Both the position numbers and the translations under genes were made by a program. Source: an uncultured Candidatus Saccharibacteria bacterium (GTDB lineage: Bacteria > Patescibacteriota > Minisyncoccia > Phycocordibacterales > JAACPR01). From it: a stretch of 64,000 nucleotides of DNA. Location: positions 34,435 to 98,434 of the forward strand of contig CAZIEY010000003.1 in the NCBI GenBank assembly GCA_964538855.1. The letters run 5' to 3'. Shown one piece after another: positions 1-64,000 of the stretch. The notes beneath the pieces are model-generated. The model saw nothing but the letters and a program-made list of their open reading frames with translations. It was not told the origin of the DNA and did not search any database. Numbering within the stretch: the stretch's first letter is position 1; the number at the start of each line of letters is the position of its first letter.

Positions 1-372
1 GCTATAGATTCTTTTGTCAAAAACCTTCTTGTGGGGGCCGTTGCACTCATTTTTGTTCCAGTGCTCGTTGCAGTATTGTTTGTGAGTTTAGTTGCAATGC
101 CGATCGGTTTCTTGATTTTCCTTGTTTATATTTTTATGCTCATTATTTCTCCGGCGCTTGCAAGTATCGTAATTGGTTCACTTGTGGGAAAAATGTTCGA
201 GAAGGAAGGGGAAGTCGGACATTATATTTCATTCCGCACTGTCGCAATCGGCGTGATTCTCTTCACTGTGTTGCAATTTGTTCCGTATCTTGGTGGGTTA
301 ACACGTCTTGTCTTCACACTTGTTGCAATCGGCGCTATATGTCGTTATACACAAAATGCAATCATAAAATAA
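1..372 (+). CDS. Small polytopic membrane protein, probably the C-terminal part of a gene that starts upstream of the window. The ORF-track start at 31 is a GTG, and the frame is open back to base 1.
   Basis: Hydrophobic TM-rich translation (LIFVPVLVAVLFVSLVAMPIGFLIFLVYIFML...). There is no in-frame stop between base 1 and 31. Confidence 0.4.
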   Translation, partial: AIDSFVKNLLVGAVALIFVPVLVAVLFVSLVAMPIGFLIFLVYIFMLIISPALASIVIGSLVGKMFEKEGEVGHYISFRTVAIGVILFTVLQFVPYLGGLTRLVFTLVAIGAICRYTQNAIIK

Positions 373-375
373 AAT

Positions 376-1278
376 ATGTCTCTCAGAAACCTTTTTAAGA
401 AAAAGATAAATGTTGTTACACATAATGGGGCATTTCATGCAGATGATATTTTTGCAGTGGCACTTCTCGATATAGTACACGATGGAAATATTTCTATTAC
501 ACGAACCCGCGATCAAAAAATAATCGATAAGGGTGATGTCGTGGTAGATGTTGGTATGGTATACGACGTGTCAAAACGTCGATTCGATCATCATCAAGCG
601 GAAGGGGCAGGGGATCGCGGAGACGGTATTCCGTATTCTGCGTGCGGCTTGGTCTGGAAACATTTTGGTTATCAAATTGTTCCTGATGTCGCAGCTTGGA
701 CTTTGATTGATACAGAATTGATTCTGCAAATTGATGCAAGCGATAATGCAGTGCAACTTTTTACTTCGACCAAAGTCGCGGACGATTATTGGGACTTTGA
801 TAAAATTTTTAAAACGTTTAATCCAAAGGATAGACTCTCAAAACGTGCTGATGTTGAATTTGCACGCGCTGTCATGTTTGCAAAAAAATTCCTTCGAGCA
901 TATTTTACAAAAGTTGCAGACCAAATATCTTTTTGGGGTGTCGTCGAACATGCATATACTACCGCAACTGATAAACGAATTATCGTGTTACCAGAAGGTG
1001 GCAGTTGGGTCACGCCTATCGTTGCGAAAAAAGAACCATTGTTTGTTGTATTTCAAACTCAAGATAAAAAGGGGTGGGCAGTACGCGGCGTACCACTTGA
1101 CAAGGCATCTTTTGAAGTAAGAAAGACCCTCCCAGAAAGCTGGCGAGGTAAAAAAGACATTGACTTTGTTAGTGTTTCCGGTGTTGCTACCGCAAAGTTC
1201 TGTCATCGAACCGGTTATATGGCTATTACGGAAACTTTTGAAGATGCGATGCAATTAGTGAATAAGGCGTTGCAATAA
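376..1278 (+). CDS. MYG1/UPF0160-family metal-dependent hydrolase
   Basis: N-terminal 'VTHNGAFHADDIFAVALL' matches the MYG1/UPF0160 'THxGxFHADE' signature. Length is ~300 aa. Confidence 0.7.
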   Translation: MSLRNLFKKKINVVTHNGAFHADDIFAVALLDIVHDGNISITRTRDQKIIDKGDVVVDVGMVYDVSKRRFDHHQAEGAGDRGDGIPYSACGLVWKHFGYQIVPDVAAWTLIDTELILQIDASDNAVQLFTSTKVADDYWDFDKIFKTFNPKDRLSKRADVEFARAVMFAKKFLRAYFTKVADQISFWGVVEHAYTTATDKRIIVLPEGGSWVTPIVAKKEPLFVVFQTQDKKGWAVRGVPLDKASFEVRKTLPESWRGKKDIDFVSVSGVATAKFCHRTGYMAITETFEDAMQLVNKALQ

Positions 1279-1413
1279 AAGGCTATACTGTGGACAAATA
1301 CCCCTTTGTTTTCAAACGAGGTCTATAATTGTAGGTACGAGCTTTTAAAAGAGTCTCGTTCAATATTGAATGAATTTATTGAAAGTTTAGTAATAATTAA
1401 ATTAAATCGAATC

Positions 1414-1917
1414 ATGAAAAAGTTAACAAAAGGTTTTACGTTGATTGAATTGCTCGTGGTTATCGCAATCATCGGTATTCTTTCATCAGTTGTGCTCGCT
1501 TCATTGAACACAGCTCGATCAAAGGGAACAGATGCTGCTATTAAAGCAAACATGAATGGTATCCGAGCTCAAGCAGAATTGGTGTACGATGATCAGAAGT
1601 GTTACGGAGACGGAGCCGGTGCTTGTGCTACTGCTGCAGTTGCTCCTGGTGCCTGTACAACTACTGCCGATACAATCTTCGCACAAACTAATATTGCCGC
1701 TCAAATTCTTGCCGCTAAGAACGCTGGAACTACTTTGAACGCTTGTTCATCTCCTGCTAATCAAACTGCATGGGCAGTTGTGACTCAGTTGAAGAATGAT
1801 CCTTTGAAGGGATTCTGTGTTGATAGTACTGGTAAAGCAAAAGAAGTTACAATGGCTGGATCAGCTCAAGCTGACGTTACTGCTGAAATCAACGCTTCAG
1901 GTGCTTGTGTAGATTAA
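1414..1917 (+). CDS. Type IV major pilin-like protein (prepilin N-terminal cleavage/methylation domain)
   Basis: MKKLTKG|FTLIELLVVIAIIGIL gives the classic leader-G/F+1/E+5 class III signal. The C-terminal region has 6 Cys. A strong terminator follows. The ATG at 1414 was chosen over the longer ORF-track start. Confidence 0.8.
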   Translation: MKKLTKGFTLIELLVVIAIIGILSSVVLASLNTARSKGTDAAIKANMNGIRAQAELVYDDQKCYGDGAGACATAAVAPGACTTTADTIFAQTNIAAQILAAKNAGTTLNACSSPANQTAWAVVTQLKNDPLKGFCVDSTGKAKEVTMAGSAQADVTAEINASGACVD

Positions 1918-1947
1918 TCTAAATTTACATTTGGGTATAGTCTAAAA

Positions 1948-1976
1948 ACACCACCCAAACTGGGTGGTGTTTTGTT
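1948..1976 (+). terminator. Rho-independent terminator after the pilin gene
   Basis: Perfect 9-bp stem acaccaccc/gggtggtgt with a 5-nt loop, followed by TTTGTT. Confidence 0.7.
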
Positions 1977-1988
1977 ATAATAGATCCA

Positions 1989-2804
1989 ATGGAAATATTT
2001 GGCGAAATATTCGTTTTGATATTCGGTGCCATCATTGGCAGTTTTTTGAACGTTGTGATTTTGCGTTACGGAACAGGGCGCAGTGTCGGTGGGCGGTCTG
2101 GGTGTATGTCATGCGGATATAAATTACGATGGTATGATATGGTGCCGATTTTTTCGTGGCTTGCCATTCGTGGAAAATGTCGTCGATGTAAGTCAAAAAT
2201 TTCAAAGCAATATCCACTTGTAGAATTAGGAACCGCAATTGTCTTCGGACTCATTGCACGGCAAGTTTTGTTGACTGGCGTCGATGTACAGATAGGTGCC
2301 TTGATGTTTGTCTGGTATGCAATTATCGCAGCACTTCTTATTGTTATTTTTGTGTACGACATGCGTCACAAAATCATTCCGGATGGGCTATCATACACAT
2401 TCACGCTCATGGCATTCACGCAGACATTGTATCTATTACCACCGCATTTTTGGCAAGTTCCATCGGCATGGCTCAATTTGTTTTCTGGTCTCATTATTGC
2501 CGCGCCATTTTTTCTAATTTGGTATTTCTCGAACGGCCGGTTAATGGGTTTTGGCGACATTAAATTAATGCTCGGTATTGGCTGGTTTTTCGGTCTTATA
2601 AATGGGATTTTCGCTGTCATGCTCGCGTTTTGGATTGGTGCGGTGTGTGGGCTTGGACTTATGCTCATGAGTCGTTTGAATAAACGAACTTCACGTATTA
2701 CAATGAAACAAGAAATTCCTTTCGCCCCTTTTCTCATCCTCGGAATTTTGATTCAATTTTTCTGGCCATGTAATCTGTTTATGCTTGGCACCTTCTTTAT
2801 ATAA
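1989..2804 (+). CDS. pilD: Type IV prepilin peptidase (A24 family, PilD-like)
   Basis: N-terminal Zn-binding tetracysteine (CMSCGYKLRWYDMVPIFSWLAIRGKCRRCKS) and polytopic membrane body typical of PilD/GspO. Confidence 0.8.
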   Translation: MEIFGEIFVLIFGAIIGSFLNVVILRYGTGRSVGGRSGCMSCGYKLRWYDMVPIFSWLAIRGKCRRCKSKISKQYPLVELGTAIVFGLIARQVLLTGVDVQIGALMFVWYAIIAALLIVIFVYDMRHKIIPDGLSYTFTLMAFTQTLYLLPPHFWQVPSAWLNLFSGLIIAAPFFLIWYFSNGRLMGFGDIKLMLGIGWFFGLINGIFAVMLAFWIGAVCGLGLMLMSRLNKRTSRITMKQEIPFAPFLILGILIQFFWPCNLFMLGTFFI

Positions 2805-3469
2805 TGAAAAAAATCGCATCACAATTTAAAAAAGGTTTCACCATTCTCGAGATGCTTATGGTGCTTGCGATTTTCGGTATCTTGACCGCAGTCATTGTGT
2901 TTAATTACGGGGAATTCAATAGCAAGACTATTATGACCAATATGGCATACGAAGCAGCGCTTTCGATTCGGCAGGCGCAGGTATACAGTTTGTCGGTGCG
3001 AGGTGATGTCGGTGTTCCAAATTTCGATAATCATTACGGTATTTATGTGAATCCAACTATCGATAATAAATCTTTTGCTTTCTTTATTGATCGTGTAGAG
3101 AATGGTGTAACGGATGGAGCTTGTAATGCGGACGGTACTTGTCTGTCGTGTAGCGCTACAGACAGTGAGTGTCTAGAAAAAATATCCCTTACTCGTGATG
3201 TGGTGGTATCACGCATTTGCCTAAGTTTTGATCCGCAATCTATTGTAGATCGTGATACAGGACTTTGTAGTGAGGATGAGGTCGGTGAATTAACTTTGAC
3301 TTTTGAGCGTCCTAATCCAGACGCAGTCGTCAGAACAGGTTCAGATATTGTACCAGGCGCTAATGTCGCAATTGTTTTGAAAACAAGCTACGGTAATCAG
3401 CGTGCTATTATTGTAAAATCAACTGGTTTAATTTCAGTAGAGTCAATCGGAAATGAATCATCAATATGA
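2804..3469 (+). CDS. Minor (pseudo)pilin with prepilin N-terminal domain
   Basis: MKKIASQFKKG|FTILEMLMVLAIFGIL. A 1-nt TAATG overlap with pilD indicates an operon. Confidence 0.7.
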   Translation: MKKIASQFKKGFTILEMLMVLAIFGILTAVIVFNYGEFNSKTIMTNMAYEAALSIRQAQVYSLSVRGDVGVPNFDNHYGIYVNPTIDNKSFAFFIDRVENGVTDGACNADGTCLSCSATDSECLEKISLTRDVVVSRICLSFDPQSIVDRDTGLCSEDEVGELTLTFERPNPDAVVRTGSDIVPGANVAIVLKTSYGNQRAIIVKSTGLISVESIGNESSI

Positions 3470-4002
3470 TAAAAACCACTCCACAGAAAAATAGCGGCTT
3501 TACTTTGATCGAAATGTTGGTCGCGGTTGCATTATTTTCTATTGTGTTGATTATTGCTATGGGTTCGATTATTACAATTGTTGATGTGAATAGAAAATCA
3601 CAATCACTTACAACAGTAATGAACGATTTGAATTTTTCTTTGGAAAATATGACGCGTACCATCAAGACGGGTGTATTGCAAGAACCATCGTCTTCGGATG
3701 GACGCGATTGGAATTCCATCACAGTGATGAATCAGGACGATGAAAGAATAGTCTTTTCATTTGACCAGGGTAAAGGTGCTATTATGCGCCAAAAAGATGG
3801 GGAAGATGCGTTTCCGTTCACATCTGAACAAATACATATCGATAATTTACGCTTCAGAGTATTTTCAGATGATAGTAACTTACAGCCACGCATCTTAATC
3901 ATGCTCGAGGGTACTGCATCTACCAGTCCTTCTATTAGTTCAAATTTCATTATTCAAACGAGTGTGTCACAGCGTGATTTGAGAACTGACAGATTCAAAT
4001 AA
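3466..4002 (+). CDS. Minor (pseudo)pilin with prepilin N-terminal domain
   Basis: MIKTTPQKNSG|FTLIEMLVAVALFSIVL. ATGA overlap with the previous gene. Confidence 0.7.
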   Translation: MIKTTPQKNSGFTLIEMLVAVALFSIVLIIAMGSIITIVDVNRKSQSLTTVMNDLNFSLENMTRTIKTGVLQEPSSSDGRDWNSITVMNQDDERIVFSFDQGKGAIMRQKDGEDAFPFTSEQIHIDNLRFRVFSDDSNLQPRILIMLEGTASTSPSISSNFIIQTSVSQRDLRTDRFK

Positions 4003-4003
4003 C

Positions 4004-4612
4004 ATGAAAACAATTTTGAGACAAAAAAATAAAGGCTTCACGATTATAGAGACATTGGTGGCTATTTCGCTTTTATTACTCGCCATCACTGGTCCTATGG
4101 TATTTGCTCAAACTGGTTTGCGTGCAGCATTTCAATCTCGTGATCAAATTACTGCATTTTATTTGGCTCATGACGCCATTGAATTTATTAAAAACCGCCG
4201 AGATCATTTGATTTTGGAAAAAGATTCCGAAAGTTGGTTGGATGCTTTTGTTGGATGTGAATCCGAATCGAATAGTAGAGAAGGTGGGTGTACGTTGGAT
4301 ACTACCACTGCGATGGGTGAAGTTGCCGAATGTAATTTTAGCGGAACCTTGGCGATAGGTTGTTTGGGTGAAAATCCAAATGGTCAAGAAGATAGTCATT
4401 TAAAAATAAATGCTAATGATGGCGGAGTGATCGGTTTTGATGGTTCTGTTAATTCCATTTTTTCTCGTACCGTGTATGTTGATGAGGGGGCCGATCCTCA
4501 AGAGGCACGCGTAACCGTGATTGTTCGATGGAGAAGCCATGAAAATTTAGGTGTGCGCGAAATTCAAGTTGTAGAGTATGCACGCAACTGGGCAAAGGCG
4601 CTTAAAATATAA
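4004..4612 (+). CDS. Minor (pseudo)pilin with prepilin N-terminal domain
   Basis: MKTILRQKNKG|FTIIETLVAISLLLLAI. Confidence 0.7.
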   Translation: MKTILRQKNKGFTIIETLVAISLLLLAITGPMVFAQTGLRAAFQSRDQITAFYLAHDAIEFIKNRRDHLILEKDSESWLDAFVGCESESNSREGGCTLDTTTAMGEVAECNFSGTLAIGCLGENPNGQEDSHLKINANDGGVIGFDGSVNSIFSRTVYVDEGADPQEARVTVIVRWRSHENLGVREIQVVEYARNWAKALKI

Positions 4613-4613
4613 T

Positions 4614-5171
4614 ATGAAAAAGATATTATCTACAAAAGAAGAAAAAGGGTTCACGCTGTTATTTGCGGTGATTGTTTCAACACTCGTTCTTGCAGTCGGC
4701 GGTTCGATTATCAATATTGCCTTGAAGCAAGTCGTTTTGTCGGGTATTGGTCGTGAATCGCAATATGCTTTTTATGCAGCAAGCACCGGAATAGAATGCG
4801 CGTATTATTGGGACATTGCTGGAGTTAATGGCGCAAGTGCTTTTGCGACAAGTACTGGATTTAACGAAGACTCGTTGGATGCAAAATGTGCGGGCACTGA
4901 TGATATTTACGACAAAACTGCAGTGGATCTGGGTGGAGCAGGATTTAATGTTGACAATATTTTAAACCCTGTAGTTACATCATATTTTAGACTCAATAAA
5001 TTTACAGACATAGAGGGAAAAGAGTTGGATTATTGTGCAGATGTTCGGGTTATGAAAAACATTGCACCGTCTGGTCAAGTTGCTTCAACCACTATCGAAT
5101 CTCGAGGGTATAATACATGTGATGTGAATAATCCGCGCCGTATTGAAAGAGGTTTGGAAATGCACTACTAA
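4614..5171 (+). CDS. Minor pseudopilin lacking Glu+5 (GspK/PilX-like)
   Basis: MKKILSTKEEKG|FTLLFAVIVS has a prepilin signal but F at +5 instead of E, as in GspK-type pseudopilins. Start chosen at the ATG at 4614. Confidence 0.6.
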   Translation: MKKILSTKEEKGFTLLFAVIVSTLVLAVGGSIINIALKQVVLSGIGRESQYAFYAASTGIECAYYWDIAGVNGASAFATSTGFNEDSLDAKCAGTDDIYDKTAVDLGGAGFNVDNILNPVVTSYFRLNKFTDIEGKELDYCADVRVMKNIAPSGQVASTTIESRGYNTCDVNNPRRIERGLEMHY

Positions 5172-5176
5172 TTTGA

Positions 5177-7204
<2,028 letters not shown>

Positions 7205-7233
7205 TTGCCTTGTGATATAGTAATTTCATATTT

Positions 7234-7518
7234 ATGAATGAAGCTGGAGTTAAAAAATTAGCGCAACTTTCTCGTCTTGAATTAACCGATGCCGAGATTG
7301 CAAAATATACCGGAGAGATTTCCGATATTTTGGCTTATTTTGATTCATTAAAATCTGCTTCTGGCGCCGCGACTGATTTACATATTGAAAACTCATCGAA
7401 TCGTAATGTTATGCGACCAGATGAAGTGCCGCACAATTCAGAAAGTCATACCGAAATTCTCCTAGCTTCTGCACCGGAACACTCTGGAGGTTATGTTAAA
7501 GTAAAGAAAATTTTATGA
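7234..7518 (+). CDS. gatC: Asp/Glu-tRNA amidotransferase subunit C
   Basis: 94 aa. 'LAQLSRLELTDAEIAKYTGEISDILAYFDSL' is typical of GatC. It overlaps gatA by ATGA. Confidence 0.8.
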   Translation: MNEAGVKKLAQLSRLELTDAEIAKYTGEISDILAYFDSLKSASGAATDLHIENSSNRNVMRPDEVPHNSESHTEILLASAPEHSGGYVKVKKIL

Positions 7519-8936
7519 TTGATTTTTCCACACTGACTATTAAAAGTGCTGCGCAAGGTTTGAAAAAAGGCGAATTCAAGGTAGCTGATGTAGTGAACTT
7601 TTACGTGAAAAATTTGAAGGCGAAAAATCCCGAAATGAATGCGGTGCTCGAGATATTTTCCGATATTGATGAACAGGTTTCTGTTGCGCAGAAAAAACTT
7701 GATAGTGGCACTGGAACAGATTTGACAGGGATCCCTGTTGTTATCAAAGATAATATCGTGGTCAAAGGTCGCATCGCGAGCGCGTCTTCAAAAGTTCTTG
7801 AAAATTATGTTTCGACGTATACTGCAACAGCTGCGCAAAAAATGATTGATCAAGGCGCTGTTATTATCGGTCGAGCCAACATGGACGAGTTTGCTATGGG
7901 TGGATCAACAGAAAATTCGGCGTTTGGTCCGACTAAAAATCCACTTGATGTAACTCGTGTAGCCGGAGGTTCTTCGGGAGGTTCTGCGGCTGCTATAGCG
8001 ATGGGTGGTGCTCTTTTTGCACTTGGGTCAGACACGGGCGGTTCTATTCGCCAACCTGCGAGCTTTTGTGGTGTTGTTGGCCTTAAACCAACGTATGGAA
8101 GTGTCTCACGACATGGTTTAATGGCGATGTCGAGCTCACTTGACGTAATTGGTCCAATTACTAAAAATGTTGAGGACGCCGAAATAGTTTTCAATGCGAT
8201 TGCGGGGAAAGATGAAAAAGATTCTACCACAGTCGAAATTGGTAAAGATATTATTACTTCAAAACCTGTTAAAAAAATCGGCGTGCCAATGTCGTATCTC
8301 AAAAAGGGAATTGATGCTGATGTTTTGGAACAATTTCAAAACTCTTTGAAGAAGTTAGAAACGAACGGCTATGAAATCGTTAATATTGATTTACCGAATC
8401 TGGATCATTCTCTCGCGGTGTATTACATCTTGATGCCTGCTGAGGTTTCATCAAATATGGCTCGTTTCGATGGTATTAGGTTTGGTGGCCGCGTAGAGGG
8501 CGACAACTTAATTCAAGGATATTTTAAAACTCGAGGAACTTTGATTGGACGTGAAGTAAAACGCCGTATCATGCTCGGTGCGTATGTTTTATCTGCTGGG
8601 TACGCAGATCAGTATTATCGAAAAGGCTGGCAAGTTCGCAATATGATCTCTGCTGAAATCAAAAAAGCTTTTGAACAAGTTGACGTGATTGCTATTCCGA
8701 CTTCTCCAGTACCAGCATTTAAAATTGGAGAAAAATCAGCAGATCCAATGGCGATGTATTTGGCAGATATTTTTACTATTTTTGCAAACCTTGTCGGAGT
8801 GCCTGCGATTTCGATTCCTGACGGCACAGTTGAACGCGATGGCTCGATACTTCCAACTGGCCTACAATTAATTGCTCCACACCTAGGCGAACAACGTCTC
8901 TTTGAAATTGGACGAAAATTTGAGACAATTAGGTAG
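7515..8936 (+). CDS. gatA: Asp/Glu-tRNA amidotransferase subunit A (amidase)
   Basis: Amidase signature GGSSGGSAAAIA and Ser-cisSer-Lys context. 473 aa. Confidence 0.9.
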   Translation: MIDFSTLTIKSAAQGLKKGEFKVADVVNFYVKNLKAKNPEMNAVLEIFSDIDEQVSVAQKKLDSGTGTDLTGIPVVIKDNIVVKGRIASASSKVLENYVSTYTATAAQKMIDQGAVIIGRANMDEFAMGGSTENSAFGPTKNPLDVTRVAGGSSGGSAAAIAMGGALFALGSDTGGSIRQPASFCGVVGLKPTYGSVSRHGLMAMSSSLDVIGPITKNVEDAEIVFNAIAGKDEKDSTTVEIGKDIITSKPVKKIGVPMSYLKKGIDADVLEQFQNSLKKLETNGYEIVNIDLPNLDHSLAVYYILMPAEVSSNMARFDGIRFGGRVEGDNLIQGYFKTRGTLIGREVKRRIMLGAYVLSAGYADQYYRKGWQVRNMISAEIKKAFEQVDVIAIPTSPVPAFKIGEKSADPMAMYLADIFTIFANLVGVPAISIPDGTVERDGSILPTGLQLIAPHLGEQRLFEIGRKFETIR

Positions 8937-8938
8937 AA

Positions 8939-9901
8939 ATGGCAGATAAGAAAGAAAAATCTTCAGGTGGAGGTTCAAGTATCAACCCACAAGGTGTGAT
9001 GGGGATTGTGTTCGTTATTATGTTGCTTCTTACTGTGGTGAATAATGGCCTCAAGAGTGATAATTGGGTTGGGCGTCTATTCGGCGGAGGCGATACAGAA
9101 TATTCAGATGGTGATGTGATAATTAATAAACAAGACGTTCGAGTGCGCCAATCTGTGGGCGGGGCCATTATTGGAACTCAAGCAAAATTAGTGACCGGAA
9201 AAATTGTACAAGGTCCGATCGAACAGTTCGACAAATTGTGGTGGCGCGTCAATTATGAGGAGGCTCCTGACGGATGGGTAGAAGGAAGCCTCATTTCTAA
9301 CAAAGTAGGAACACAAAGGCTTTTTAATATCTTCCCGCTTACGTTTGGGTTTATGCGCCCTGTGTTCGTGGTGCTTTGTTTAGTTGGTTTTATTGTACTT
9401 TTCGTTATTGTATTAAAAACAAGAGCTCTTCATTATATGATTGCAAAAAAACAGGCCCAAGAAGAGGAGCAAAAATTGTTAAAGCAAGGGAATATGCCAA
9501 GGCCAGATATACGACCAGCTGATGAAACTGTGCCCGATTTGCCTGTGCCGAATTTGCCAGTCGGAGAGAGTCCTAAGACCGAAGATGTACATAATAAACG
9601 CTGGGCGAATATTCAGGGTCTTATTCGTTCGTACAATGCCAACGATTGGAAGCAGGCGGTGATTGAGGCAGATATTATATTGGATGAAATGTTAGAGCGA
9701 ATGGGTTACAAAGGAAAATCAATTGGTGAAAAGTTAAAGACTGTCCAGCCTAGCGATTTTATGACTTTGGATCAGGCGTGGGAAGCTCATAAATTCAGAA
9801 ATCGAGTCGCTCACGGAAGCTCGTATGTTTTAACTAGGGATGAAGCGGAGCGTGTCATCAAAATGTACGAAGAAGTGTTCAACGAGTTTTTCTATGTGTA
9901 A
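8939..9901 (+). CDS. Bitopic membrane protein: TM - SH3b-like extracytoplasmic domain - TM - cytoplasmic HEPN-like domain carrying an Rx4H motif (KFRNRVAHG)
   Basis: Two hydrophobic segments (IVFVIMLLLTVV; VFVVLCLVGFIVLFVIVL). An SH3b-like stretch (KLVTGKIVQGPIEQFDKLWWRVNYEEAPDGWVEGSLI). A C-terminal 'AWEAHKFRNRVAHGSSYVLTRDEAERVI' resembling HEPN/Abi RNxxxH motifs. Confidence 0.55.
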   Translation: MADKKEKSSGGGSSINPQGVMGIVFVIMLLLTVVNNGLKSDNWVGRLFGGGDTEYSDGDVIINKQDVRVRQSVGGAIIGTQAKLVTGKIVQGPIEQFDKLWWRVNYEEAPDGWVEGSLISNKVGTQRLFNIFPLTFGFMRPVFVVLCLVGFIVLFVIVLKTRALHYMIAKKQAQEEEQKLLKQGNMPRPDIRPADETVPDLPVPNLPVGESPKTEDVHNKRWANIQGLIRSYNANDWKQAVIEADIILDEMLERMGYKGKSIGEKLKTVQPSDFMTLDQAWEAHKFRNRVAHGSSYVLTRDEAERVIKMYEEVFNEFFYV

Positions 9902-9960
9902 GGTGTTGATTTTTGGTCCAAATATGGTATTCTAAATATCTAGTATTTTTTGCTAGCTAT

Positions 9961-10031
9961 CGCGGGGTAGAGGAGAAGTACCTCGAGAGGCTCATAACCT
10001 CTAGACCCCGGTGCAATTCCGGGCCCCGCAA
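9961..10031 (+). tRNA. Initiator-like tRNA-Met (anticodon CAT) with non-canonical D and T loops
   Basis: Begins CGCGGGG and ends CCCCGCAA like E. coli tRNA-fMet, including the C1xA72 mismatch. Anticodon loop is CTCATAA. The D-loop (AGAAGTA) lacks G18G19. The T-loop is TGCAATT rather than TTCAAAT. No CCA is encoded. Confidence 0.5.
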
Positions 10032-10044
10032 CAACGATTCGACT

Positions 10045-10206
10045 TCATATAAAATGCAGGAGTATGTTTTGTCAGCACGCTGTATTTTTCCTTATCAGGA
10101 AAAATCAGCTCGTTCTCGGACGAATAATAAAGTTTTAGTAAACTACATTTGTTATTTCACTCGTCCTCCGAAAGTCTTCCAAAACATACTCCTGCATTTT
10201 ATATGA
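10045..10206. repeat. MITE-like element or long hairpin: 27-bp perfect terminal inverted repeats flanking 108 bp
   Basis: tcatataaaatgcaggagtatgttttg (10045-10071) is the exact reverse complement of 10180-10206. An inner hairpin tttttcc-ttatca-ggaaaaa is present. The flanks gattcgact / gatttcgtact form an imperfect direct repeat. Confidence 0.6.
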
Positions 10207-10275
10207 GATTTCGTACTGAGAGATATGGATGGGATTGCTAAATCGCCAAAAACGTATTATATTACAAGGGTTAAT

Positions 10276-10352
10276 GTCGACGTAGCTCAGAAGGTTAGAG
10301 CATAGCACTCATAAAGCTAAGGTCGGTGGTTCGATTCCACCCGTCGACACCA
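10276..10352 (+). tRNA. tRNA-Met (CAT); elongator Met or tRNA-Ile2(LAU), not distinguishable by eye
   Basis: Canonical cloverleaf: acceptor gtcgacg/cgtcgac, D-loop with GG, anticodon loop CTCATAA, T-loop GGTTCGATTCC, encoded CCA. Confidence 0.85.
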
Positions 10353-10436
10353 TTTGACTTTGATGTAGGTAGATGTTTAAATAGTTTTAGGCCAGGATGA
10401 TTTTGTAAGTGCTTCCTCAAAAGAAGGAGATTCTTT

Positions 10437-10643
10437 ATGAGAAAAGGTCCAAAACATGACCTGAGGAGGAAGGGGTCTAAGAAACCCAAACCTCAAGTCA
10501 CCGTAGAGATGGCGCTGAAAGATGAATGCGGATGGTGTAGTGATGTCGGACCGTGCATCTATTGCACCCGAGGTCTCGACTACATCTTCGCCCGTAATCT
10601 TTCTTGGGACTGGCGTCATGCGACACCAGTTTTCGGATCATGA
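10437..10643 (+). CDS. Small basic protein with a CxxC-x5-CxxC zinc-ribbon-like motif (hypothetical)
   Basis: A good SD (AAGGAG, 7 nt to the ATG). N-terminus is basic (MRKGPKHDLRRKGSKKPKPQ) and the motif is CGWCSDVGPCIYC. It sits in a locally GC-richer stretch and is followed by a weak hairpin plus T5. No RNase P, SRP or tmRNA signature motifs were seen. Confidence 0.35.
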   Translation: MRKGPKHDLRRKGSKKPKPQVTVEMALKDECGWCSDVGPCIYCTRGLDYIFARNLSWDWRHATPVFGS

Positions 10644-10673
10644 AACTCACGTTGGCGCGCGTGGGTTTTTCTA

Positions 10674-10701
10674 TTGCCTCACTTAGTAAAACGTGTATAA
10701 T
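10674..10701 (+). promoter_or_regulatory. Sigma70-like promoter upstream of tRNA-Asp
   Basis: TTGCCT, 16-bp spacer, TATAAT; 32 bp upstream of the tRNA. Confidence 0.5.
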
Positions 10702-10733
10702 AAGCTCCAATCGGCTATTTAGTCGATGAATAT

Positions 10734-10807
10734 GCGGGCGTAGCTCAGCTGGTTAGAGCGTCCGCCTGTCACGCGGAAGGTCGTGGGTTCAAGTCCCATC
10801 GCTCGCG
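10734..10807 (+). tRNA. tRNA-Asp (GTC)
   Basis: Acceptor gcgggcg/cgctcgc (one G.U pair), anticodon loop CTGTCAC, T-loop GGTTCAAGTCC, discriminator G, no CCA. Confidence 0.85.
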
Positions 10808-10967
10808 CATATAAACAAATCGCTTCGTTCGAATAGGATGAGGTGATTTTGTTTATATATCTTCGCACACCATATGTTTAAGTGCTTGACCATATTGCAC
10901 GTCTCTTCAAAAACCCGTACATTGTTACTCATTAGAGAGTGGGTTTTATTATTTTTTAAATTTAATT

Positions 10968-12758
10968 ATGAAACGAAAACAAACATTACAAGCGAGCGTT
11001 GCAATGTGTCAAAAAATTACATTATCAATCGCTACTTTTTTATTAATTTTCGGCGTAGTTTTTTCAGCACACTACGTACGAGCCGAGGGTGAAGAAGTTA
11101 CTTCAGATACACCGTCAGAAGTGAGCGAGCCTGAAACAACTGATAGCGCAGAAACTCTTTCAGTTGAAACTATGTCAGATGAGGAAGACGTAGAAGTTGA
11201 AGTGGTAGAAGAAGTAGTTGATGTTACAAGTGATGAAACTGGAGATGAGGTAGAAGATATTACACCAACAGTTTCAGAAGATTTTTCATCCGACGAATCG
11301 TTAGATGAACCACTTGAAGAAGTATTTGAAATGTTCTCTTCATTTGCGCCGATGCTCATGTCAGGAGCTCCAGCAACATCATCTGCTGCAATTCTTACAC
11401 CATCAATGCACGAGGATATTCACGGTGTGTACACATTTACTGCAGAATACAACAATCCATTATTTGAAGGTCCATACGGTTTGCGTTGGGCAATTCGAGC
11501 AGATGGTCTTTGTGACGGTGATACGCCGGCAGTACCAGTATTTGGTAACGTAGATGGCGCAACTACAAGCCCAGCTCATACAGCAGGTCATTTCGATAAT
11601 GAGTTTGCGTCATGGGATGGAGTTAATTTCTCAGCGACACTCGATTTCTCAGAACTTCCAGAAGGTGAATACTGTTTTGCATTCAACCCAAATCCAAAAG
11701 ATGTATATAGACAAACTGTACGTTTTAATCACGTAATTCCAAGAACAGGTTCAATTGTGATTTCAAAAGACGTGCTTAGTGAAGACGATTCAACAGAATT
11801 TTCAGTAACAGTGTTCGATGGTTCAGAAGGAACATATACTGGTTTAGTCTCAGAAGTATCTGTAGCAGAATTCAATGATTTGGAGCCAGGTACTTACACC
11901 ATCACAGAAAATGAAACATTGGGATATCATTTGGTATCTATCACATCAGGCGAAGCTCGTGACGTTGAAGGTGCTTTAACGGTAGAAGTTGTCGCAGGTG
12001 AAACTGTAGAAGTTCTCGTTACAAATGAACGTGGTATTCCGGAAGAACCTATGACTGACACTCTCACTATCAATAAGAACGTCATTGATAAAAATGACAA
12101 AGACATTTCGGACAACACATCATTTGAAGTAACTGTGTTTCCACTTCGTGTAGAATCACGCGTATCACCAATCGAATTAATAATTTCAGAAGACGCACCA
12201 GCTTCTATTGAATTAATATCAGGAGTGTATGAAGTGTGTGAGGTGCTTGAAGAGGGTTCTGATTATGAAGTGGTGAATGAATTTGTATCTGAAAAAGGAT
12301 TTGAGACTCCAACTAACTGCAGGATTGTCTTTATCGGCGAAGGTAATCGAGAAATTACATTTACTAACCGAAAATTAACTGAAGAAGAATCAGGTCGTCG
12401 ATCAAGTCGACGCCACCCAGTTGGAGGTTCAGTGCTCGGGGCGTTTACAGGTGATTCGTCAAATGGCGGTTCATGCGGAATGTACTTAAATTCATACATG
12501 AAAATGGGCGGACAAAATGACGCTGATCAAGTGCGAAAATTACAGGCCTTCCTTAATGAACAAGGCCACATTGTTCCAATTGATGGATTTTTTGGTGCAA
12601 GCACAGATGCGGCGGTTAAAGCATTTCAACGAGCACACACGGTAGAAATCTTGGCTCCATGGGGAATTACTGACCCAACTGGATACGTGTACAAGATGAC
12701 TCGATATGTTATGAATAATATGGTGTGCTCTGGTTCAGAAGCGACCCCAGTTTTGTAG
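10968..12758 (+). CDS. Secreted acidic cell-surface protein with CnaB-type (SpaA-like) repeats and a C-terminal peptidoglycan-binding (PG_binding_1) domain
   Basis: Signal peptide (…FLLIFGVVFSAHYVRA|EGEE). A D/E/S/T-rich region. CnaB-like 'FNDLEPGTYTITENETLGY'. C-terminal 'LQAFLNEQGHIVPIDGFFGASTDAAVKAFQ'. An alternative start lies at 11004. Confidence 0.7.
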   Translation: MKRKQTLQASVAMCQKITLSIATFLLIFGVVFSAHYVRAEGEEVTSDTPSEVSEPETTDSAETLSVETMSDEEDVEVEVVEEVVDVTSDETGDEVEDITPTVSEDFSSDESLDEPLEEVFEMFSSFAPMLMSGAPATSSAAILTPSMHEDIHGVYTFTAEYNNPLFEGPYGLRWAIRADGLCDGDTPAVPVFGNVDGATTSPAHTAGHFDNEFASWDGVNFSATLDFSELPEGEYCFAFNPNPKDVYRQTVRFNHVIPRTGSIVISKDVLSEDDSTEFSVTVFDGSEGTYTGLVSEVSVAEFNDLEPGTYTITENETLGYHLVSITSGEARDVEGALTVEVVAGETVEVLVTNERGIPEEPMTDTLTINKNVIDKNDKDISDNTSFEVTVFPLRVESRVSPIELIISEDAPASIELISGVYEVCEVLEEGSDYEVVNEFVSEKGFETPTNCRIVFIGEGNREITFTNRKLTEEESGRRSSRRHPVGGSVLGAFTGDSSNGGSCGMYLNSYMKMGGQNDADQVRKLQAFLNEQGHIVPIDGFFGASTDAAVKAFQRAHTVEILAPWGITDPTGYVYKMTRYVMNNMVCSGSEATPVL

Positions 12759-12776
12759 AATTTAATAAGTAAAAAA

Positions 12777-12811
12777 AGCCGCATTTTACAAAATAAGATA
12801 CGGCTTTTTTT
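12777..12811 (+). terminator. Rho-independent terminator
   Basis: Stem agccg…cggct followed by T6, just after the stop of the surface-protein gene. Confidence 0.5.
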
Positions 12812-12848
12812 ATATTCACTCTCATGATAATCTATAAGTATAAAGAGT

Positions 12849-13799
12849 ATGCGAAAACACCTTAAAAATTATTTCATTCCACATGAAGGGAATGATCATC
12901 AGCCACATTTTTTGCGTGAAAAATGTCTCAGTGTACTGTTGGGAATAGTCATTATCACAACGTGTCTGTCTATGATTTTGGCGATACCTGCGGTGTCTAC
13001 TCGTTTTAATTATTTGGCTTCGATTTTGCCAGTAATACTTGTAGAAAAAGTAAATGAATCACGAGCAGAAATTGGAGAAAATCAGCTCGTGATGAATGAT
13101 ACTCTTTCGGTTGCTGCGCAACTCAAGGCAAATGATATGGCAGAGAAAGGATATTTTTCACATGTAAGTCCAGATGGAACAAGCCCGTGGTTTTGGATTC
13201 AAAAGGCGGGATATGTGTACACTGACGCAGGGGAAAATCTCGCGGTGAATTTCACGGATTCTGATGAGGTACATAACGCATGGATGAATAGTCCAGGTCA
13301 CCGTGCAAATATTTTGCGAGAAGGTTTTACTGAAATCGGTATCGCAACCGCATCTGGGACGTACAATGGTCGCCCTGCAATTTTCGTGGTTCAGTATTTT
13401 GGAAAGCCGCGCCCAACATTAGTACAAGTGACTTCATCTGCACCTATTTCGAATTCAACACAAGTATCTTCGGTACCCGTTGCGTCAACTTTAATGGATT
13501 CCGGCGAAACTTCATCCAAAGTGTTAGGTGAACAATATACAAGCACGACGACTATGGTCAGTAGTATACATCAATCAACTTGGTACGAGCGCGCTGCGGC
13601 GGCTCCTCGAACAACGTTGTTGTGGCTACTCGGTATTATTGCAGGCATTGTGAGTGTCGCGTTACTGCTCAAAATATGTGTGGCACGACATATTCAATAT
13701 CCAAAATTGATTCTTAATGGGGTGCTTGCTGTTGCGATTGTTATTGTATTGATGGGAGTTAGCCGTATGATGGGTGGTATAATATCGGGAGTTATTTAA
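12849..13799 (+). CDS. CAP/SCP (PR-1-like, YkwD-type) domain protein with N- and C-terminal TM segments
   Basis: 'GYFSHVSPDGTSPWFWIQKAG…HNAWMNSPGHRANIL' is the CAP-domain signature. Confidence 0.7.
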   Translation: MRKHLKNYFIPHEGNDHQPHFLREKCLSVLLGIVIITTCLSMILAIPAVSTRFNYLASILPVILVEKVNESRAEIGENQLVMNDTLSVAAQLKANDMAEKGYFSHVSPDGTSPWFWIQKAGYVYTDAGENLAVNFTDSDEVHNAWMNSPGHRANILREGFTEIGIATASGTYNGRPAIFVVQYFGKPRPTLVQVTSSAPISNSTQVSSVPVASTLMDSGETSSKVLGEQYTSTTTMVSSIHQSTWYERAAAAPRTTLLWLLGIIAGIVSVALLLKICVARHIQYPKLILNGVLAVAIVIVLMGVSRMMGGIISGVI

Positions 13800-13803
13800 T
13801 TAT

Positions 13804-14637
13804 ATGCAAAAGAAATCTATCGGAGTATTTGATTCTGGGTTTGGTGGTATCGACATTTTACGTGGTATTGTACATGCGTTGCCAGAGTACAATTACATAT
13901 ATCTAGGAGACACCGCGCGCACACCATATGGCACACGATCTCAGGAAACTATTTATGAGTTTACTCGCCAGGCCGTTGAATTTTTATTCAAGCAAAATTG
14001 CGATTTAGTTATTTTGGCGTGCAACACTGCGTCGACAGTTGCGTTGCGAAAATTACAGCAAGAATTTTTACCGGCTCACTATCCCGATAAAAAAGTGCTT
14101 GGCGTGTTGATTCCTGCGGTTGAAGCGGCAATTGAGGCGACTCAAAATGGAAAAATTGGTGTCCTAGCAACCGAGGCGACGGTGGTGTCGTGTGCATTTC
14201 CTGCACAGCTCGAAAAAACCGCGGCTGCGTTGGGTGTAAAAAAACCACTTGTGATGTTTCAAAAAGCAGCGACATTACTCGCTCCTATTGTTGAAGCGGA
14301 AGACATACATCCAGAAGCCACAACGTTGATTATCAAAGATTATGTCGCTCCGCTTTTGGCAGAAGGTATCGACACACTCGTGCTCGGTTGCACACATTAC
14401 GGAATATTAGAAGCTCAAATCACGACGGCGGTTGGACCTCGCGTCACAATTATATCTGAAGGTCGTGTAGTGCCAGAAAAATTAGCAGTGTATTTAGAGC
14501 GTCATAAAGACATCGCAGACACAATTGCACGTGATGGGCAAGTCACATTTTATACGACCGATTTAACGGATCGATTTCAAAAATTGGGCAGCTTGTTCTT
14601 TGGACGAGAAATTACACCTCATAAAGTGCAGCTTTAA
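13804..14637 (+). CDS. murI: Glutamate racemase
   Basis: 'IGVFDSGFGGIDILRGI' and 'ILACNTAST' and 'LGCTHYG' motifs. 277 aa. Confidence 0.85.
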   Translation: MQKKSIGVFDSGFGGIDILRGIVHALPEYNYIYLGDTARTPYGTRSQETIYEFTRQAVEFLFKQNCDLVILACNTASTVALRKLQQEFLPAHYPDKKVLGVLIPAVEAAIEATQNGKIGVLATEATVVSCAFPAQLEKTAAALGVKKPLVMFQKAATLLAPIVEAEDIHPEATTLIIKDYVAPLLAEGIDTLVLGCTHYGILEAQITTAVGPRVTIISEGRVVPEKLAVYLERHKDIADTIARDGQVTFYTTDLTDRFQKLGSLFFGREITPHKVQL

Positions 14638-14644
14638 ATAAAAA

Positions 14645-15208
14645 TTAGAAGTGATATTGCTTTTTGAAAAGCGGAATGCTGATTGCAACTGCAATGGTGA
14701 CTATCACAAAATAGCCGAGCATAATTTCACCATACGAATACGGAATTGATTTGAGTGAGCCAAAAATTACCGATGTAGTCCATGATATGAATGAGATAGC
14801 GCCAGATGCAACCAAGAGGTGGGCTTTGCGTGCAAATTCATCTGATGAAGGCAGGTGAGTATTTTGATGACGGCGCATGCGCGGTAGATGCGTGAGGTGG
14901 AAAAAGATACCGTTTACAAAAATGATTCCGACGACGGTCATTTTTGCGAGAAACTTTGTCGAATGCATGTATTTCTCGATGTCTGTTAAAAAGAGACCGA
15001 TACCAGACACAATCAGGATGATGAGACCGAACCAGACCATGCGGCTCCCGAGGCGCATGAACTTGAATTCAAGAGGCTCGATTTTTTCATCTTTAATTGA
15101 GCTGAAAAAAATCAGATCACTCATATAAGCACCACCCGCACCAATAATGGCACCGAACACATGTACAATGGTGAGCGCTGTTTTTGTATCAATAAAATCC
15201 ATATACAC
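14645..15208 (-). CDS. Hypothetical integral membrane protein (4-5 TM)
   Basis: Hydrophobic segments throughout. Convergent with murI, 7-bp gap. The start may be 15202. Confidence 0.5.
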   Translation of the reverse strand: MYMDFIDTKTALTIVHVFGAIIGAGGAYMSDLIFFSSIKDEKIEPLEFKFMRLGSRMVWFGLIILIVSGIGLFLTDIEKYMHSTKFLAKMTVVGIIFVNGIFFHLTHLPRMRRHQNTHLPSSDEFARKAHLLVASGAISFISWTTSVIFGSLKSIPYSYGEIMLGYFVIVTIAVAISIPLFKKQYHF

Positions 15209-15216
15209 ATAGTAGC

Positions 15217-15846
15217 ATGTTTGCTATAATTTCGACTATGCAAACTTCAACAAAATTTATTCTCGCAGTCATTGTACTCGCGATTGCCACTTATTTCATC
15301 TTCAATTATCGTTCAACTCCAGAAGATATTGAACAGGCAAGAGTAGGTGACGTTAATAATAATGGAAATAGTGTTACAAACGCATCTAGTACGCAATCAA
15401 AATCGGTCAAAGATTTTACAATGACTTTTACTGGGTATGGTCCAGCGGGCAAGGTCGAAGTTGGAACATTTGATACCAAGAGCTTTACTTATGCGGGTTT
15501 GTTAGAGGGAGGTTTACCACAAAACGCAGTTGCAACGTTTGATGTGCGGACGGTAAACACTGGAAAGAATGGCTTGAATAAGCACTTATGCGCCGATGAC
15601 TTTTTCATGTGTGAAAAATTTCCTGAATCAAAATTCGTAGTTACTGATGTAGAGCAAGTTCCGGGTACAAGTTATATTTTCTCGGGAAACCTTACTTTTA
15701 TGGGAGTTGAAAAATCTATCACATTCAATGCGAATTTAATTGACGGAGCATTTGTCGGAGAATTTCTACTCGATATTACTGCGTTTAACTTCAAATATGT
15801 TGGTGTTGATCCAAAAGTGTTGATCAAGTTTAGCTTCAAATTGTAA
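15217..15846 (+). CDS. YceI-like domain protein, membrane-anchored
   Basis: 'NKHLCADDFFMCEKFPESKFVVTDV' resembles the YceI 'HLKSADFFDVEKYP…F' core. An N-terminal TM is present. An alternative start lies at 15238. Confidence 0.55.
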   Translation: MFAIISTMQTSTKFILAVIVLAIATYFIFNYRSTPEDIEQARVGDVNNNGNSVTNASSTQSKSVKDFTMTFTGYGPAGKVEVGTFDTKSFTYAGLLEGGLPQNAVATFDVRTVNTGKNGLNKHLCADDFFMCEKFPESKFVVTDVEQVPGTSYIFSGNLTFMGVEKSITFNANLIDGAFVGEFLLDITAFNFKYVGVDPKVLIKFSFKL

Positions 15847-15972
15847 AATAAAAAATCTTAATTTTAAAGTCCTCGGGTCGCATCACGCACGTTCGTACAT
15901 GAATGTGCGTTTTGTTTTGATGCTCAACCAGACTTTTAAAATTAAGATTTTTTATTTTACAATTTGAAACTA
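15831..15972. repeat. ~41-bp inverted repeat at the 3' ends of two convergent genes, enclosing a GC hairpin + T-run (bidirectional terminator)
   Basis: tagcttcaaattgtaaaataaaaaatcttaattttaaagtc (15831-15871) matches the reverse complement of 15931-15972 with one mismatch and one indel. The centre holds the hairpin cgcac-N14-gtgcg followed by ttttgtttt. Confidence 0.7.
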
Positions 15973-16716
15973 CATAAGACCCACACTCTTGAGTAACTCC
16001 ACTTTTTCTTCCATATAAAGCGCGCGGCTTTGACCGGGGAATAAACCGCCGAGGCGTAAATTCATGATCCGAGTTCGCTTCAAATCTTTGATTTGATAAC
16101 CGAGTGCTACACACATTCGCCGAATTTGGTGTTTTTTACCTTCGGTCAGAATGATTTTAAAAGTTCGATCTCCGGTAACTTTTACGGTGCAAGGTTTTGT
16201 CATGTAATCTTCGATGCGTACACCTTTTGACATTTTATTTTCGAACGACTCTTTGATTTCTTTATCAACTTTTACGACGTATTCTTTTTCGTGCTCGTAT
16301 TCTGGATTTAAAAGCTTGTCGATGATGCGCCCATCGCTTGTCATGAGCATCAAACCCTCGCTGTCTTTATCGAGTCGTCCAACATGCATTAGCTTTTTGC
16401 TTGGGTTAAAAAAACTGTCGACAGATTTTTCACCGAGCTGTGGGCTGTGCGAAACGACTCCTCGTGGTTTATAGAAAATGAAATATTCGTAATTGTGCGG
16501 CATGCGTTTAATTTCACTGTCGAGCTCGACCACGTCTTTTTCTTGAATTTTTTGACCGAGAACTGCTTTGACACCGTTTACCGTTACGAGTCCACGTTCT
16601 ATCATTTCGTCGGCTTGTCTACGTGAACAAAACCCCCGTGCGTGCAGATATTTATTGACTCGAATCGGATATTCGATGTTTGTGACCAATTCGTCTGTAT
16701 TTTCGTCTATATGCAT
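15970..16716 (-). CDS. Pseudouridine synthase, RsuA/RluB family (S4 domain + catalytic domain)
   Basis: S4-like 'IRVNKYLHARGFCSRRQADEMIERGLVTVNG' and catalytic 'KLMHVGRLDKDSEGLMLMTSDG'. Start taken at MHIDEN. Confidence 0.8.
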   Translation of the reverse strand: MHIDENTDELVTNIEYPIRVNKYLHARGFCSRRQADEMIERGLVTVNGVKAVLGQKIQEKDVVELDSEIKRMPHNYEYFIFYKPRGVVSHSPQLGEKSVDSFFNPSKKLMHVGRLDKDSEGLMLMTSDGRIIDKLLNPEYEHEKEYVVKVDKEIKESFENKMSKGVRIEDYMTKPCTVKVTGDRTFKIILTEGKKHQIRRMCVALGYQIKDLKRTRIMNLRLGGLFPGQSRALYMEEKVELLKSVGLM

Positions 16717-16797
16717 AATATTGACTATCTTACATAAAATTGGCGAAATAGCGAGTTTTTTATTACACAACGTTGGTCTGTAGTACAATAATAAATT

Positions 16798-17364
16798 ATG
16801 AGTATGAGCAATGCGTATATCAAAAATATCGTTGATACTTACTTAAAATTATTTCCCCAAGAGATAGATGATTTGAATATGTTATTGACTCAGCTGAAAG
16901 GTGATGAGTTGGTGGCGAATCGAAAGAATTTCTTTGGGCATATCACGGCGAGCGGTATTGTGATTCACAATAATAAAATACTTTTGATTTTTCATAATAA
17001 GTTTAAAAAATATATTCAACCCGGCGGCCATATAGAGAACGATACAACACTTCTTGAAGCTGCTCAAAGAGAAGTTACTGAAGAGACAGGGATTGAAGTT
17101 GTACCTCATAATTGGCATTTGCAAAATGGCGGAATTCCTCTTCGATTTAATACACACAAAATTCCGTATAATGAAGCGAAACAAGAACCGGAGCACTTTC
17201 ATCATGATGCGGTCTTTGTTTTTCGTACAACCGGGGGTGACGTTCATTTGCAGATGACAGAAGTCTCTGATTATAAATGGTTGCCAGTCGATTCACTATT
17301 CGATGAAAAATTCCTGAATGACACGTGCCAGAAAATCATTGCGATGAAATTGGATATGTTTTGA
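16798..17364 (+). CDS. NUDIX hydrolase
   Basis: Nudix box 'GGHIENDTTLLEAAQREVTEETGI'. Confidence 0.8.
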   Translation: MSMSNAYIKNIVDTYLKLFPQEIDDLNMLLTQLKGDELVANRKNFFGHITASGIVIHNNKILLIFHNKFKKYIQPGGHIENDTTLLEAAQREVTEETGIEVVPHNWHLQNGGIPLRFNTHKIPYNEAKQEPEHFHHDAVFVFRTTGGDVHLQMTEVSDYKWLPVDSLFDEKFLNDTCQKIIAMKLDMF

Positions 17365-17380
17365 TACGTGTAAGGTATTT

Positions 17381-17410
17381 TTGACAATGCGACTCCGGAT
17401 ATAGTAATCT
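17381..17410 (+). promoter_or_regulatory. Sigma70-like promoter for tRNA-Thr
   Basis: TTGACA, 18 bp, TAATCT; 20 bp upstream of the tRNA 5' end. Confidence 0.5.
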
Positions 17411-17430
17411 TAATGCGACTCATCTTTTGC

Positions 17431-17506
17431 GCCGTTGTAGCTCAGTTGGTAGAGCACGTCATTGGTAATGACGAGGTCTCGGGTTCAATCCCCGACAATG
17501 GCTCCA
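17431..17506 (+). tRNA. tRNA-Thr (GGT)
   Basis: Acceptor gccgttg/caatggc, anticodon loop TTGGTAA, T-loop GGTTCAATCC, encoded CCA. Confidence 0.85.
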
Positions 17507-17510
17507 TATT

Positions 17511-18545
17511 ATGAAATATACAATTAATAAAAAAATAGTTTTTATAAGTGTCGCTATCGTACTTATAATTGGTATATCGTATATGTTTTCTAAGTATGTA
17601 CCACAAGTGTCGACAAACACTGGGATATCACCTGAAGAGATGACTAAATCTCATCTCAAAACGTTTTCTAATGGGATAATTTCATTTACCTATCCCGATG
17701 AATTACAAATGCCAGATTCTCGAATGCCAGAACCTCTTACGCAAGCTTTTTTCTATACAAAAGAAGATTTGGCTCAGTCAGGTGAGAAGGAACCAGTTGT
17801 GTGGGTAGATTGCAAGAATCCAATTAAAGATATTGATTTGCACATCAACAAGGCAGTGTCTAATACATCTACACGAATCGAAGGTAATGATGGAATGAAT
17901 TTTGTTCTTGAAAAATTAGAGCTCAGCAACGATCAGGATCATGAGACATTGAATTACTCGAGAATTGTGTTTAATCGCTTTGATTCAAATTATTCGTGTG
18001 CAATACATATAGCTCCACGACGTTCCGCATCTCTAGTTAATGTAGCTGATCATATTTTTAATTCACTTACATCAGATATCGCTGCCGAACCTTACCCTCA
18101 AACTGTTATTGCTAAACCAGAATGGGGTATTTCATTCACAAAACCAAAAGGTTGGAATATGGTCGAAAGTGCGGACAATGAAATTGTTCTTTACAAAATG
18201 TACGGTGAAGAAGGTGGCGATGCAATTACGATTAAGTATAGGCCGCATTTTGAAGATCTCACCAATACAGATGCAAAGTTCGGTTACGTGACATATTTTT
18301 GGGGTATCGAAGAAAAACAATGGATGATGAGTGAGTCGAGTGAATATGATTTCAACACAATTACTTCGCCTGCTATCACTGAAGAATTTACACTCGATGG
18401 GTTACCAATTTTTCCTGGAAAAGGTAGATGGATGACAAAAATTATTCCATTCGATCAACATACTTTTCTTGAATTGAATATTACTGGTAGTGGTTATACT
18501 GATCCACTTCGTTTATTTGCGCAAGGTGTTCGAAAGTTGCAATAA
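17511..18545 (+). CDS. Hypothetical secreted or membrane-anchored protein
   Basis: N-terminal TM/signal anchor (IVFISVAIVLIIGISYMF). No recognisable domain. Confidence 0.5.
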   Translation: MKYTINKKIVFISVAIVLIIGISYMFSKYVPQVSTNTGISPEEMTKSHLKTFSNGIISFTYPDELQMPDSRMPEPLTQAFFYTKEDLAQSGEKEPVVWVDCKNPIKDIDLHINKAVSNTSTRIEGNDGMNFVLEKLELSNDQDHETLNYSRIVFNRFDSNYSCAIHIAPRRSASLVNVADHIFNSLTSDIAAEPYPQTVIAKPEWGISFTKPKGWNMVESADNEIVLYKMYGEEGGDAITIKYRPHFEDLTNTDAKFGYVTYFWGIEEKQWMMSESSEYDFNTITSPAITEEFTLDGLPIFPGKGRWMTKIIPFDQHTFLELNITGSGYTDPLRLFAQGVRKLQ

Positions 18546-18546
18546 T

Positions 18547-19422
18547 ATGTCCAAAGAATTGATTCAAAAAGAAATCGCCGACATTGAAACCGCCATGGTC
18601 GCGCCAGATTTTTGGAGTGACAAAACACGTGCGCAGGCGATGATAAAACGTTTGCAAGAATTAAAAGACTCGGCGGACGGGCTCGGCAAATATGATCGAG
18701 GAAATGCCGTTGTGACGATTTTTTCTGGAGCAGGTGGTGATGATGCTGAAGATTGGTCGGCAATGCTTCTGAAAATGTATTCGAAATACGCGGAGCATAA
18801 CGGATACGGCATAAATATTTTGTACTCGAATCAAAACACAAATGGTGGTTTTCGTACCATCACGTTTGAAGTGAATGGAAGAAACGCGTATGGAAATCTG
18901 AAAAACGAATCGGGTACGCATCGGCTTGTGCGCATCTCGCCGTTCAACGCAAATTCGAAACGCCAAACATCATTTTCGATGGTTGAAGTGATTCCGCAAC
19001 TCGATAAAGCCGACGAGACCGTAAAAATTCCACTAGAAGAATTGGAAATCGAATCAGCCAAAGCTTCCGGTCCTGGCGGTCAAAATGTGAACAAGCGCGA
19101 AACTGCTGTGCGCATTGTGCACATCCCAACAAAACTTTCGGTATTCGTTAGTAACGAACGCAGCCAAGCTCAAAACAAAGAAAAAGCTCTCGAAATTTTG
19201 CGAGGAAAATTATATGCGCTTAAAAAAATTGAGGATGAAAAGACACAGGCCGGCATGTCAGTTTCAAAAACTTCGACTGCAGAGTGGGGGAGCCAAATCC
19301 GCTCGTACGTCCTACACCCTTATAAATTGGTCAAAGATCACCGATCCAAGGTTGAAACTTCTGATATTGATGGTGTACTATCTGGAGAAATTGACATCTT
19401 CATAGAATCCATGAAAAAATAG
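18547..19422 (+). CDS. prfB: Peptide chain release factor 2 (single uninterrupted frame, short N-terminal domain)
   Basis: GGQ motif (SGPGGQNVNK) and the RF2-specific SPF tripeptide (RISPFNANSKR). No programmed +1 frameshift site. Confidence 0.8.
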   Translation: MSKELIQKEIADIETAMVAPDFWSDKTRAQAMIKRLQELKDSADGLGKYDRGNAVVTIFSGAGGDDAEDWSAMLLKMYSKYAEHNGYGINILYSNQNTNGGFRTITFEVNGRNAYGNLKNESGTHRLVRISPFNANSKRQTSFSMVEVIPQLDKADETVKIPLEELEIESAKASGPGGQNVNKRETAVRIVHIPTKLSVFVSNERSQAQNKEKALEILRGKLYALKKIEDEKTQAGMSVSKTSTAEWGSQIRSYVLHPYKLVKDHRSKVETSDIDGVLSGEIDIFIESMKK

Positions 19423-19428
19423 AGAGAT

Positions 19429-20109
19429 ATGATCTATTTCGACAGCGTTACAAAAGTTTATAATGATAACACTAAAGCTCTCGAAAACGTCAGCTTTAAA
19501 ATTGCGCCGCATGAATTCGTTTCTATTGTCGGACATTCTGGTGCTGGAAAAACTTCGCTCATAAAATTATTGCTTGCCGAAGAAAAACCGTCAGAGGGGG
19601 TTGTGTATTTTGAATCTGCTGATGTTCATAAAATGCGCAAGCGCGACATGAAAAAATTGCGTCGCCGTATCGGAACAATTTTTCAGGATTTTCGACTTTT
19701 GCCAAATAAAAATGTGTACGAAAATATTGCGTTTGCGATGGAGGTCGCCGGCCGGACCGATGATGAAATTGCTTCTGATGTCCCGCATGTATTGCAATTG
19801 GTCGGTCTTGAAAACAAGTTTTTGAATTTCCCGCACGAATTATCTGGTGGAGAACAGCAACGTGTCGCTATTGCTCGAGCTATCGTCAATCAACCTGATG
19901 TGATTATTGCTGATGAGCCAACAGGAAACCTTGACCCTGTGAATACCTATGAAATTGTCCAGATTTTGAAAAAAATTAATGACCTCGGTACAACCGTAAT
20001 TCTGACGACTCATAATAAGGGTGTGATCGATGAACTTGGTCGACGTGTAATTGTGATGGATAATGGGCGAGTTATTAATGACGACGCAAGTGGTAAATAT
20101 ACGATATAA
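19429..20109 (+). CDS. ftsE: Cell-division ABC ATPase FtsE
   Basis: Walker A GHSGAGKTS, ABC signature LSGGEQQR, Walker B IIADEPTGNLD. Followed immediately by ftsX. Confidence 0.85.
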   Translation: MIYFDSVTKVYNDNTKALENVSFKIAPHEFVSIVGHSGAGKTSLIKLLLAEEKPSEGVVYFESADVHKMRKRDMKKLRRRIGTIFQDFRLLPNKNVYENIAFAMEVAGRTDDEIASDVPHVLQLVGLENKFLNFPHELSGGEQQRVAIARAIVNQPDVIIADEPTGNLDPVNTYEIVQILKKINDLGTTVILTTHNKGVIDELGRRVIVMDNGRVINDDASGKYTI

Positions 20110-20118
20110 TAAAAACTA

Positions 20119-21042
20119 ATGTTTTTCATCAATTTTAAACGAATAATTAAAACGGGGTTTATGAATTTTTGGCGTAACGGTGTGGTGTCACTTTCGGCAG
20201 TGATGGTGATGTCTGTCACGTTAATAATTATTGCATCAGTAATGTTTACGAGTGCACTTTTGAATCACACGCTCGAAGGGCTCAAGGATAAAGTAGATGT
20301 GAATGTAAATGCACTTCCGACTGCATTCGAGGATGATATTCTCTTGCTGAAAAAGTCACTCGAAAGTTTGCCAGAGGTGGAGAGCGTCGAATATTTGACT
20401 CGTGAACAAGTTCTTGAGAATTATAAAGCTCGTCACGCCGATGACCAGAAAATTCTCTCGGCGCTTGATGAGTTAAATGACAACCCTTTTGGTGCGTCGT
20501 TGAATGTGAAAGCAAAAGATCCAGAACACTATATAAATATTGAAACTTTTTTGAATGAAAATTATCCCGCTAATACCACTGATTCGATTATCGACAATGT
20601 GAATTACGCGAATAAAAAAGTTGCGATCGAAAAACTTAATAAAATTGTTATTGCTGGCGAGCAATTGGGTGCAATTGTAACCTTTGTGTTTATTCTCATT
20701 TCAATTCTCATCACTTTAAACACAATTCGACTCGCTATGTTTATTTCTCGCGATGAAATCAAGGTTATGAATTTGGTTGGTGCCGACAGTAGTTACATTA
20801 GCGGACCGTTTATTATCACGGGTGCGATGTATGGATTATTTTCAGCAATTTTTGTGCTCGCACTACTATACCCGATTACGTATTGGATTGGTCCGAAAAT
20901 TTCCGAAGCTTTCTTTGATATGAATGTCTTCAGTTACTATCTAGTAAACTTCGGACAGATGTTTTCTGTGATTTTGAGTGCCGGAATCATCATTGGTTCC
21001 ATCTCAAGTTTTCTCGCTGTTAATAGGTATATCAAAAAATAA
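20119..21042 (+). CDS. ftsX: Cell-division permease-like protein FtsX
   Basis: Four-TM topology with a large first extracytoplasmic loop; position directly after ftsE. Confidence 0.8.
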   Translation: MFFINFKRIIKTGFMNFWRNGVVSLSAVMVMSVTLIIIASVMFTSALLNHTLEGLKDKVDVNVNALPTAFEDDILLLKKSLESLPEVESVEYLTREQVLENYKARHADDQKILSALDELNDNPFGASLNVKAKDPEHYINIETFLNENYPANTTDSIIDNVNYANKKVAIEKLNKIVIAGEQLGAIVTFVFILISILITLNTIRLAMFISRDEIKVMNLVGADSSYISGPFIITGAMYGLFSAIFVLALLYPITYWIGPKISEAFFDMNVFSYYLVNFGQMFSVILSAGIIIGSISSFLAVNRYIKK

Positions 21043-21054
21043 AAAATTACTGTC

Positions 21055-22707
21055 ATGCCCTCGAAGAAAAGAAAGAATCACAAATATATTTTCGTAACAG
21101 GAGGAGTAATGTCTGGCGTTGGTAAAGGAATCACAACCGCATCGATTGGGACAATTTTGCAGTCGATGGGGTATAAAGTTAATTTGTCGAAAGTCGATCC
21201 ATATTTGAACGTGGATGCCGGCACCATGAACCCAACAGAGCACGGTGAAGTATTCGTGATGAATTCTGGTCTCGAAACAGATCAAGACATGGGGAATTAC
21301 GAGCGATTTTTGAACAAAGATTTGACCGAGTCTGATTACATGACAAGCGGTATGGTGTATAAACACATCATCGACAAAGAACGCAATTTGGGTTTCGGTG
21401 GTAAATGTATTGAAGCAATTCCTGATGTGCGTGACGAAATTATTACGCGATATGAAAAGGCGGCACAGGACAGTGAATCTGATGTGTCGATCGTAGAAAT
21501 TGGCGGAACTATTGGTGATTATCAAAACGCTTTGTTTATGGAAGCAGCGCGTGTGCTCAAGGTGCGTTTTCCGCGTGACGTGATTTTCATTATGGTGTCA
21601 TATTTGCCGGTTCCAGGAGCGCTTGGCGAAATGAAGACTCGACCGACACAAAACGCGGTGCGACAATTAAACTCATACGGAATTCATGCGGATTTTTTGA
21701 TTGCTCGCAGCCACGTTGCAATTGATGATAAGCGCAAAGAAAAGCTCGCGATAAATTGTAACGTTCCAAAAGAGCACGTCATTTCTGCGCCTGATATCGA
21801 AAGTATTTATGAAGTACCTCTCAATTTTGAAAAAGATCACATTGGAGTGCTCATCACGGCCGCGCTCGGTCTGCGCAGCAAAAAGCCAGACATGAAAAAG
21901 TGGGCGAAATTTGTAAAAAGCCGCGCGACTGCCGAAAAGAAAATTAAAATCGCGGTGGTCGGGAAATACTTTGATACTGGTAGTTTCGTGCTTGCCGATT
22001 CGTATTACTCTGTCATCGAGGCCATTAAATATTCTGCGTACGCACACGGTGCAAAGCCAGAATTAATGTGGGTGAATTCAAAGATTTTCGACAAGGATCC
22101 AAAAAGCGTTGCGACTGAATTGGCCGGCGTCGACGGTATTATTGTGCCAGGAGGTTTTGGTGAAAAGGGAATCGAAGGTAAAATTGCTGTGATTAAATAT
22201 GCACGTGAAAATAAAATTCCATATTTCGGTTTGTGTTACGGTATGCAATTGTTAGTGATTGAATACGCGCGAAATGTGCTTGGTATCAAAGACGCGAATA
22301 CCGCAGAAATTACTCCGAACGGCAAAAATAATGTTATCGACATTATGCCAGAGCAAAAGAAATTAATCGCCGAGAAAAAAATGGGTGGTTCGATGCGACT
22401 CGGCTCATATAGATGTGTGCTTGGTCCCGGTACAATTGCTCGCGACGCGTACGGAGCAGCCGAAATTATCGAACGTCACCGACATCGATACGAAGTAAAT
22501 CCTGATTATGTCGAGAAACTGAAATCAGCAGGTCTTGTGTTTTCTGGAACTTCTCCAGATGGCCGTCTCATGGAAATCGCCGAAATCCCGCGCAATGTAC
22601 ACCCATTCATGCTCGGTACACAATTCCACCCAGAATTTTTGGCACGACCTCTCGCGCCTCACCCGTTGTTTAGTGAGTTTGTGAAGGTGATTTTGGGGGA
22701 GAAGTAA
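21055..22707 (+). CDS. pyrG: CTP synthase
   Basis: N-terminal 'KYIFVTGGVMSGVGKGITTASIG' and the C-terminal glutamine amidotransferase 'GLCYGMQL'. 550 aa. Confidence 0.9.
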   Translation: MPSKKRKNHKYIFVTGGVMSGVGKGITTASIGTILQSMGYKVNLSKVDPYLNVDAGTMNPTEHGEVFVMNSGLETDQDMGNYERFLNKDLTESDYMTSGMVYKHIIDKERNLGFGGKCIEAIPDVRDEIITRYEKAAQDSESDVSIVEIGGTIGDYQNALFMEAARVLKVRFPRDVIFIMVSYLPVPGALGEMKTRPTQNAVRQLNSYGIHADFLIARSHVAIDDKRKEKLAINCNVPKEHVISAPDIESIYEVPLNFEKDHIGVLITAALGLRSKKPDMKKWAKFVKSRATAEKKIKIAVVGKYFDTGSFVLADSYYSVIEAIKYSAYAHGAKPELMWVNSKIFDKDPKSVATELAGVDGIIVPGGFGEKGIEGKIAVIKYARENKIPYFGLCYGMQLLVIEYARNVLGIKDANTAEITPNGKNNVIDIMPEQKKLIAEKKMGGSMRLGSYRCVLGPGTIARDAYGAAEIIERHRHRYEVNPDYVEKLKSAGLVFSGTSPDGRLMEIAEIPRNVHPFMLGTQFHPEFLARPLAPHPLFSEFVKVILGEK

Positions 22708-22712
22708 AAAAA

Positions 22713-23876
22713 ATGAAAATCAAACTCGAATTTCCAAAAAACTTTTTGTGGGGTAGTGGCTCTTCGGCTCATCAGGTTGAGGGTGGTATTGAAAATTGTG
22801 ATTGGGCAGAATACGCACGAATGGGAAAATTACCATCGGCAGATGAATTTACACCAGACCACTACAATCGTTTTGAAGAAGATTTTGATTTGGCTAAGTC
22901 ACTTGGTCACAACAGTCACCGCTTTTCAATCGAGTGGGCTCGCATCGAACCAGAAGAGGGGAAATTCAATCTCGCTGAGATCGAACACTATAGAAAAGTT
23001 TTGCTCGCACTTCGGGCTCGTGGTATTACACCACTTGTGACGTTGTGGCATTTCACATTGCCACTCTGGTTTTCACATCGGGGAGGTTTTAAACATAAAG
23101 ATTCTCCCAAAGTTTTTGCTCGATATTGTGCATTTGTCGCGAACCAATTAAAAGATTTGTGTGAAATTGTTGCGACTATTAACGAACCTATTGTATTTGC
23201 AAACAACGGGTACATTCGCGGTTTTTGGCCTCCATTTAAGAAAGATCCCTTTACATTTATGCGTGTTGTAAAAAATTTAATTCGCGGGCACAATGAAGCA
23301 TATACCGAAATTAAAAAACTCGCTCCACATTTAAATGTCGGTGTAGTGAAAGATAATATTTATTTTACTTCAAACAAAAATCCTTTTAATATCATTCTTA
23401 AAAAATTCTGCCACTGGTTTTGGAATCACTATTTTTTGGATCGTACCTACAAAAAATGTGATCACATTGGTCTCAATTATTATTTTCACACACACTTTGG
23501 CCCAAGCCTCGGCTTTCCTAAAAATGATATGGGGTGGAATATCGATGCAGAAGGGATTTATCACATGCTTGTTGATTTAAAGCGGTACAATATGCCGCTC
23601 TATGTGACCGAAGCCGGCATTCCAGATCGAACAGATGAAAAACGCGCTGACTATATTAAACAGTTGGTAAATTGGACTCATAGAGCCATCGTTGACGGAG
23701 CAGATATTCACGGATTTATGTATTGGTCGCTGACCGATAATTACGAACTCGCACACGGTTACACACAAGAGTTCGGTTTAATTCATATTGATCATACCAC
23801 TCGCGCTCGTATCATCCGCCCATCCGCGCTTGTCTATAAAACCATTTGTGAATCGAACGCTTTGACGATAGAATAG
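22713..23876 (+). CDS. Glycoside hydrolase family 1 (beta-glucosidase / 6-phospho-beta-glucosidase-like)
   Basis: 'FPKNFLWGSGSSAHQVEGG', the 'TINEP' acid/base and 'YVTEAGIPD' nucleophile regions. Confidence 0.8.
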   Translation: MKIKLEFPKNFLWGSGSSAHQVEGGIENCDWAEYARMGKLPSADEFTPDHYNRFEEDFDLAKSLGHNSHRFSIEWARIEPEEGKFNLAEIEHYRKVLLALRARGITPLVTLWHFTLPLWFSHRGGFKHKDSPKVFARYCAFVANQLKDLCEIVATINEPIVFANNGYIRGFWPPFKKDPFTFMRVVKNLIRGHNEAYTEIKKLAPHLNVGVVKDNIYFTSNKNPFNIILKKFCHWFWNHYFLDRTYKKCDHIGLNYYFHTHFGPSLGFPKNDMGWNIDAEGIYHMLVDLKRYNMPLYVTEAGIPDRTDEKRADYIKQLVNWTHRAIVDGADIHGFMYWSLTDNYELAHGYTQEFGLIHIDHTTRARIIRPSALVYKTICESNALTIE

Positions 23877-23881
23877 TGTAC

Positions 23882-24820
23882 ATGGAAGTCTGGCTCATAC
23901 TCGCAATCGCCGCGCAATTTATTTACGCTCTTGTTGCGGTCTTTGATAAATATTTGGTGACGTCAAAAACGGTGCTGCATCCGTTCTCTTATGCATTTTA
24001 CGTTTCGATTTTGTCGGCGTTTTCTGTGGGGATTTTCTTTTTCGATTGGGTCAAGTTGCCATTCGGGATTGTAATTCCGTCTTTCTCGGATTTAATGATG
24101 CCGAGCGTGGCCGTCGTTGGTCTATCGCTTCTTTCGGGGATGGCGATGTTTGTTGCACTCGTGAATTTGTTTGAAGGTCTCTCCAAATCCGACGCATCTG
24201 ACGTGGTTCCGGTCGTGACATCAATTTCTGCAATGGCGACACTGGCATTTGAATTTCTTTTTTTAGAAGGAGTTTTCAACGGCCAAAAGTTGCTCGGTTT
24301 TTTCTTGCTCGCAGCGGGGACCGTGCTTGTGTCTCATCTCAAATTTGATCGAGTGGTCATTTTTCACACGTTCATGTCAGGTGCGATGTTTGCGGTGTAT
24401 TACACATTACTTAAATTCGTATTTAATGTAACGAATTTCGACAGTGGATTTTTGTACACTCGAATTGGTTTGGTTATTGCAGCACTCGCGGTCATTGCCT
24501 TTCCTTCATATCGAACCCGTATTTTCAGAAAGTTGCAAAATCGTCCTGTATCAAAACGCAAAGCTGGCGCATATGTGCTTGCAACAAAAACTTTGGCGGG
24601 GATTGCCTCGATCATGACATTGAAAGCCGTTCAGCTCGGTTCGGTCGCGGTCGTGCAGGCGATTGCAGGTGTACAATTTTTGCTTCTCATTGTATTCAGC
24701 GCGGTGTTTGGAAAAATCGTTCATGAACATTTCGGTGAAAAAGCTGCGCCTGTCGATATTATTCATAAAGGTGTCGCTGCAACTATTATTGCGCTCGGAC
24801 TTTTTGTGATGTTTACGTAA
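23882..24820 (+). CDS. Polytopic membrane protein (~10 TM), possibly a DMT/EamA-like transporter
   Basis: Hydrophobicity pattern only. Lies between two glycoside hydrolase genes. Confidence 0.45.
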   Translation: MEVWLILAIAAQFIYALVAVFDKYLVTSKTVLHPFSYAFYVSILSAFSVGIFFFDWVKLPFGIVIPSFSDLMMPSVAVVGLSLLSGMAMFVALVNLFEGLSKSDASDVVPVVTSISAMATLAFEFLFLEGVFNGQKLLGFFLLAAGTVLVSHLKFDRVVIFHTFMSGAMFAVYYTLLKFVFNVTNFDSGFLYTRIGLVIAALAVIAFPSYRTRIFRKLQNRPVSKRKAGAYVLATKTLAGIASIMTLKAVQLGSVAVVQAIAGVQFLLLIVFSAVFGKIVHEHFGEKAAPVDIIHKGVAATIIALGLFVMFT

Positions 24821-24823
24821 TAT

Positions 24824-25825
24824 ATGATTCGCAAAATCTTCAAATTTATTTTTTGGATACTTGTCGTCATTTTAGTCGCACTTTTTATTTTGAGCATGGA
24901 AAAGAAGCCCGATACAATTGACTATGGTATGTCGTTTAATGTGCCGTATGCTCAGGAACTCGGCCTCGATTGGAAGGAAACATACATTGCGATTTTGGAT
25001 GATCTAGCCGTACAGCGTGTGCGTCTCGCGGGGCAGTGGAATTTGATTGAGCCGAAAAAAGACAAGTTCGATTTTTCTGTGCTCGATTATCAATTAGAGG
25101 AAGCGCAAAAGCGCGATGTCGAAGTTATTTTGTCGATTGGTCGCCGAACTCCGCGATGGCCAGAATGTCACACACCAGAATGGGCGCGTGATTTTATCGC
25201 ACAGGAATGGCAAGCAGAAATTACCGAATATCTGACCGCAATGGTGAATCGTTACAAAAAATACGACAATATAAAATATTGGCAAGTTGAAAACGAGCCG
25301 TTCCTGAACGCATTTGCGAACGAACATTGTGGCGACCTCGATGTGGCATTTTTGGACAAAGAAATCGCGCTTGTCCGAGAGCTTGATCCAAGCCGACCAA
25401 TTTTAATTACTGACAGCGGAAATCTCGGCACGTGGGTGGGACCATATAAACGAGGCGACGCGTTCGGCACATCCGTCTACATCTATTTCTGGAATCCCGA
25501 AATCGGAAAGTTCCGCACCATTTTGCCACCAGCATTTTATCGAGCCAAAGCAAACCTAATGTCGCTCTTGTTTGGCAAAAAAGAAACATTTTTGATCGAG
25601 CTTTCTCTCGAGCCGTGGCTCATCGAATCGGTGCCGAACGTGCCGATTGAAACGCAGTTGGAACGCATGGACCTCGACCGCATCAAAGAAATTTTGGAGT
25701 ACGCAGAAAATACTCGCTTCGAACAACAATATTTGTGGGGCGCTGAATGGTGGTATTGGATGAAACAACACGGTCATGGAGAGTTTTGGGATTTTGGGAA
25801 GGAGGTGTTTAAGGGAGGGGAATAA
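24824..25825 (+). CDS. Clan GH-A glycoside hydrolase (GH5-like), N-terminally membrane-anchored
   Basis: 'YWQVENEP' acid/base motif. N-terminal TM. Confidence 0.55.
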   Translation: MIRKIFKFIFWILVVILVALFILSMEKKPDTIDYGMSFNVPYAQELGLDWKETYIAILDDLAVQRVRLAGQWNLIEPKKDKFDFSVLDYQLEEAQKRDVEVILSIGRRTPRWPECHTPEWARDFIAQEWQAEITEYLTAMVNRYKKYDNIKYWQVENEPFLNAFANEHCGDLDVAFLDKEIALVRELDPSRPILITDSGNLGTWVGPYKRGDAFGTSVYIYFWNPEIGKFRTILPPAFYRAKANLMSLLFGKKETFLIELSLEPWLIESVPNVPIETQLERMDLDRIKEILEYAENTRFEQQYLWGAEWWYWMKQHGHGEFWDFGKEVFKGGE

Positions 25826-25848
25826 TTAATGGAATGTCTAGATGCTAT

Positions 25849-25876
25849 TTGACTTTCTCAATGGTAAGTGTATAAT
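25849..25876 (+). promoter_or_regulatory. Strong sigma70-like promoter
   Basis: TTGACT, 16-bp spacer, TATAAT. Confidence 0.55.
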
Positions 25877-25882
25877 ATATTA

Positions 25883-26013
25883 GCAATGGTTACTAGAAAT
25901 ACATGGTACACATATTATCAAATGAACGCGGCAGGGCCGTCGGTGTTTGCATAATATATAATCTGTATTATATAAATAACTGACTCGAAAAGCCCTGCGA
26001 ACGCGGGGTTTTT
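25883..26013 (+). ncRNA. Candidate ~130-nt small RNA or terminated leader (contains a 22-codon ORF)
   Basis: Bounded by the promoter above and an intrinsic terminator (ccctgc-gaac-gcgggg + T5 at 25993-26013). It holds only a 22-codon ORF (ATG at 25886, MVTRNTWYTYYQMNAAGPSVFA). Confidence 0.3.
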
Positions 26014-26025
26014 CATTAGTGATTG

Positions 26026-26080
26026 CTATATATTTTGTACTTTTCAAAATATATAGCAGTCTCGAATGGTTCGAGACTGC
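26026..26080 (+). promoter_or_regulatory. Two adjacent perfect 11-bp-arm palindromes immediately upstream of the SD of the 26098 gene
   Basis: ctatatatttt-N9-aaaatatatag (26026-26056) and gcagtctcgaa-tgg-ttcgagactgc (26056-26080), then GGAGG at 26087-26091. Confidence 0.5.
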
Positions 26081-26097
26081 AAAACTGGAGGTGTGTC

Positions 26098-26439
26098 ATG
26101 GCTGGATTTATCTCGAAAAAACAGATGGTGTGTCTTCAATTAGTGGAGGGCGCTTTGAGCATTCTCCACAATCAATCGGTTCGATTTGAGAGTATCAACT
26201 TTCGTTCGAGAACTGGTGATGTTGTGATCAGTGGTCAGGTCCAATCTCTGACCATTACGAAATATGATTTCGACTGTGTTGAATTCAGTATGTGCGGCGA
26301 ATTCTTCTCGGTGCATCATGAATTCGGCGTGAAGGATGCGCCAATTACGATTTTCCGAGGGAGAAGCCGCGCAGCCGGTTTCACTGGAACAGTGGTGACG
26401 ACCATCACTGGTCGAACACCGATAATCAGTCAGTCGTAA
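26098..26439 (+). CDS. Hypothetical 113-aa protein
   Basis: GGAGG SD 6 nt upstream; clean terminator downstream. No recognisable domain. Confidence 0.45.
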   Translation: MAGFISKKQMVCLQLVEGALSILHNQSVRFESINFRSRTGDVVISGQVQSLTITKYDFDCVEFSMCGEFFSVHHEFGVKDAPITIFRGRSRAAGFTGTVVTTITGRTPIISQS

Positions 26440-26462
26440 AACCCCACCTTATCAACCAGGAG

Positions 26463-26493
26463 ACCCCGGTAGAAAGGTCGGGGTTTTCTTTTT
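26463..26493 (+). terminator. Rho-independent terminator
   Basis: accccg-N10-cggggt followed by TTTCTTTTT. Confidence 0.6.
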
Positions 26494-26545
26494 ATACAAC
26501 TTAATTTCCTCATTTTTATTTTTTAAATCTTGATATAATATAGAC

Positions 26546-27358
26546 ATGTATTTCGCATGCGACATCGGGGGGACACAAATGAGAATTGCCAAGTCAGATG
26601 ATTTGGTGAAATTCGACGAGCCGTGGATCGAAGCGACACCAGCGCGTCCTGCTGATGGCATTCAACTTTTGATAGAAACAATTAAACGCATGTCTGGAGG
26701 TAAACGCATCGGCGCTATTGCGATTGGTATTGCAGGTGTGTTAAACGAAGGCCACGGTATGTTGATTAAATCTCCGCACTTGTCTGCGTGGGAAAAAATT
26801 CCGCTCAAGGAAAAATTAGAAAAAGCGCTCGACACGCACGTCTTCATTGAAAATGATACGGCGATTGTTGGACTTGGCGAAGCAACCGCTGGTGCAGGGC
26901 GAGGATATCGCGACGTTGTCTACATCACAATTTCGACAGGAATCGGCGGAGTGAAAATTGTTGATGGGGAATTTACTCACAATAAATACGGATTCGAACC
27001 GGGTCATCAAATTTTAAATAATGAAACGGGCGCAACATTCGAAGATCTCTGTTCTGGCACTGCTGTTGAAAAGAAATTCGGCATGGCTCCCAAAAAAGTT
27101 GCACAGACCGACGCATGGGATGAAATCGAAACAAATGCAGTGATTGGTCTCTATAATTCTGTGCTGCACTGGTCGCCTGATGTGGTGGTGCTTGGAGGAT
27201 CGATGTCGCGCGATTTCAAGGCAGAACGCATTCAGAAAAAACTTGGCGTCATTATGAAAATTCATCCAAAATTGCCGGATATTAAAATCGCAGAGCTTGG
27301 TTCAATCGGCGGTGTGCACGGTGGATTTGCATTTTTGCGAAAGCAGTTTGAGAAATAG
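26546..27358 (+). CDS. ROK/BadF-type sugar kinase (glucokinase-like), lacking the ROK Zn-Cys motif
   Basis: N-terminal ATPase motif 'ACDIGGTQMRIA', 'ITISTGIGGVKIV', 'GFEPGHQ'. Confidence 0.6.
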   Translation: MYFACDIGGTQMRIAKSDDLVKFDEPWIEATPARPADGIQLLIETIKRMSGGKRIGAIAIGIAGVLNEGHGMLIKSPHLSAWEKIPLKEKLEKALDTHVFIENDTAIVGLGEATAGAGRGYRDVVYITISTGIGGVKIVDGEFTHNKYGFEPGHQILNNETGATFEDLCSGTAVEKKFGMAPKKVAQTDAWDEIETNAVIGLYNSVLHWSPDVVVLGGSMSRDFKAERIQKKLGVIMKIHPKLPDIKIAELGSIGGVHGGFAFLRKQFEK

Positions 27359-27361
27359 ATT

Positions 27362-28321
27362 ATGAAATATTTCGCGTACATTGTAAGTATCGCGGCTCTC
27401 GTCGTATTTGGTTTTTCTACCGTCTACGCGCCCATGTTTGAGTGGCAGCGCGATTTGGTCGAGGAACTTGCGCCTGCGCGTGACACACGGTTGCTTTTTG
27501 TTGGTGATATTATGCTTGATCGATCGCTTCGTAATCGTGCGGAGCGTGAGTCAGAAGGGTACGCCACTTTTTTCGCTTGTGCTTCTTCGACATTTTCCAT
27601 GTACGACATTGTAGTTGCGAATTTAGAAGGACCTGTTACTACTTTTCCGTCGGTCAGTCGCCATAGCCTGATTAACACCCCAGAAAGTTTTCAGTTCACT
27701 ATGTCGCCAGATATTTTGCCGGTGTTGCGCGAGGCGGGCATCGACGCAGTCGGAGTCGCGAATAATCACATTTATGACTTTGGTCGCAAGGGTTTGGAAA
27801 TGACACGCGAACTTGTGCCAGCGTCTGGGCTTGGATATTTTGGCGATCCAGCGAGCGATATTTATAAATCAGTCACGCTTCAGACGGAACATCAGGCAGT
27901 GCATCTTGTGTCGTTTAATGAATTTGTCGGAACGAATGCAGAAGCACTCGAAACAACGCTCGGTGAGATTGCACAATTCGCAAACTCGCCAGAACCTGTG
28001 ATTGTGTTTGCTCATTGGGGAAATGAATATGTGCCCGCAACTGATCGAGTTAAAAAATGGGCTCGCCAATTTATTGACGCTGGTGCCGACGCTGTGATTG
28101 GTCACCATCCGCATGTCGTCCAAGAAACCGAATATTATAAAGGAACTTTTATCGCGTATTCACTCGGGAATTTTGTGTTTGATCAGTATTTTGACGCCGA
28201 AGTTCGCAAAGGTGGTGCAGCAGAACTCGTTATTCGCGATGGTAGAATTTCTGAATCGCGACTTTTACCGGTGACGCTCGACGAAAAACGGAGGCCTTGC
28301 ATAGGGGATGTTGCTTTGTAA
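27362..28321 (+). CDS. CapA/PgsA-family metallophosphatase-like protein
   Basis: 'LLFVGDIMLDRSLRN' and 'GADAVIGHHPHVVQ' are typical of the CapA family. N-terminal TM. Confidence 0.65.
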   Translation: MKYFAYIVSIAALVVFGFSTVYAPMFEWQRDLVEELAPARDTRLLFVGDIMLDRSLRNRAERESEGYATFFACASSTFSMYDIVVANLEGPVTTFPSVSRHSLINTPESFQFTMSPDILPVLREAGIDAVGVANNHIYDFGRKGLEMTRELVPASGLGYFGDPASDIYKSVTLQTEHQAVHLVSFNEFVGTNAEALETTLGEIAQFANSPEPVIVFAHWGNEYVPATDRVKKWARQFIDAGADAVIGHHPHVVQETEYYKGTFIAYSLGNFVFDQYFDAEVRKGGAAELVIRDGRISESRLLPVTLDEKRRPCIGDVAL

Positions 28322-28365
28322 AACCACCTAATTTATGCTAAAAATAAGCCTATTGCGATCATAGC

Positions 28366-28436
28366 TGCCCGATCGTCTAAAGGTAGGACAACGGTTTCTG
28401 GAACCGTTAATTGGGGTTCGAGTCCCTGTCGGGCAA
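28366..28436 (+). tRNA. tRNA-Gln (CTG)
   Basis: Acceptor tgcccga/tcgggca (U1-A72 as in bacterial tRNA-Gln), anticodon loop TTCTGGA, T-loop GGTTCGAGTCC, no CCA. The D-stem is short. Confidence 0.7.
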
Positions 28437-28506
28437 CAACAATCTGTTATATACTAAACTTAACCCCTAAGAAATATCACCAACAAATCTTGTTAATTAA
28501 AAAAAC

Positions 28507-29058
28507 ATGGAACCACGTATCGAAAAATTACCACAGTTCAATATAGAATTACCGCAACCTGGTGATGAAATTGCATTAGCACCAATGCATGTACAGGCTT
28601 GGAAAGAGTCGTATGTAAGTGAAGCGTCTGGTATGACTGATGCCGACGTTGACGAAATGATGGTAGGTAGATTAAAGAATACTGACTATAGAAGAAATAC
28701 AATCATTGAATCCCTCGAAAAACCGGACCAGGTTTTATATAGGGTAGTTAAAAATGCCGAGGGTAAAATTGTTGGATTTTTGCACGGCTCAAAAGATAGT
28801 GATTTCAATAGATTTGATGCTATCTATTTGCTTAATGAAGCAAAAGGTACTGGTGTGGGAGGTAAACTTATGCAGGAATTTTTAGCTTGGGCAGATAAAA
28901 GTAAACCGAGTCATCTGGAAGTGTTTTCTTTTAATACTCATGCGATTGAATATTATGAACGATACGGATTCGTGAAAACTAACAAACCTGAACAGTTATA
29001 TAAAAATAGATTTCCTTTTATTGAAATGGTGCGGCCCGCAGAAGAATTAACACAATAA
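28507..29058 (+). CDS. GNAT-family N-acetyltransferase
   Basis: Acetyl-CoA-binding-like 'EAKGTGVGGKLMQEF' and a C-terminal 'YYERYGFV'. Confidence 0.6.
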   Translation: MEPRIEKLPQFNIELPQPGDEIALAPMHVQAWKESYVSEASGMTDADVDEMMVGRLKNTDYRRNTIIESLEKPDQVLYRVVKNAEGKIVGFLHGSKDSDFNRFDAIYLLNEAKGTGVGGKLMQEFLAWADKSKPSHLEVFSFNTHAIEYYERYGFVKTNKPEQLYKNRFPFIEMVRPAEELTQ

Positions 29059-29178
29059 TTACAACACCCCTCGTCGCTTCACATGCCTCGCATATACTAA
29101 ACAAGCGGTTACGACAGCACTCATCCATTTAGAGAACGCACATTTGTTTAAGGAATAAAAATCATCCTAAGAACTACA

Positions 29179-29207
29179 TTGACCTTATTCCGTCTCGGAG
29201 TTAGTAT
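29179..29207 (+). promoter_or_regulatory. Sigma70-like promoter upstream of the antiporter gene
   Basis: TTGACC, 17 bp, TAGTAT. A second TGTATAAT lies at 29208-29215. Confidence 0.45.
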
Positions 29208-29282
29208 TGTATAATCGTTGCAAAAGACTCCTTTTTAGGTGGAATTGATGTCTTTTTGCCTTTTTGTGACGAATTAATAATA

Positions 29283-30698
29283 ATGTACGACGATATGAAA
29301 AAATACCTTAAAATCATTGCTTTATTTGTGGGCGCAGCTATTCTTAATGCCTACAGTCCCGCGATATTAGAACATCTCTATTCTGCGGGAGGTGATTCAT
29401 CGTCGATTCTCGTTACATTGTGGACTATGTCGGTGATTCTTGGATTTGGTTGGGCTTGCGCTGAATATTCTAGGGGTACTTTCTTTCCATCATTCACATT
29501 ACAACTCCTTATCAGTATTGTGCTTCATGATGCACTCGCACCTCTTTCAAGCCAAGTTACTATGATTGTCGTCATCTGTACTGTGCTTGCGGCAATTATT
29601 CTTAAATCTGGTGGTGATGAAGTAGAACGACGACACTTCAAAAAAATAGCGTTACCAACAATCCTCATTTCAACTCTCGGATATTTGGTGACGTTTTTTG
29701 TTACTATGGCGCTTTTATTGCTCGTCGGAATTGATGGAATGACTGCAGTGCTTTTGTCTGCAATTATCGGCTCAACTGATCCAGCTGCGCTTATCCCAAC
29801 ACTCAATCGTGTAGTGTTCAGCGATCAGTATAAAAATTTAACTAATATAAGTGTTGCAGAGTCTGCGATTAACGATGCGACGGGTGCAATTTTTACAGGC
29901 GCAGTTATTGCAATGATTCAAAATGGTACTGATGTAAGCTCTATTAAAAATGTATTTCACGGTGTTATCGAAGGGCACAATTTAATGCACTTTGGTAGCG
30001 AAATATTGTTTGGAGTTATTGCCGGTCTTATTGGCTGGGCTCTCATGTGGTTGTATGAACGACATAAAGCATTTTATGCAGAAACTTCGTATGACTTTGC
30101 TGTAGTGTTGGCGGTGCCATTGTTTACATTTTTGATTGCATGGATTTTTGGCGGTAATGGATTTTTGGCAGCGTTCATTGCGGGGTTGATGGCTAACTAT
30201 AATCACGGTAATTATAAGTTCGAAAAGACATTGCACATCATGGAATCGAAAATTGATTCTATTGCAAAACCAGTCATCTTTATGATGGCAGGTCCTTTGA
30301 TTTCTATTCATGATTTGTGGCAGACGGCGGGCATTGGTTTGATTGTCTCGCTTCTTTTTATTCTCATCGCACGCCCGGCCGCAGTATTTATCTCGCTTTT
30401 GTTTGTCAAAATGTCAGTTCGAGAAAAATTATTTCTATGCAGTGTCCGCGAAACTGGAGTGATTCCGATTGTGCTTGCGGTGGGAGCAGTGGCTCAATTT
30501 CCAGCACTCTCTAATTTGATGCCATTGGTGGCGTGGGTAGTGATTTGGACGTTAACATTGTTGCCAGCAATTACTCCATGGTGGGCACGTATGTTAAAGC
30601 TCACAAAGTCAGATGATGAAACTGAAGGAGCAACGGTTCTCGACACAATTTTACACAAAGGTAACATTTCCGAAAAAACTGGCGAAATTTCTGCATAA
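29283..30698 (+). CDS. Monovalent cation:proton antiporter (CPA1/NhaP-type Na+/H+ exchanger)
   Basis: About 12 TM; 'IIGSTDPAALIPTL' resembles the NhaP 'SPTDPVAV' motif. Start ambiguous among 29256, 29283 and 29295. Confidence 0.7.
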   Translation: MYDDMKKYLKIIALFVGAAILNAYSPAILEHLYSAGGDSSSILVTLWTMSVILGFGWACAEYSRGTFFPSFTLQLLISIVLHDALAPLSSQVTMIVVICTVLAAIILKSGGDEVERRHFKKIALPTILISTLGYLVTFFVTMALLLLVGIDGMTAVLLSAIIGSTDPAALIPTLNRVVFSDQYKNLTNISVAESAINDATGAIFTGAVIAMIQNGTDVSSIKNVFHGVIEGHNLMHFGSEILFGVIAGLIGWALMWLYERHKAFYAETSYDFAVVLAVPLFTFLIAWIFGGNGFLAAFIAGLMANYNHGNYKFEKTLHIMESKIDSIAKPVIFMMAGPLISIHDLWQTAGIGLIVSLLFILIARPAAVFISLLFVKMSVREKLFLCSVRETGVIPIVLAVGAVAQFPALSNLMPLVAWVVIWTLTLLPAITPWWARMLKLTKSDDETEGATVLDTILHKGNISEKTGEISA

Positions 30699-30713
30699 GC
30701 GTAGGATAGGTGT

Positions 30714-31259
30714 ATGGCAATTAAAAAAGTAACTCAGGCAGGACAAAAAGTCTTACGCACAAAAGCAAAGCGCGTTACAAAAGTTGCGTCTCCGGCACTT
30801 AAACGTTTAATCAAGGATTTGTCTGATACTATGAAAGCGGCACATTTGATTGGTATCGCCGCGCCGCAAATTGGCCAGGGTGTGCGTGTGTTCGTGTCAC
30901 AATTAGCTTCGACTGGTACTCGTACTGTTAAAAAGAAAAACGCCGACCCGCTGCGAGTTTTTATTAATCCTGAAATCGTTGCGTATTCAAAACAACAAAA
31001 ATCAGATTGGGAAGGTTGCGGCAGTATCGCGTACGGTAAAATCTTTGCGAAAGTCCGTCGTCCAGTTTCTGTGACTGTGCGCGCCCTCAATGAAAAAGGC
31101 GAGCCGTTTGAATTACGTGCCCGTGATCTACTTGCACGCGTTATACAGCACGAATACGATCATTTGGAAGGAGTTTTCTTTACTGATAAAATGGACCCCA
31201 GCACGGTGGTGACTTCAGATGAATACCGCGCGATGGTTCGGGTAAAGAAGAAAAAATAG
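30714..31259 (+). CDS. def: Peptide deformylase
   Basis: Motifs 'GIAAPQIG', 'EGCGS', 'QHEYDHLEG'. Confidence 0.85.
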   Translation: MAIKKVTQAGQKVLRTKAKRVTKVASPALKRLIKDLSDTMKAAHLIGIAAPQIGQGVRVFVSQLASTGTRTVKKKNADPLRVFINPEIVAYSKQQKSDWEGCGSIAYGKIFAKVRRPVSVTVRALNEKGEPFELRARDLLARVIQHEYDHLEGVFFTDKMDPSTVVTSDEYRAMVRVKKKK

Positions 31260-31271
31260 TATACTGTAGAT

Positions 31272-32501
31272 ATGAAAAAAAACCTTCCATATCATCCACC
31301 TCAAAAGGTTCTTGAAAATTACGCCAAAGTTTTGGTGAACTTTGCTTTGAACGGATGCAAGGGCATTAAAAAAGGTGATGTTGTTGCTGTTTTTGCGAGC
31401 GAGGCCTCAAAACCACTTTACGCAGAAATTCTGAAAGCAATTTGGAAAAGTGGTGGGCATGTAATTCAGAGATATTCTCCTGATAATGAGTCTTGGTTTA
31501 AATTTGATCGCGCATTTTTTGAACATGCCGAGGATCATCAAATCGACTTTTTCCCAGCAAAATTTTCAAAGGGATTGGTTGACGAGATTGATCATAGCCT
31601 TTTTATCATCTCAGAAACCGATAAAAAATCGCTTCAAGGGATTGACTCGAAAAAAATTATGCGTCGAGGAGCGGCTCATAAACCATACATGGATTGGCGC
31701 CGCGAAAAAGAGAATCTTGGTAAATTTACTTGGTCTCTTGCAATGTATGGAACGCCTGCGATGGCTGCCGAAGCGCGACTTTCCCAAAAAGAATATTGGG
31801 GTCAAATTATCAACGCCTGTTTTTTGAATGATAAAAATCCAATCAAAAAATGGCAGGACTTGTACAAAAAGCTTGAACATTATAAGAGCCGTCTCAACAA
31901 ATTGGATGTCGAGAAATATCATGTGCAGGGTAAGGACGTCGATTTGTGGATCGCGGCAGGTAAAGATCGTCGTTGGATTGGTGGACGCGGTGCAAATATT
32001 CCGAGCTTCGAACTTTTTACTTCACCAGATTGGCGGGGCACAAACGGCTGGATTAAATTCAACCAACCGCTTTACCGATATGGAAATTTGATTACAGGTG
32101 TGGAATTGGAATTTAAAGATGGTCGGGTGATAAAAAGCAAGGCTCGCACCAATGAAAAAGTTTTGAAAAGTATGATCGCTACCGAAAATGCAGATAAAGT
32201 CGGAGAATTTTCTATGACCGACCGTCGATTTTCACGTATCACCAAATTTATGGCGGAAACCTTGTACGATGAAAATGTGGGTGGACCTTTTGGTAACACT
32301 CACATTGCGCTCGGATCTGCATATCATGATTGCTATACGGGCGACACTTCGAAAATGTCTAAAAAAGATTGGGCGAAACTCGGTTTTAACGATTCGTCGG
32401 TACACACTGATATTGTTTCGACGACTGACCGTACAGTAACCGCACATCTTCGTGACGGTACTCAAAAAGTGATTTATAAAAATGGAATGTATCAGGTTTA
32501 A
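31272..32501 (+). CDS. M29-family aminopeptidase (AmpS / aminopeptidase T-like)
   Basis: N-terminal 'YAKVLVNFALNGCKGIKKGDVVAVFA' and overall M29 architecture. 409 aa. Confidence 0.7.
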   Translation: MKKNLPYHPPQKVLENYAKVLVNFALNGCKGIKKGDVVAVFASEASKPLYAEILKAIWKSGGHVIQRYSPDNESWFKFDRAFFEHAEDHQIDFFPAKFSKGLVDEIDHSLFIISETDKKSLQGIDSKKIMRRGAAHKPYMDWRREKENLGKFTWSLAMYGTPAMAAEARLSQKEYWGQIINACFLNDKNPIKKWQDLYKKLEHYKSRLNKLDVEKYHVQGKDVDLWIAAGKDRRWIGGRGANIPSFELFTSPDWRGTNGWIKFNQPLYRYGNLITGVELEFKDGRVIKSKARTNEKVLKSMIATENADKVGEFSMTDRRFSRITKFMAETLYDENVGGPFGNTHIALGSAYHDCYTGDTSKMSKKDWAKLGFNDSSVHTDIVSTTDRTVTAHLRDGTQKVIYKNGMYQV

Positions 32502-32568
32502 TTACTGCACAAGATGCGATGATACGAGGCCAATCTCGGCTATTGGCTCTATTTTTTGATATACTATT

Positions 32569-33519
32569 TTGTACATGGAAAAGAAAAAATCTTCTACGGT
32601 GTGGATTGTGATTATTGTAGGCGTGCTCATCGTTGGCTTTGTGGCATTTATTTTGAATGTGGTGAATGGAGACAAGCACAGAGATAGGGATGATCGTGGG
32701 GACGTTCCTGAAGAAGAAGCTGCACATAATACGCCTGCGTTTGCGACATATACGATAGAAGGAAATCAATTTACGTTGCGCGATGGTATTGCATCACATA
32801 CAAGCATTTTAAATTCGGCGGTTGGTGAAACAGTCGCGCTCATGGGCGAACCTACTGTAGTCGATGTCACCGGCGATGGGAATAAAGACGCAATAGTTAT
32901 TTTAAAACATGAACCTGGCGGCACAGGATCCTTTTACTATGTGGCTGTAGCATTTCGACAGGACGATACATACGTGACTTCCTCTGCAATATTATTAGGT
33001 GATCGAGTAGTGATATCTGGCGTGGATACAACCGGGGAAGGTTTTAATGTGCGATATCTTGATCGTCGTCTGGACCAGGATTTCTCTGTCCAACCTACAA
33101 TACCAATCACGGCGCGGTTTGCTGTAAATAAACAGACACTTTCCGTTAAACGAATGGTGGATGTTGCGCCATCACAAATGTCAAATGCCGACAAACTTTT
33201 GGGTGCACCATGGCGATGGGTAAAAACAGACATTGCACACAAGATCGACACCCCGTTGAGACCGAATGTATTTTCTCTTACATTCAATTTAGATGGTACG
33301 TTTTCAGTCACAACCGATTGTAATTCAATGGGTGGTATGTACACCGCGACTCATACTATCTTACAGTTGTCGAATATACATTCGACAATGATGGTCTGTG
33401 AAGGAAGTCAGGAAAGCAATTTCGTCCGAATGTTGCCTTCGACTCAGACATATCGATTTGATGCATTAAATTATCTTGTACTTGAATTTTATGGAGGTGA
33501 AACACATCTGACTAGGTAG
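32569..33519 (+). CDS. Membrane-anchored protein with a C-terminal META/HslJ-like (DUF306) domain
   Basis: N-terminal TM; C-terminal 'TTDCNSMGGMYTATHTILQLSNIHSTMMVCEGSQESNFVRML' fits the META 'CN..G.Y….L…..T.M.C' pattern. Confidence 0.5.
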   Translation: MYMEKKKSSTVWIVIIVGVLIVGFVAFILNVVNGDKHRDRDDRGDVPEEEAAHNTPAFATYTIEGNQFTLRDGIASHTSILNSAVGETVALMGEPTVVDVTGDGNKDAIVILKHEPGGTGSFYYVAVAFRQDDTYVTSSAILLGDRVVISGVDTTGEGFNVRYLDRRLDQDFSVQPTIPITARFAVNKQTLSVKRMVDVAPSQMSNADKLLGAPWRWVKTDIAHKIDTPLRPNVFSLTFNLDGTFSVTTDCNSMGGMYTATHTILQLSNIHSTMMVCEGSQESNFVRMLPSTQTYRFDALNYLVLEFYGGETHLTR

Positions 33520-33537
33520 CATGGTATAATATTTGAT

Positions 33538-34176
33538 ATGAAACACACAAAAATCATCGATGCGTTGCAATGGCGTTACGCTACCAAGATTTTTAATAAA
33601 GATGCCAAAGTGCAAGTATCTGATCTCCGCACTATTTTAGAAAGTGCACGCTTGTCGCCAAGTTCATTTGGTGTTGAAGCTTGGAAATTTATTGTCGTTG
33701 AGAATCCAGAACTTCGCGCGAAGTTGCGTGCCGCTGCGTATGATCAACCAAAAGTAACAGACGCATCACATCTTGTTGTGCTTGCACGCAGAACTGATTC
33801 TGAAAATATTGTGCCAGAATTAATCGCCCGAACTGCGGCTGCGCAAGGAAAAACCGAAGATGATTTGTCAGGACTTAAAAAAATGGTCGATACTACGGTG
33901 ACTTACAAACATGCTGCAAACCTTTTTGACACATGGACTGCTGCGCAGACTTATATCGCGCTTGGGATGATGGTGGAGACAGCGTCGCTTCTCGGAATTG
34001 ATAATGGACCAATGGAAGGGTTTGATGCTGCGCGTGTGGATGAAATTCTTGGTCTCAATGCCAAAAATCTGGCGAGTGTTACAATGCTTGCGCTTGGGTA
34101 TCGTGGTGATGATCCATATGCACAAATTCCGAAAACCAGACGCGATTTTGATGAGGTCGTAGAGTTTATTAAATAG
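33538..34176 (+). CDS. NAD(P)H nitroreductase (NfsB-like)
   Basis: 'ALQWRYATKIF…RLSPSSFGVEAWKFIVV' parallels the NfsB N-terminus 'RHSTKAF…SPSSTNSQPWHFIV'. Confidence 0.75.
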   Translation: MKHTKIIDALQWRYATKIFNKDAKVQVSDLRTILESARLSPSSFGVEAWKFIVVENPELRAKLRAAAYDQPKVTDASHLVVLARRTDSENIVPELIARTAAAQGKTEDDLSGLKKMVDTTVTYKHAANLFDTWTAAQTYIALGMMVETASLLGIDNGPMEGFDAARVDEILGLNAKNLASVTMLALGYRGDDPYAQIPKTRRDFDEVVEFIK

Positions 34177-34222
34177 TTGGGGAGGACTCGCTTTTCTCGA
34201 CATTTTTTGGTAGTATTGTCAA

Positions 34223-35833
34223 ATGTTAAAGGTCTCAAATTTAGTTAAATATTTCGGAGATGAACTTATCTTGAATAAGGTTTCTTTCAACGTGGAGAAG
34301 GGAAATAAGATTGCACTTGTTGGTTTTAATGGTACAGGCAAGACCACGCTTTTGAAATTGCTCGCGGGGATCGATGTGGACAAGCTTGGTTCAATTCAAT
34401 ATCATCCAAAGGCGACGATTGCGTTTTTACCACAAGATCCGAACTTTTATGACAAGCAAAATGTGGCGACATATTTGGAAAGTTACGTGAGTGGCGATGA
34501 AAAGTTATCCGAAGAAGCTCGCGAGGTTTTGTTCCGTAATATCGAAATAATGTTTGCAGGTTTTGCCTTACCAACTGAAACGAAAGAGAAAAAAATTGGA
34601 CAGCTGTCGAGTGGTCAAAAAACCAAAGTCTTCCTCACGGCGATTTTGCTCAAAAAAGCGGATTTGATGTTACTTGACGAACCAACGAATAATCTCGATT
34701 TGCCAGCTTTGATTTGGCTTGAAGATTTCTTGAATAAGACAGAATCGGCTTTTATTGTTGTCTCGCACGATAAAAAATTCCTCGACAATGTTTCAAATAA
34801 AGTTTTTGAAATTGATTGGAATACGCACGATTTGAAAATTACGGCTGGAAAATATTCTGATTATTTGGTCCAGAAATCAAAGGAATTCAAGCGCCAAGAC
34901 AAAAAACACGATTTACAACAGGACGAATTCCGACGACTCGGCGCGCTTGCGAACGACAAGAAAGAGAAGGGTAAAAAGGGTATGAAGTGGAAGGGTAATG
35001 ACAACGACAAAATTTTGCGTGGCTTCAAACGTAATCGCGCAGCGAACAGCTTGAAGGATGCGAAAGTTATTTATAATCGCATGGATCGCATGGAAGTTGT
35101 CGATAAACCGATTGCTCGTAAAGATTTTCTTATCGACATAAACCAAGGTGATGCAAGTCCTGCACGCGACATTACATTCCTCGATGTTGTCTGTGGTTAC
35201 AATGATGATGCAGGAGAATTCGAAATCGGTCCACTCAATTTCTCGATTCCGTTCGGTAGTCGTGTATGTATTTTGGGTCTTAATGGTTCTGGAAAAACGA
35301 CGCTTTTGAAAACGATTACGGGCGGTGTTGCGCCAATGTCTGGTGAATTGACTGTGCAGGATGGTGTGAAATTTGGTAACTTGATGCAAGAACACGAGAC
35401 GTTGCCTCGCGATAAATCAGCGGTGCAATTTTTGATGGGTCATACACACCTCGAGACAAAACAAATCGGTGAACATTTGTATCGATTCGGTTTCAACGAA
35501 TTTCAAATTAACAAAAAGATAAAGTTCTTGTCACCAGGTGGGCGAGCTCGACTTATTCTTGCGTACTTCTCATTGATGCATATCAACACGCTTGTGCTCG
35601 ATGAACCTACAAACCACCTCGACCTCGAAGCGGGTGAAGCTCTCGAAAAATCTCTCAAGGAATTCGCCGGTTCTGTCATTACTGTCACTCACGATCGATT
35701 TTTTGTGGAACGCGCGCGTATGGATGTGCTCTATCTTTTGCAAGACGGTAAATTAAACCGCATCGAAAATTTCGCTGCCTATGTCGCCGACATGGAGAAG
35801 CGTTCGAGAAAATTGTTGCGATTGTTGAAGTAA
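34223..35833 (+). CDS. ABC-F family ATPase (two tandem ABC domains, no TMD)
   Basis: Two Walker A motifs (GFNGTGKTTL, GLNGSGKTTL), two signature motifs (LSSGQKTKV, LSPGGRARL) and an inter-domain linker. Confidence 0.8.
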   Translation: MLKVSNLVKYFGDELILNKVSFNVEKGNKIALVGFNGTGKTTLLKLLAGIDVDKLGSIQYHPKATIAFLPQDPNFYDKQNVATYLESYVSGDEKLSEEAREVLFRNIEIMFAGFALPTETKEKKIGQLSSGQKTKVFLTAILLKKADLMLLDEPTNNLDLPALIWLEDFLNKTESAFIVVSHDKKFLDNVSNKVFEIDWNTHDLKITAGKYSDYLVQKSKEFKRQDKKHDLQQDEFRRLGALANDKKEKGKKGMKWKGNDNDKILRGFKRNRAANSLKDAKVIYNRMDRMEVVDKPIARKDFLIDINQGDASPARDITFLDVVCGYNDDAGEFEIGPLNFSIPFGSRVCILGLNGSGKTTLLKTITGGVAPMSGELTVQDGVKFGNLMQEHETLPRDKSAVQFLMGHTHLETKQIGEHLYRFGFNEFQINKKIKFLSPGGRARLILAYFSLMHINTLVLDEPTNHLDLEAGEALEKSLKEFAGSVITVTHDRFFVERARMDVLYLLQDGKLNRIENFAAYVADMEKRSRKLLRLLK

Positions 35834-35834
35834 G

Positions 35835-36962
35835 TTAGTTACTCGACTTAATCTCTACGAGCACCCCATTTCTCACCTCGAATATTTTTACTGGTGTCTT
35901 TGCAACGGTGTGTTCTGAAGTAATTTCAAATCGTCCATTAAGCGTTTCGAATGAATGTGTTTCTATGTATGCCGGCACATCTTTTTTGTCGCTAGTATGT
36001 GCAATTGCTTCGGCAAGCATATAGATCGAATCGTAACTTTTATTAGCACCTCGTCGTGGCATTTCTCCGTATTTCGCAAAAAATGCTTTGCTAAATTCAT
36101 CAGATGGAATTTCCCAGTCGATCATGAGCGCACCTTCGAGATCTGCCTTATCTAACTCTTTGTTATTCACCACGTCGCGTAGTGTGGTATAACCGATAAT
36201 TGGTTTTGTGAAGCCGAGATTTTTTGCAATACTGAGGTACTTGATAATATCGAAATCGAGCATATCAAGAAACACCGCATCCATTTCCTCGTCTTTAATT
36301 TTTAAAACATTTGTTCGGAAATCACTCGTGCCTATACCCAAGTAAGTTTCAGTAATGAGAGGTGTGCTATTAACTTTTTTCATAATTGTCTCGAGCGTAG
36401 TTTGAATAGACTTAGAAAATCCAGACTCAAAACGAATCATACCAAGGTGTTGGATATTTCTGTCTCGAATGACACTCTCTAGTTCACTAATGACTTCGTC
36501 AAATTTTGGATACATGACAAAAGAGTACGAATTCATCTCAAGTGTCTCATCAATCGCAAAATTAACCGGTGACACGAGTGTGATTTGATTTTGCTCTGTG
36601 ATCGGAATGAGGGGTTGCAACGTGAAATCAAATATTCCGCCAATCACCGCGCTTACATTATTAACGTCGACCAATTTACGATACGCTGACAGGGAAGTTT
36701 TCGGATCAGTTGCGTCATCTTCAATTGAAAGTTCTACGAGTCTACCATTTACACCACCTCTCGTATTAATTTCATCGACTGCCATTTCCATCGCTTTTTT
36801 GGACATCGCACCGAAATCAGCTGCTACACCAGTCAGGGAAATAGATGCACCGATTTTAATAGGGGAGTTGTTCGCGACCTTAACATTTTTGTTGTAATTA
36901 AAAGCAAATCCAATAATTAGCACAACCGCAATCACCGCAATAATTTTGTTTATTTTTGTCAT
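35835..36962 (-). CDS. LivK-like (type I PBP, HAAT family) substrate-binding protein, paralog 1 of 7
   Basis: N-terminal TM anchor; 'IKIGASISLTGVAADFGAMSKKAMEMAVDEIN…YRKLVDVNNVSAVIGG'. Confidence 0.75.
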   Translation of the reverse strand: MTKINKIIAVIAVVLIIGFAFNYNKNVKVANNSPIKIGASISLTGVAADFGAMSKKAMEMAVDEINTRGGVNGRLVELSIEDDATDPKTSLSAYRKLVDVNNVSAVIGGIFDFTLQPLIPITEQNQITLVSPVNFAIDETLEMNSYSFVMYPKFDEVISELESVIRDRNIQHLGMIRFESGFSKSIQTTLETIMKKVNSTPLITETYLGIGTSDFRTNVLKIKDEEMDAVFLDMLDFDIIKYLSIAKNLGFTKPIIGYTTLRDVVNNKELDKADLEGALMIDWEIPSDEFSKAFFAKYGEMPRRGANKSYDSIYMLAEAIAHTSDKKDVPAYIETHSFETLNGRFEITSEHTVAKTPVKIFEVRNGVLVEIKSSN

Positions 36963-37020
36963 AATTTTTTATCTATTGCACATCATGCTACCTCATGGTA
37001 TATTAATTGTACATTATTCG

Positions 37021-37031
37021 TCGAATTTCGA
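37021..37031. promoter_or_regulatory. Palindrome tcgaa-t-ttcga in the divergent SBP/TrmB intergenic region (candidate operator)
   Basis: Seen directly in the sequence between 36962 and 37049. Confidence 0.3.
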
Positions 37032-37048
37032 AAAATAACCATAAAGTC

Positions 37049-37843
37049 ATGACAAATATACAAACTACTTTGGAAGGTCTTGGCATCAAGGGAACTGCCC
37101 AGACAGTTTTTAGTTATCTTGTTGAAAACGGCGTTTCGCCAGTTGCAAAAATTGCCTCAGGAATTCGCACTCCAAAATCTTCCATTTACAGCGCACTCGA
37201 AGAATTGGGTTCAATGGGTTTGATTATCGAATACAGTGAAAATCGAAGCAAAGAATATGGCATCATCGACGAGCAGCAACTCAAAGATTTGATTGATCAG
37301 CAAGTTCGCAACATGAAATCACATGAAAAAGCGCTGCTCGATTTTATGCAAAACTCTCATCAAAGTTCGCAAACAATCAAACCGAAAATCAAATTTTATA
37401 CTGGTATCGAGGGTATTCGCCAATCGTTTCGTGACATGCCTTGGCATAAAAATTGTAGAGAGACATACGTGATGTGGTCGACGAAAGACATGGTCGATAT
37501 TTTGACGCCCGAATTTAGCGAGTGGCACAGCTCGAAAAGATTGAAATATAAAATTATGCTTAATGCTATTCGTAAATACTCTGACAGAGCCATGAACGAC
37601 GATCCACAGAATAAAAAGTTGTTGCAAAGCGAAGCTTGGACTGCCCAGAGAGAAGTGCGATATGCTCCAAAAAATACTGAATGGACCATGAGCTATTGGA
37701 TTTATGGCGACAAGTGCCATTTTTCGAGTGGCGCTGGCGAAAAGTTTGCTTTCATTATTCATAGTCAGGAATTTGCCGATCTTATGCTTGTTTTGTGGCA
37801 AAATATATGGAAAGTTTCGACCCTCGATTTTGTGGCGAAGTGA
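37049..37843 (+). CDS. TrmB-family transcriptional regulator (wHTH + C-terminal ligand domain), paralog 1 of 5
   Basis: 'LEGLGIKGTAQTVFSYLVENGVSPVAKIASGIRTPKSSIYSALEELGSMGLI' is a TrmB-type wHTH. Confidence 0.6.
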   Translation: MTNIQTTLEGLGIKGTAQTVFSYLVENGVSPVAKIASGIRTPKSSIYSALEELGSMGLIIEYSENRSKEYGIIDEQQLKDLIDQQVRNMKSHEKALLDFMQNSHQSSQTIKPKIKFYTGIEGIRQSFRDMPWHKNCRETYVMWSTKDMVDILTPEFSEWHSSKRLKYKIMLNAIRKYSDRAMNDDPQNKKLLQSEAWTAQREVRYAPKNTEWTMSYWIYGDKCHFSSGAGEKFAFIIHSQEFADLMLVLWQNIWKVSTLDFVAK

Positions 37844-37881
37844 GTTTGCTTTCACGCTGGGGCAATAGTAATATTGTATAT

Positions 37882-39006
37882 ATGAAAAAAGCAATATGGG
37901 GAGCAGTAATTTTAATAGTAATTGTGCTTTTAGTGGTTTCTAATAAGAAGGACAATAGCGATAAAGGACCAATTAGAATTGGTTTTATTTCACCATTATC
38001 AGGTGACGCTGCATCATATGGTGATCCAGTTAAAAAGGGTGTTGAAATTGCCGTCGATGAAATTAATATGAAGGGTGGCGTTGATGGGCGACCATTCGAA
38101 GTCATTTATGAGGATGGTAAATGTAACAATAAAGACGCGACTAGTGCCGCTCAAAAATTGATTTCAATCGATAAGGTTAAAGTTATTATTGGTATGATAT
38201 GCAGTGGTGAATTATTGTCTGCTGCACCAGTTGCTGAAACTGCAAAAGTTATTTTGATTGGTCAAGGCTCGAGCCCAGATATTACAAAGGCCGGCGATTA
38301 TATCTTTAGAACTTTCCCGAGTGATTCTCAGGTTGGTGTGGCTCTTGTCGATCACATGCTTACAAAGAAGTTTGAGAAAGTTGCTGTGGTATCTGGCAGT
38401 TCCGCATACTCAATTGGTTTGAAAAACTTTTTCCTTGATGTAGCGAAGGAAAAGAATCTCGATGTTGTTTTTTCAGAAGATACTCTTGCTGATACGGTTG
38501 ACTTTAGAACTATTTTACAAAAAGTTAAAGTCACAAATCCATCTGCTTTGTTTGTAAATCCACAAACTGGGCAGGCAGCAGCTCGTATGGTTGAGCAGGC
38601 AAGAGCGTTAGGAATTAACTCCCAATTCTACGGAGCTTACTTTACAGGACCGGAATTTATCAAGATCGGTGCGGCAGTAGAAGGGACATTTATTGCAGAT
38701 GCACCTTCGCTTGATTCTTCAAACCCACGAATCGTCTCATTTAAGGAAGCAACACAAAAGAGATATGGTTCAGAACCTGATTACCTATTCTTTGGAGCAA
38801 ATGCGTACGATCAGGTGTATTTAACCGCGGCCATGTTTAAAGAGGTTGGTACTGAAAACACTGATAAAATGAAAGCGTGGTTATATGGAGTTAAAGATTT
38901 TGACGGTATTTCTGGCAAATTTGGTTTCGATTCAAATGGTGATGTGACAGGGATTAGTATGCGATTGGTCCAGGTAAAGAATGGAGAAATCGTACCTGCT
39001 CAGTAG
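37882..39006 (+). CDS. LivK-like substrate-binding protein, paralog 2
   Basis: 'IRIGFISPLSGDAASYGDPVKKGVEIAVDEINMKGGVDGRP…AQKLISIDKVKVIIG'. Confidence 0.75.
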   Translation: MKKAIWGAVILIVIVLLVVSNKKDNSDKGPIRIGFISPLSGDAASYGDPVKKGVEIAVDEINMKGGVDGRPFEVIYEDGKCNNKDATSAAQKLISIDKVKVIIGMICSGELLSAAPVAETAKVILIGQGSSPDITKAGDYIFRTFPSDSQVGVALVDHMLTKKFEKVAVVSGSSAYSIGLKNFFLDVAKEKNLDVVFSEDTLADTVDFRTILQKVKVTNPSALFVNPQTGQAAARMVEQARALGINSQFYGAYFTGPEFIKIGAAVEGTFIADAPSLDSSNPRIVSFKEATQKRYGSEPDYLFFGANAYDQVYLTAAMFKEVGTENTDKMKAWLYGVKDFDGISGKFGFDSNGDVTGISMRLVQVKNGEIVPAQ

Positions 39007-39030
39007 GATAGTGTTGTATAATAGTCAGGC

Positions 39031-39903
39031 ATGTCCTCAATCATCCCGCAACTCATCGTCAATAGTATCATCGCTGGCTCGATTTATTCGCTCGTGGCGC
39101 TCGGCTTCAATTTGATTTTTGGAGCGACCAAGTTTTTCAATTTGGCGCACGGAGTGATTGTGACGATTGGTGGTTACGGCGTCTTTTTCTTGTCAAAGCA
39201 GATGGGGCTTGATGTCTCTCTTTCGATTTTTATTTCGGTCATTTTTGCGGGTCTCGTCGGTTACGCCACCGAAAAATTGATTTTCCAAAAGATGCGTAAT
39301 AAAAAAGCTTCGGGCATGATTATGCTCGTGGCGTCGCTTGGTCTTTTGACGGCGATTCAGGCGATTGTCGCAATTCTTTTCACGAGCCAATTCCAGACCC
39401 TCTCACGCAACGTCGGAACGACCCGCGTCTACGAAATTGGCGGAGGTATTATCACACAAGTGCAGCTCATCATTTTGTGTACCTCGATTGCGATTATGGT
39501 GGTGCTCGGTCTCGTCATCAAGAAAACAAAATTCGGCAAGGCAGTCCAAGCAATCGGTGACGATGTAGAGGTCGCAAAGATCGTCGGTATCAACACGAAT
39601 AAAATTATCGGATATGTATTTTTCATTGGATCTGCTATTGCGGGAATTGCCGGTATTGCGGTTGGTTTTGACACTGGACTCGAGCCTGTCATGGGCTTGA
39701 ACCTGCTTTTGAAAGGCGTCATCGCATCAATTATCGGTGGTGTGGGTAGCGTGTCCGGTGGAGTTCTCGGCGCGTTTCTGCTCGGTTTCGTCGAAAACTT
39801 CGGTATTTGGAAAATTTCCGGTGAATGGAAAGATGCAATTGCGTTCGGGCTTCTCATTATCTTTTTGATTTTTAGACCTGATGGGATTTTTAAGAGGAAG
39901 TAA
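39031..39903 (+). CDS. livH: Branched-chain amino acid ABC transporter permease LivH-like
   Basis: 'NSIIAGSIYSLVALGFNLIFGATKFFNLAHG' is typical of LivH. Confidence 0.8.
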   Translation: MSSIIPQLIVNSIIAGSIYSLVALGFNLIFGATKFFNLAHGVIVTIGGYGVFFLSKQMGLDVSLSIFISVIFAGLVGYATEKLIFQKMRNKKASGMIMLVASLGLLTAIQAIVAILFTSQFQTLSRNVGTTRVYEIGGGIITQVQLIILCTSIAIMVVLGLVIKKTKFGKAVQAIGDDVEVAKIVGINTNKIIGYVFFIGSAIAGIAGIAVGFDTGLEPVMGLNLLLKGVIASIIGGVGSVSGGVLGAFLLGFVENFGIWKISGEWKDAIAFGLLIIFLIFRPDGIFKRK

Positions 39904-40005
39904 TCTGCCGCATCTACGAATTCACATCTGAATTTATCCCAAGTCTAAAGAAAGACTTTAGAACTTTTTTAAAGAAACTTCATATCGAATTCGTATAATG
40001 GGCAG

Positions 40006-40542
40006 GTGTTTAATAAAGATGAGATTAACTCTAATAAGACAGGTCGTCTTGGAATTTTTATCGATGAAGCGAATTTGTATTATTCCCAAAAAACTTTGGG
40101 ATGGAAAATAGGGTACGAGGAGTTAAAGAATTATTTATCTGTTGGTACGGCTTCTCAATTACGAATATATATCGCCACTGTGAAAAATGGATTGAGTCAG
40201 ACAAATTTATTAAATAAATTAAAGAATTTAGATTTTACAATTATCTCTAAAAACCTTAAATTAATTAAGGCTTTAAATAGAGACTTGATTTCAAAGGGTA
40301 ATTTAGATATCGAACTCGCACTAGACGCGTATATACTAAAAGATTCTTTCGACACATTTGTTTTATTTTCAGGAGATTCGGATTTTGCGTATCTCGTTGA
40401 TTTACTTAAAAAAGAAGGTAAAAAGATAATTACATTTTCTACGAAGGAACATATTTCTAGAGAATTAATCACTCGTAGTGATTTGTATGTAGATTTGAGA
40501 AAATTGCGGAGCGAATTGGAATATCTTACGTCTGATGTATAA
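40006..40542 (+). CDS. NYN-domain (LabA-like/DUF88, PIN-like) protein, paralog A
   Basis: Acidic core motifs 'GIFIDEANLYY', 'DIELALDAY', 'LFSGDSDFAYLV'. Own -10 (TATAAT at 39984-39989). Confidence 0.65.
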   Translation: MFNKDEINSNKTGRLGIFIDEANLYYSQKTLGWKIGYEELKNYLSVGTASQLRIYIATVKNGLSQTNLLNKLKNLDFTIISKNLKLIKALNRDLISKGNLDIELALDAYILKDSFDTFVLFSGDSDFAYLVDLLKKEGKKIITFSTKEHISRELITRSDLYVDLRKLRSELEYLTSDV

Positions 40543-40552
40543 GCAGCAAATC

Positions 40553-40580
40553 CTGCAAGTTTTGGCTCGCAGGATTCCTG
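40553..40580 (+). terminator. Hairpin (8-bp stem aatcctgc/gcaggatt, 12-nt loop) after the NYN gene; weak T tract
   Basis: Seen directly in the sequence. Followed by TGTATAAT at 40612-40619, which overlaps the livM start. Confidence 0.35.
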
Positions 40581-40617
40581 TTTGTAACGCTCGTATATTA
40601 TAGCAACCTATTGTATA

Positions 40618-41505
40618 ATGTCAAACATGGAATATTTCATACACCTCGGCATATTAATCGCGATTTGGTCCATCTTGGCCTTCAGCTTGAACTTGGTTAT
40701 TGGCTACACTGGCCTGTTGTCGATTACGCACGCGGCATTTTTTGGAATCGGTGCGTACGGAACCGCGATCCTAATGACGGAGCATGACTGGAACTTTTTT
40801 ATGGCGGCACTCATCGGCGTAATTGTCTCGATGATTCTTGCGGGCATTTTCGGCATGATTTTGGGGCGCTTCAAGGGCGATTATTATGCGCTCGCCTCGT
40901 TCGGATTCAACATCATTGTGTTTAGTGTCTTCTTGAACTGGCAAGAACTGACTCGCGGACCTCTCGGCATTCCGGGCATTCATCGTCCAGAAATTGATCT
41001 CGGATTTTTTGATTTTGTGTTCAAGTCAAACATCAGCTTCCTCATTCTCGCCGCATTTACCGCGTGGATTGTGTACGTGATTTCGTGTTATATCGTTGAT
41101 TCTTCGTTCGGGCGCGTGCTCAAGGCGATTCGTGAGGACGAGCAGGCGATTTCGGTGTTCGGTTACAATACCGCCGTGTATAAAATGTTTATTTTCGTCA
41201 TCAGCGCAGGCCTCGCCGCGGTTGCAGGTGCACTCTTTGCGACATACATTACGTTCATCGATCCTTCGACATTCAGTCTCTCCGAATCGATTTTCATTCT
41301 CGCGGTTGTCATTCTCGGAGGTCTCGCCAATCACAAGGGCGTTTTCTGGGGCACAGTCTTTCTCATCCTTTTGCCCGAAATTTTGCGCTTCGTCGGCTTC
41401 CCGACAGACATCGCAGCCCAAATGCGCCAAGTCGTCTACGGTGTACTGCTCGTCGTTTTGATGATGTACAGACCGAATGGGTTGATGGGGGAATATAAGT
41501 TGTAG
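40618..41505 (+). CDS. livM: Branched-chain amino acid ABC transporter permease LivM-like
   Basis: 'LNLVIGYTGLLSITHAAFFGIGAY' is typical of LivM. The start may instead be the second ATG at 40627 (possibly leaderless). Confidence 0.8.
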   Translation: MSNMEYFIHLGILIAIWSILAFSLNLVIGYTGLLSITHAAFFGIGAYGTAILMTEHDWNFFMAALIGVIVSMILAGIFGMILGRFKGDYYALASFGFNIIVFSVFLNWQELTRGPLGIPGIHRPEIDLGFFDFVFKSNISFLILAAFTAWIVYVISCYIVDSSFGRVLKAIREDEQAISVFGYNTAVYKMFIFVISAGLAAVAGALFATYITFIDPSTFSLSESIFILAVVILGGLANHKGVFWGTVFLILLPEILRFVGFPTDIAAQMRQVVYGVLLVVLMMYRPNGLMGEYKL

Positions 41506-41512
41506 AGACAAA

Positions 41513-42289
41513 CTAGGAGTTATTTTTTACAGGTAGAGAAGTGGGTTCAAGCGATTTCCAAATATACATAAACAGTTTGGTCAACATATCTGCCACGATT
41601 TTCGATTCGATAATAATTGAATAAGGTTCATTTTCTTTGAAAGAGAAGAAGTATGTTGTATCACCAATCACATTCATTGAACCACCGAATGCACTATTAT
41701 CAATGATTTCTCGAGTTTCTCGGAACTCGTCAGTTTTATAGTGCTCATTTTTCAGTATGTCTTTTGGTCCAATGAGATACGTAAAAGCTTTTGTTAATTT
41801 ATTTTTTCTTTTTCGCCACTCTGGAAAAAATCTGGGCAAGATATTTATTAAGTCAGATTCGAATACTGAATATACCAATTTGGTCTTATTTTTAATCATG
41901 GTATCGAGATTGTGTTCAAAAGTTTGTTTCAAACCTTCTACACCGACGAATATTTTCGTTTTTGGATTATCTTTATCCAGCTTATACATATTAGAAAGGT
42001 CGCCAAATATTTCGTTTAGTATGATTTCTTTATTTTTTAAAATTTGTTTTAAGCGATCTGGATTTTCAGCAGAGTAGTGAATTACATTATTTTTCTTCCA
42101 ACTCGAGACTAGTCCTTGAGACTCTAATTCCAATAGTAAGTTGTAAACAGTGGTTCTCGGAATCTTTGTGCCAGTTGCGACTTTATATACTGGTATATCT
42201 CTGTTTCTCAATAGAAACGTATATATTTGGGCAGATTTCTCACTAACACCGATTTCCGATAGTTTTTTAGATATGTCTTTCATATTCAT
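41513..42289 (-). CDS. TrmB-family transcriptional regulator, paralog 2
   Basis: 'LSEIGVSEKSAQIYTFLLRNRDIPVYKVATGTKIPRTTVYNLLLELESQGLV'. Confidence 0.6.
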   Translation of the reverse strand: MNMKDISKKLSEIGVSEKSAQIYTFLLRNRDIPVYKVATGTKIPRTTVYNLLLELESQGLVSSWKKNNVIHYSAENPDRLKQILKNKEIILNEIFGDLSNMYKLDKDNPKTKIFVGVEGLKQTFEHNLDTMIKNKTKLVYSVFESDLINILPRFFPEWRKRKNKLTKAFTYLIGPKDILKNEHYKTDEFRETREIIDNSAFGGSMNVIGDTTYFFSFKENEPYSIIIESKIVADMLTKLFMYIWKSLEPTSLPVKNNS

Positions 42290-42292
42290 ATA

Positions 42293-42311
42293 CTGTCATA
42301 TAAATGGACAG
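42293..42311. promoter_or_regulatory. Inverted repeat ctgtc-N9-gacag in the divergent TrmB/SBP intergenic region
   Basis: Seen directly in the sequence. Confidence 0.3.
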
Positions 42312-42437
42312 CAGTAAATGGGTATTTAAATATGGAATATAAGGTTAAATCGACCGCAGATTAATTATAGTGGTATTTTAGTGACATAAAGTCTCGCTCG
42401 GTATATCATTGTGAGTAATTATAAGTAATATAAATTT

Positions 42438-43487
42438 ATGAACAAAAAATACCTTACGGGTCTTGTCGTTGTCATTTTGATTGTAGGCTTTTTTATATTT
42501 TCTAACAGGGATACAGACACAATTAAGATTGGTGTAGTTGCCCCTCTAAAATCTGGCGCAACAATTTACGGCGATAACTTGGTTAAAGGGTTAGAGCTCG
42601 CCAAGAAAGATCTGGGTGATCGTGCGGCGAATTATGAAATCATTGTCGAAGATGATGAGGGTAACATTGCAAAATCTGCTTCCGCCGCACAGAAATTAAT
42701 TAACATCGATAAGGTCGCTGCTATTGTTACGGTAACTTCCGGAACTGGTAGCGCGGTAGATAAAATTGCAAAAGATGCGGGAATTCCTCACATCTGCGAT
42801 TGTGTGGTGACTACCATTGCTGGTGAGACGACATTTTTGTATAGTGCTCTTCCACAAGATGAAGCAAAACGCTGGTTAGAAGAAGCTAAAAACCAGAATC
42901 TTTCAAAAGCTTTTTTGATTATTCAAAATCAACCAGGCGCGAATTTGTTGGGTGAGGAGGTCAAGAATCATGCTCGAGATTACGGTATTACTATTGTAGG
43001 TGAAGAAAGAATTGATCCAGCCAATAAAGATTTTCGAACCGAGGTTTCTAAGATGAAGCTTGTACCGGCTGATATTTATATGACTATTGTATTTCCTCCG
43101 ACACTTGATATTTTGGCTAGAGAGATGACTTTGCAACAGATTACTAATTTCAGCTCGAATGGTCTTTTGGCCATTACAGCCGACCTCTCTTTGTTTGAGG
43201 GTCAGTGGTATACCGATAACTTCCTCTCAGATGTTGCATACCAGGCGCAATTTACTAAAGAATACCCAAACACTCGATTTAACGCGCGAACCGCACCGCA
43301 CGGATACGACATATTCAATTTGATTGTACGTGGAACCGAATCTGGTAATCTTGCTGAATATCTCAAAAATTTGAACGAGTATGACGGTAAAGTCGGCAAG
43401 GCTGTGAAAGGTGAAAACAAAAATATTTTCACTTTGCCAATTGGGATTTGGACAGTGAAAGACGGGAAGACTGTGTTAGTGAAGTAG
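42438..43487 (+). CDS. LivK-like substrate-binding protein, paralog 3
   Basis: 'IKIGVVAPLKSGATIYGDNLVKGLELAKKDL…AQKLINIDKVAAIVT'. Confidence 0.7.
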   Translation: MNKKYLTGLVVVILIVGFFIFSNRDTDTIKIGVVAPLKSGATIYGDNLVKGLELAKKDLGDRAANYEIIVEDDEGNIAKSASAAQKLINIDKVAAIVTVTSGTGSAVDKIAKDAGIPHICDCVVTTIAGETTFLYSALPQDEAKRWLEEAKNQNLSKAFLIIQNQPGANLLGEEVKNHARDYGITIVGEERIDPANKDFRTEVSKMKLVPADIYMTIVFPPTLDILAREMTLQQITNFSSNGLLAITADLSLFEGQWYTDNFLSDVAYQAQFTKEYPNTRFNARTAPHGYDIFNLIVRGTESGNLAEYLKNLNEYDGKVGKAVKGENKNIFTLPIGIWTVKDGKTVLVK

Positions 43488-44294
43488 TTCTCGCATCAGC
43501 TTATTATGATCAATCTTCTTGCTCGAATGTTTAACATATTCAAACATATCGCGCAGGAGATTTGTCATATTATCGTTCGTGATTTCAATTGCGACTTTAT
43601 CCTTCCAATTGATTAGCAAAGTTGTAGTTTTGAAAATCCATATTTCAGCGTGATGATTAAAAACTGTGTCTGGAAATACCGCATAGTCTGCCATACGCCC
43701 ACCGAGACTCTCGATGTGGGCTTTGAATTTCGTCGGGTCGCTTTTTATTTCATTGGCATATGATATGTAAGCACTTTCGTTGAGCATTCCGTCAATGATA
43801 ATTTTATTTTTAATAATCGCTTGATTAAACGCAATTATTTGTTTAGGAGTTGCAGTTTCTGCCTGGTCATTAAATGATGTGTGATGTTGTATTGCTTTAA
43901 CACGATCGTTGGTAAGCTCGAGGGCAATTCTTTTAAACGCAGGAACAATTTCCTCTGGTCCAACATGAATAATGAACTCATCTTTAGGGGAGAGTTTGAT
44001 TTTCGCACCTTTCTTATTGAGAGAATTCATCTGTATCTTGTCGATAGTGAGTGATAATTTGTGCATAAGTCTCTCTGCAGTAATCGCTATGTAAAATCTC
44101 CGCTTACCGTGTAGCTGGTAGTCAATTAATTCGTCCTTCAATAATCGTTTAATCGCATAATTAATACCGGTTCGCGATAGGGACGTAAGTGATGCAATTT
44201 CTTGCACACTATGATCGGTTTGAAGTGTATTTAAGATAGTTATCTCGGTGTCACTCAAATTCAGGATACTAAGCGTGTTTTTTGACCATATCAT
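43476..44294 (-). CDS. TrmB-family transcriptional regulator, paralog 3 (more divergent)
   Basis: wHTH 'LNTLQTDHSVQEIASLTSLSRTGINYAIKRLLKDELI'. Overlaps the 3' end of SBP3 by 12 nt (convergent). Confidence 0.55.
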   Translation of the reverse strand: MIWSKNTLSILNLSDTEITILNTLQTDHSVQEIASLTSLSRTGINYAIKRLLKDELIDYQLHGKRRFYIAITAERLMHKLSLTIDKIQMNSLNKKGAKIKLSPKDEFIIHVGPEEIVPAFKRIALELTNDRVKAIQHHTSFNDQAETATPKQIIAFNQAIIKNKIIIDGMLNESAYISYANEIKSDPTKFKAHIESLGGRMADYAVFPDTVFNHHAEIWIFKTTTLLINWKDKVAIEITNDNMTNLLRDMFEYVKHSSKKIDHNKLMRELLH

Positions 44295-44312
44295 TGAAAT
44301 AAGTATATAAAA

Positions 44313-44329
44313 TGACTAAAAATTAGTCA
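44313..44329. promoter_or_regulatory. Palindrome tgacta-N5-tagtca in the TrmB/cupin divergent region
   Basis: Seen directly in the sequence. Confidence 0.3.
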
Positions 44330-44478
44330 ATATAATATATTAAAAAACCTTTACCTAGCAACATTAGAATATAATTACAGCATAAAAATATACTTTGACA
44401 AGACATTATTAAGGTTGTCTGGTATTCTTTTTGTAGGTCGTAATATATTGTGAAAATCAAGTGAATGGCCTGTAAATT

Positions 44479-44958
44479 ATGACAATACATACTAAAGAAA
44501 AAGCTACAGTTGTAAGAGGGATTGAAGCTCTACAAAAGTTCGTTCCTTTTTTAGCAGAGCGTGCAAAAGCTATAGAGACTCCGTGTGAAGGATTCGCCAC
44601 AATTCAACTTGGTCCATTCAGCGGTGATCAAGATGGTATAACTGGCGCATCAATTGTTGAACTTGAAGTTGGTGGTGAACATCCACAACACAAACATGAT
44701 GAATCTGAAAATACATTCTACTTCATTCATGGCAAAGGTTTCGTAATCCTTGGTGATGATCAGGAAAAGATACCTTACGCAGCAGGTTCAGTAATTAAAG
44801 CTCCTCGCGGAGTACTGCATGGTTTTCAGGCACTCGAAGATGGGATTATGCTCGCACTACATAAAGGTGGTCCGATTATAAGACCTGATGGTACAATGGA
44901 TATACACTACACAGATCCGCGCTGCTTTACAGAGCACGGCACAGTAGGTGGAGATTAA
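44479..44958 (+). CDS. Cupin-domain protein, paralog A
   Basis: 'GEHPQHKHDESENTFYFIHGKGFVILGDDQEKIPYAAGSVIKAPRGVLHGF' carries cupin motifs 1 and 2. Confidence 0.6.
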   Translation: MTIHTKEKATVVRGIEALQKFVPFLAERAKAIETPCEGFATIQLGPFSGDQDGITGASIVELEVGGEHPQHKHDESENTFYFIHGKGFVILGDDQEKIPYAAGSVIKAPRGVLHGFQALEDGIMLALHKGGPIIRPDGTMDIHYTDPRCFTEHGTVGGD

Positions 44959-44981
44959 AAATACACATAACTTATATAAAA

Positions 44982-46073
44982 TTGATGACTAAAAATATTA
45001 AAATAATTATTCTTGTGATTGTGTGTGCGATTGTCGCTGCGGTAATATTGCAACGCGATGACAAAGCACATTCGATTACACTCGGTCTCATGTTGCCACT
45101 TACTGGTGACTATGCAGCCGCTGGTCAAAATATGCAAAAAGGTATGGAAGTCGCTTTGGATCAATACCGAAAGGAAAATCCAGATGCTTCTATTAAAGTA
45201 GTTATCGAAGATGATGCGTATGATGCAAAAAAAGGTGTCAGCGCTTATAAAAAATTGGTTGACTTGGATAAGGTTGATGCAATTTTGATGCTCTCAACGC
45301 CGGTTATCGACGCAATACATGAAGACGTGGTTGCGCGAGGTATCCCAGTAATACAGCTCGGTGTGCAGACGGTTGGAGTTGCAGATGACAACATCATTCA
45401 ATTCAGTCCTGCTGCAGAAGCACCGATCGGATTTCTTGCGACATATTTGAGCGATAGTCCTGAATATACTGGCAAAAAAGTTGCGGTGATATATGACAAT
45501 TTGTCCGCGCAAATTAGTTTCTTTGAAGCCTTCAAACAAAACTTCAAACAAGAATTTACTCCATTTATAGTGAATGGTAAGGATGACTTGAGAAATTATG
45601 CAACAAAAATCGCAAATGAAAATTACGATGTTGTCGTAGTAATCGAATCTCCAGCAAACGGCGCACTTTTCGCGAAGGAGTTACTCACGTTAGACTCAAC
45701 AATGCCAGTGCTTGCATTCGATGCTCAGTTGCAAACAGGTTTTGCTGACTTCACCAGAATTTTGGGCGATACGAATAAAATCAACGGTGCAAAATCAATG
45801 TGGTTCAAGTCAGGAAAAATGGATGTGCTTACTGATCTCTACCAGAAAAAGTACGGAGAAGCTCCTGGTTTCGTCGTTGACTTTTCTTACGACATGATTA
45901 ACGTGGCACTCGCGACGTATGACGCGAACGACGCTGATTGGATCAAGAACTTGAAAAAGTTTAGCGATGCAAACGGTGCGTCAGGTTCAATATCCTTCGA
46001 TAAGAACGGTGTGCGAATTCAGCCGATGGTGATTACAGAAGTGCGAAATGGGGTATTGGTGCCGACTGAATAA
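44982..46073 (+). CDS. LivK-like substrate-binding protein, paralog 4
   Basis: 'ITLGLMLPLTGDYAAAGQNMQKGMEVALDQY…YKKLVDLDKVDAILM'. Confidence 0.7.
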   Translation: MMTKNIKIIILVIVCAIVAAVILQRDDKAHSITLGLMLPLTGDYAAAGQNMQKGMEVALDQYRKENPDASIKVVIEDDAYDAKKGVSAYKKLVDLDKVDAILMLSTPVIDAIHEDVVARGIPVIQLGVQTVGVADDNIIQFSPAAEAPIGFLATYLSDSPEYTGKKVAVIYDNLSAQISFFEAFKQNFKQEFTPFIVNGKDDLRNYATKIANENYDVVVVIESPANGALFAKELLTLDSTMPVLAFDAQLQTGFADFTRILGDTNKINGAKSMWFKSGKMDVLTDLYQKKYGEAPGFVVDFSYDMINVALATYDANDADWIKNLKKFSDANGASGSISFDKNGVRIQPMVITEVRNGVLVPTE

Positions 46074-46081
46074 AGATCTAG

Positions 46082-46140
46082 AAGAGGTTATAACAAAAAG
46101 AAGGTTCATAATTTGAATCTTCTTTTTGTTATAACCTCTT
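46082..46140. repeat. 22-bp perfect inverted repeat (15-nt loop) between convergent genes; bidirectional terminator-like
   Basis: aagaggttataacaaaaagaag / cttctttttgttataacctctt. Confidence 0.65.
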
Positions 46141-46692
46141 TGTATACCAAGCTCTACCTGTATCTGCGGGCCACATATTATCTTTTTTAAATCCTATAGA
46201 TTCGTGCATGCCGATTGATCGCACATTATTGTCACGTATACTAGCAATCATTCCAACACATCCAGTCTCTTGGAAAAACTCATCCGCTCTTGCGTTCAGA
46301 TACTTAGCTATTGTGGTGTTTATTTGGTCAAGTTTCTTGCCACGATACGTAGGTTCGACAAAAATCCAAACTATGTTACCGAATTTCTCTCCATTTGTAG
46401 AATTTGTTATCTCGCGTGCTTCGAGTGTCCCAATCAGTTGACCAGAATTATCTTTGAACGTTAAGACTTTGACTGACCCGTCTTCTATCTTTTTTTGAAA
46501 AATATCTGGAGATCTGTTGAGCGAAGCACTGCGTGCGTCTTCTTCCGAATACACATCGCGTGATTCTCGTATCATTCTAGAAAAGAAAACAAAATACTCC
46601 TGTAGGTCAGAAGGTGTTGCGGTCAGTACACCTTCTGACTGGTAGTCATTGCTCGGAATTATGTTTTGGTTCTGTTCTGGTCCTTGTTTCAT
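46129..46692 (-). CDS. GNAT-family N-acetyltransferase
   Basis: 'IVWIFVEPTYRGKKL…GMIASIRDNNVRSIGMHESIGF'. Start chosen at MKQGPEQ to avoid overlap with the upstream regulator. Confidence 0.55.
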   Translation of the reverse strand: MKQGPEQNQNIIPSNDYQSEGVLTATPSDLQEYFVFFSRMIRESRDVYSEEDARSASLNRSPDIFQKKIEDGSVKVLTFKDNSGQLIGTLEAREITNSTNGEKFGNIVWIFVEPTYRGKKLDQINTTIAKYLNARADEFFQETGCVGMIASIRDNNVRSIGMHESIGFKKDNMWPADTGRAWYTKRL

Positions 46693-46714
46693 ATAAATAA
46701 TAATAACATTAAAT

Positions 46715-47512
46715 CTACTTCGCATCCTTCCATAAATATTCAAAATTCTTACGAAACGCATCTACGATAATTGGGTGACGAATGCTGATTGCAATGGGAA
46801 TGTCGGCGACGATGGTGATGAGGACTTCGCGCGGAGTTGTATCAATTGCAAACGGTCCAAAATATTTCGAGGGCATTGATCGCATATCATAAATCGGAAT
46901 GCTTCGCCGGTCTTTTTTGAAAGTAGGGAAGAGGCTTTTTTCGACGAGTAGTCGCGCCTTTACCTTTTTATCAGCGAGACCTTTGTCCAGTTCAGAGAAG
47001 AATCGTCGCAAAGGGAGGTCATTAATAAAATATTTCGTATTGTATCCAACAATTGTCACATCTTCGCCGGGGCTCACATCGCGTACAAAGTGTTGAAATG
47101 CTTTTTTGAATCCATACGAACCTTCGAACACGTTGACGATGTTGCGAGCTCCTTCGATTTTCTTGGCATCTTCGACAAGCTCTGTAATTTCTTGCAATCG
47201 TTTTTGATGCTCGCCAAGCTCCTTGATTAATTGTACTGGCTCTTCGGCGCTGTAATATTTGATGTTGTTTTTGACTTCATATGAGACCAGTCCGCGGGTG
47301 AGGAGGTTCCGCAGAGATTGATAGACTGCGGAACTGCCGATTTTTGTCAGAGAAATAATCGGGCCAGTTTTTGAACGTGGGTGATGTACGAGAAATAAAT
47401 ACACTGCAATATCATTTGGAAACAAACCAATTTGTCCGAGTGTTGACTTGATATTACTCTCCAATAATGCAGAGTTTGCTATATTTTCCATACTGCATAT
47501 AATACCTGCCAT
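46715..47512 (-). CDS. TrmB-family transcriptional regulator, paralog 4
   Basis: 'LGQIGLFPNDIAVYLFLVHHPRSKTGPIISLTKIGSSAVYQSLRNLLTRGLV'. An alternative start lies at 47491. Confidence 0.55.
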   Translation of the reverse strand: MAGIICSMENIANSALLESNIKSTLGQIGLFPNDIAVYLFLVHHPRSKTGPIISLTKIGSSAVYQSLRNLLTRGLVSYEVKNNIKYYSAEEPVQLIKELGEHQKRLQEITELVEDAKKIEGARNIVNVFEGSYGFKKAFQHFVRDVSPGEDVTIVGYNTKYFINDLPLRRFFSELDKGLADKKVKARLLVEKSLFPTFKKDRRSIPIYDMRSMPSKYFGPFAIDTTPREVLITIVADIPIAISIRHPIIVDAFRKNFEYLWKDAK

Positions 47513-47520
47513 ACTAAATT

Positions 47521-48672
47521 ATGTCAAATAACAATATGAAAAAATATACATGGGGAATCATAGCGGTGCTTGTGTTGGGTGCGATATTCGTGATGAATAA
47601 TCGTCCGGCAAAAGACGTGTCTGGTGAGCCAATTAAAATCGGCAGTATTTCTGCTTTAACTGGAGCAGGCTCTGCAATTGGTGAAGCAGAACGTCGCGGT
47701 GCGCAACTTGCCATCGACGAAATCAATGAGAATGGCGGAGTCTTGGGTCGACCTTTGCAATTAATTTCTGAGGACGTTTCAATTGATAAAATTAAAAATG
47801 CCGTGACGGTAACTCAAAAACTTATCAATATAGACAAAGTTATTGCGATTGTTGGTCCGCAATGGGATGAGCCGGCAGAACCGATTTTGCCTTTAATTGA
47901 AGCCGCAAAGATTCCTATGGTTGGTCCAGACACGTCTGATCAACTTGAAAAAGATACGAATTACGATTACTTTTTCTCGACATGGTATGACAATCGAGTC
48001 GGTATTCGTGAATTATTGCGATACGCTCAAAGAGAAAATATAAAAGAGTTTACAATTATTCGGTTGCTAGATGCGAGCTTTTGGAAGTTTACAGCTGACA
48101 TATTTACGAACGAAGCTCCGAATTATGGCGTGAAAATTGTCGATGATATTAATCTTGGAAATCCTTTGGTTCAAGACTTCAGAACAGTTATTACAAAAAT
48201 TAAAAGTCAAAAATCAGAGGCTGTGTTTGTGGTAACAAGCGATTACAATCAATGTACACTGTTAAAGCAAATGGACGACCTCGCGCTCAACGTACTTTCT
48301 TTTGGAACCGAATCGTCTGGCGACAGTGTGTCGCTTACTAATTGTCCGCAATCTCTAGAACGACGTGTATTCAGTACTCCAGTTAAAACAAAAAGCCAAA
48401 TTGAATTCGAGGAGAAGTTCGAGGCAAAATATGGTTCCAAGCCAGAATATCCTTCGATTGTAACTGCGTATGATGCGGTACGTGTGATTGCTGATGCCTT
48501 GCGTCGATCAAAATTGGAGGGAGGTGAAGCATTACAAAAAGCAATTGCTGAAACCAATATGCCAGGTGCAGCGGTGCCGGTGATTAAATTCAACGAGAAG
48601 GGTTTTCTTCAAACTCCAGAAGATGCGTTTGAAATGAAGACGGTGCGAGAAGGTGAGTTCGTACAGATTTAG
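47521..48672 (+). CDS. LivK-like substrate-binding protein, paralog 5
   Basis: 'IKIGSISALTGAGSAIGEAERRGAQLAIDEINENGGVLGRP…TQKLINIDKVIAIVG'. An alternative start lies at 47536. Confidence 0.7.
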   Translation: MSNNNMKKYTWGIIAVLVLGAIFVMNNRPAKDVSGEPIKIGSISALTGAGSAIGEAERRGAQLAIDEINENGGVLGRPLQLISEDVSIDKIKNAVTVTQKLINIDKVIAIVGPQWDEPAEPILPLIEAAKIPMVGPDTSDQLEKDTNYDYFFSTWYDNRVGIRELLRYAQRENIKEFTIIRLLDASFWKFTADIFTNEAPNYGVKIVDDINLGNPLVQDFRTVITKIKSQKSEAVFVVTSDYNQCTLLKQMDDLALNVLSFGTESSGDSVSLTNCPQSLERRVFSTPVKTKSQIEFEEKFEAKYGSKPEYPSIVTAYDAVRVIADALRRSKLEGGEALQKAIAETNMPGAAVPVIKFNEKGFLQTPEDAFEMKTVREGEFVQI

Positions 48673-48673
48673 A

Positions 48674-49480
48674 TTATTTCTGCGCCGCACCTTTCCACGA
48701 TAACTCAAAAATCATGCGCATCATGTCATGGATAGCCTTATCTTGGATAATAGTACCTGTCATTGAATCTGGATTGAGGTTTACAATTGAAATTTTGTCT
48801 TCACCGTACACAGTGATTTCTCCGTGGACCAAAAATTGATCCTTGGATACAAAACGTAATTCGGGCCAGTATTTTTCTGAGACACCAATTTGTTTGTATT
48901 TCTCTAATATAAATGCCGAGCCGTGATCTGAAGCCGGCACAATGCCTCTTGTGTGTATACGCTTTTTCTCTTTTGCTTTACGATATGTCACAGATAATTC
49001 GTGCTGCATAAAATTCTCGAGGTATTCCGTGTTAGACCACGCCAACATTTCGTATGGCTTTTCAACATTAATATGATCCTCGAATACTTTGAGGATGCCA
49101 TCGAAACCTTCGAAATAGGTAACTTTCTGTTTGTGCGCACTGAATGCGTAAATACTTTCGAGTGTTGGTATGGTGCTCTCGGCTTTCTCTAATTGATCTT
49201 GAGAAATTTTCACACGATCTTTGAGATAGCGGGTGATGCGTTGTGGATGTTCGACATGGTAAAAAATTTTATTTTTCTTTTCTATTTCATTAACCAAACC
49301 TTTGACGGATAAATCCAAGAGGATTTTATATACTGTGCTGCGATTGATTTTTGTCACCTCAGCAATTTTGGAAGGGTAGGCACCACCGAGATGGAGCAGT
49401 GCTGAATATATAGAAGCTTCTTTATCGGTTAGACCAAGTTTATTGAGTTTACTCTGTATGCTTGATTGCGATGTTTCCAT
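48674..49480 (-). CDS. TrmB-family transcriptional regulator, paralog 5
   Basis: 'LNKLGLTDKEASIYSALLHLGGAYPSKIAEVTKINRSTVYKILLDLSVKGLV'. Confidence 0.6.
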   Translation of the reverse strand: METSQSSIQSKLNKLGLTDKEASIYSALLHLGGAYPSKIAEVTKINRSTVYKILLDLSVKGLVNEIEKKNKIFYHVEHPQRITRYLKDRVKISQDQLEKAESTIPTLESIYAFSAHKQKVTYFEGFDGILKVFEDHINVEKPYEMLAWSNTEYLENFMQHELSVTYRKAKEKKRIHTRGIVPASDHGSAFILEKYKQIGVSEKYWPELRFVSKDQFLVHGEITVYGEDKISIVNLNPDSMTGTIIQDKAIHDMMRMIFELSWKGAAQK

Positions 49481-49494
49481 GTCTCCATTATCTC

Positions 49495-49520
49495 AAGAAT
49501 TGGTAAAACTGTCAATTCTT
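49495..49520. promoter_or_regulatory. Inverted repeat aagaattg-N10-caattctt in the TrmB/SBP divergent region
   Basis: Seen directly in the sequence. Confidence 0.3.
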
Positions 49521-49656
49521 ACGAACAAAATATGCAACATATCTTTTATACGTTGATAAATAAGAATATATAATGCTTGATATGTTATTAAAAAATACAG
49601 CACTGAGTTTTCATTGTATAGTATTTCACGTAGATATTACAAATAAGCATTATTAT

Positions 49657-50736
49657 ATGAAAAAAACATTATACGTGGTGGCTGCTCTCGTGATACTTGC
49701 GGGTATATATACAACATTCTCATCAAAAAATGTTGCTACAGATAAGCCTGTAAAAATCGGAGTTGTATTACCACTCTCTGGCGGAGCAGCGTTTTTAGGA
49801 GAATCTGCACAAAGAGCAGCACTACTCGCTCTTAAAGATGCAGGCGATACGAAATACGATTATGAATTAGTTATAGATGATGATGGGTTCAATCCGATCA
49901 ATACAGTTACTGTGGTTAACAAGTTGATTAATATTGATAAAGTCCTCGGCATCATCACTTTTGGTTCTGGTACAAGTAACGCAGTTGCGCCAATTAATGA
50001 AGGGGCTAAGGTTGCTCGATTCGGCTTGGCGTCGGATCCGACTTCTGCAGAAGGAAAATATAATTTCGTTCACTGGACACCTCCGTTTAAGGAAGGGGCT
50101 TTATTAGCGCAAGAAATTGTAAAACGCGGTTATAAGACGGTATCGATTATTGATACAGATCATGCGGGTACACTCGCTGTTACGAATGCTATAAAAGATT
50201 CACTGAGGGACACCGAAGTTAAAATTGTGTCATACGATATGACAAAAATCGGCGATAAGGATTTTAGAACAATCGCCGCAAAGATTAAAAACTTACAACC
50301 AGATTTGATTATTTTAGAAATGTTCACCCCTGAAAATGAATTGATGGCACGGCAACTCAGAGATCTTGGGATACATATTCCACTGACGAGCGTAGAAACT
50401 TTTGAATGGAGCAATGAGCCGACATTATTCAACGGAATGTGGTTTGTATCTGATGGAAGAAAGAATCCGGATTTTGTGGATAGATACACTAAAGAATATG
50501 GAACAGGACCAGAAACTGGCTCGACGTATGTGTATGATTTGGTTGCAATGATGATTCGATTACAAGAAGAATCCAATACACGAATTGACCCTACAGATCT
50601 TCCTGAAATTATTATGCAGAAAGGATATAACGATTCTCCATTGTATGGAAAGACAGTTATCGATAAAGACGGATTCTTTGTGACAGAAGCTTCGGTGAAG
50701 AAGATTGTCGATGGTAAAGCGGTGCAGGTAGAATAA
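49657..50736 (+). CDS. LivK-like substrate-binding protein, paralog 6
   Basis: 'VKIGVVLPLSGGAAFLGESAQRAALLALKDA…VNKLINIDKVLGIIT'. Start at MKKTLYV. Confidence 0.7.
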   Translation: MKKTLYVVAALVILAGIYTTFSSKNVATDKPVKIGVVLPLSGGAAFLGESAQRAALLALKDAGDTKYDYELVIDDDGFNPINTVTVVNKLINIDKVLGIITFGSGTSNAVAPINEGAKVARFGLASDPTSAEGKYNFVHWTPPFKEGALLAQEIVKRGYKTVSIIDTDHAGTLAVTNAIKDSLRDTEVKIVSYDMTKIGDKDFRTIAAKIKNLQPDLIILEMFTPENELMARQLRDLGIHIPLTSVETFEWSNEPTLFNGMWFVSDGRKNPDFVDRYTKEYGTGPETGSTYVYDLVAMMIRLQEESNTRIDPTDLPEIIMQKGYNDSPLYGKTVIDKDGFFVTEASVKKIVDGKAVQVE

Positions 50737-50750
50737 ATAAGTAATAAAAA

Positions 50751-50775
50751 ACCGCCTTCGTAGGTGGTTTTTTGT
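50751..50775 (+). terminator. Rho-independent terminator
   Basis: accgcc-ttcgta-ggtggt followed by TTTTTG. Confidence 0.55.
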
Positions 50776-50806
50776 TGATTGACATACACAATCCATCGTA
50801 TATACT

Positions 50807-51091
50807 ATGGATATGAAAACGATGGTAAACATAAAGCTTGATAAAAAGCTTAAAAATCAAGCCTCAAAATTAGCGGAACAAATGGGGTTTAATCTCTCAT
50901 CGATTATTTCTGCGACACTTCGACAATTTGTGGTAAACAAGGAAATCAGTATTTCTCTCAAACCCAAAATGACTCCTTATTTAGAATCGATTATTTCGGA
51001 TGTTAAAAAAGAAAGACAATCGGACAAATCTCCAGTATTCAAAAATGCCACAGAGGCTATTGCGTGGTTGAGACGGCATGTGAAGTCATAA
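50807..51091 (+). CDS. dinJ: DinJ/RelB-family antitoxin (type II toxin-antitoxin system)
   Basis: 'VNIKLDKKLKNQASKLAEQMGFNLSSIISATLRQFV' parallels DinJ 'RIDEDLKNQAADVLAGMGLTISDLVRITL'. Confidence 0.65.
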   Translation: MDMKTMVNIKLDKKLKNQASKLAEQMGFNLSSIISATLRQFVVNKEISISLKPKMTPYLESIISDVKKERQSDKSPVFKNATEAIAWLRRHVKS

Positions 51092-51102
51092 CACAAATTC
51101 AT

Positions 51103-51363
51103 ATGCAAATTATATTCAGTAAAAAGTTTATAAAAGCATATGAAAAGGTTTCTCCTTCCATTCAGAAGAAATTCGACAACCGATTAACTTTATTTTGCAA
51201 AGACCAGAATAATAAAATACTCAATTGTCATGGACTGCATGGTACATATGCTGGATATTTTAGTTTCAACGTAACCTCGGATTATCGAGCGATATTTGAA
51301 TATGTGAATAGTGATAAAATTGAATTAATTACGATCGGGACACATGCACAGTTGTATAAATAA
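51103..51363 (+). CDS. yafQ: YafQ/RelE-family mRNA-interferase toxin
   Basis: 'MQIIFSKKFIKAYEKV…LHGTYAGYFSFNVTSDYRAIFEYVNSDKIELITIGTHAQLY' fits the YafQ/RelE family. Lies 11 nt after the antitoxin. Confidence 0.6.
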   Translation: MQIIFSKKFIKAYEKVSPSIQKKFDNRLTLFCKDQNNKILNCHGLHGTYAGYFSFNVTSDYRAIFEYVNSDKIELITIGTHAQLYK

Positions 51364-51400
51364 TGTATTTTTTTGTTATAATACATTCACCACACAATCC

Positions 51401-52135
51401 ATGCCAATTCTTCAGCTCAAAAACTTCGCAAAGCATTTCGGTGGCGTCAAAGCCGTCTCGGGTGTCGACTGTTCCATTGAAGCGGGGAAAATCACAGGGC
51501 TTATCGGGCCGAACGGGTCAGGGAAATCGACGCTCATTAATTTAGTGACGGGAATTATTCCAAAGGACAAGGGAGTGCTCGTGATTAGCGACGCGGTGCA
51601 CGTCGAAAAAATTCGTCCGTGTGATATGCGAGAATACAAAATTACGCGCACGTTTCAAAACGTTCGTGTGTTCGAACAAATGTCGGTGCTCGATAATATC
51701 ATGCTCGCTTTGACGCATCGCAGCATGTGGCGCACTTTGTTTGAGCGTAACACAAAAATTTATCTTGACCGCGCCGAAGATATTTTGAAATTAATCGGCA
51801 TTCACGAAAAACGACATGAACAAGCCCTGAGCTTGTCATATGGTCAGCGCAAGTTGCTCGAAATTGGACGTGCGATTGCAACTGACGCCGATATTATTTT
51901 GTTTGATGAACCGTACGCAGGACTCTTCCCAGAGATGATTAAAAAAGTTTCCGACATTTTGAAAAAGTTGCGCGAGGAGGGCAAGGCAATTGTTCTTGTC
52001 GAACACAACATGGAAATTATTCGCGACCTCTGCGATCATCTTGTTGTGATGGATTCCGGAACTGTGCTTGCCGAAGGTGACCCGAAAACCGTGCTCGCGC
52101 GACGGGATGTGGTGGAGGCGTATTTGGGGGAGTAA
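51401..52135 (+). CDS. livG: Branched-chain amino acid ABC transporter ATPase LivG-like
   Basis: Walker A GPNGSGKST, signature LSYGQRKLLEIGRA, and a LivG-type C-terminus. Start at MPILQL. Confidence 0.8.
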   Translation: MPILQLKNFAKHFGGVKAVSGVDCSIEAGKITGLIGPNGSGKSTLINLVTGIIPKDKGVLVISDAVHVEKIRPCDMREYKITRTFQNVRVFEQMSVLDNIMLALTHRSMWRTLFERNTKIYLDRAEDILKLIGIHEKRHEQALSLSYGQRKLLEIGRAIATDADIILFDEPYAGLFPEMIKKVSDILKKLREEGKAIVLVEHNMEIIRDLCDHLVVMDSGTVLAEGDPKTVLARRDVVEAYLGE

Positions 52136-52218
52136 TTTTGACTTCTCCTGAGAAAATTCTAAAGAAACCCTAAAGTTTTTTGTAGCTTTACCCAATAATA
52201 TATGGATATAGTATTTGA

Positions 52219-52725
52219 GTGAAACACAACATCGCACTGATCGATGGTCAAAATCTACACCTCGGCACAACGCGTAGTGATAATCTGTGGTCTGTTGATT
52301 TTACAAAATTCAGAATATATTTGAGGGATAAATATAATGTTACTGAAGCCTATTATTTTCTTGGGTATTGGGATGAAAAACATCAAAAACTATACAGCAA
52401 TTTAGAAGCTGCTGGTTTTACCATTATTTTTAAACCACATCACAAAAATTCGCCGACTATCAAGAGGGGAAATGTTGATGCCGATATTATTTTTGAAATG
52501 ATGAAGAATATGTGTGAGGATCCAAATTCGGGCAAAATAATTTTGGTTTCCGGCGATGGTGATTATATGAAAGTTGTCGATTATGCCATCAGCAAGAGTA
52601 AATTAGAGAAGATTTTATTTCCAGATAGAAAAAGGGCGTCGTCGTTGTATCGGTCATTACCATTGAATTTTTGGAATGATTTAAGTGATACACTTATAAA
52701 AACCAAGATCGCGTTCCTAAAATGA
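52219..52725 (+). CDS. NYN-domain (LabA-like) protein, paralog B
   Basis: 'IALIDGQNLHLG', 'NVDADIIFEM', 'LVSGDGDYMKVV'. Confidence 0.65.
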   Translation: MKHNIALIDGQNLHLGTTRSDNLWSVDFTKFRIYLRDKYNVTEAYYFLGYWDEKHQKLYSNLEAAGFTIIFKPHHKNSPTIKRGNVDADIIFEMMKNMCEDPNSGKIILVSGDGDYMKVVDYAISKSKLEKILFPDRKRASSLYRSLPLNFWNDLSDTLIKTKIAFLK

Positions 52726-52856
52726 AAAAGCCTCCTTAGGCAATTAACCGTTCGGATGCTTTTTCGTCGTGATACCCCATAATTATAAGAAAATTGATGG
52801 GGAAGTCAAGCGGAAATTTTTTTGACTTCCTCCTCCCGAAGAGTAAAATAGGAAGT

Positions 52857-53987
52857 ATGAAAAAATCAGTAATAATCGTAGTTATCGTATTGATACTTGG
52901 TGGTCTGTATTTTAGTAATAAACAACCTCAGGATACTTCAACAATTAAGATTGGTGGTAACTTTATCCTGTCTGGTTCTCAGGCTCTAGTTGGGGAATTA
53001 CAGAAAAATGCCACAACGATGGCAATCGAAAAGATTAACAGTGATGGCGGTATCAATGGAAAGAAACTCGAATTAGTTCTCGAGGATAGTGCCTATGACT
53101 CTAAGACTAGTTTGAATGCATACAAAGCTCTTTCGGTAAGAGGGATTAATTACATTATTGCTGATGGTAGCCCCGTTGTTTCGAGTATTAGGGAAGTAGC
53201 CGTGAAAGACGGTAATGTATTGATTGTGCCGGGCGCCACAACCCCAACCTATTTCGATGGTTCAAATTTATCATGTCGCATTGCACTTACTGCAAAAACC
53301 CTCGCTCCGGCATTTGTTGAATTGATGAAAAAGAGTGGGTATAAAAAGGTGGCAACATTATTACCTGATAATGAATACGGTAGGGGTGTGGCTAGTGAAT
53401 TGCATAAAAATATTGACAGTATCAGCGGAGAAATTGTCATCGAGGAATTTTATAACGCAACACCGGGTGCAAATGATTATAGAACCAATATTCTTAAAAT
53501 AAAGGGAGAACAAAACAATATCGACACTGTTATTGCGGTACAAGTGGCTAATACAGTTGAGGCGATGCTTGGTCAAATTAAAGAAGTAGGTCTAATGAAA
53601 CCAATCATCAGTGATTATTACACTGTACAAAATCCTGCTTTGAAAAATCTTGCTCTTGCTAATAATGTTGATTATGTTGATTATGAGTACTCTCGAGATG
53701 GTTCTGTTACAGAAAGCGATATAACTAAAAAGTTTAAACAGGATTACAAAGACAAATTCGGCTCGAATCCTGTGTATTTAGCTGCAGCGCATTATGACGT
53801 TGTTAACATTCTCGCACATGCATTACGAGAAGTTGGAGATAATCCACAAAAAGTCGCTGATTATATTAGCTCAATGAAAAATTACCAAGCTGTTACTGGT
53901 ACATTATCATTTGATGATGATTGTGAAGTAGAGCGCGCTACAGTATTTAGAACTGTAGTAGATGGAAAAATTATAGATTTACCGTAA
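52857..53987 (+). CDS. LivK-like substrate-binding protein, paralog 7
   Basis: 'IKIGGNFILSGSQALVGELQKNATTMAIEKINSDGGINGKK'. GGAAG SD. Start at MKKSVII. Confidence 0.7.
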   Translation: MKKSVIIVVIVLILGGLYFSNKQPQDTSTIKIGGNFILSGSQALVGELQKNATTMAIEKINSDGGINGKKLELVLEDSAYDSKTSLNAYKALSVRGINYIIADGSPVVSSIREVAVKDGNVLIVPGATTPTYFDGSNLSCRIALTAKTLAPAFVELMKKSGYKKVATLLPDNEYGRGVASELHKNIDSISGEIVIEEFYNATPGANDYRTNILKIKGEQNNIDTVIAVQVANTVEAMLGQIKEVGLMKPIISDYYTVQNPALKNLALANNVDYVDYEYSRDGSVTESDITKKFKQDYKDKFGSNPVYLAAAHYDVVNILAHALREVGDNPQKVADYISSMKNYQAVTGTLSFDDDCEVERATVFRTVVDGKIIDLP

Positions 53988-53991
53988 ATTT

Positions 53992-54441
53992 ATGGAAAAA
54001 CCTCATCAGGAATCATACATGCGAGATGTGTTGAGTGATTTTTCAGATAGCACATTATCTGATTGGCTTTCGAAAGAAAATCTGCGAGATAAACCGACAC
54101 GAGTGTTTGAAGGATTTGAAATTACTGCCTCGATTGACGGCAATATTGTTCCTAATCGAGAAGTTTCATTGGTAAAGTTACGATCTGGGGTTGCATACCC
54201 ACAACATGTTCATAAAAATTCTGATGCATATGTTGTTATTGTAAGTGGCGAGGCAGTATTGCTCAGTGGAACTAAGGAAACACCGCTAGTATCAGGGGAT
54301 AAAATACAAATACCTCGTGGTATGCCGCACGGATTTAAATTAGCAGAAGGTCAGGTGTTGGAATTTATCTCCATACAATCTCCACCAATTAGAGACCCGA
54401 AATCTGGTGAAGAGGATTTACATCTAACAGATTTGGTTTAA
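53992..54441 (+). CDS. Cupin-domain protein, paralog B
   Basis: 'AYPQHVHKNSDAYVVIVSGEAVLL…IQIPRGMPHGF'. Confidence 0.6.
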   Translation: MEKPHQESYMRDVLSDFSDSTLSDWLSKENLRDKPTRVFEGFEITASIDGNIVPNREVSLVKLRSGVAYPQHVHKNSDAYVVIVSGEAVLLSGTKETPLVSGDKIQIPRGMPHGFKLAEGQVLEFISIQSPPIRDPKSGEEDLHLTDLV

Positions 54442-54460
54442 GTTTTGCTATAATATATCA

Positions 54461-55186
54461 ATGCAACCAAAAGAAACTCTGCTCACGTTTCGCGACATAA
54501 AAGTCCACTACGGCGGTGTAAAAGCGCTCGATGGTGTTGATGTGACGCTCGATGAGGGCGAGATTGTGGCGCTTATGGGGCCAAACGGCGCGGGGAAGTC
54601 GACTATTTTGAAGGTCTTGTTCGGGCTCGCGCCAATCAGCGCTGGTCATATCTATTGGCACGGCGTTTCAATTGTGCCAAAATCGTTTGAAATTGTTGAA
54701 CGCGGAATTGCTTTTGTGCCACAGGGGCGTCAGCTTTTTAAAAGTCTCAGTGTTCTCGAAAATTTGGAGATGGGTGGATTTTCAATCAACAGCCGTGCCG
54801 TTCTCAAAAATCGAATTAACGAAGTGCTCGATATTTTTCCAGCACTGCGTCCGAAATTGCATGAGCCGGCTCGAAATTTGTCCGGTGGTCAACAACAAAT
54901 GGTGGCGATTGCACGCGGACTCGTGTCTGATCCAAAAATTTTGCTTCTCGACGAACCGTCACTTGGCCTCTCTCCGAAAATTGTCAAAGAGGTGTTTGCA
55001 AAAATTAAAGAAATTAACGAGCGCCGTAAAACCTCGATTATGATTGTCGAACATAATTTGCATTCAGTGCTCGGCATTGCCGACCGCGCATACGTCTTGG
55101 ACAAAGGTGTTGTCGCCATGCAGGACAAGCCGGCCGCGATTTTGTCATCTGGTATTTTAGAAAAAGTTTTCTTGGCTCGACGATAA
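54461..55186 (+). CDS. livF: Branched-chain amino acid ABC transporter ATPase LivF-like
   Basis: Walker A GPNGAGKST, signature LSGGQQQMVAIARG, ~240 aa LivF architecture. Confidence 0.8.
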   Translation: MQPKETLLTFRDIKVHYGGVKALDGVDVTLDEGEIVALMGPNGAGKSTILKVLFGLAPISAGHIYWHGVSIVPKSFEIVERGIAFVPQGRQLFKSLSVLENLEMGGFSINSRAVLKNRINEVLDIFPALRPKLHEPARNLSGGQQQMVAIARGLVSDPKILLLDEPSLGLSPKIVKEVFAKIKEINERRKTSIMIVEHNLHSVLGIADRAYVLDKGVVAMQDKPAAILSSGILEKVFLARR

Positions 55187-55193
55187 TACTTTC

Positions 55194-56336
55194 ATGATAC
55201 AAAATACCCGTACAAAGTTTTTCGTGCTCTGTCTGGGGTTTTTCGCATTGATAGGAAATGTTGAGGCACAGCAACAAGAAATCTTTGATGACTTTCAAGG
55301 CACGTACAGCGCCCGTGTTGTGGAAATTTCAGAATCCGAAACCGTTCCGGTCGGATGGAAAAATATAGATAGTATTGTCCAGACAGTCAAATTGGAATTG
55401 CTGTCAGGCGATCATAAGGGCGAGATGGTTACAATTACAAGCGATTTCCCGCAGATTAAAAATGGTACGCGCGTGTTCGTAAATCACATTATTGATCAGG
55501 CGGGCGAACATCGCTATCACATCACAAACATCGATCGACGAATGTCTTTATACTTCTTTGTTGGATTATTTATTGCGGTAGTCATTGCATTTGGTGGTCG
55601 CCAAGGTGTGCGGTCTCTCATTGCGCTTATTGGTAGTTTTGCTGCGATTTTCTATATTTTAATTCCAGGAATTTTGGCGGGTTGGCATCCGCTCATGGCG
55701 AGTTCCTTGGTTGCATCTGCAGTACTTTTCGTTGCGATCTTTTTGACACATGGTTTTCATCGCGAAGCTGTTGTTGCGTATGTTGGCACGATGATCTCTG
55801 TTACGTTGACGAGTGTTCTGGCTATTCTTGCGGTTTCGGCGACGAAATTGACGGGTTTTTCTGGTGATGAAGCATTTTATTTAAATATCAGCACTGGTGG
55901 TGAACTGAACTTTACTGGACTTTTGCTCGGTGCAATTATTATCGGTATTTTAGGAGTCCTTGATGATATTGCCGTGACCCAATCTGCGGTGGTCAGTGAA
56001 TTATATGCAACAAATCCCGCCACTTCTCCGACTGAAGTTTACAAGCGAGCAATGCGTGTTGGTCGCGAACATGTGAGTGCTCTCGTAAACACACTTGTGC
56101 TCGCTTATACCGGAAGTGCATTACCGGTGCTCATGTTGTTTACGGTCTATAAATATAATTTCGCTACCGTCATTAATTTAGAAGTTATTGCCACCGAAAT
56201 TATTCGCATGATTATCGGCAGTATTGGTCTCATTATAACGGTGCCGATCGTGACGTTCCTTGCTGTGGTCTATTTGAAAGGGCGAGGGCGCATATCAGAG
56301 CACGGCCATGCACATTCGCATTGTCATCACGAATAG
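55194..56336 (+). CDS. YibE/F-like polytopic membrane protein with a His-rich C-terminus
   Basis: 'GILGVLDDIAVTQSAVV' resembles the YibE/F conserved segment. C-terminal 'HGHAHSHCHHE'. Confidence 0.5.
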   Translation: MIQNTRTKFFVLCLGFFALIGNVEAQQQEIFDDFQGTYSARVVEISESETVPVGWKNIDSIVQTVKLELLSGDHKGEMVTITSDFPQIKNGTRVFVNHIIDQAGEHRYHITNIDRRMSLYFFVGLFIAVVIAFGGRQGVRSLIALIGSFAAIFYILIPGILAGWHPLMASSLVASAVLFVAIFLTHGFHREAVVAYVGTMISVTLTSVLAILAVSATKLTGFSGDEAFYLNISTGGELNFTGLLLGAIIIGILGVLDDIAVTQSAVVSELYATNPATSPTEVYKRAMRVGREHVSALVNTLVLAYTGSALPVLMLFTVYKYNFATVINLEVIATEIIRMIIGSIGLIITVPIVTFLAVVYLKGRGRISEHGHAHSHCHHE

Positions 56337-56415
56337 CTTGATTTTATCGAACCTATTAGGTACTATATAGGCCTATTTTCCCCACATACTCCATTAGCAT
56401 AAAACCTTTATATTC

Positions 56416-57711
56416 ATGCTCAAAAACATCATTCTATTTGTTGAGGATGTGCCCAAGAAGTTTTTTGACGACTTGCGCGATTACACTACAAAAACCAACG
56501 AAACATTTCGTGTTGCGGTAATTCGTGATGAGAAAAAACCACTCTCTAAAAACGACGTTGAATTTTTTGCGAAAAATAGCATCATTGATATTCCTTGTAA
56601 TGTCACTGATTCAGAGTCGATTCAGAAAGCACTGCTTTTGTATCAGGAAGAGTTACTCGCGATTACATGTCGTGGTGAGGTTCATGTAGATTTGTTTGCG
56701 AAAATCGTGCCGAATGTGCCGTATTTGAGGACACCGACGAGCGAATCGCTTTTGTGGTCATGCGATAAAATTAAAATGCGTAAACGTTTTCGCGTGCACA
56801 ACAAATCAATTTCTCCGAACTTTTTGGTAGTCAAAGACGACTCTCCGGAAATGATTCAGAAAATTAAAGAAAAGATTGGTTTTCCGCTCATTATTAAGCC
56901 ATCGAATTTGGCGGTGAGTTTGCTCGTATCGATTTGTTTTCATGAGGAGGAGTTAGAGGCTTCGATCAAAAAAGTCTTTAAAAAGATCCGTCGAGTTGGC
57001 GAGGAAAATGGTCGGGCCGAAGTTCCGCGTGTGCTCGTTGAACAATTTATGGAAGGTGAAATGTATTCGGTCGATGCGTATGTAAATTCAAAAGGTGCTG
57101 TGTATTTTTGTCCGGTTGTGCACATCAAAACCGGCCGAGCAATTGGCTTCGATGATTTTTTTGGTTATCAGCAAATTACGCCGACGTTGCTCAAAAAAAC
57201 TTCGATTGAAGCGGCGGAAGCTGTGGCGGAAGATGCAGTGCACGCGCTCGGATTACGTTCAAGTACTGCGCATATCGAATTAATGCGTACTGAAGACGGT
57301 TGGAAAGTGATTGAAATTGGTCCGCGTATTGGAGGCTTTCGCAGGGACTTGTACCAGATGTCGTATGGAATTAATCACGCGATGAACGACGTGCTGATCC
57401 GTATGCCTCGCACACCAATTATTCCTAAAAAGGTGAAAGGCTATTCCGCCGCCATGAAATTCTTCCCGAAACAGGAGGGGATTTTAACGAACCTGACGGG
57501 GATTTTAAAAATCCAGGAATTGAAATCTTTTAAAAAAGTGACTATCAATAAAAAGATTGGCGCCAAGTGTTTGTTTGCAAAAAATGGGGGAGCTAGTATT
57601 TGCAACATTATTTTATTCAATCCATCGCGCTCTGAATTGCTCGCCGATATTCGCCGAATCGAAAGTATGCTTATTATCAAAACTGAAAAAGCTGGTGCCT
57701 CTCAGTCGTAA
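56416..57711 (+). CDS. ATP-grasp domain protein (carboxylate-amine ligase-like), unknown substrate
   Basis: 'IGFPLIIKPSNLAVS', 'VLVEQFMEGEMYSVDAY', 'HIELMRTEDGWKVIEIGPRIGG' are typical ATP-grasp segments. Confidence 0.55.
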   Translation: MLKNIILFVEDVPKKFFDDLRDYTTKTNETFRVAVIRDEKKPLSKNDVEFFAKNSIIDIPCNVTDSESIQKALLLYQEELLAITCRGEVHVDLFAKIVPNVPYLRTPTSESLLWSCDKIKMRKRFRVHNKSISPNFLVVKDDSPEMIQKIKEKIGFPLIIKPSNLAVSLLVSICFHEEELEASIKKVFKKIRRVGEENGRAEVPRVLVEQFMEGEMYSVDAYVNSKGAVYFCPVVHIKTGRAIGFDDFFGYQQITPTLLKKTSIEAAEAVAEDAVHALGLRSSTAHIELMRTEDGWKVIEIGPRIGGFRRDLYQMSYGINHAMNDVLIRMPRTPIIPKKVKGYSAAMKFFPKQEGILTNLTGILKIQELKSFKKVTINKKIGAKCLFAKNGGASICNIILFNPSRSELLADIRRIESMLIIKTEKAGASQS

Positions 57712-57881
57712 GAAATAATGAAGAAAAGTAGTTAAAATAAGGCTTTCGGAGGATGTTTGGTTTCTCCCAATTAGCATCCGAGAACGAGCTGATTTTGACC
57801 GATAGGGAAAAATACAGCGTACTCATTTTAACTACTTTTCTTCATTATTTCTTTATATCGATATGCTATACTCCTTACATC

Positions 57882-59585
57882 ATGACACAAGCCGAAGCTC
57901 TCACAATTCTAAAAATGGGCAAAAACGTATTTCTGACTGGTGCCGCTGGTTCAGGAAAAACGTATGTTTTGAATCAATTCATTGATTTTCTTAAGGAAAA
58001 TGATATCGAAGTTGCGATTACTGCTTCAACCGGAATTGCCGCGACACACATCGGGGGTATGACAATTCATTCGTGGTCTGGTATTGGCATCAAAGATTCG
58101 CTCACTGAACATGATTTGGCCGCGATGGAGGAAAAACAATATTTGTGGAAGCGTTTCGAACATGTTCAGGTTTTGATTATCGACGAAGTTTCGATGTTAA
58201 AGGATACCATGCTCGACTCGGTCGATCTCGTGTGTAAATTTTTCAAGCGCAACAATTTACCATTCGGAGGTATTCAAGTTATTTTATCCGGTGATTTTTT
58301 CCAACTCCCGCCAATTGAGAAGAACTCGTATCGTAACCGCGAACCACGAAATACAAGTATGTTTTCTGACGATATGGTATATGAATCGCTCGAAGGTGAT
58401 AATCAGACTCCGTTTGCTTTTCGATCGAAAAGTTGGCGCGACGCGGATTTTCACGTCTGCTATTTAGAGGAGCAACATCGTCAGGATGATATCTCACTTT
58501 TGTCGATTCTTAATGAAATTCGTAGTGGGGAAGTTTCCGAAAAAACTCGCGAGGCGCTCCTTGGAAAAATTGTGACGACTGATAATGATGAGATGACAAA
58601 ATTATATACGCATAATGTTGACGTTGATGCATTTAATAATCGAAAATTAACTGAGCTCAAGAATAAAGAAAAAGTATATGACATGCTCACTACCGGAAAA
58701 GAAGCGGTAGTTGAATCGGCAAAAAAAGGATGTCTTTCTCCAGAACGTTTATGTATCAAGGTTGGTGCGCTCGTGATGTTTGTGAAAAATAATCCGATGC
58801 AAGGTTATGTGAACGGTACGACGGGGAAAGTTGTTGATTTCGAAGATAATTATCCAGTGGTCGAAACCAAGTCAGGCAAAAAATATGTCGCCTATCCGCA
58901 GTCATGGATCATCGCTGATGGTGCCAAAGTGTTGGCAGAAATTTCGCAAGTGCCTCTGAAATTAGCATGGGCTGTTACAATCCACAAAAGTCAGGGTATG
59001 ACACTCGATCAGGCGCACATTGATTTGTCGCAGTCGTTTGTGCCGGGGCAGGGTTACGTGGCGCTCTCGCGAATTCGTTCACTCGATGGCCTGCATTTAA
59101 AGGGGATTAATGAAAAAGCTCTCGAGGTGCACGCGACAGTGTTACAATTCGATCGAACATTGCGCAAATTGTCGGATAATGTGCAGCGGAGAATTGCGCT
59201 TACTCAAGAATCACGACTACAAGAGCATGTTGATAATTTTGTAAAAGCTCGTACTGCAAAAAAATCGAAAAAGAAAAGCATATACGAAATTACGGCTGAT
59301 GATGTGCGTGCGAAAAAAACAATTGCAATGATGTGTGTCGAGCGTGACCTGAGTGAAAGTACGATTTTCAAACATCTCGAAAAAATTGTGGCCGATAAGT
59401 TAGTGACTTTGAAGGAACTCGAATATATAAAACCTAAAACTTCGAAAGAAAGAAAAGTTTTTGCCGAAATTCAGAAAGCTTTCAAAAAACTCGGTGTCAA
59501 GAAACTTAAACCTGTGTATGAATATTTTGACGAGAAATATGACTACCGCATGATTCATTTAGCAAAGATTTTCGCAGGGGAGTAA
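57882..59585 (+). CDS. PIF1/RecD-like superfamily-1 DNA helicase with a C-terminal HTH-like extension
   Basis: Walker A 'LTGAAGSGKTYVL', 'LIIDEVSML', 'VILSGDFFQLPP', and the C-terminal 'TIHKSQGMTLD'. Confidence 0.7.
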   Translation: MTQAEALTILKMGKNVFLTGAAGSGKTYVLNQFIDFLKENDIEVAITASTGIAATHIGGMTIHSWSGIGIKDSLTEHDLAAMEEKQYLWKRFEHVQVLIIDEVSMLKDTMLDSVDLVCKFFKRNNLPFGGIQVILSGDFFQLPPIEKNSYRNREPRNTSMFSDDMVYESLEGDNQTPFAFRSKSWRDADFHVCYLEEQHRQDDISLLSILNEIRSGEVSEKTREALLGKIVTTDNDEMTKLYTHNVDVDAFNNRKLTELKNKEKVYDMLTTGKEAVVESAKKGCLSPERLCIKVGALVMFVKNNPMQGYVNGTTGKVVDFEDNYPVVETKSGKKYVAYPQSWIIADGAKVLAEISQVPLKLAWAVTIHKSQGMTLDQAHIDLSQSFVPGQGYVALSRIRSLDGLHLKGINEKALEVHATVLQFDRTLRKLSDNVQRRIALTQESRLQEHVDNFVKARTAKKSKKKSIYEITADDVRAKKTIAMMCVERDLSESTIFKHLEKIVADKLVTLKELEYIKPKTSKERKVFAEIQKAFKKLGVKKLKPVYEYFDEKYDYRMIHLAKIFAGE

Positions 59586-59664
59586 TCCACGAGACAAAAT
59601 GTGATTTTTCGGTTAAAATAGGCCTATGTTATTTGATTTTTTCTCAAAGAAAAAAGAAAAGGAG

Positions 59665-60966
59665 ATGGTTACGCGTGCTTTGCCGGGCATTTTGGAATTA
59701 TTGCCACAGGATCAGATCGCTTTTAATAAGATGCAGGACATTATTCGCAATGTTTACGAAAGTTACGGCTTTATTCCAATGGATACGTCTGCGATTGAGC
59801 GCGAGGATATTTTGCTTGCCAAAGGAGGTGGTGATAACGAAAAGGAGATGTATCGGATTAAAAAAGGTGACACAGATCTCGCCCTGCGTTTCGATTTGAC
59901 TGTTCCACTCGCACGTTATGTCAGTGAGCACTACCGTGATTTGAATTTTCCATTCAAACGTTACCAAATTGGAAAAGTATACCGCGGCGAACGTCCTCAA
60001 CGTGGACGATATCGAGAACTCTATCAGTGTGACATTGATATTATCGGCGACGAGACGCTCGACATGAAAAATGATGCGCTTATTCCGAGTGTGATTTATT
60101 CTATTTTTAAAAAATTACAAATCGGGCCTTTTGTTATTCGAATCAGTAATCGAAATATTTTGAAGGGGTTTTTAGAAAGTTTAGAGCTTGATTCAAAATC
60201 TCCTGAAATTTTAAAAGTGATTGATAAGAAGCCAAAAATTCCAGCAGAGAAATTTATTGAACTTTTGAAACAATGTGTGCTCACCGATGAACAGGTCGCA
60301 AAGATTTCAGCTTTTGTTGATAAAAAAGGTACAAACGATGTGATTTTGGAGTCTCTCAATGCTGAAAAAATAAATAACGCCACTTATATTCGTGGCGTCG
60401 AAGAATTGTCTGTAGTGATTCAGGCGCTCGATAATTTCCAGGTCCCCAGCGATCATGTCGCGATAGATTTGGCGATTGTGCGTGGTTTGGACTATTACAC
60501 AGGAACGGTGTATGAAACATTTTTAGTAGAGGATCCTGGTCTCGGTTCTATTTGTTCGGGCGGTCGTTACGATGGCTTGGTCCAGAGTTTCAGTGATAAG
60601 AAAATGCCTGGCGTAGGTGCGACAATCGGTTTGACCCGTCTCTTCGTACCATTCAAAGAAAAGGGACTTATCGCAGAAGGTCCTAAAACTCCGACTGATG
60701 TTTTGATTATTCCTCTTGTCGCTGATTTACAAATTCCGGCTAAAATCGCTAACTTTTTACGTACTCGCAAAATCAAATCAGAAATTTTTCTCGAGGATAT
60801 TCCAATGAAAAAGAAATTGAATTACGCAAATAAACAGAATGTGCCTTTTGTAATTTTAATTGGTGAAGACGAAATCAAGAGCGAGAAATATACTCTCAAA
60901 AATATGGAGACGGGTGCACAGCAACAGCTCATACTTGAACAGCTTCCTGATGCGATTAATGGTTAA
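59665..60966 (+). CDS. hisS: Histidine--tRNA ligase
   Basis: Class II motifs ('YRIKKGDTDLALRFDLTVPLAR', 'YQIGKVYRGERPQRGRYRE', 'GGRYDGL') and a C-terminal anticodon-binding domain. AGGAG SD. Confidence 0.8.
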   Translation: MVTRALPGILELLPQDQIAFNKMQDIIRNVYESYGFIPMDTSAIEREDILLAKGGGDNEKEMYRIKKGDTDLALRFDLTVPLARYVSEHYRDLNFPFKRYQIGKVYRGERPQRGRYRELYQCDIDIIGDETLDMKNDALIPSVIYSIFKKLQIGPFVIRISNRNILKGFLESLELDSKSPEILKVIDKKPKIPAEKFIELLKQCVLTDEQVAKISAFVDKKGTNDVILESLNAEKINNATYIRGVEELSVVIQALDNFQVPSDHVAIDLAIVRGLDYYTGTVYETFLVEDPGLGSICSGGRYDGLVQSFSDKKMPGVGATIGLTRLFVPFKEKGLIAEGPKTPTDVLIIPLVADLQIPAKIANFLRTRKIKSEIFLEDIPMKKKLNYANKQNVPFVILIGEDEIKSEKYTLKNMETGAQQQLILEQLPDAING

Positions 60967-61678
60967 TTAAATAATTTTTAGGTAACGTGATGTGGAACTT
61001 TGTTCCCAATCCGACACTCGTTTTGATGTGAAGTGTTCCACCTAAATCATCTTGAATGAGTCTATTGGTATTCATAAGTCCGACGCCGCAACCGGTGCTC
61101 TTGGTACTACATGTTGTAGTAAAGAGATTTTTTAAGATTACTTTTGGAATTCCCGTGGCGTTGTCTGTGATTATAATCGATATGCCTTTGCGGCTACTGT
61201 AGGTTGAAATAGTTACTGTTTTGTTTTTTCTATGAGGGATTTTATCGAATGCCTCGAGCGCGTTTCCGATAATGTTGATGAGGATTTGGTATATTTTGAG
61301 TCGATTTATTGTAAGAGTAATTGAGGGGATTCTTTGCACAGTAATTATTTTTACTCCGTTTTTAATCGCTTTATGACCCAAAAGAGAAGTGATGTGAGAG
61401 AGTACCTCTTGCAAATTAACTTGCTCCTGCTCTTTCACGATTGAAAATGAGTCCCGCAAAACCTCGATGTATTTTCTAATGTGTTCGCTGGTTTTGTGGA
61501 TAGGAATAAGGAAATCTTTTAATGTATCGTTGTGCAGAGATTCCAAATACAACATGAGACCGTTGATAGGGTTTATCAAGTCGTGCAGCAATCCGCATGA
61601 TATTTGTTCCATTTCATGCGATGCAAACAATTTCGACGGGGAGGGTTTTATGGAATGGGTAAGAGTTGCGTGTCGCAT
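60956..61678 (-). CDS. Minimal cytoplasmic sensor histidine kinase (HisKA + HATPase_c, no TM or sensor domain)
   Basis: H-box 'ISCGLLHDLINPINGL'; G-boxes 'IGNALEAF', 'GCGVGLMNTNRLIQDDLGGTLHI'. Confidence 0.65.
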   Translation of the reverse strand: MRHATLTHSIKPSPSKLFASHEMEQISCGLLHDLINPINGLMLYLESLHNDTLKDFLIPIHKTSEHIRKYIEVLRDSFSIVKEQEQVNLQEVLSHITSLLGHKAIKNGVKIITVQRIPSITLTINRLKIYQILINIIGNALEAFDKIPHRKNKTVTISTYSSRKGISIIITDNATGIPKVILKNLFTTTCSTKSTGCGVGLMNTNRLIQDDLGGTLHIKTSVGLGTKFHITLPKNYLINH

Positions 61679-61689
61679 GGTTTTAATTA

Positions 61690-62361
61690 TTATTGAGGTG
61701 AAGAAATCTTATACCCACGTCCCGCAATATTTTTGATGAGTCGTTTGTTTGTATCCCCAATCTTTTTTCGTAAATTCATGATGTGGGATTCAATAGTATT
61801 TGAAAATGGGTCAGTTTGATTATTCCATACGTGCTCCATAATGTGTGCACGTGAAATGACTTTGTTTTCATGCTTCATAAATAGTTCAAGAAGGGCGAAT
61901 TCTTTGCGAGTGAGTGTGATACGTCTGTTCTTTTTAGACACCTCTTGGGTAGCAGTGTTCAATTTTACATCAGCAATTTTTAAAATAGCATCCACCATTT
62001 TGTGTGGACGCCTTGTGACTGCATTAATTCTCGCAACTAATTCTTCGAACGAAAACGGTTTAGTGAGGTAATCGTCCGCTCCGGAATTCAGAAGATCGAT
62101 TTTCGTCAATACTTCTGATTTTCCCGAAAGCATAATGATCGGAGTTCCGATCTGCGCATTCCGTATATCGGTACAAATTTCTCGTCCCATTTTCTCGGGT
62201 AAGACGTTATCAATAATAATCACATCGTACTGATTAATTCGAGCTAGGTAAGACCCCATCTCACCGTTGTCTGCTTCATCAATTGCAAAAGATTTGGCTG
62301 TAAGTCCCATGCGAAGGACATTTCGTATCGAATTATCATCTTCAATAAGTAACGCTTTCAT
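61690..62361 (-). CDS. OmpR-family response regulator
   Basis: Receiver domain 'KALLIEDDNSIRNVL…YDVIIIDNVLP…ADDYLTKPF' plus a winged-helix C-terminus. Confidence 0.8.
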   Translation of the reverse strand: MKALLIEDDNSIRNVLRMGLTAKSFAIDEADNGEMGSYLARINQYDVIIIDNVLPEKMGREICTDIRNAQIGTPIIMLSGKSEVLTKIDLLNSGADDYLTKPFSFEELVARINAVTRRPHKMVDAILKIADVKLNTATQEVSKKNRRITLTRKEFALLELFMKHENKVISRAHIMEHVWNNQTDPFSNTIESHIMNLRKKIGDTNKRLIKNIAGRGYKISSPQ

Positions 62362-62466
62362 TTCAGAGTATCTTATACTTTTCTTGAAATTCGTCAAATT
62401 CTCACTAGTTGAGAAGGTGTGGGTGAGACTTTAGACTTTCTTCATTCTTTCTGTACCACTTTGCAA

Positions 62467-63633
62467 TTAAAGCGTATCTTTGAGATTGAGACTGTAACGA
62501 ATACCCACAATCATAATAAAACCGAGCAGAATGAACATCGTCGAAATATCGAAACGGTTAAGGAAAACAGATGCAATTACTGGTGAAATGATGTATGCGA
62601 GCGGTAGCGTGGCACGATATGCACTCATGATGTTGCTATTTTGATCCCCAATTTTTTTAAAGAGATACGTTTCGGTCATTACCTCGATCATGCTTGCGCC
62701 AATTCGTGTCATGAAAAGAATAGCTACCCATACGTATATAATCTGCGCTCCATAAAGCCCCATAACGATAGTGCTGAGGCCTGTGATAAGAAATCCGGCC
62801 GTTAAAATTTCCTTTTGACCCCAGAATTTGTCCGATATCTTACCCCAAAATGCCTGAGTAAGCACAAAAGGAATGAGTGCGATTCCCATGATAGTTCCAA
62901 CGGCACCGAGATCAAATCCGATGTACTCGTGGAGGAAAATCGGTGTGTAAATTACCATCCATGTATAGAAAAAGTTTAAAAGAAATGCGCAGATAAAAAT
63001 TCTCTTCAAATCAAGGTTGCGCGAAATGATATTTAATGTACCGAGCATATTGTTTTTGGAATATACAGGGTCTTTAAATGTACGAAAACGTATAATCGTT
63101 GTAATGATAACGGGTAGTAATAGTAATGCGCCGAGAATGTAGACTCGTCCAGCATTTGAGATATCGTCTATGAGTAGACCTCCAACAAGAGGTCCGATGA
63201 TAAAAGCGAGATTGAGCGCAGTTAAAAATATCCCACGTATACCACCAGTTTCGCTATTTTTGGAAATATGCTCGAGAAAGATATCCAAGTTTAAGAATCC
63301 AATTACATGACAAATAGAACTTGCGAGGTATATGCCGACAAAGAGGAGGCTGTAATCCCGAACATTATCGATGAAAAGGGTGAGGGATAGTGCTATATAG
63401 CAGAAGAATGTGATACAAAGTGCCCCCAGAAAAATTTTGTAGTTTCCGAATCTCCGCAACCAATTATTGATATGAAATAATATGGTAAGCGATAAGATTG
63501 AACCAAATGTGTACACGTAGCCAAGTGATTCTGTACCGGTAAATTGTTCGAGGAAGCTCGAGTTAACGAAATACGCTGGCGTCAGATGGAGGGTAAATAA
63601 AAAAGCGAGTATGTACACAGTTAACTTATGCAT
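62467..63633 (-). CDS. MFS transporter (12 TM)
   Basis: 12 hydrophobic segments and MFS-like loop motifs. Confidence 0.65.
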   Translation of the reverse strand: MHKLTVYILAFLFTLHLTPAYFVNSSFLEQFTGTESLGYVYTFGSILSLTILFHINNWLRRFGNYKIFLGALCITFFCYIALSLTLFIDNVRDYSLLFVGIYLASSICHVIGFLNLDIFLEHISKNSETGGIRGIFLTALNLAFIIGPLVGGLLIDDISNAGRVYILGALLLLPVIITTIIRFRTFKDPVYSKNNMLGTLNIISRNLDLKRIFICAFLLNFFYTWMVIYTPIFLHEYIGFDLGAVGTIMGIALIPFVLTQAFWGKISDKFWGQKEILTAGFLITGLSTIVMGLYGAQIIYVWVAILFMTRIGASMIEVMTETYLFKKIGDQNSNIMSAYRATLPLAYIISPVIASVFLNRFDISTMFILLGFIMIVGIRYSLNLKDTL

Positions 63634-63672
63634 AACTCGCTTTATTATACCAAATGAATTGGTGGGTTCGGT

Positions 63673-64000
63673 CTACATCCCGAGTAATACTGGGATAACC
63701 AAAGGTTGTTTCGAAGTCTCTTGCAACAAATATTTACTGAGTTCTGCCGAAAGATTTTTTCGAAGTTTGTCGAAGTCTACCTGACCGTTTGCTTTGCGAA
63801 TACTGTCTTCGATTACACGACGCACCAAAAATCGGCTCGTTCGAAGTAATTCTTGAGACTCACGCAAATAGACGAAACCGCGGGAAATAATGTCCGGTGA
63901 TTTTTTGAGTTTACCTGTTTTTATGTTGATACTTGCAACGACTACGAAAATTCCAGCCGCAGAAAGCAACTGTCGATCCTCGATCACAACGTCTTGAATA
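63673..64000 (-). CDS. C-terminal part of an RNase J-like (metallo-beta-lactamase RNase) gene; 5' end lies beyond the window
   Basis: 'IEDRQLLSAAGIFVVVASINIKTGKLKKSPDIISRGFVYLRESQELL' resembles the RNase J C-terminal region. The frame is open to the window edge. Confidence 0.45.
   Translation of the reverse strand, partial: IQDVVIEDRQLLSAAGIFVVVASINIKTGKLKKSPDIISRGFVYLRESQELLRTSRFLVRRVIEDSIRKANGQVDFDKLRKNLSAELSKYLLQETSKQPLVIPVLLGM

Follow-up and report, generated by a model that had tools for sequence, protein, structure and literature searches.

Divergent TrmB-like regulator and binding-protein cassettes within a HAAT-type transporter locus of a Patescibacteria genome

Gene content of the array

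The window analyzed in this study, a stretch of DNA 64 kb in length, encodes between positions 35835 and 55186 one copy each of livH, livM, livG, and livF together with seven binding proteins (SBP1 to SBP7) and five wHTH regulators (REG1 to REG5), and Pfam agrees with the first-pass annotation on both the single translocator gene set and the seven Peripla_BP_6 proteins. The translocator genes all lie on the + strand and comprise a livH-type permease (39031–39903; BPD_transp_2, E 1e-41), a livM-type permease (40618–41505; BPD_transp_2, E 7e-44), a livG-type ATPase (51401–52135; ABC_tran plus a BCA_ABC_TP_C tail), and a livF-type ATPase (54461–55186; ABC_tran, E 3e-33). The top NCBIfam match of the livM product is LivM, while those of the livH product are UrtB (133.2 bits) and LivH (125.9 bits), both under the cut-off. 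The hallmarks of a HAAT/LIV-type system (TC 3.A.1.4) are present, namely two BPD_transp_2 permeases, two ATPases, and type I (cluster B) Peripla_BP_6 binding proteins, and no second permease pair was found across the 64-kb window. Five divergent regulator/SBP pairs, each located where the first-pass annotation had placed it, split the translocator genes apart. Upstream of the translocator genes, the order is REG1-(SBP2)-livH-livM in one part of the array and REG5<>SBP6-(toxin-antitoxin)-livG...livF in the other (<> marks divergent transcription). The SBP genes are interleaved with the translocator genes, and gene spacing and a promoter scan make co-transcription probable. All ORFs of the array are intact and strong constraint is evident, with 94% amino acid identity for livH and livM, and 99% amino acid identity alongside 79% third-position identity for REG5.

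All seven binding proteins match Peripla_BP_6 (PF13458) over their full length, with E values of about 1e-29 to 1e-61, and their PDB matches are LivJ, LivK, and HAAT binding proteins, whereas none of the seven reaches an NCBIfam equivalog cut-off. SBP1 (35835–36962, - strand; E 2e-46) is a HAAT-type protein with an N-terminal membrane anchor, is divergent from REG1, and has an 80% identical orthologue in the related locus L002, where it adjoins the REG1 orthologue. The remaining six are encoded on the + strand: SBP2 (37882–39006; E 2e-61), SBP3 (42438–43487; E 9e-29), which has a promoter-like site at 42381–42409, SBP4 (44982–46073; E 2e-29), SBP5 (47521–48672; E 5e-43), SBP6 (49657–50736; E 5e-37), the partner of REG5, and SBP7 (52854–53987; E 4e-43). 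The earlier claim that each of the seven has its own regulator holds for five of them; SBP7 has none, and SBP2, which is also missing from the relatives L002 and L093, lies on the same strand as REG1 and downstream of it. SBP2 is the most LivJ-like of the set (best PDB matches, 4gnr and LivJ 1z15) and retains Tyr18, Cys53-Cys78, Ser79, and Tyr150 of LivJ, while the LivJ ligand contacts Tyr202 and Glu226 are not conserved. Pairwise identity between the binding proteins is 18–25%, and pocket position 18 varies among the paralogues (F, Y, Y, A, I, L, and V).

Several further genes lie within the array, of which the first-pass annotation had left out the toxin-antitoxin pair, both NYN-domain genes, the second cupin gene, and the GNAT gene. 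NYN1 (40006–40542, +; PF01936, E 5e-23) sits between livH and livM, a site at which L093 lacks it and both L002 and L089 have a PemK toxin gene in its place, and NYN2 (52219–52725, +; PF01936, E 7e-16) is the second gene of its kind. A cupin gene, CUP1 (44479–44958, +; Cupin_2), belongs to the REG3 cassette and lies between REG3 and SBP4, an order (REG3<>cupin-SBP) that is conserved in L089 (57% identity) and L093, while CUP2 (53992–54441, +; Cupin_2) is closely spaced with SBP7 and livF. A GNAT acetyltransferase gene (46129–46692, -; Acetyltransf_1; 187 aa in the public record) follows directly 3' of REG4 and is separated from SBP4 by a long hairpin, a two-way terminator (46082–46140; 27-nt arms, 96% complementary). 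The RelB-type antitoxin (50807–51091, +) and YafQ/ParE-type toxin (51064–51363, +) genes have their own promoter-like site at 50779–50806.

Regulators and their candidate operators

The five regulators are wHTH proteins of 258–272 aa, and four of them pass the PF01978 (TrmB) cut-off. REG1 (37049–37843, +; 32.7 bits) is encoded on the same strand as SBP2-livH-NYN1-livM, whereas REG2 (41513–42289; 38 bits), REG3 (43476–44294; 16 bits, below the cut-off), REG4 (46715–47491; 35 bits), and REG5 (48674–49480), the best conserved class, are encoded on the - strand. Using hhalign, REG1 (probability 96.4%), REG2 (99.3% over 248 columns), and REG4 (96.1%) all align with REG5 or its family as full-length homologues, and the divergent REG3 is placed in the family by PF01978 matches of its orthologues, a profile match, and the same predicted fold. 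Together with these alignments, structure models (pLDDT 91 for REG5 and 87.7 for REG3) indicate that all five have a common architecture, in which a wHTH of the TrmB type is combined with a long helix and with a PLD-like domain that lacks an HKD motif. A recognition-helix Tyr of REG5 aligns directly with Y50 of TrmB, a feature of that protein (PMC4158304); the same column is Tyr in REG1, REG2, and REG4 as well, and the Tyr of REG3 is offset by one position. Clustered at 50% identity, the family (E <= 1e-30) comprises about 1,500 groups.

What these regulators do not carry is the sugar-binding C-terminal part of TrmB. None of the five matches PF11495, the TrmB C-terminal effector-binding domain, their fold covers the first half of 2f5t only (121–126 of 233 residues), and nothing follows the PLD-like subdomain in their sequences. 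With the sugar-binding end missing, the paradox perceived in the first-pass annotation between sugar-sensing regulators and an amino acid-type transporter vanishes (PMC4158304). Many polar residues in the C-domain are invariant inside the REG5 class and variable between classes. A phospholipase D/Nuc enzyme was considered and rejected, as the HxK(x)4D motif is absent from 165 of 167 family members and occurs at unrelated positions in the other two.

Each regulator gene is accompanied by a candidate operator, O1 to O5, that is unique within the window. O1 (ATTCGTCGAATTTCGAA; 37016–37032, +) is situated just 3' of the REG1 promoter-like site at 36977–37004 and, upon inspection by eye, also overlaps the likely SBP1 promoter. 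An O1-like element (TTCGGCGAA-N3-CGAATA; TTCGTCGAATTTCGAA in the window) occurs just 5' of the start in five of six REG1-class loci, the excerpt of the sixth (L002) stopping within the element. O3 (TTGACTAATTTTTAGTCAT; 44312–44330, -) covers the -35 of the REG3 promoter (44330–44302), and its pattern TGACWA-N5-TWGTCA is present in the window, L093, L089 (with N4), and L091, the sequence of which was assembled a second time as L092; a similar TTGACAA-N5-TTGTCA is found in L002 at its REG3-like regulator. At the 5' end of REG4, the palindrome O4 (AACTCTGCATTATTGGAGAGT; 47456–47476, -) abuts the promoter-like site of SBP5 (47476–47503, +) at its -35. Its pattern ACTCTSC-N6-GGAGAR recurs in all five REG4-class loci and is non-coding in L007 and L061, although the element may alternatively be an RNA hairpin over the GGAG ribosome-binding site. 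O5 (TGTTCGTAAGAATTGACA; 49510–49527, -) overlaps the -35 of the REG5 promoter (49515–49487) and has one exact match in the 64 kb; allowing for up to two mismatches, TGTYSGT-N5-KTGACA is found, with constant spacing to the start, in 31 of 32 REG5-class loci. O2 (CTGTCCATTTATATGACAG; 42293–42311, -) has a near-identical counterpart in L007, which makes it recurrent in one of three other REG2-class members, L023 and L070 having different palindromes at that position. The palindrome types of O1, O3, and O4 are kept within a class and differ between classes. For O2 and O5, the predicted SBP promoters are ~110 bp away, and a scan of the window found no second motif copy on the SBP side. Judging from the motifs themselves, it is presumably at these palindromes that the regulators bind DNA.

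Pairing and turnover across related loci

Comparisons were made among 83 related loci containing 160 REG genes and 118 SBP genes, the frequencies in which are not an unbiased census because the loci were collected with REG5 as bait; three REG3-anchored look-ups, from three independent genomes, agree with this set. In the sample, 74 divergent REG<>SBP adjacencies were observed compared to 14.0 ± 3.1 expected from 2000 gene-order shuffles (maximum 26), which amounts to five times the chance level. The distances among regulators and those among their SBPs are correlated (r = 0.81), whereas re-pairing within loci yields 0.21 ± 0.07, and none of 2000 such shuffles reached the observed value. Clusters of regulators and SBPs agree as well (ARI 0.85–0.87), pairings persist across genomes down to 45–60% regulator identity, and the SBP6<>REG5 pair was found again in 30 loci. 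By all three measures (distance correlation, cluster agreement, and pairing over chance), a regulator and its SBP do form a unit across genomes, as had been supposed. Such co-variation proves co-inheritance, not functional matching, and about half of the regulator family adjoins other genes, such as those for radical SAM/B12 enzymes and aminotransferases.

The content of the array is far from static. The close relatives L002 and L093 have the same backbone and different cassettes, so the synteny comparison that the first-pass annotation had called for reveals cassette content differing even at short range. Between 44265 and 46064, the window is 88–100% identical to L093, compared to 72–78% for the backbone, and SBP4 has 98% amino acid identity to its L093 counterpart against a backbone of only about 75% nucleotide identity. 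With the cupin-SBP4 unit far closer to L093 than the backbone is, lateral exchange is indicated, and this unit was exchanged without REG3. The ancestral compact form is REG5<>SBP-livH-livM-livG-livF, which is present in L003, L004, L015, and L057. Cassette classes recur in distant Patescibacteria and, as far as sequence comparison can tell, the cassettes are ancient classes that have been gained, lost, and laterally exchanged among these organisms. Paralogues within the array share 18–27% identity, by which they are old; given this, the exchange, and the absence of repeats at cassette borders, recent in-place tandem duplication of cassettes is unsupported. A search for repeats common to the cassette borders found none and, with no integrase in the array either, an integron-like cassette array was rejected.

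Both the REG5-bait loci and the REG3 look-ups indicate that cassette-interrupted liv operons are common among Patescibacteria MAGs. Of the earlier caveat that the arrangement might be a widespread, already annotated operon type, the first half consequently applies, but literature searches found no published description of the cassette-split liv layout, nor any paper linking TrmB to Patescibacteria/CPR. The layout, which recurs with different cassettes, is thus apparently undescribed, and the co-inherited regulator/SBP units and differing cassette content support its initial portrayal as a modular array unlike a plain liv operon.

Proposed mechanism, alternatives, and known systems

Based upon these features, we consider it probable (roughly 0.6) that autoregulated, sequence-specific regulators control single receptor genes serving one shared translocator. 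Seven membrane-anchored SBPs would serve a single LivH/LivM/LivG/LivF translocator, and five of their genes constitute self-contained cassettes, each with a divergently transcribed TrmB-family regulator built of a wHTH, a dimerization helix, and a PLD-like domain; in one cassette, the divergent unit consists of a cupin gene and an SBP gene. Each regulator, as a dimer, would bind the palindrome specific to its class, located at the promoter or 5' end of the regulator gene, and repress both itself and the neighboring SBP gene via the short intergenic region that they share, control being exerted by repression rather than activation. An effector at the PLD-like domain, most plausibly the compound taken up or something derived from it, would then relieve repression; this effector is an assumption, since the sugar-binding part of TrmB is absent and TrmBL2 has no known effector (PMC4158304). 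A given receptor would be made only when its substrate is present, and all receptors would dock on one translocator.

Might the regulators instead be autoregulated without any small-molecule sensing, as TrmBL2-like architectural proteins or simple repressors that merely co-travel with essentially constitutive SBP genes? We regard this as rather unlikely. Their two-domain TrmBL2 architecture, lacking the sugar-binding part of TrmB (PMC4158304), would fit such a role, as would the location of the best conserved motifs at the regulators' own promoters and not at SBP promoters, and the movement of the SBP4 unit without REG3. Class-specific palindromes, however, favor sequence-specific binding unlike that of TrmBL2, the polar C-domain residues invariant in the REG5 class are as expected of a specific pocket, O1 and O4 touch predicted SBP promoters, and divergent pairing exceeds chance fivefold and is kept to 45–60% regulator identity.

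It is less probable still that some SBPs do not feed LivHMGF, acting as sensors or surface receptors (e.g. for host-derived compounds or signaling) while others use transporters elsewhere. The SBPs are highly divergent at 18–25% identity, our view is limited to 64 kb of the genome, so that a second translocator may be encoded elsewhere, and SBPs are known to stimulate non-transporter receptors (PMC9602780). Yet SBP and translocator genes alternate along the array and probably share transcripts, this interleaving recurs in many genomes, translocator sharing has precedents (PMC2978685), and no other membrane partner is encoded within the cassettes. We would give very little credence to an ordinary liv operon broken by selfish insertions and decaying redundant paralogues, with no particular design. 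The RelB/YafQ pair and two NYN genes inside the array, the PemK and ParD genes at similar places in relatives, and the unstable cassette content are all compatible with it, but the ORFs are intact, the regulators and translocator genes are strongly constrained, and cassette classes persist over distant Patescibacteria.

A more far-reaching possibility, which we put forward tentatively and would doubt sooner than assert, is plug-in nutrient sensing. A bacterial branch of the TrmB family would have converted its PLD-like domain into a small-molecule sensor and diversified together with the HAAT SBPs, such that every cassette pairs an intracellular sensor with an extracellular receptor for one and the same compound; cassettes or their receptor halves would be passed between lineages, and the cassettes preceding the split translocator operon would switch it on. 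The array also illustrates how a small genome can broaden its range of substrates cheaply, at ~2 kb per new receptor and switch versus a whole transporter. To our knowledge, almost nothing is known of gene regulation and imports in the reduced, largely uncultured Patescibacteria (CPR), and plug-in sensing, if true, would give these poorly understood, host-dependent bacteria their first described regulatory logic and offer a direct way to find out which compounds they import. Each cassette supplies a testable set of three, namely a regulator, its predicted operator, and an SBP; ligand screens of SBPs and regulators would reveal compounds important to these organisms, and the operator/regulator sets could serve synthetic biology as orthogonal parts.

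In E. coli, LivJ and LivK share the LivHMGF membrane complex. In Rhizobium, the orphan SBP BraC3 works through the Bra translocator (BraDEFG, BraC) (PMC2978685). The array resembles both in being a HAAT importer with two permeases, two ATPases, and presumably more than one SBP per membrane complex, and SBP2 is 25–30% identical to LivJ-type proteins. Unlike Liv and Bra, there are seven SBPs, five of them with a private divergent regulator, and the translocator genes are scattered among cassettes.

Among the transcription factors of bacteria, about 0.5% belong to the TrmB family (PMC9426492), and five such proteins are packed into 19 kb here. TrmB itself (Thermococcus litoralis/Pyrococcus furiosus) represses an ABC-transporter operon, binding a palindrome at the binding-protein gene promoter of the trehalose/maltose operon until released by the transported sugars (PMC4158304). 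The regulators share with it the PF01978 domain, the PLD-like portion with which its effector domain begins, and a location in an ABC-transporter cluster, but differ in their bacterial host, the HAAT rather than sugar (CUT1) transporter, the lack of the sugar-binding C-terminal ~70 aa, palindromes unrelated to TACTN3AGTA, and the many paralogues per locus, one per SBP. TrmBL2, the structure of which is solved, binds DNA without sequence preference (PMC4158304). Like TrmBL2 and TrmBL3 (264 aa, Thermococcales), the regulators consist of a wHTH and a PLD-like domain with no sugar-binding end, although sequence similarity extends no further than the N-terminal ~110 residues. An abundant chromatin protein, TrmBL2 binds coding and intergenic DNA with no clear motif, whereas the regulators are tied to class-specific palindromes and specific neighbor genes, which argues against an abundant, sequence-independent coating of DNA. 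In the polysaccharide utilization loci of Bacteroidota, a surface binding module and a dedicated sensor/regulator are multiplied and exchanged, widening the substrate range. The parallel is one of analogy only, as the proteins and transport mechanism are unrelated and each unit there has its own transporter.

Composition of the array

The array (35835-55186), inventoried by an ORF map and Pfam scans of the window, contains the parts that the first-pass annotation had listed: seven full-length Peripla_BP_6 binding proteins (SBP1-SBP7), five wHTH proteins of 258-272 aa (REG1-REG5), and a single copy each of the permease genes livH and livM and the ATPase genes livG (with a BCA_ABC_TP_C tail) and livF of one amino-acid/amide-type (HAAT) ABC translocator. 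From left to right, SBP1 faces leftward and is followed by REG1, SBP2, livH, the NYN-domain gene NYN1 and livM rightward, REG2 leftward, SBP3 rightward, REG3 leftward, the cupin gene CUP1 and SBP4 rightward, a GNAT gene and REG4 leftward, SBP5 rightward, REG5 leftward and, finally, SBP6, RelB, a YafQ-like gene, livG, NYN2, SBP7, a second cupin gene (CUP2) and livF rightward. The earlier view that every SBP is paired with a regulator holds for five divergent regulator/SBP pairs, that of REG3 having a cupin gene between regulator and SBP, but it does not extend to SBP2, located downstream of REG1 on the same strand, or to SBP7, which has no regulator. The window (GC ~40%) also exists, identical in sequence, as a Logan assembly contig from SRR13208906, and the nearest relatives of its proteins are found in Patescibacteria/CPR metagenome-assembled genomes with Parcubacteria/Paceibacteria-type labels.

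Identity among the paralogues is 18-25% for SBPs and 16-27% for regulators, and judging from their sequences the array paralogues are ancient. Because no border repeats were found between the cassettes (a regulator plus its SBP) of the array, both an integron-like origin and an origin by recent tandem duplication were rejected. Rfam matches were confined to five tRNAs, all outside the array. Each window SBP carries a hydrophobic anchor at its start and lacks a lipobox; a lipobox-like motif occurs in just 2 of 123 members of the SBP family. SBP2 is the most LivJ-like (4gnr, 1z15), and several residues of the LivJ pocket are conserved in it, though Tyr202 and Glu226 are not; none of the seven SBPs reaches an NCBIfam cut-off. 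Pocket position 18 varies among the paralogues, which likely differ in specificity.

Several further elements lie within or beside the array. Two small ORFs in the SBP6-livG gap (50807-51363) encode a RelB-type antitoxin and a YafQ/ParE-type toxin, and related loci carry PemK and ParD (L002, 11824-12042 and 19865-20086; L089, 3449-3832). Such genes are often located between translocator genes, and toxin-antitoxin modules seem prone to land in the liv array. Near-consensus sigma-70 promoters on the minus strand are located just 3' of NYN1 (40597-40624, 12/12 matches) and NYN2 (52782-52809, 11/12 matches), each facing back into the NYN gene, and may drive antisense RNAs; a hairpin (~40560-40590) separates the former promoter from NYN1. 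NYN-domain genes also lie no more than 10 kb from REG5-type genes in ~18 of the 80 loci sampled from other genomes, including loci without an SBP (L005, L016, L021, L025, L028-L030, L032, L036, L042, L046-L048, L059, L069, L070, L075, L082). Directly 3' of livF, after a 7 bp gap, are genes for a YibE/F membrane protein and then an ATP-grasp protein whose C-terminal domain is of the L-amino-acid-ligase type (55194-57711), which may be functionally tied to amino-acid uptake.

Regulator family and its pairing with binding proteins

The regulators are recognizable by sequence over their first ~90-110 residues only (PF01978, TrmB 3qph, TrmBL2 5bpd, AF2008). REG1, REG2 and REG4 are homologous to the REG5 family over their full length (hhalign probabilities of 96.4, 99.3 and 96.1%, respectively); REG3 was not significant against that family in a single-sequence hhalign comparison, and a profile-profile comparison matched its HTH alone. 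The recognition-helix tyrosine equivalent to TrmB Y50 is present in REG5 and three of the four other regulators. A catalytic PLD identity was rejected, since the regulators lack the HKD motif of PLD enzymes. TrmB combines a PF01978 DNA-binding domain with a PF11495 effector domain, and TrmBL2/TrmBL3 (264 aa) are without the C-terminal ~70 sugar-binding residues (PMC4158304). The window regulators have the same shorter architecture as TrmBL2/TrmBL3, likewise without those residues, and the puzzle of a sugar sensor beside an amino-acid transporter, raised by the initial reading, therefore falls away; they cannot sense anything by TrmB's mode of maltose binding. The family comprises 1,513 clusters at 50% identity (E ≤ 1e-30). 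Proteins of about 510, 650, 790, 930 and 1060-1080 aa with 3-7 stretches matched by the regulator profile (P0259, P0277, P0279, P0283 and others) seem to consist of two to four 260-aa regulators fused in tandem.

To what extent regulators accompany SBPs elsewhere is evident from 80 loci obtained by scanning one genome per GTDB species with a REG5 profile, a sample biased by its REG5 bait, in which ORFs were classed by phmmer and HMMs made from the window proteins. The immediate divergent neighbor is an SBP ≥300 aa long for 74 of 160 regulator genes (76 if shorter SBP matches are included), against a chance expectation of 14.0 ± 3.1 and a maximum of 26 in 2000 within-locus gene-order shuffles, and 74 of 118 SBPs (63%) are paired divergently with a regulator. 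Furthermore, regulator and SBP distances are correlated (r = 0.81; 74 pairs, 30 loci), whereas within-locus re-pairing yields r = 0.21 ± 0.07 and reached the observed value in 0 of 2000 shuffles; regulator clusters likewise agree with SBP clusters (ARI 0.85-0.87). The cognate pairs that recur are REG5/SBP6, REG1/SBP1, REG3/SBP4 and REG4/SBP5. Three look-ups anchored on REG3 orthologues showed the same pairing pattern as the REG5-bait sample, and one of these loci (L089, 57% identity) preserves the divergent REG3/cupin-SBP order, so the cupin belongs to the REG3 cassette. A livM-anchored metagenome scan, meant as an unbiased sample, yielded only 3 loci and was left out of the counts.

The other half of the regulator family adjoins genes for radical SAM/B12 enzymes and class V aminotransferases and short uncharacterized ORFs, among others. 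In place of an SBP, many members have as divergent partner a radical SAM/B12-binding protein of ~750 aa (8 and 5 of the 61 partners scanned) or a class V aminotransferase, located immediately upstream of the REG5-type gene (L008, L009, L012, L046 and other loci); the family thus has other recurrent partners. It is general in Patescibacteria, with the HAAT SBP as its commonest partner.

Liv loci and cassette turnover in related genomes

Some relatives encode a compact form, REG5 divergent from a small ORF, SBP, livH, livM, livG and livF (L003, L004, L015, L057). The ORF between the REG5-type and SBP genes is conserved at ~131-135 aa (L003, 9380-9787; L004, L015, L032) and has no Pfam match. Among the 23 loci with at least two translocator genes, 17 have an interrupted liv operon, and in 14 of these the interrupting genes encode SBPs or regulators. 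The "exploded" operon described at first is thus a recurrent state in the group, not peculiar to the window genome.

The window and its close relatives L002 and L093 have a common backbone, consisting of META/nitroreductase, ABC-F, divergent SBP1/REG1, livH and livM, then divergent REG5/SBP6, then livG. Around it, cassettes come and go. L002 (~82% nucleotide identity) lacks SBP2, NYN1 and the entire 41513-48619 block of three cassettes and carries other cassettes at other places, and L093 has REG3 and the divergent cupin-SBP4 directly behind livM, plus other cassettes. In L002 (10861-13003), the gene calls of GCA_964412465.1 missed livH and livM and placed short ORFs on the opposite strand instead; both genes are in fact intact. 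Amino acid identity between the window and L002 is 99% for REG5, 93% for REG1, 94% for livH and livM and about 80% for SBP1 and SBP6, while third-codon-position identity is 0.45-0.55 for SBPs and 0.62-0.69 for the backbone. Within the REG5/SBP6 cassette (48674-50736), REG5 retains 99% amino acid and 79% third-position identity versus 79% and 45% for SBP6. By these values, SBPs diverge, or get replaced, much faster than regulators. Against L093, the backbone has 72-78% nucleotide identity, and 44265-46064 (REG3 promoter region, cupin and SBP4) has 88-100%. The high identity breaks off sharply where REG3 starts, an indication that only the receptor half and the promoter region, without REG3, were recently exchanged by lateral transfer.

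Candidate operators and known systems

Each regulator class has a candidate operator (O1-O5), and each of the five occurs once in the 64-kb window. The O5 type (TGTYSGT-N5-KTGACA) is matched in 31 of 32 REG5-class loci at ≤2 mismatches, at a constant distance to the start codon, where it overlaps the -35 of a good promoter (TTGACA-17-GATAAT); its TTT/AAA flanks make it an imperfect palindrome. The other classes have different palindromes at the position corresponding to O5. That of the REG1 class (TTCGGCGAA-N3-CGAATA-type; TTCGTCGAATTTCGAA in the window) is readable in 5 of 6 loci. The REG3-class palindrome (TGACWA-N5-TWGTCA) lies over the -35 in the window, L093, L089 (N4 there) and L091, and L002 has a similar TTGACAA-N5-TTGTCA; the REG2 palindrome (CTGTCC-N7-GGACAG-like) is common to the window and L007 only. 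The REG4-class palindrome (ACTCTSC-N6-GGAGAR) occurs in 5 of 5 loci and is non-coding in two. The right arm of O4 is GGAGAG, so this element, alone among the five, could alternatively be read as an RNA hairpin spanning the ribosome-binding site. Overall, the class-specific palindromes speak for regulators that are sequence-specific, differ from one another and would at least autoregulate.

We infer that the regulators control the SBP genes as well. By our own reading of the sequence, O1 is located between the REG1 promoter and start codon, over the likely SBP1 promoter, and O4 abuts the -35 of a promoter-like site of SBP5. O2 and O5 are ~110 bp away from the SBP promoters; no second copy of either type was found on the SBP side, nor was another O5 found near the SBP6 promoter or elsewhere in the window. 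On the SBP side, 20-45 nt away from O5, the REG5/SBP6 spacers of L014, L028, L071, L072, L074 and others have a second AT-rich element that is conserved and GC-clamped (about CCYTATTTATARGG), and several such spacers contain a TTGACR half-site that precedes the predicted SBP -10 by only 5-7 nt. The SBP6 coding region contains a perfect palindrome, TGTCATACGATATGACA (50228-50244), which resembles the TGTC-N9-GACA type of REG2-class promoters and may be due to chance.

We found no literature that connects TrmB with Patescibacteria, CPR, Saccharibacteria or Parcubacteria, and no description of the regulator/SBP-cassette arrangement. The TrmB family is rare, constituting 0.5% of bacterial regulators (PMC9426492). 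Both the parts and the pattern across genomes are firm; the regulatory mechanism is inferred, on good grounds. Several SBPs serving one translocator are already known from LivJ/LivK and from BraC3 (PMC2978685), as is a TrmB regulator within an ABC-transporter cluster (PMC4158304). What is new is the combination itself of a shared translocator with TrmB-type regulators, together with an apparent bacterial TrmB offshoot having class-specific candidate operators and no sugar domain, the one-regulator-per-receptor cassettes interleaved among translocator genes, and the turnover of these cassettes.

Follow-up and report, generated by a model that had tools for sequence, protein, structure and literature searches.

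We found that a small gene for a predicted NYN-domain ribonuclease (NYN A), carried in the genome of an uncultivated Paceibacteria (CPR) bacterium, is met at its stop codon by a predicted small-RNA gene on the opposite strand, and that a second, divergent NYN gene (NYN B) in the same 64-kb stretch of DNA (hereafter the window) has a similar neighbour. This putative convergent small-RNA gene is a conserved partner of the NYN gene, and the pairing recurs in dozens of uncultivated bacteria in an arrangement that, on sequence grounds, resembles RNA-controlled toxin-antitoxin modules. Stand-alone NYN proteins (LabA-like, COG1432) number in the thousands and are listed as 'function unknown' in the main classification of the PIN-like superfamily. 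The conserved RNA partner would give a first concrete, testable handle on them, in the form of two small RNA families with defined promoters and terminators, and it leads to the prediction that the RNA limits expression of the nuclease. The NYN A locus has the following features.

39031-39903: livH, the upstream neighbour of NYN A
39994-39999, plus strand: NYN A -10 box TATAAT, 6 nt upstream of the GTG, with a weak -35 (2/6)
40006-40542, plus strand: NYN A coding sequence, GTG start, 178 aa; PF01936; predicted Mg2+-dependent PIN-like/NYN ribonuclease of the COG1432 LabA-like group
40538-40586: hairpin common to both predicted convergent transcripts, core arms 40549-40559 and 40566-40576, overlapping the NYN A stop codon
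40540-40590, minus strand: predicted small RNA A, ~45-50 nt, made up of the hairpin and, on its 5' side, a short tail (..GUUACAAAC..); antisense to the NYN A transcript at its 3' end
40597-40624, minus strand: predicted small RNA A promoter, -35 TTGACA (40624-40619), 16-nt spacer and TG-n-TATAAT (-10 at 40602-40597), a 12/12 match
40614-40619, plus strand: livM -10 box TATAAT, 7 nt upstream of the ATG at 40627, conserved in relative locus L003
40627-41505: livM, the downstream neighbour of NYN A

A sequence-only reading of this DNA had assigned 40006-40542 to the NYN family, and a profile search bore this out (Pfam NYN, PF01936: E 4.9e-23, 82.7 bits, cutoff 24.2). The acidic core proposed with it is present, and D20, N23, D101, D107, D124 and D126, including the 'SGDSD' motif, are invariant in a 28-sequence family alignment. 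An AlphaFold model of NYN A (pLDDT 86, pTM 0.83) found its best structural matches in 2qip (E 6e-12, TM 0.73/0.80) and the MARF1 NYN domain, which together with the Pfam match and the acidic residues agrees with the earlier description of a PIN-like, LabA-like predicted RNase. NYN A is thus a genuine member of the NYN family, a predicted ribonuclease with its acidic site intact and a confidently modelled NYN fold. In these respects it is like the LabA-like NYN.COG1432 group (2qip VPA0982; Synechococcus LabA), from which the CPR forms differ as minimal single-domain proteins with a predicted convergent small-RNA gene. That group has been classed as 'function unknown' with no RNA partner described, and in 2017 nuclease function had been studied for no PF01936 representative (PMC5499597); a 2018 paper reports RNase activity of MARF1 (PMC6217404). 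Our literature search returned no paper linking NYN proteins with antisense RNAs, type I systems or CPR. Comparison with the ortholog in L003 gave a dN/dS of 0.165 for NYN A, ~4 times that of the adjoining genes, showing that purifying selection acts on the gene.

The -10 box of NYN A lies so close to the GTG that a leaderless mRNA is implied. The string cgaattcg-TATAAT, pointed out earlier, does exist, with CGAATTCG at 39986-39993 directly upstream of the TATAAT, although it had been placed 10 nt too low. L003 keeps the TATAAT and the start position (ATG there), and the GAATTC palindrome upstream of it shows no conservation in that locus. The claim that the gene has its own promoter holds as far as the -10 box goes, but nothing about it is special: in 29 of the 65 window genes, including livH, livM and livF, the start codon has a -10 box 4-10 nt upstream and no Shine-Dalgarno sequence, against 0-4 of 53-63 in internal controls. 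Among NYN-A relatives, 25/59 have this layout. When promoters were compared, the -35 boxes were weak at NYN genes, whereas the convergent RNA promoter was strong.

The hairpin following NYN A folds with -22.5 kcal/mol (z -3.6), and L003 forms an equivalent structure from a different sequence (-23.9 kcal/mol, z -5.1). It had been noticed before as an 8-bp stem, correctly so, but the opposite-strand small RNA gene had been missed: read on the minus strand, the hairpin at 40538-40586 is the predicted terminator stem of small RNA A. The ends of this RNA are placed from the promoter and hairpin positions, with the start near 40590 set by the -10 box. The candidate promoter is the one perfect TTGACA-16-TATAAT site in the 64 kb, where 0.02 would be expected, and L003 keeps it; the U-tract of the window's small RNA A is poor (GCAGGAUUUGCUGCUUAU). 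The livM -10 box overlaps the small RNA A -35 box by 1 nt, so that two divergent promoters would occupy almost the same DNA, and the gene call in relative locus L001 starts livM at the equivalent of 40627. Rfam 15 covariance models gave no match at E<=1 in 39850-40700 and none at E<=0.1 in 12 related loci; across the whole window five tRNA matches alone reached gathering scores, with none for small RNA B.

The convergent unit proved to be a strand-specific property of the family as a whole. An antisense promoter matching at >=10/12 positions within 150 nt past the stop was found for 50/59 NYN-A relatives. The sense strand gave such a match for 3/59 and shuffling for 8.2 on average, while 11 of 608 other genes in the same loci (1.8%) had one. 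A hairpin with U-tract was present in 49 of the 51 convergent units examined, the window's own among them, and the predicted RNAs of NYN-A units have a median length of 41 nt. Model R1 of the RNA returned 25 matches with E<0.01 in 861 kb, some at loci outside the training set, and every one of them lay opposite the NYN strand and abutted a NYN stop. It does not recover the window's small RNA A, because the sub-class of that RNA is divergent. Covariation within the modelled A-type sub-class was strong (95% paired, 8/9 pairs with compensatory change), a result reached by 0/500 shuffles. The tail of A-type RNAs carries the motif UCA[A/U]AC, part of which is the reverse complement of the Val-stop codon pair where the ORF reads through the hairpin, so its conservation may reflect coding constraint.

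The unit was absent from other genes of related kind or position, namely the 280-aa NYN forms of Chlorobiaceae and the unrelated PF05635 genes in the livH-livM gap of relatives. NYN genes on rhizobial megaplasmids (36% identity) had no clear antisense promoter of the sigma-70 type, and alpha-proteobacterial promoters differ from that type. An unbiased scan of 581 kb of liv loci for a strong promoter, short RNA and terminator returned 13 units under a strict U-tract rule that also missed the window's own two; the two units inspected, a nusA leader (L084) and a terminator beside livH (L120), were both unrelated to NYN.

The second, divergent NYN paralog that had been proposed at 52219-52725 was confirmed by PF01936 (E 6.7e-16, 59.5 bits, cutoff 24.2); it is 27% identical to NYN A over 85 aa, and the 64-kb window holds no third NYN gene.

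51344-52135: livG; NYN B lies between it and a binding-protein gene
52207-52212, plus strand: NYN B -10 box TATAGT, 6 nt upstream of the GTG, kept together with the GTG in relative locus L164
52219-52725, plus strand: NYN B coding sequence, GTG start, 168 aa; PF01936, second, divergent NYN subfamily
52719-52777, minus strand: predicted small RNA B, ~55-60 nt, a conserved structured RNA overlapping the NYN B stop codon with its 3' end
52782-52809, minus strand: predicted small RNA B promoter, -35 TTGACT (52809-52804), 16-nt spacer, -10 TATAAT (52787-52782), an 11/12 match

NYN B carries motifs equivalent to the acidic core (D..N, NVDAD, SGDGD) and has at least 2758 relatives, mostly in CPR; in L164 the order livG, NYN B, binding protein is kept at 79% amino acid identity. 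The NYN-B family has the same layout as NYN-A with a different conserved RNA. Small RNA B reads ACGAAAAAG...CCGAACGG...GCCUAAGG...CUUUUUC-UUUU and is matched by covariance model R2 at 73 bits (E 4e-14). It is conserved in L164, L165 (two copies), L169, L174, L176 and L178, which represent several CPR classes, and its covariation (90% paired, 5 pairs with compensatory change) was reached by 0/500 shuffles. The covariance models also located an orphan B-type RNA gene within a toxin-antitoxin island, with its own promoter and no convergent NYN-B gene. A TTTTGACTTC repeat around NYN B, considered as a mark of insertion, turned out to be the small RNA B -35 box and a similar string after livG.

We give about even chances to the reading that NYN A and small RNA A form a compact, self-contained two-gene module, as NYN B and its RNA do separately, in which the RNase is under type I-like RNA control. 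The first gene would encode a stand-alone, metal-dependent NYN/PIN-like ribonuclease transcribed from an ordinary leaderless promoter consisting of a -10 box alone. The second, tiny and on the opposite strand, would have a near-consensus promoter (-35, -10 and often an extended -10), with the RNA starting some tens of nucleotides beyond the NYN stop and ending at an intrinsic terminator, hairpin plus U-tract, that abuts or overlaps this stop. Because the RNA gene lies over the NYN stop, the predicted small RNA has perfect complementarity to the NYN message at its 3' end, and one hairpin is common to both. Most likely, an abundant small RNA would pair with the 3' end of the NYN mRNA, beginning at the complementary terminator loops, and keep nuclease output low, probably through duplex-triggered decay or interference near the stop codon. 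The nuclease would then rise solely when the small RNA falls. We infer that the small RNAs are made and pair with the NYN message, and that the nuclease is harmful when unchecked.

The closest parallel is par(pAD1) Fst/RNA II, in which convergent promoters share a bidirectional terminator and the antitoxin is a ~40-nt RNA (PMC7472228). The NYN modules, as known from sequence, have the same two convergent promoters and one common terminator hairpin, and a strongly promoted ~40-nt RNA in the antitoxin position that would be complementary to the 3' end of the coding message. Like par, they occur in multiple copies, and chromosomal copies are embedded between transporter genes (PMC7472228). They differ in encoding a 170-190-aa NYN ribonuclease rather than the 30-aa membrane peptide of par, and in their hosts, which are CPR, Omnitrophota and similar rather than Firmicutes. 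They also differ from par in that no 5' direct-repeat complementarity was detected: duplex energies of cognate and non-cognate pairs showed no signal of complementarity between a small RNA and the 5' region of its NYN gene (mean rank 0.50, p 0.41), so the translation block of par is not reproduced. The bsrG/SR4 and txpA/RatA loci of B. subtilis are also convergent type I toxin-antitoxin loci, and type I toxins are normally hydrophobic peptides of <60 aa. NYN proteins depart from this in being soluble and 168-190 aa long, while the other hallmark, a cis-antisense RNA gene with promoter and terminator, is found at the level of sequence in 49-50 of the 59 relatives and in both window modules. SymE/SymR is a type I system with a nuclease-like toxin in which a cis-antisense RNA controls an RNA-cleaving protein, as is proposed for the NYN modules; however, SymE has an AbrB-like rather than a NYN fold, and SymR overlaps the 5' end of symE. 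VapC, a type II toxin found in small, mobile, multi-copy modules, shares the PIN-like metal-dependent RNase fold, but its antitoxin is a protein whose gene lies upstream in the same operon, and no such gene lies beside NYN.

The strongest competing view, still unlikely in our estimate, is that NYN A serves small CPR genomes as a housekeeping nuclease for RNA processing, its small RNA providing ordinary cis-antisense autoregulation with no part in toxicity, addiction or defence. Such a role would explain equally well the broad CPR conservation, purifying selection and stable synteny that we observed. Both NYN subfamilies are very widespread in CPR and well conserved across its classes (~45-60% identity), the low dN/dS of NYN A goes with a stable gene order in relatives, and many copies are found among genes for HisRS, GatCA, ribosomal proteins, SecDF and ClpP. 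Gene-neighbourhood work had moreover led to the suggestion of tRNA/rRNA processing for bacterial NYN proteins (PMC5499597). Several observations fit this poorly. Relatives contain truncated or frameshifted NYN copies as well as tandem copies, each with its own RNA, that adjoin a PemK gene and a SocA/Panacea gene, and NYN genes also cluster with RelB-YafQ genes. Most liv relatives have no NYN gene at the same site; in AT content and in rate of evolution NYN genes exceed their neighbours; and a genome carries at least two paralogous modules, a number that a single housekeeping enzyme would not need. The tandem and damaged copies, variable contexts, AT-richness and raised dN/dS amount to a toxin-antitoxin-like ecology and count in favour of the two-gene module.

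We hold it rather improbable that the small RNA acts on the NYN protein instead of the mRNA, as a pseudo-substrate inhibitor, a substrate or a guide, in the manner of a type III system or a cofactor. Type III systems (ToxIN, CptIN) also pair an endoribonuclease, which in the NYN modules is a predicted one, with a small structured RNA gene, but there the RNA is a run of tandem repeats preceding the toxin gene within one operon, on a common strand. In the NYN modules the predicted RNA gene is instead single, convergent and equipped with a promoter of its own, and no tandem-repeat RNA array was found around either NYN gene. Action on the protein would account for the B-type RNA, whose primary sequence is kept across CPR classes where the other strand is non-coding, something that pure antisense pairing would not require. 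The orphan B-type gene likewise suggests action in trans, and the RNA sub-classes differ between the NYN-A and NYN-B subfamilies. The stem sequences of A-type RNAs, by contrast, vary freely, and cis-antisense pairing better fits a terminator placed so strictly on the stop codon.

It is very improbable that there is no functional RNA at all and that the unit is a bidirectional terminator or insulator, whose promoter fires short transcripts merely to block read-through between NYN and its neighbours. A-type RNAs do consist of little beyond the terminator hairpin and an 8-12-nt tail, genomes with a promoter for each gene may need insulation, and in the window the RNA promoter overlaps that of livM. 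But the unit is missing from the other genes inserted at that junction, and from 98% of other genes generally. The B-type RNA is longer and conserved in sequence and structure, an orphan RNA copy is kept as a stand-alone gene, and a near-consensus -35/-10 would be costly to keep if its product were useless.

Beyond the modules of the window, we propose, tentatively and with less confidence than in the two-gene module itself, that the NYN genes and convergent RNAs of CPR and neighbouring uncultivated phyla are a new, widespread class of RNA-controlled toxin-antitoxin or stress/defence system. Its toxin would be a PIN-like enzyme, its antitoxin a 35-60-nt cis-antisense or protein-binding RNA, and it would comprise at least two ancient subfamilies with their own RNA families not in Rfam. 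The genomes of CPR bacteria are tiny, hardly any of their regulatory RNAs or toxin-antitoxin biology has been characterised, and a module with several copies per genome across many of their classes would be among the first RNA-based regulatory systems described there. PADLOC gave weak partial matches to HEC-09 and to PDLC01154, a generic 'NYN' model of 310 positions whose NYN domain was covered at E ~1e-7, and PHROGs gave weak matches to families of unknown function. Phage and viral collections are essentially devoid of the NYN family: GenBank phages had no match, and the 2.9 million contigs of IMG/VR contained one close NYN relative, with the RNA unit also present. No viral contig matched small RNA B in an exact-pattern scan.

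The position of both NYN genes in gaps of the liv cluster had been read as the outcome of insertion, and this was upheld by many relatives in which livH, livM, livG and livF are contiguous, indicating that NYN A and NYN B are insertions. The modules would thus have entered an ancestral contiguous livHMGF cluster, where they would be tolerated because nearly every gene has its own leaderless promoter, which would also explain how operons in these genomes can take up foreign genes harmlessly. Both insertions are old, as each NYN gene is found at the same site in a diverged relative at a dS of ~1 or more. The suggestion of a mobile or selfish insertion habit is accordingly left with mixed evidence: variable contexts, tandem copies with pseudogenes and AT-richness favour it weakly, and the age and synteny of both insertions speak against it. 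No convincing target-site duplications or terminal inverted repeats were found around NYN A.

The partnership with liv that had also been suggested, in which the transporter mRNAs would be processed or destabilised by NYN A and NYN B, is the least probable reading. In its favour, two NYN genes do sit in one liv cluster at sites kept in relatives, the small RNA A promoter overlaps that of livM, and the livH-NYN gap contains a long-range stem reaching to the NYN start. Against it, none of 80 loci holding NYN-A relatives has livH or livM within 6 kb, NYN is contained in only 2 of 80 liv loci that were collected independently (neither at the livH-livM junction), that junction is occupied by unrelated genes in other lineages, NYN neighbours across relatives are heterogeneous, and vertical inheritance of one locus explains the co-occurrence here. 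The NYN modules have no liv-specific function, and their position inside the cluster is historical rather than functional, a negative but useful result. The sole local side effect would be the predicted small RNA A promoter overlapping the livM promoter.

NYN genes are AT-rich relative to their flanks (median -5.6 GC points), and NYN A, at GC 0.30 (z -3), is the lowest of the window genes, followed in the low-GC group by genes for a YafQ toxin and a TrmB protein, NYN B and a RelB gene. A recent horizontal insertion as the origin of the GC drop was ruled out, since the same-site gene of L003 has a dS of ~1.75 and identity declines gradually rather than at sharp borders. Part of the GC contrast of NYN A comes from the liv core genes, which are the GC3-richest in the window.

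The ORF that the sequence-only reading had assigned to the NYN family between livH and livM is present and matches Pfam NYN, and the second, divergent copy proposed there likewise proved to be NYN:

40006-40542, + strand: NYN A, GTG start, 178 aa (PF01936, E 4.9e-23)
52219-52725: NYN B (PF01936, E 6.7e-16)

The two proteins share 27% identity over 85 aa, and no third NYN copy was found in the window. Alignment of NYN A with 27 relatives showed invariant residues D20, N23, D101, D107, D124 and D126. The AlphaFold model of NYN A (pLDDT 86, pTM 0.83) predicts a fold resembling the NYN structures 2qip (TM 0.73/0.80) and MARF1, and 2qip was also the sole sequence-level PDB match. The closest named relatives of the NYN proteins, and of CTP synthase, are from Paceibacteria/Patescibacteria MAGs. 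In the main classification of the PIN superfamily, this NYN group is listed as function unknown (PMC5499597).

The hairpin reported downstream of NYN A is real, but larger than had been described (~40538-40586, -22.5 kcal/mol, z -3.6), and its sequence context identifies it as the putative terminator of a convergent small-RNA gene, small RNA A. The promoter of this gene occupies the gap between NYN A and livM and reads into the NYN A 3' end:

40624-40597, - strand: small RNA A promoter, TTGACA-16-(TGc)TATAAT, 12/12 in the promoter scan

This is the sole 12/12 site in 64 kb (expected 0.02), and it is kept in L003, a related locus that carries the NYN A ortholog. An antisense promoter scoring at least 10/12 and located at most 150 nt past the stop was found in 50/59 short NYN-A relatives, compared with 3/59 for the sense-strand control, a shuffle mean of 8.2, and a convergent-promoter background of 1.8% among 608 other genes of the same loci. 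In 49 of the 51 promoter-anchored units (50 relatives plus the window), the predicted RNA runs from a short tail through a GC-rich hairpin to a U-tract, which adjoins or overlaps the stop codon of the NYN gene. The predicted A-type RNAs have a median length of 41 nt (range 34-84) and fall into two classes, with one or two hairpins. A covariance model built from one A-type sub-class (R1) gave 25 matches with E<0.01 in 861 kb, every one of them opposite an NYN gene with coordinates abutting its stop; these included loci outside the training set and one, L020, with a promoter score of only 8. Furthermore, the R1 helix was 95% paired, with 8/9 pairs compensatory (0/500 shuffles; slid controls low).

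In some relatives the NYN ORF extends through the terminator hairpin and ends in conserved C-terminal tails (e.g. ...EPDxPAPEV*), while it ends before the hairpin in close relatives whose RNA sequence is the same (3' ends compared in L016, L026, L027, L039, L008, L025, L068, L037 and L004). The same stretch of DNA therefore encodes protein in some genomes but not in others. Because many NYN ORFs end '...EV*' past the hairpin, the A-type tail motif may partly be kept for coding reasons.

NYN B has the same layout, with a different RNA; this RNA is predicted to be 55-60 nt long, and the stop of NYN B falls within its 3' arm and U-run:

52809-52804, - strand: small RNA B -35 box, TTGACT
52787-52782, - strand: small RNA B -10 box, TATAAT, after a 16-nt spacer

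The sequence AUACGAAAAGGGAUCCGAAAGGUGUUGGUGCCUAAGGAGCCCUUUUCUUUUU of small RNA B and variants of it are kept in relatives named Peregrinibacteria, Yonathbacteria and Paceibacterota. In an alignment of eight B-type sequences, 90% of cells were paired and five pairs were compensatory. Searching 938 kb with the corresponding covariance model (R2) recovered the window copy (52719-52777, 73 bits), L164, a related locus with NYN B, and one orphan in the related locus L002:

L002 7738-7797, - strand: B-type small-RNA gene with its own promoter and without a convergent NYN-B gene

The orphan lies in a toxin-antitoxin-like island (L002 6565-10918), which also holds an unknown 128-aa gene, an HTH/SocA_Panacea gene, two NYN modules and a PemK toxin gene, along with a third NYN gene that is 305 aa long and internally duplicated. 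Within the window, TTTTGACTTC occurs three times (52136-52145, 52820-52829 and 47269-47278; expected 0.32). One copy immediately follows the livG stop, and another supplies the 3' arm of a hairpin (52796-52835) that has the reverse complement of the small-RNA-B -35 as its 5' arm. These repeats are possibly a trace of the insertion of the NYN B module.

The convergent unit is specific to stand-alone NYN genes of the short form: both 280-aa Chlorobiaceae NYN relatives and PF05635 genes at the liv junction scored at background. The small RNAs had no match in Rfam. Five tRNA genes were identified in the window (three clustered at 9961-10807, the others at 17431-17503 and 28366-28436), and no other Rfam family reached gathering score there. 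In our literature search we came across no paper that connects NYN proteins with antisense RNAs, with type I systems or with CPR bacteria. The NYN-plus-small-RNA module is family-wide and previously undescribed, and would add a further variant to the toxin-like modules that are under antisense control.

We favour a mechanism in which a cis-antisense RNA, pairing with the 3' end of the NYN mRNA, would hold nuclease production in check, because the architecture is par-like and the ecology toxin-antitoxin-like. As in par(pAD1), where Fst and RNA II have convergent promoters, one shared terminator hairpin and an RNA of ~40 nt (PMC7472228), the NYN module has convergent promoters, one shared terminator hairpin and a predicted RNA of ~40 nt from a strong promoter, and the promoters of the NYN-family protein genes have only a weak -35. 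One chromosomal relative of par(pAD1) likewise lies between transporter operons (PMC7472228). Unlike classical type I systems, the NYN protein is an enzyme of 170-190 aa, and no cognate complementarity was found between the small RNA and the NYN 5' region. Read-through of the NYN ORF across the hairpin in many loci, with its possible coding constraint on the A-type tail, is a further departure from the classical type. The small RNA may instead act on the NYN protein, as the conserved sequence of the B-type RNA and its orphan copy in L002 suggest. In its ecology the module resembles a toxin-antitoxin element: NYN copies occur in tandem, each with its own predicted RNA, and truncated copies also occur; the genes are AT-rich (median -5.6 GC points vs flanks), their proteins evolve faster, and PemK, Panacea and RelB-YafQ genes accompany them. 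A housekeeping RNase under antisense autoregulation is a further possible reading of the convergent arrangement.

A partnership between NYN and liv, one of the possibilities raised from the sequence, was not supported: among 80 genomic loci with an NYN-A relative, not one had livH or livM within 6 kb, and only 2 of 80 liv loci (gathered via livM, 62-74% identity) contained any NYN, neither at livH|livM. CPR NYN neighbours were varied (HisRS, GatCA, ribosomal proteins, SecDF, ClpP, metal-resistance genes and toxin genes). Elsewhere, in other lineages, the livH|livM junction is a repeated landing site of unrelated small AT-rich genes. PF05635 four-helix-bundle ('23S rRNA intervening sequence') genes of 115-125 aa, AT-rich and of at least three sub-types, fill it in ~12/80 liv loci (L112, L113, L123, L125, L132-L134, L138, L140, L150, L159 and L162), and a membrane ORF and a binding-protein gene in one locus each.

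The liv cluster of the window is greatly expanded (35835-55186). Its single permease/ATPase set (livH, livM, livG, livF) is spread among seven genes for periplasmic binding proteins, five for TrmB-like regulators (most of these divergent from a binding-protein gene), two cupin genes and one GNAT gene; relatives have similar multi-binding-protein clusters. A third small accessory module of the cluster lies just upstream of livG and consists of genes for a RelB-like antitoxin (50807-51091) and a YafQ/ParE-like toxin (51064-51363), whose GC content is among the lowest in the window.

The two NYN genes had been read as insertions, and in most of the 80 liv loci livH and livM indeed abut or overlap, with contiguous livH-livM-livG-livF in many; the window arrangement is therefore derived. 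NYN A is the lowest-GC gene of the window (0.30, z -3), followed by the YafQ toxin gene, a TrmB gene, NYN B and the RelB gene. The four liv core genes are the GC3-richest (0.48-0.63 vs a mean of 0.38) and so stand apart both from the inserted genes and from the remainder of the contig:

39031-39903: livH
40627-41505: livM
51344-52135: livG
54461-55186: livF

The insertions are, however, not recent. L003, a 4.3-kb contig from a different sample, has the order TrmB-livH-NYN-livM, with protein identities to the window of 95% for livH, 94% for livM and only 69.5% for NYN, and nucleotide identity declines gradually with no sharp borders. For NYN A, dS was 1.75 and dN/dS 0.165, compared with a dN/dS of 0.04 for livH and livM. 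NYN B is syntenic in L164 (livG-NYN B-binding protein; 79% aa identity).

The promoter string assigned to NYN A exists, but its coordinates had been placed 10 nt too low:

39994-39999, + strand: NYN A -10 box TATAAT, 6 nt before the GTG

A TATAAT-like hexamer lies 4-10 nt before an in-frame start codon in 29/65 window genes, including livH, livM (true start ATG 40627) and livF, compared with 0-4 of 53-63 internal control positions (example starts: 1989, 20119, 26546, 33538, 39031, 40627, 48674(-), 54461 and 55194). Only 4/65 genes have a Shine-Dalgarno-like motif, and leaderless expression appears to be the norm in the window. An own promoter is therefore the rule, as for NYN A, and a gene inserted between two operon genes thus need not be polar.

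The livH-NYN A gap (39903-40007) can form a long-range stem (-29.8 kcal/mol, z -4.5) ending at the NYN start codon, its left arm lying within a 36-nt stretch missing in L003. On the other side of NYN A, the livM promoter, which has a -10 box only, overlaps that of small RNA A almost completely (40591-40627), the livM -10 sharing one base with the small RNA A -35:

39905-39923 and 39987-40005: arms of the livH-NYN stem
40614-40619, + strand: livM -10 box, on nearly the same DNA as the small RNA A promoter (40597-40624, - strand)

L003 has the same overlap, which suggests that the two initiations exclude each other. Because the two promoters occupy almost the same DNA, the insertion may have linked the start of livM transcription to the RNA promoter through competition.
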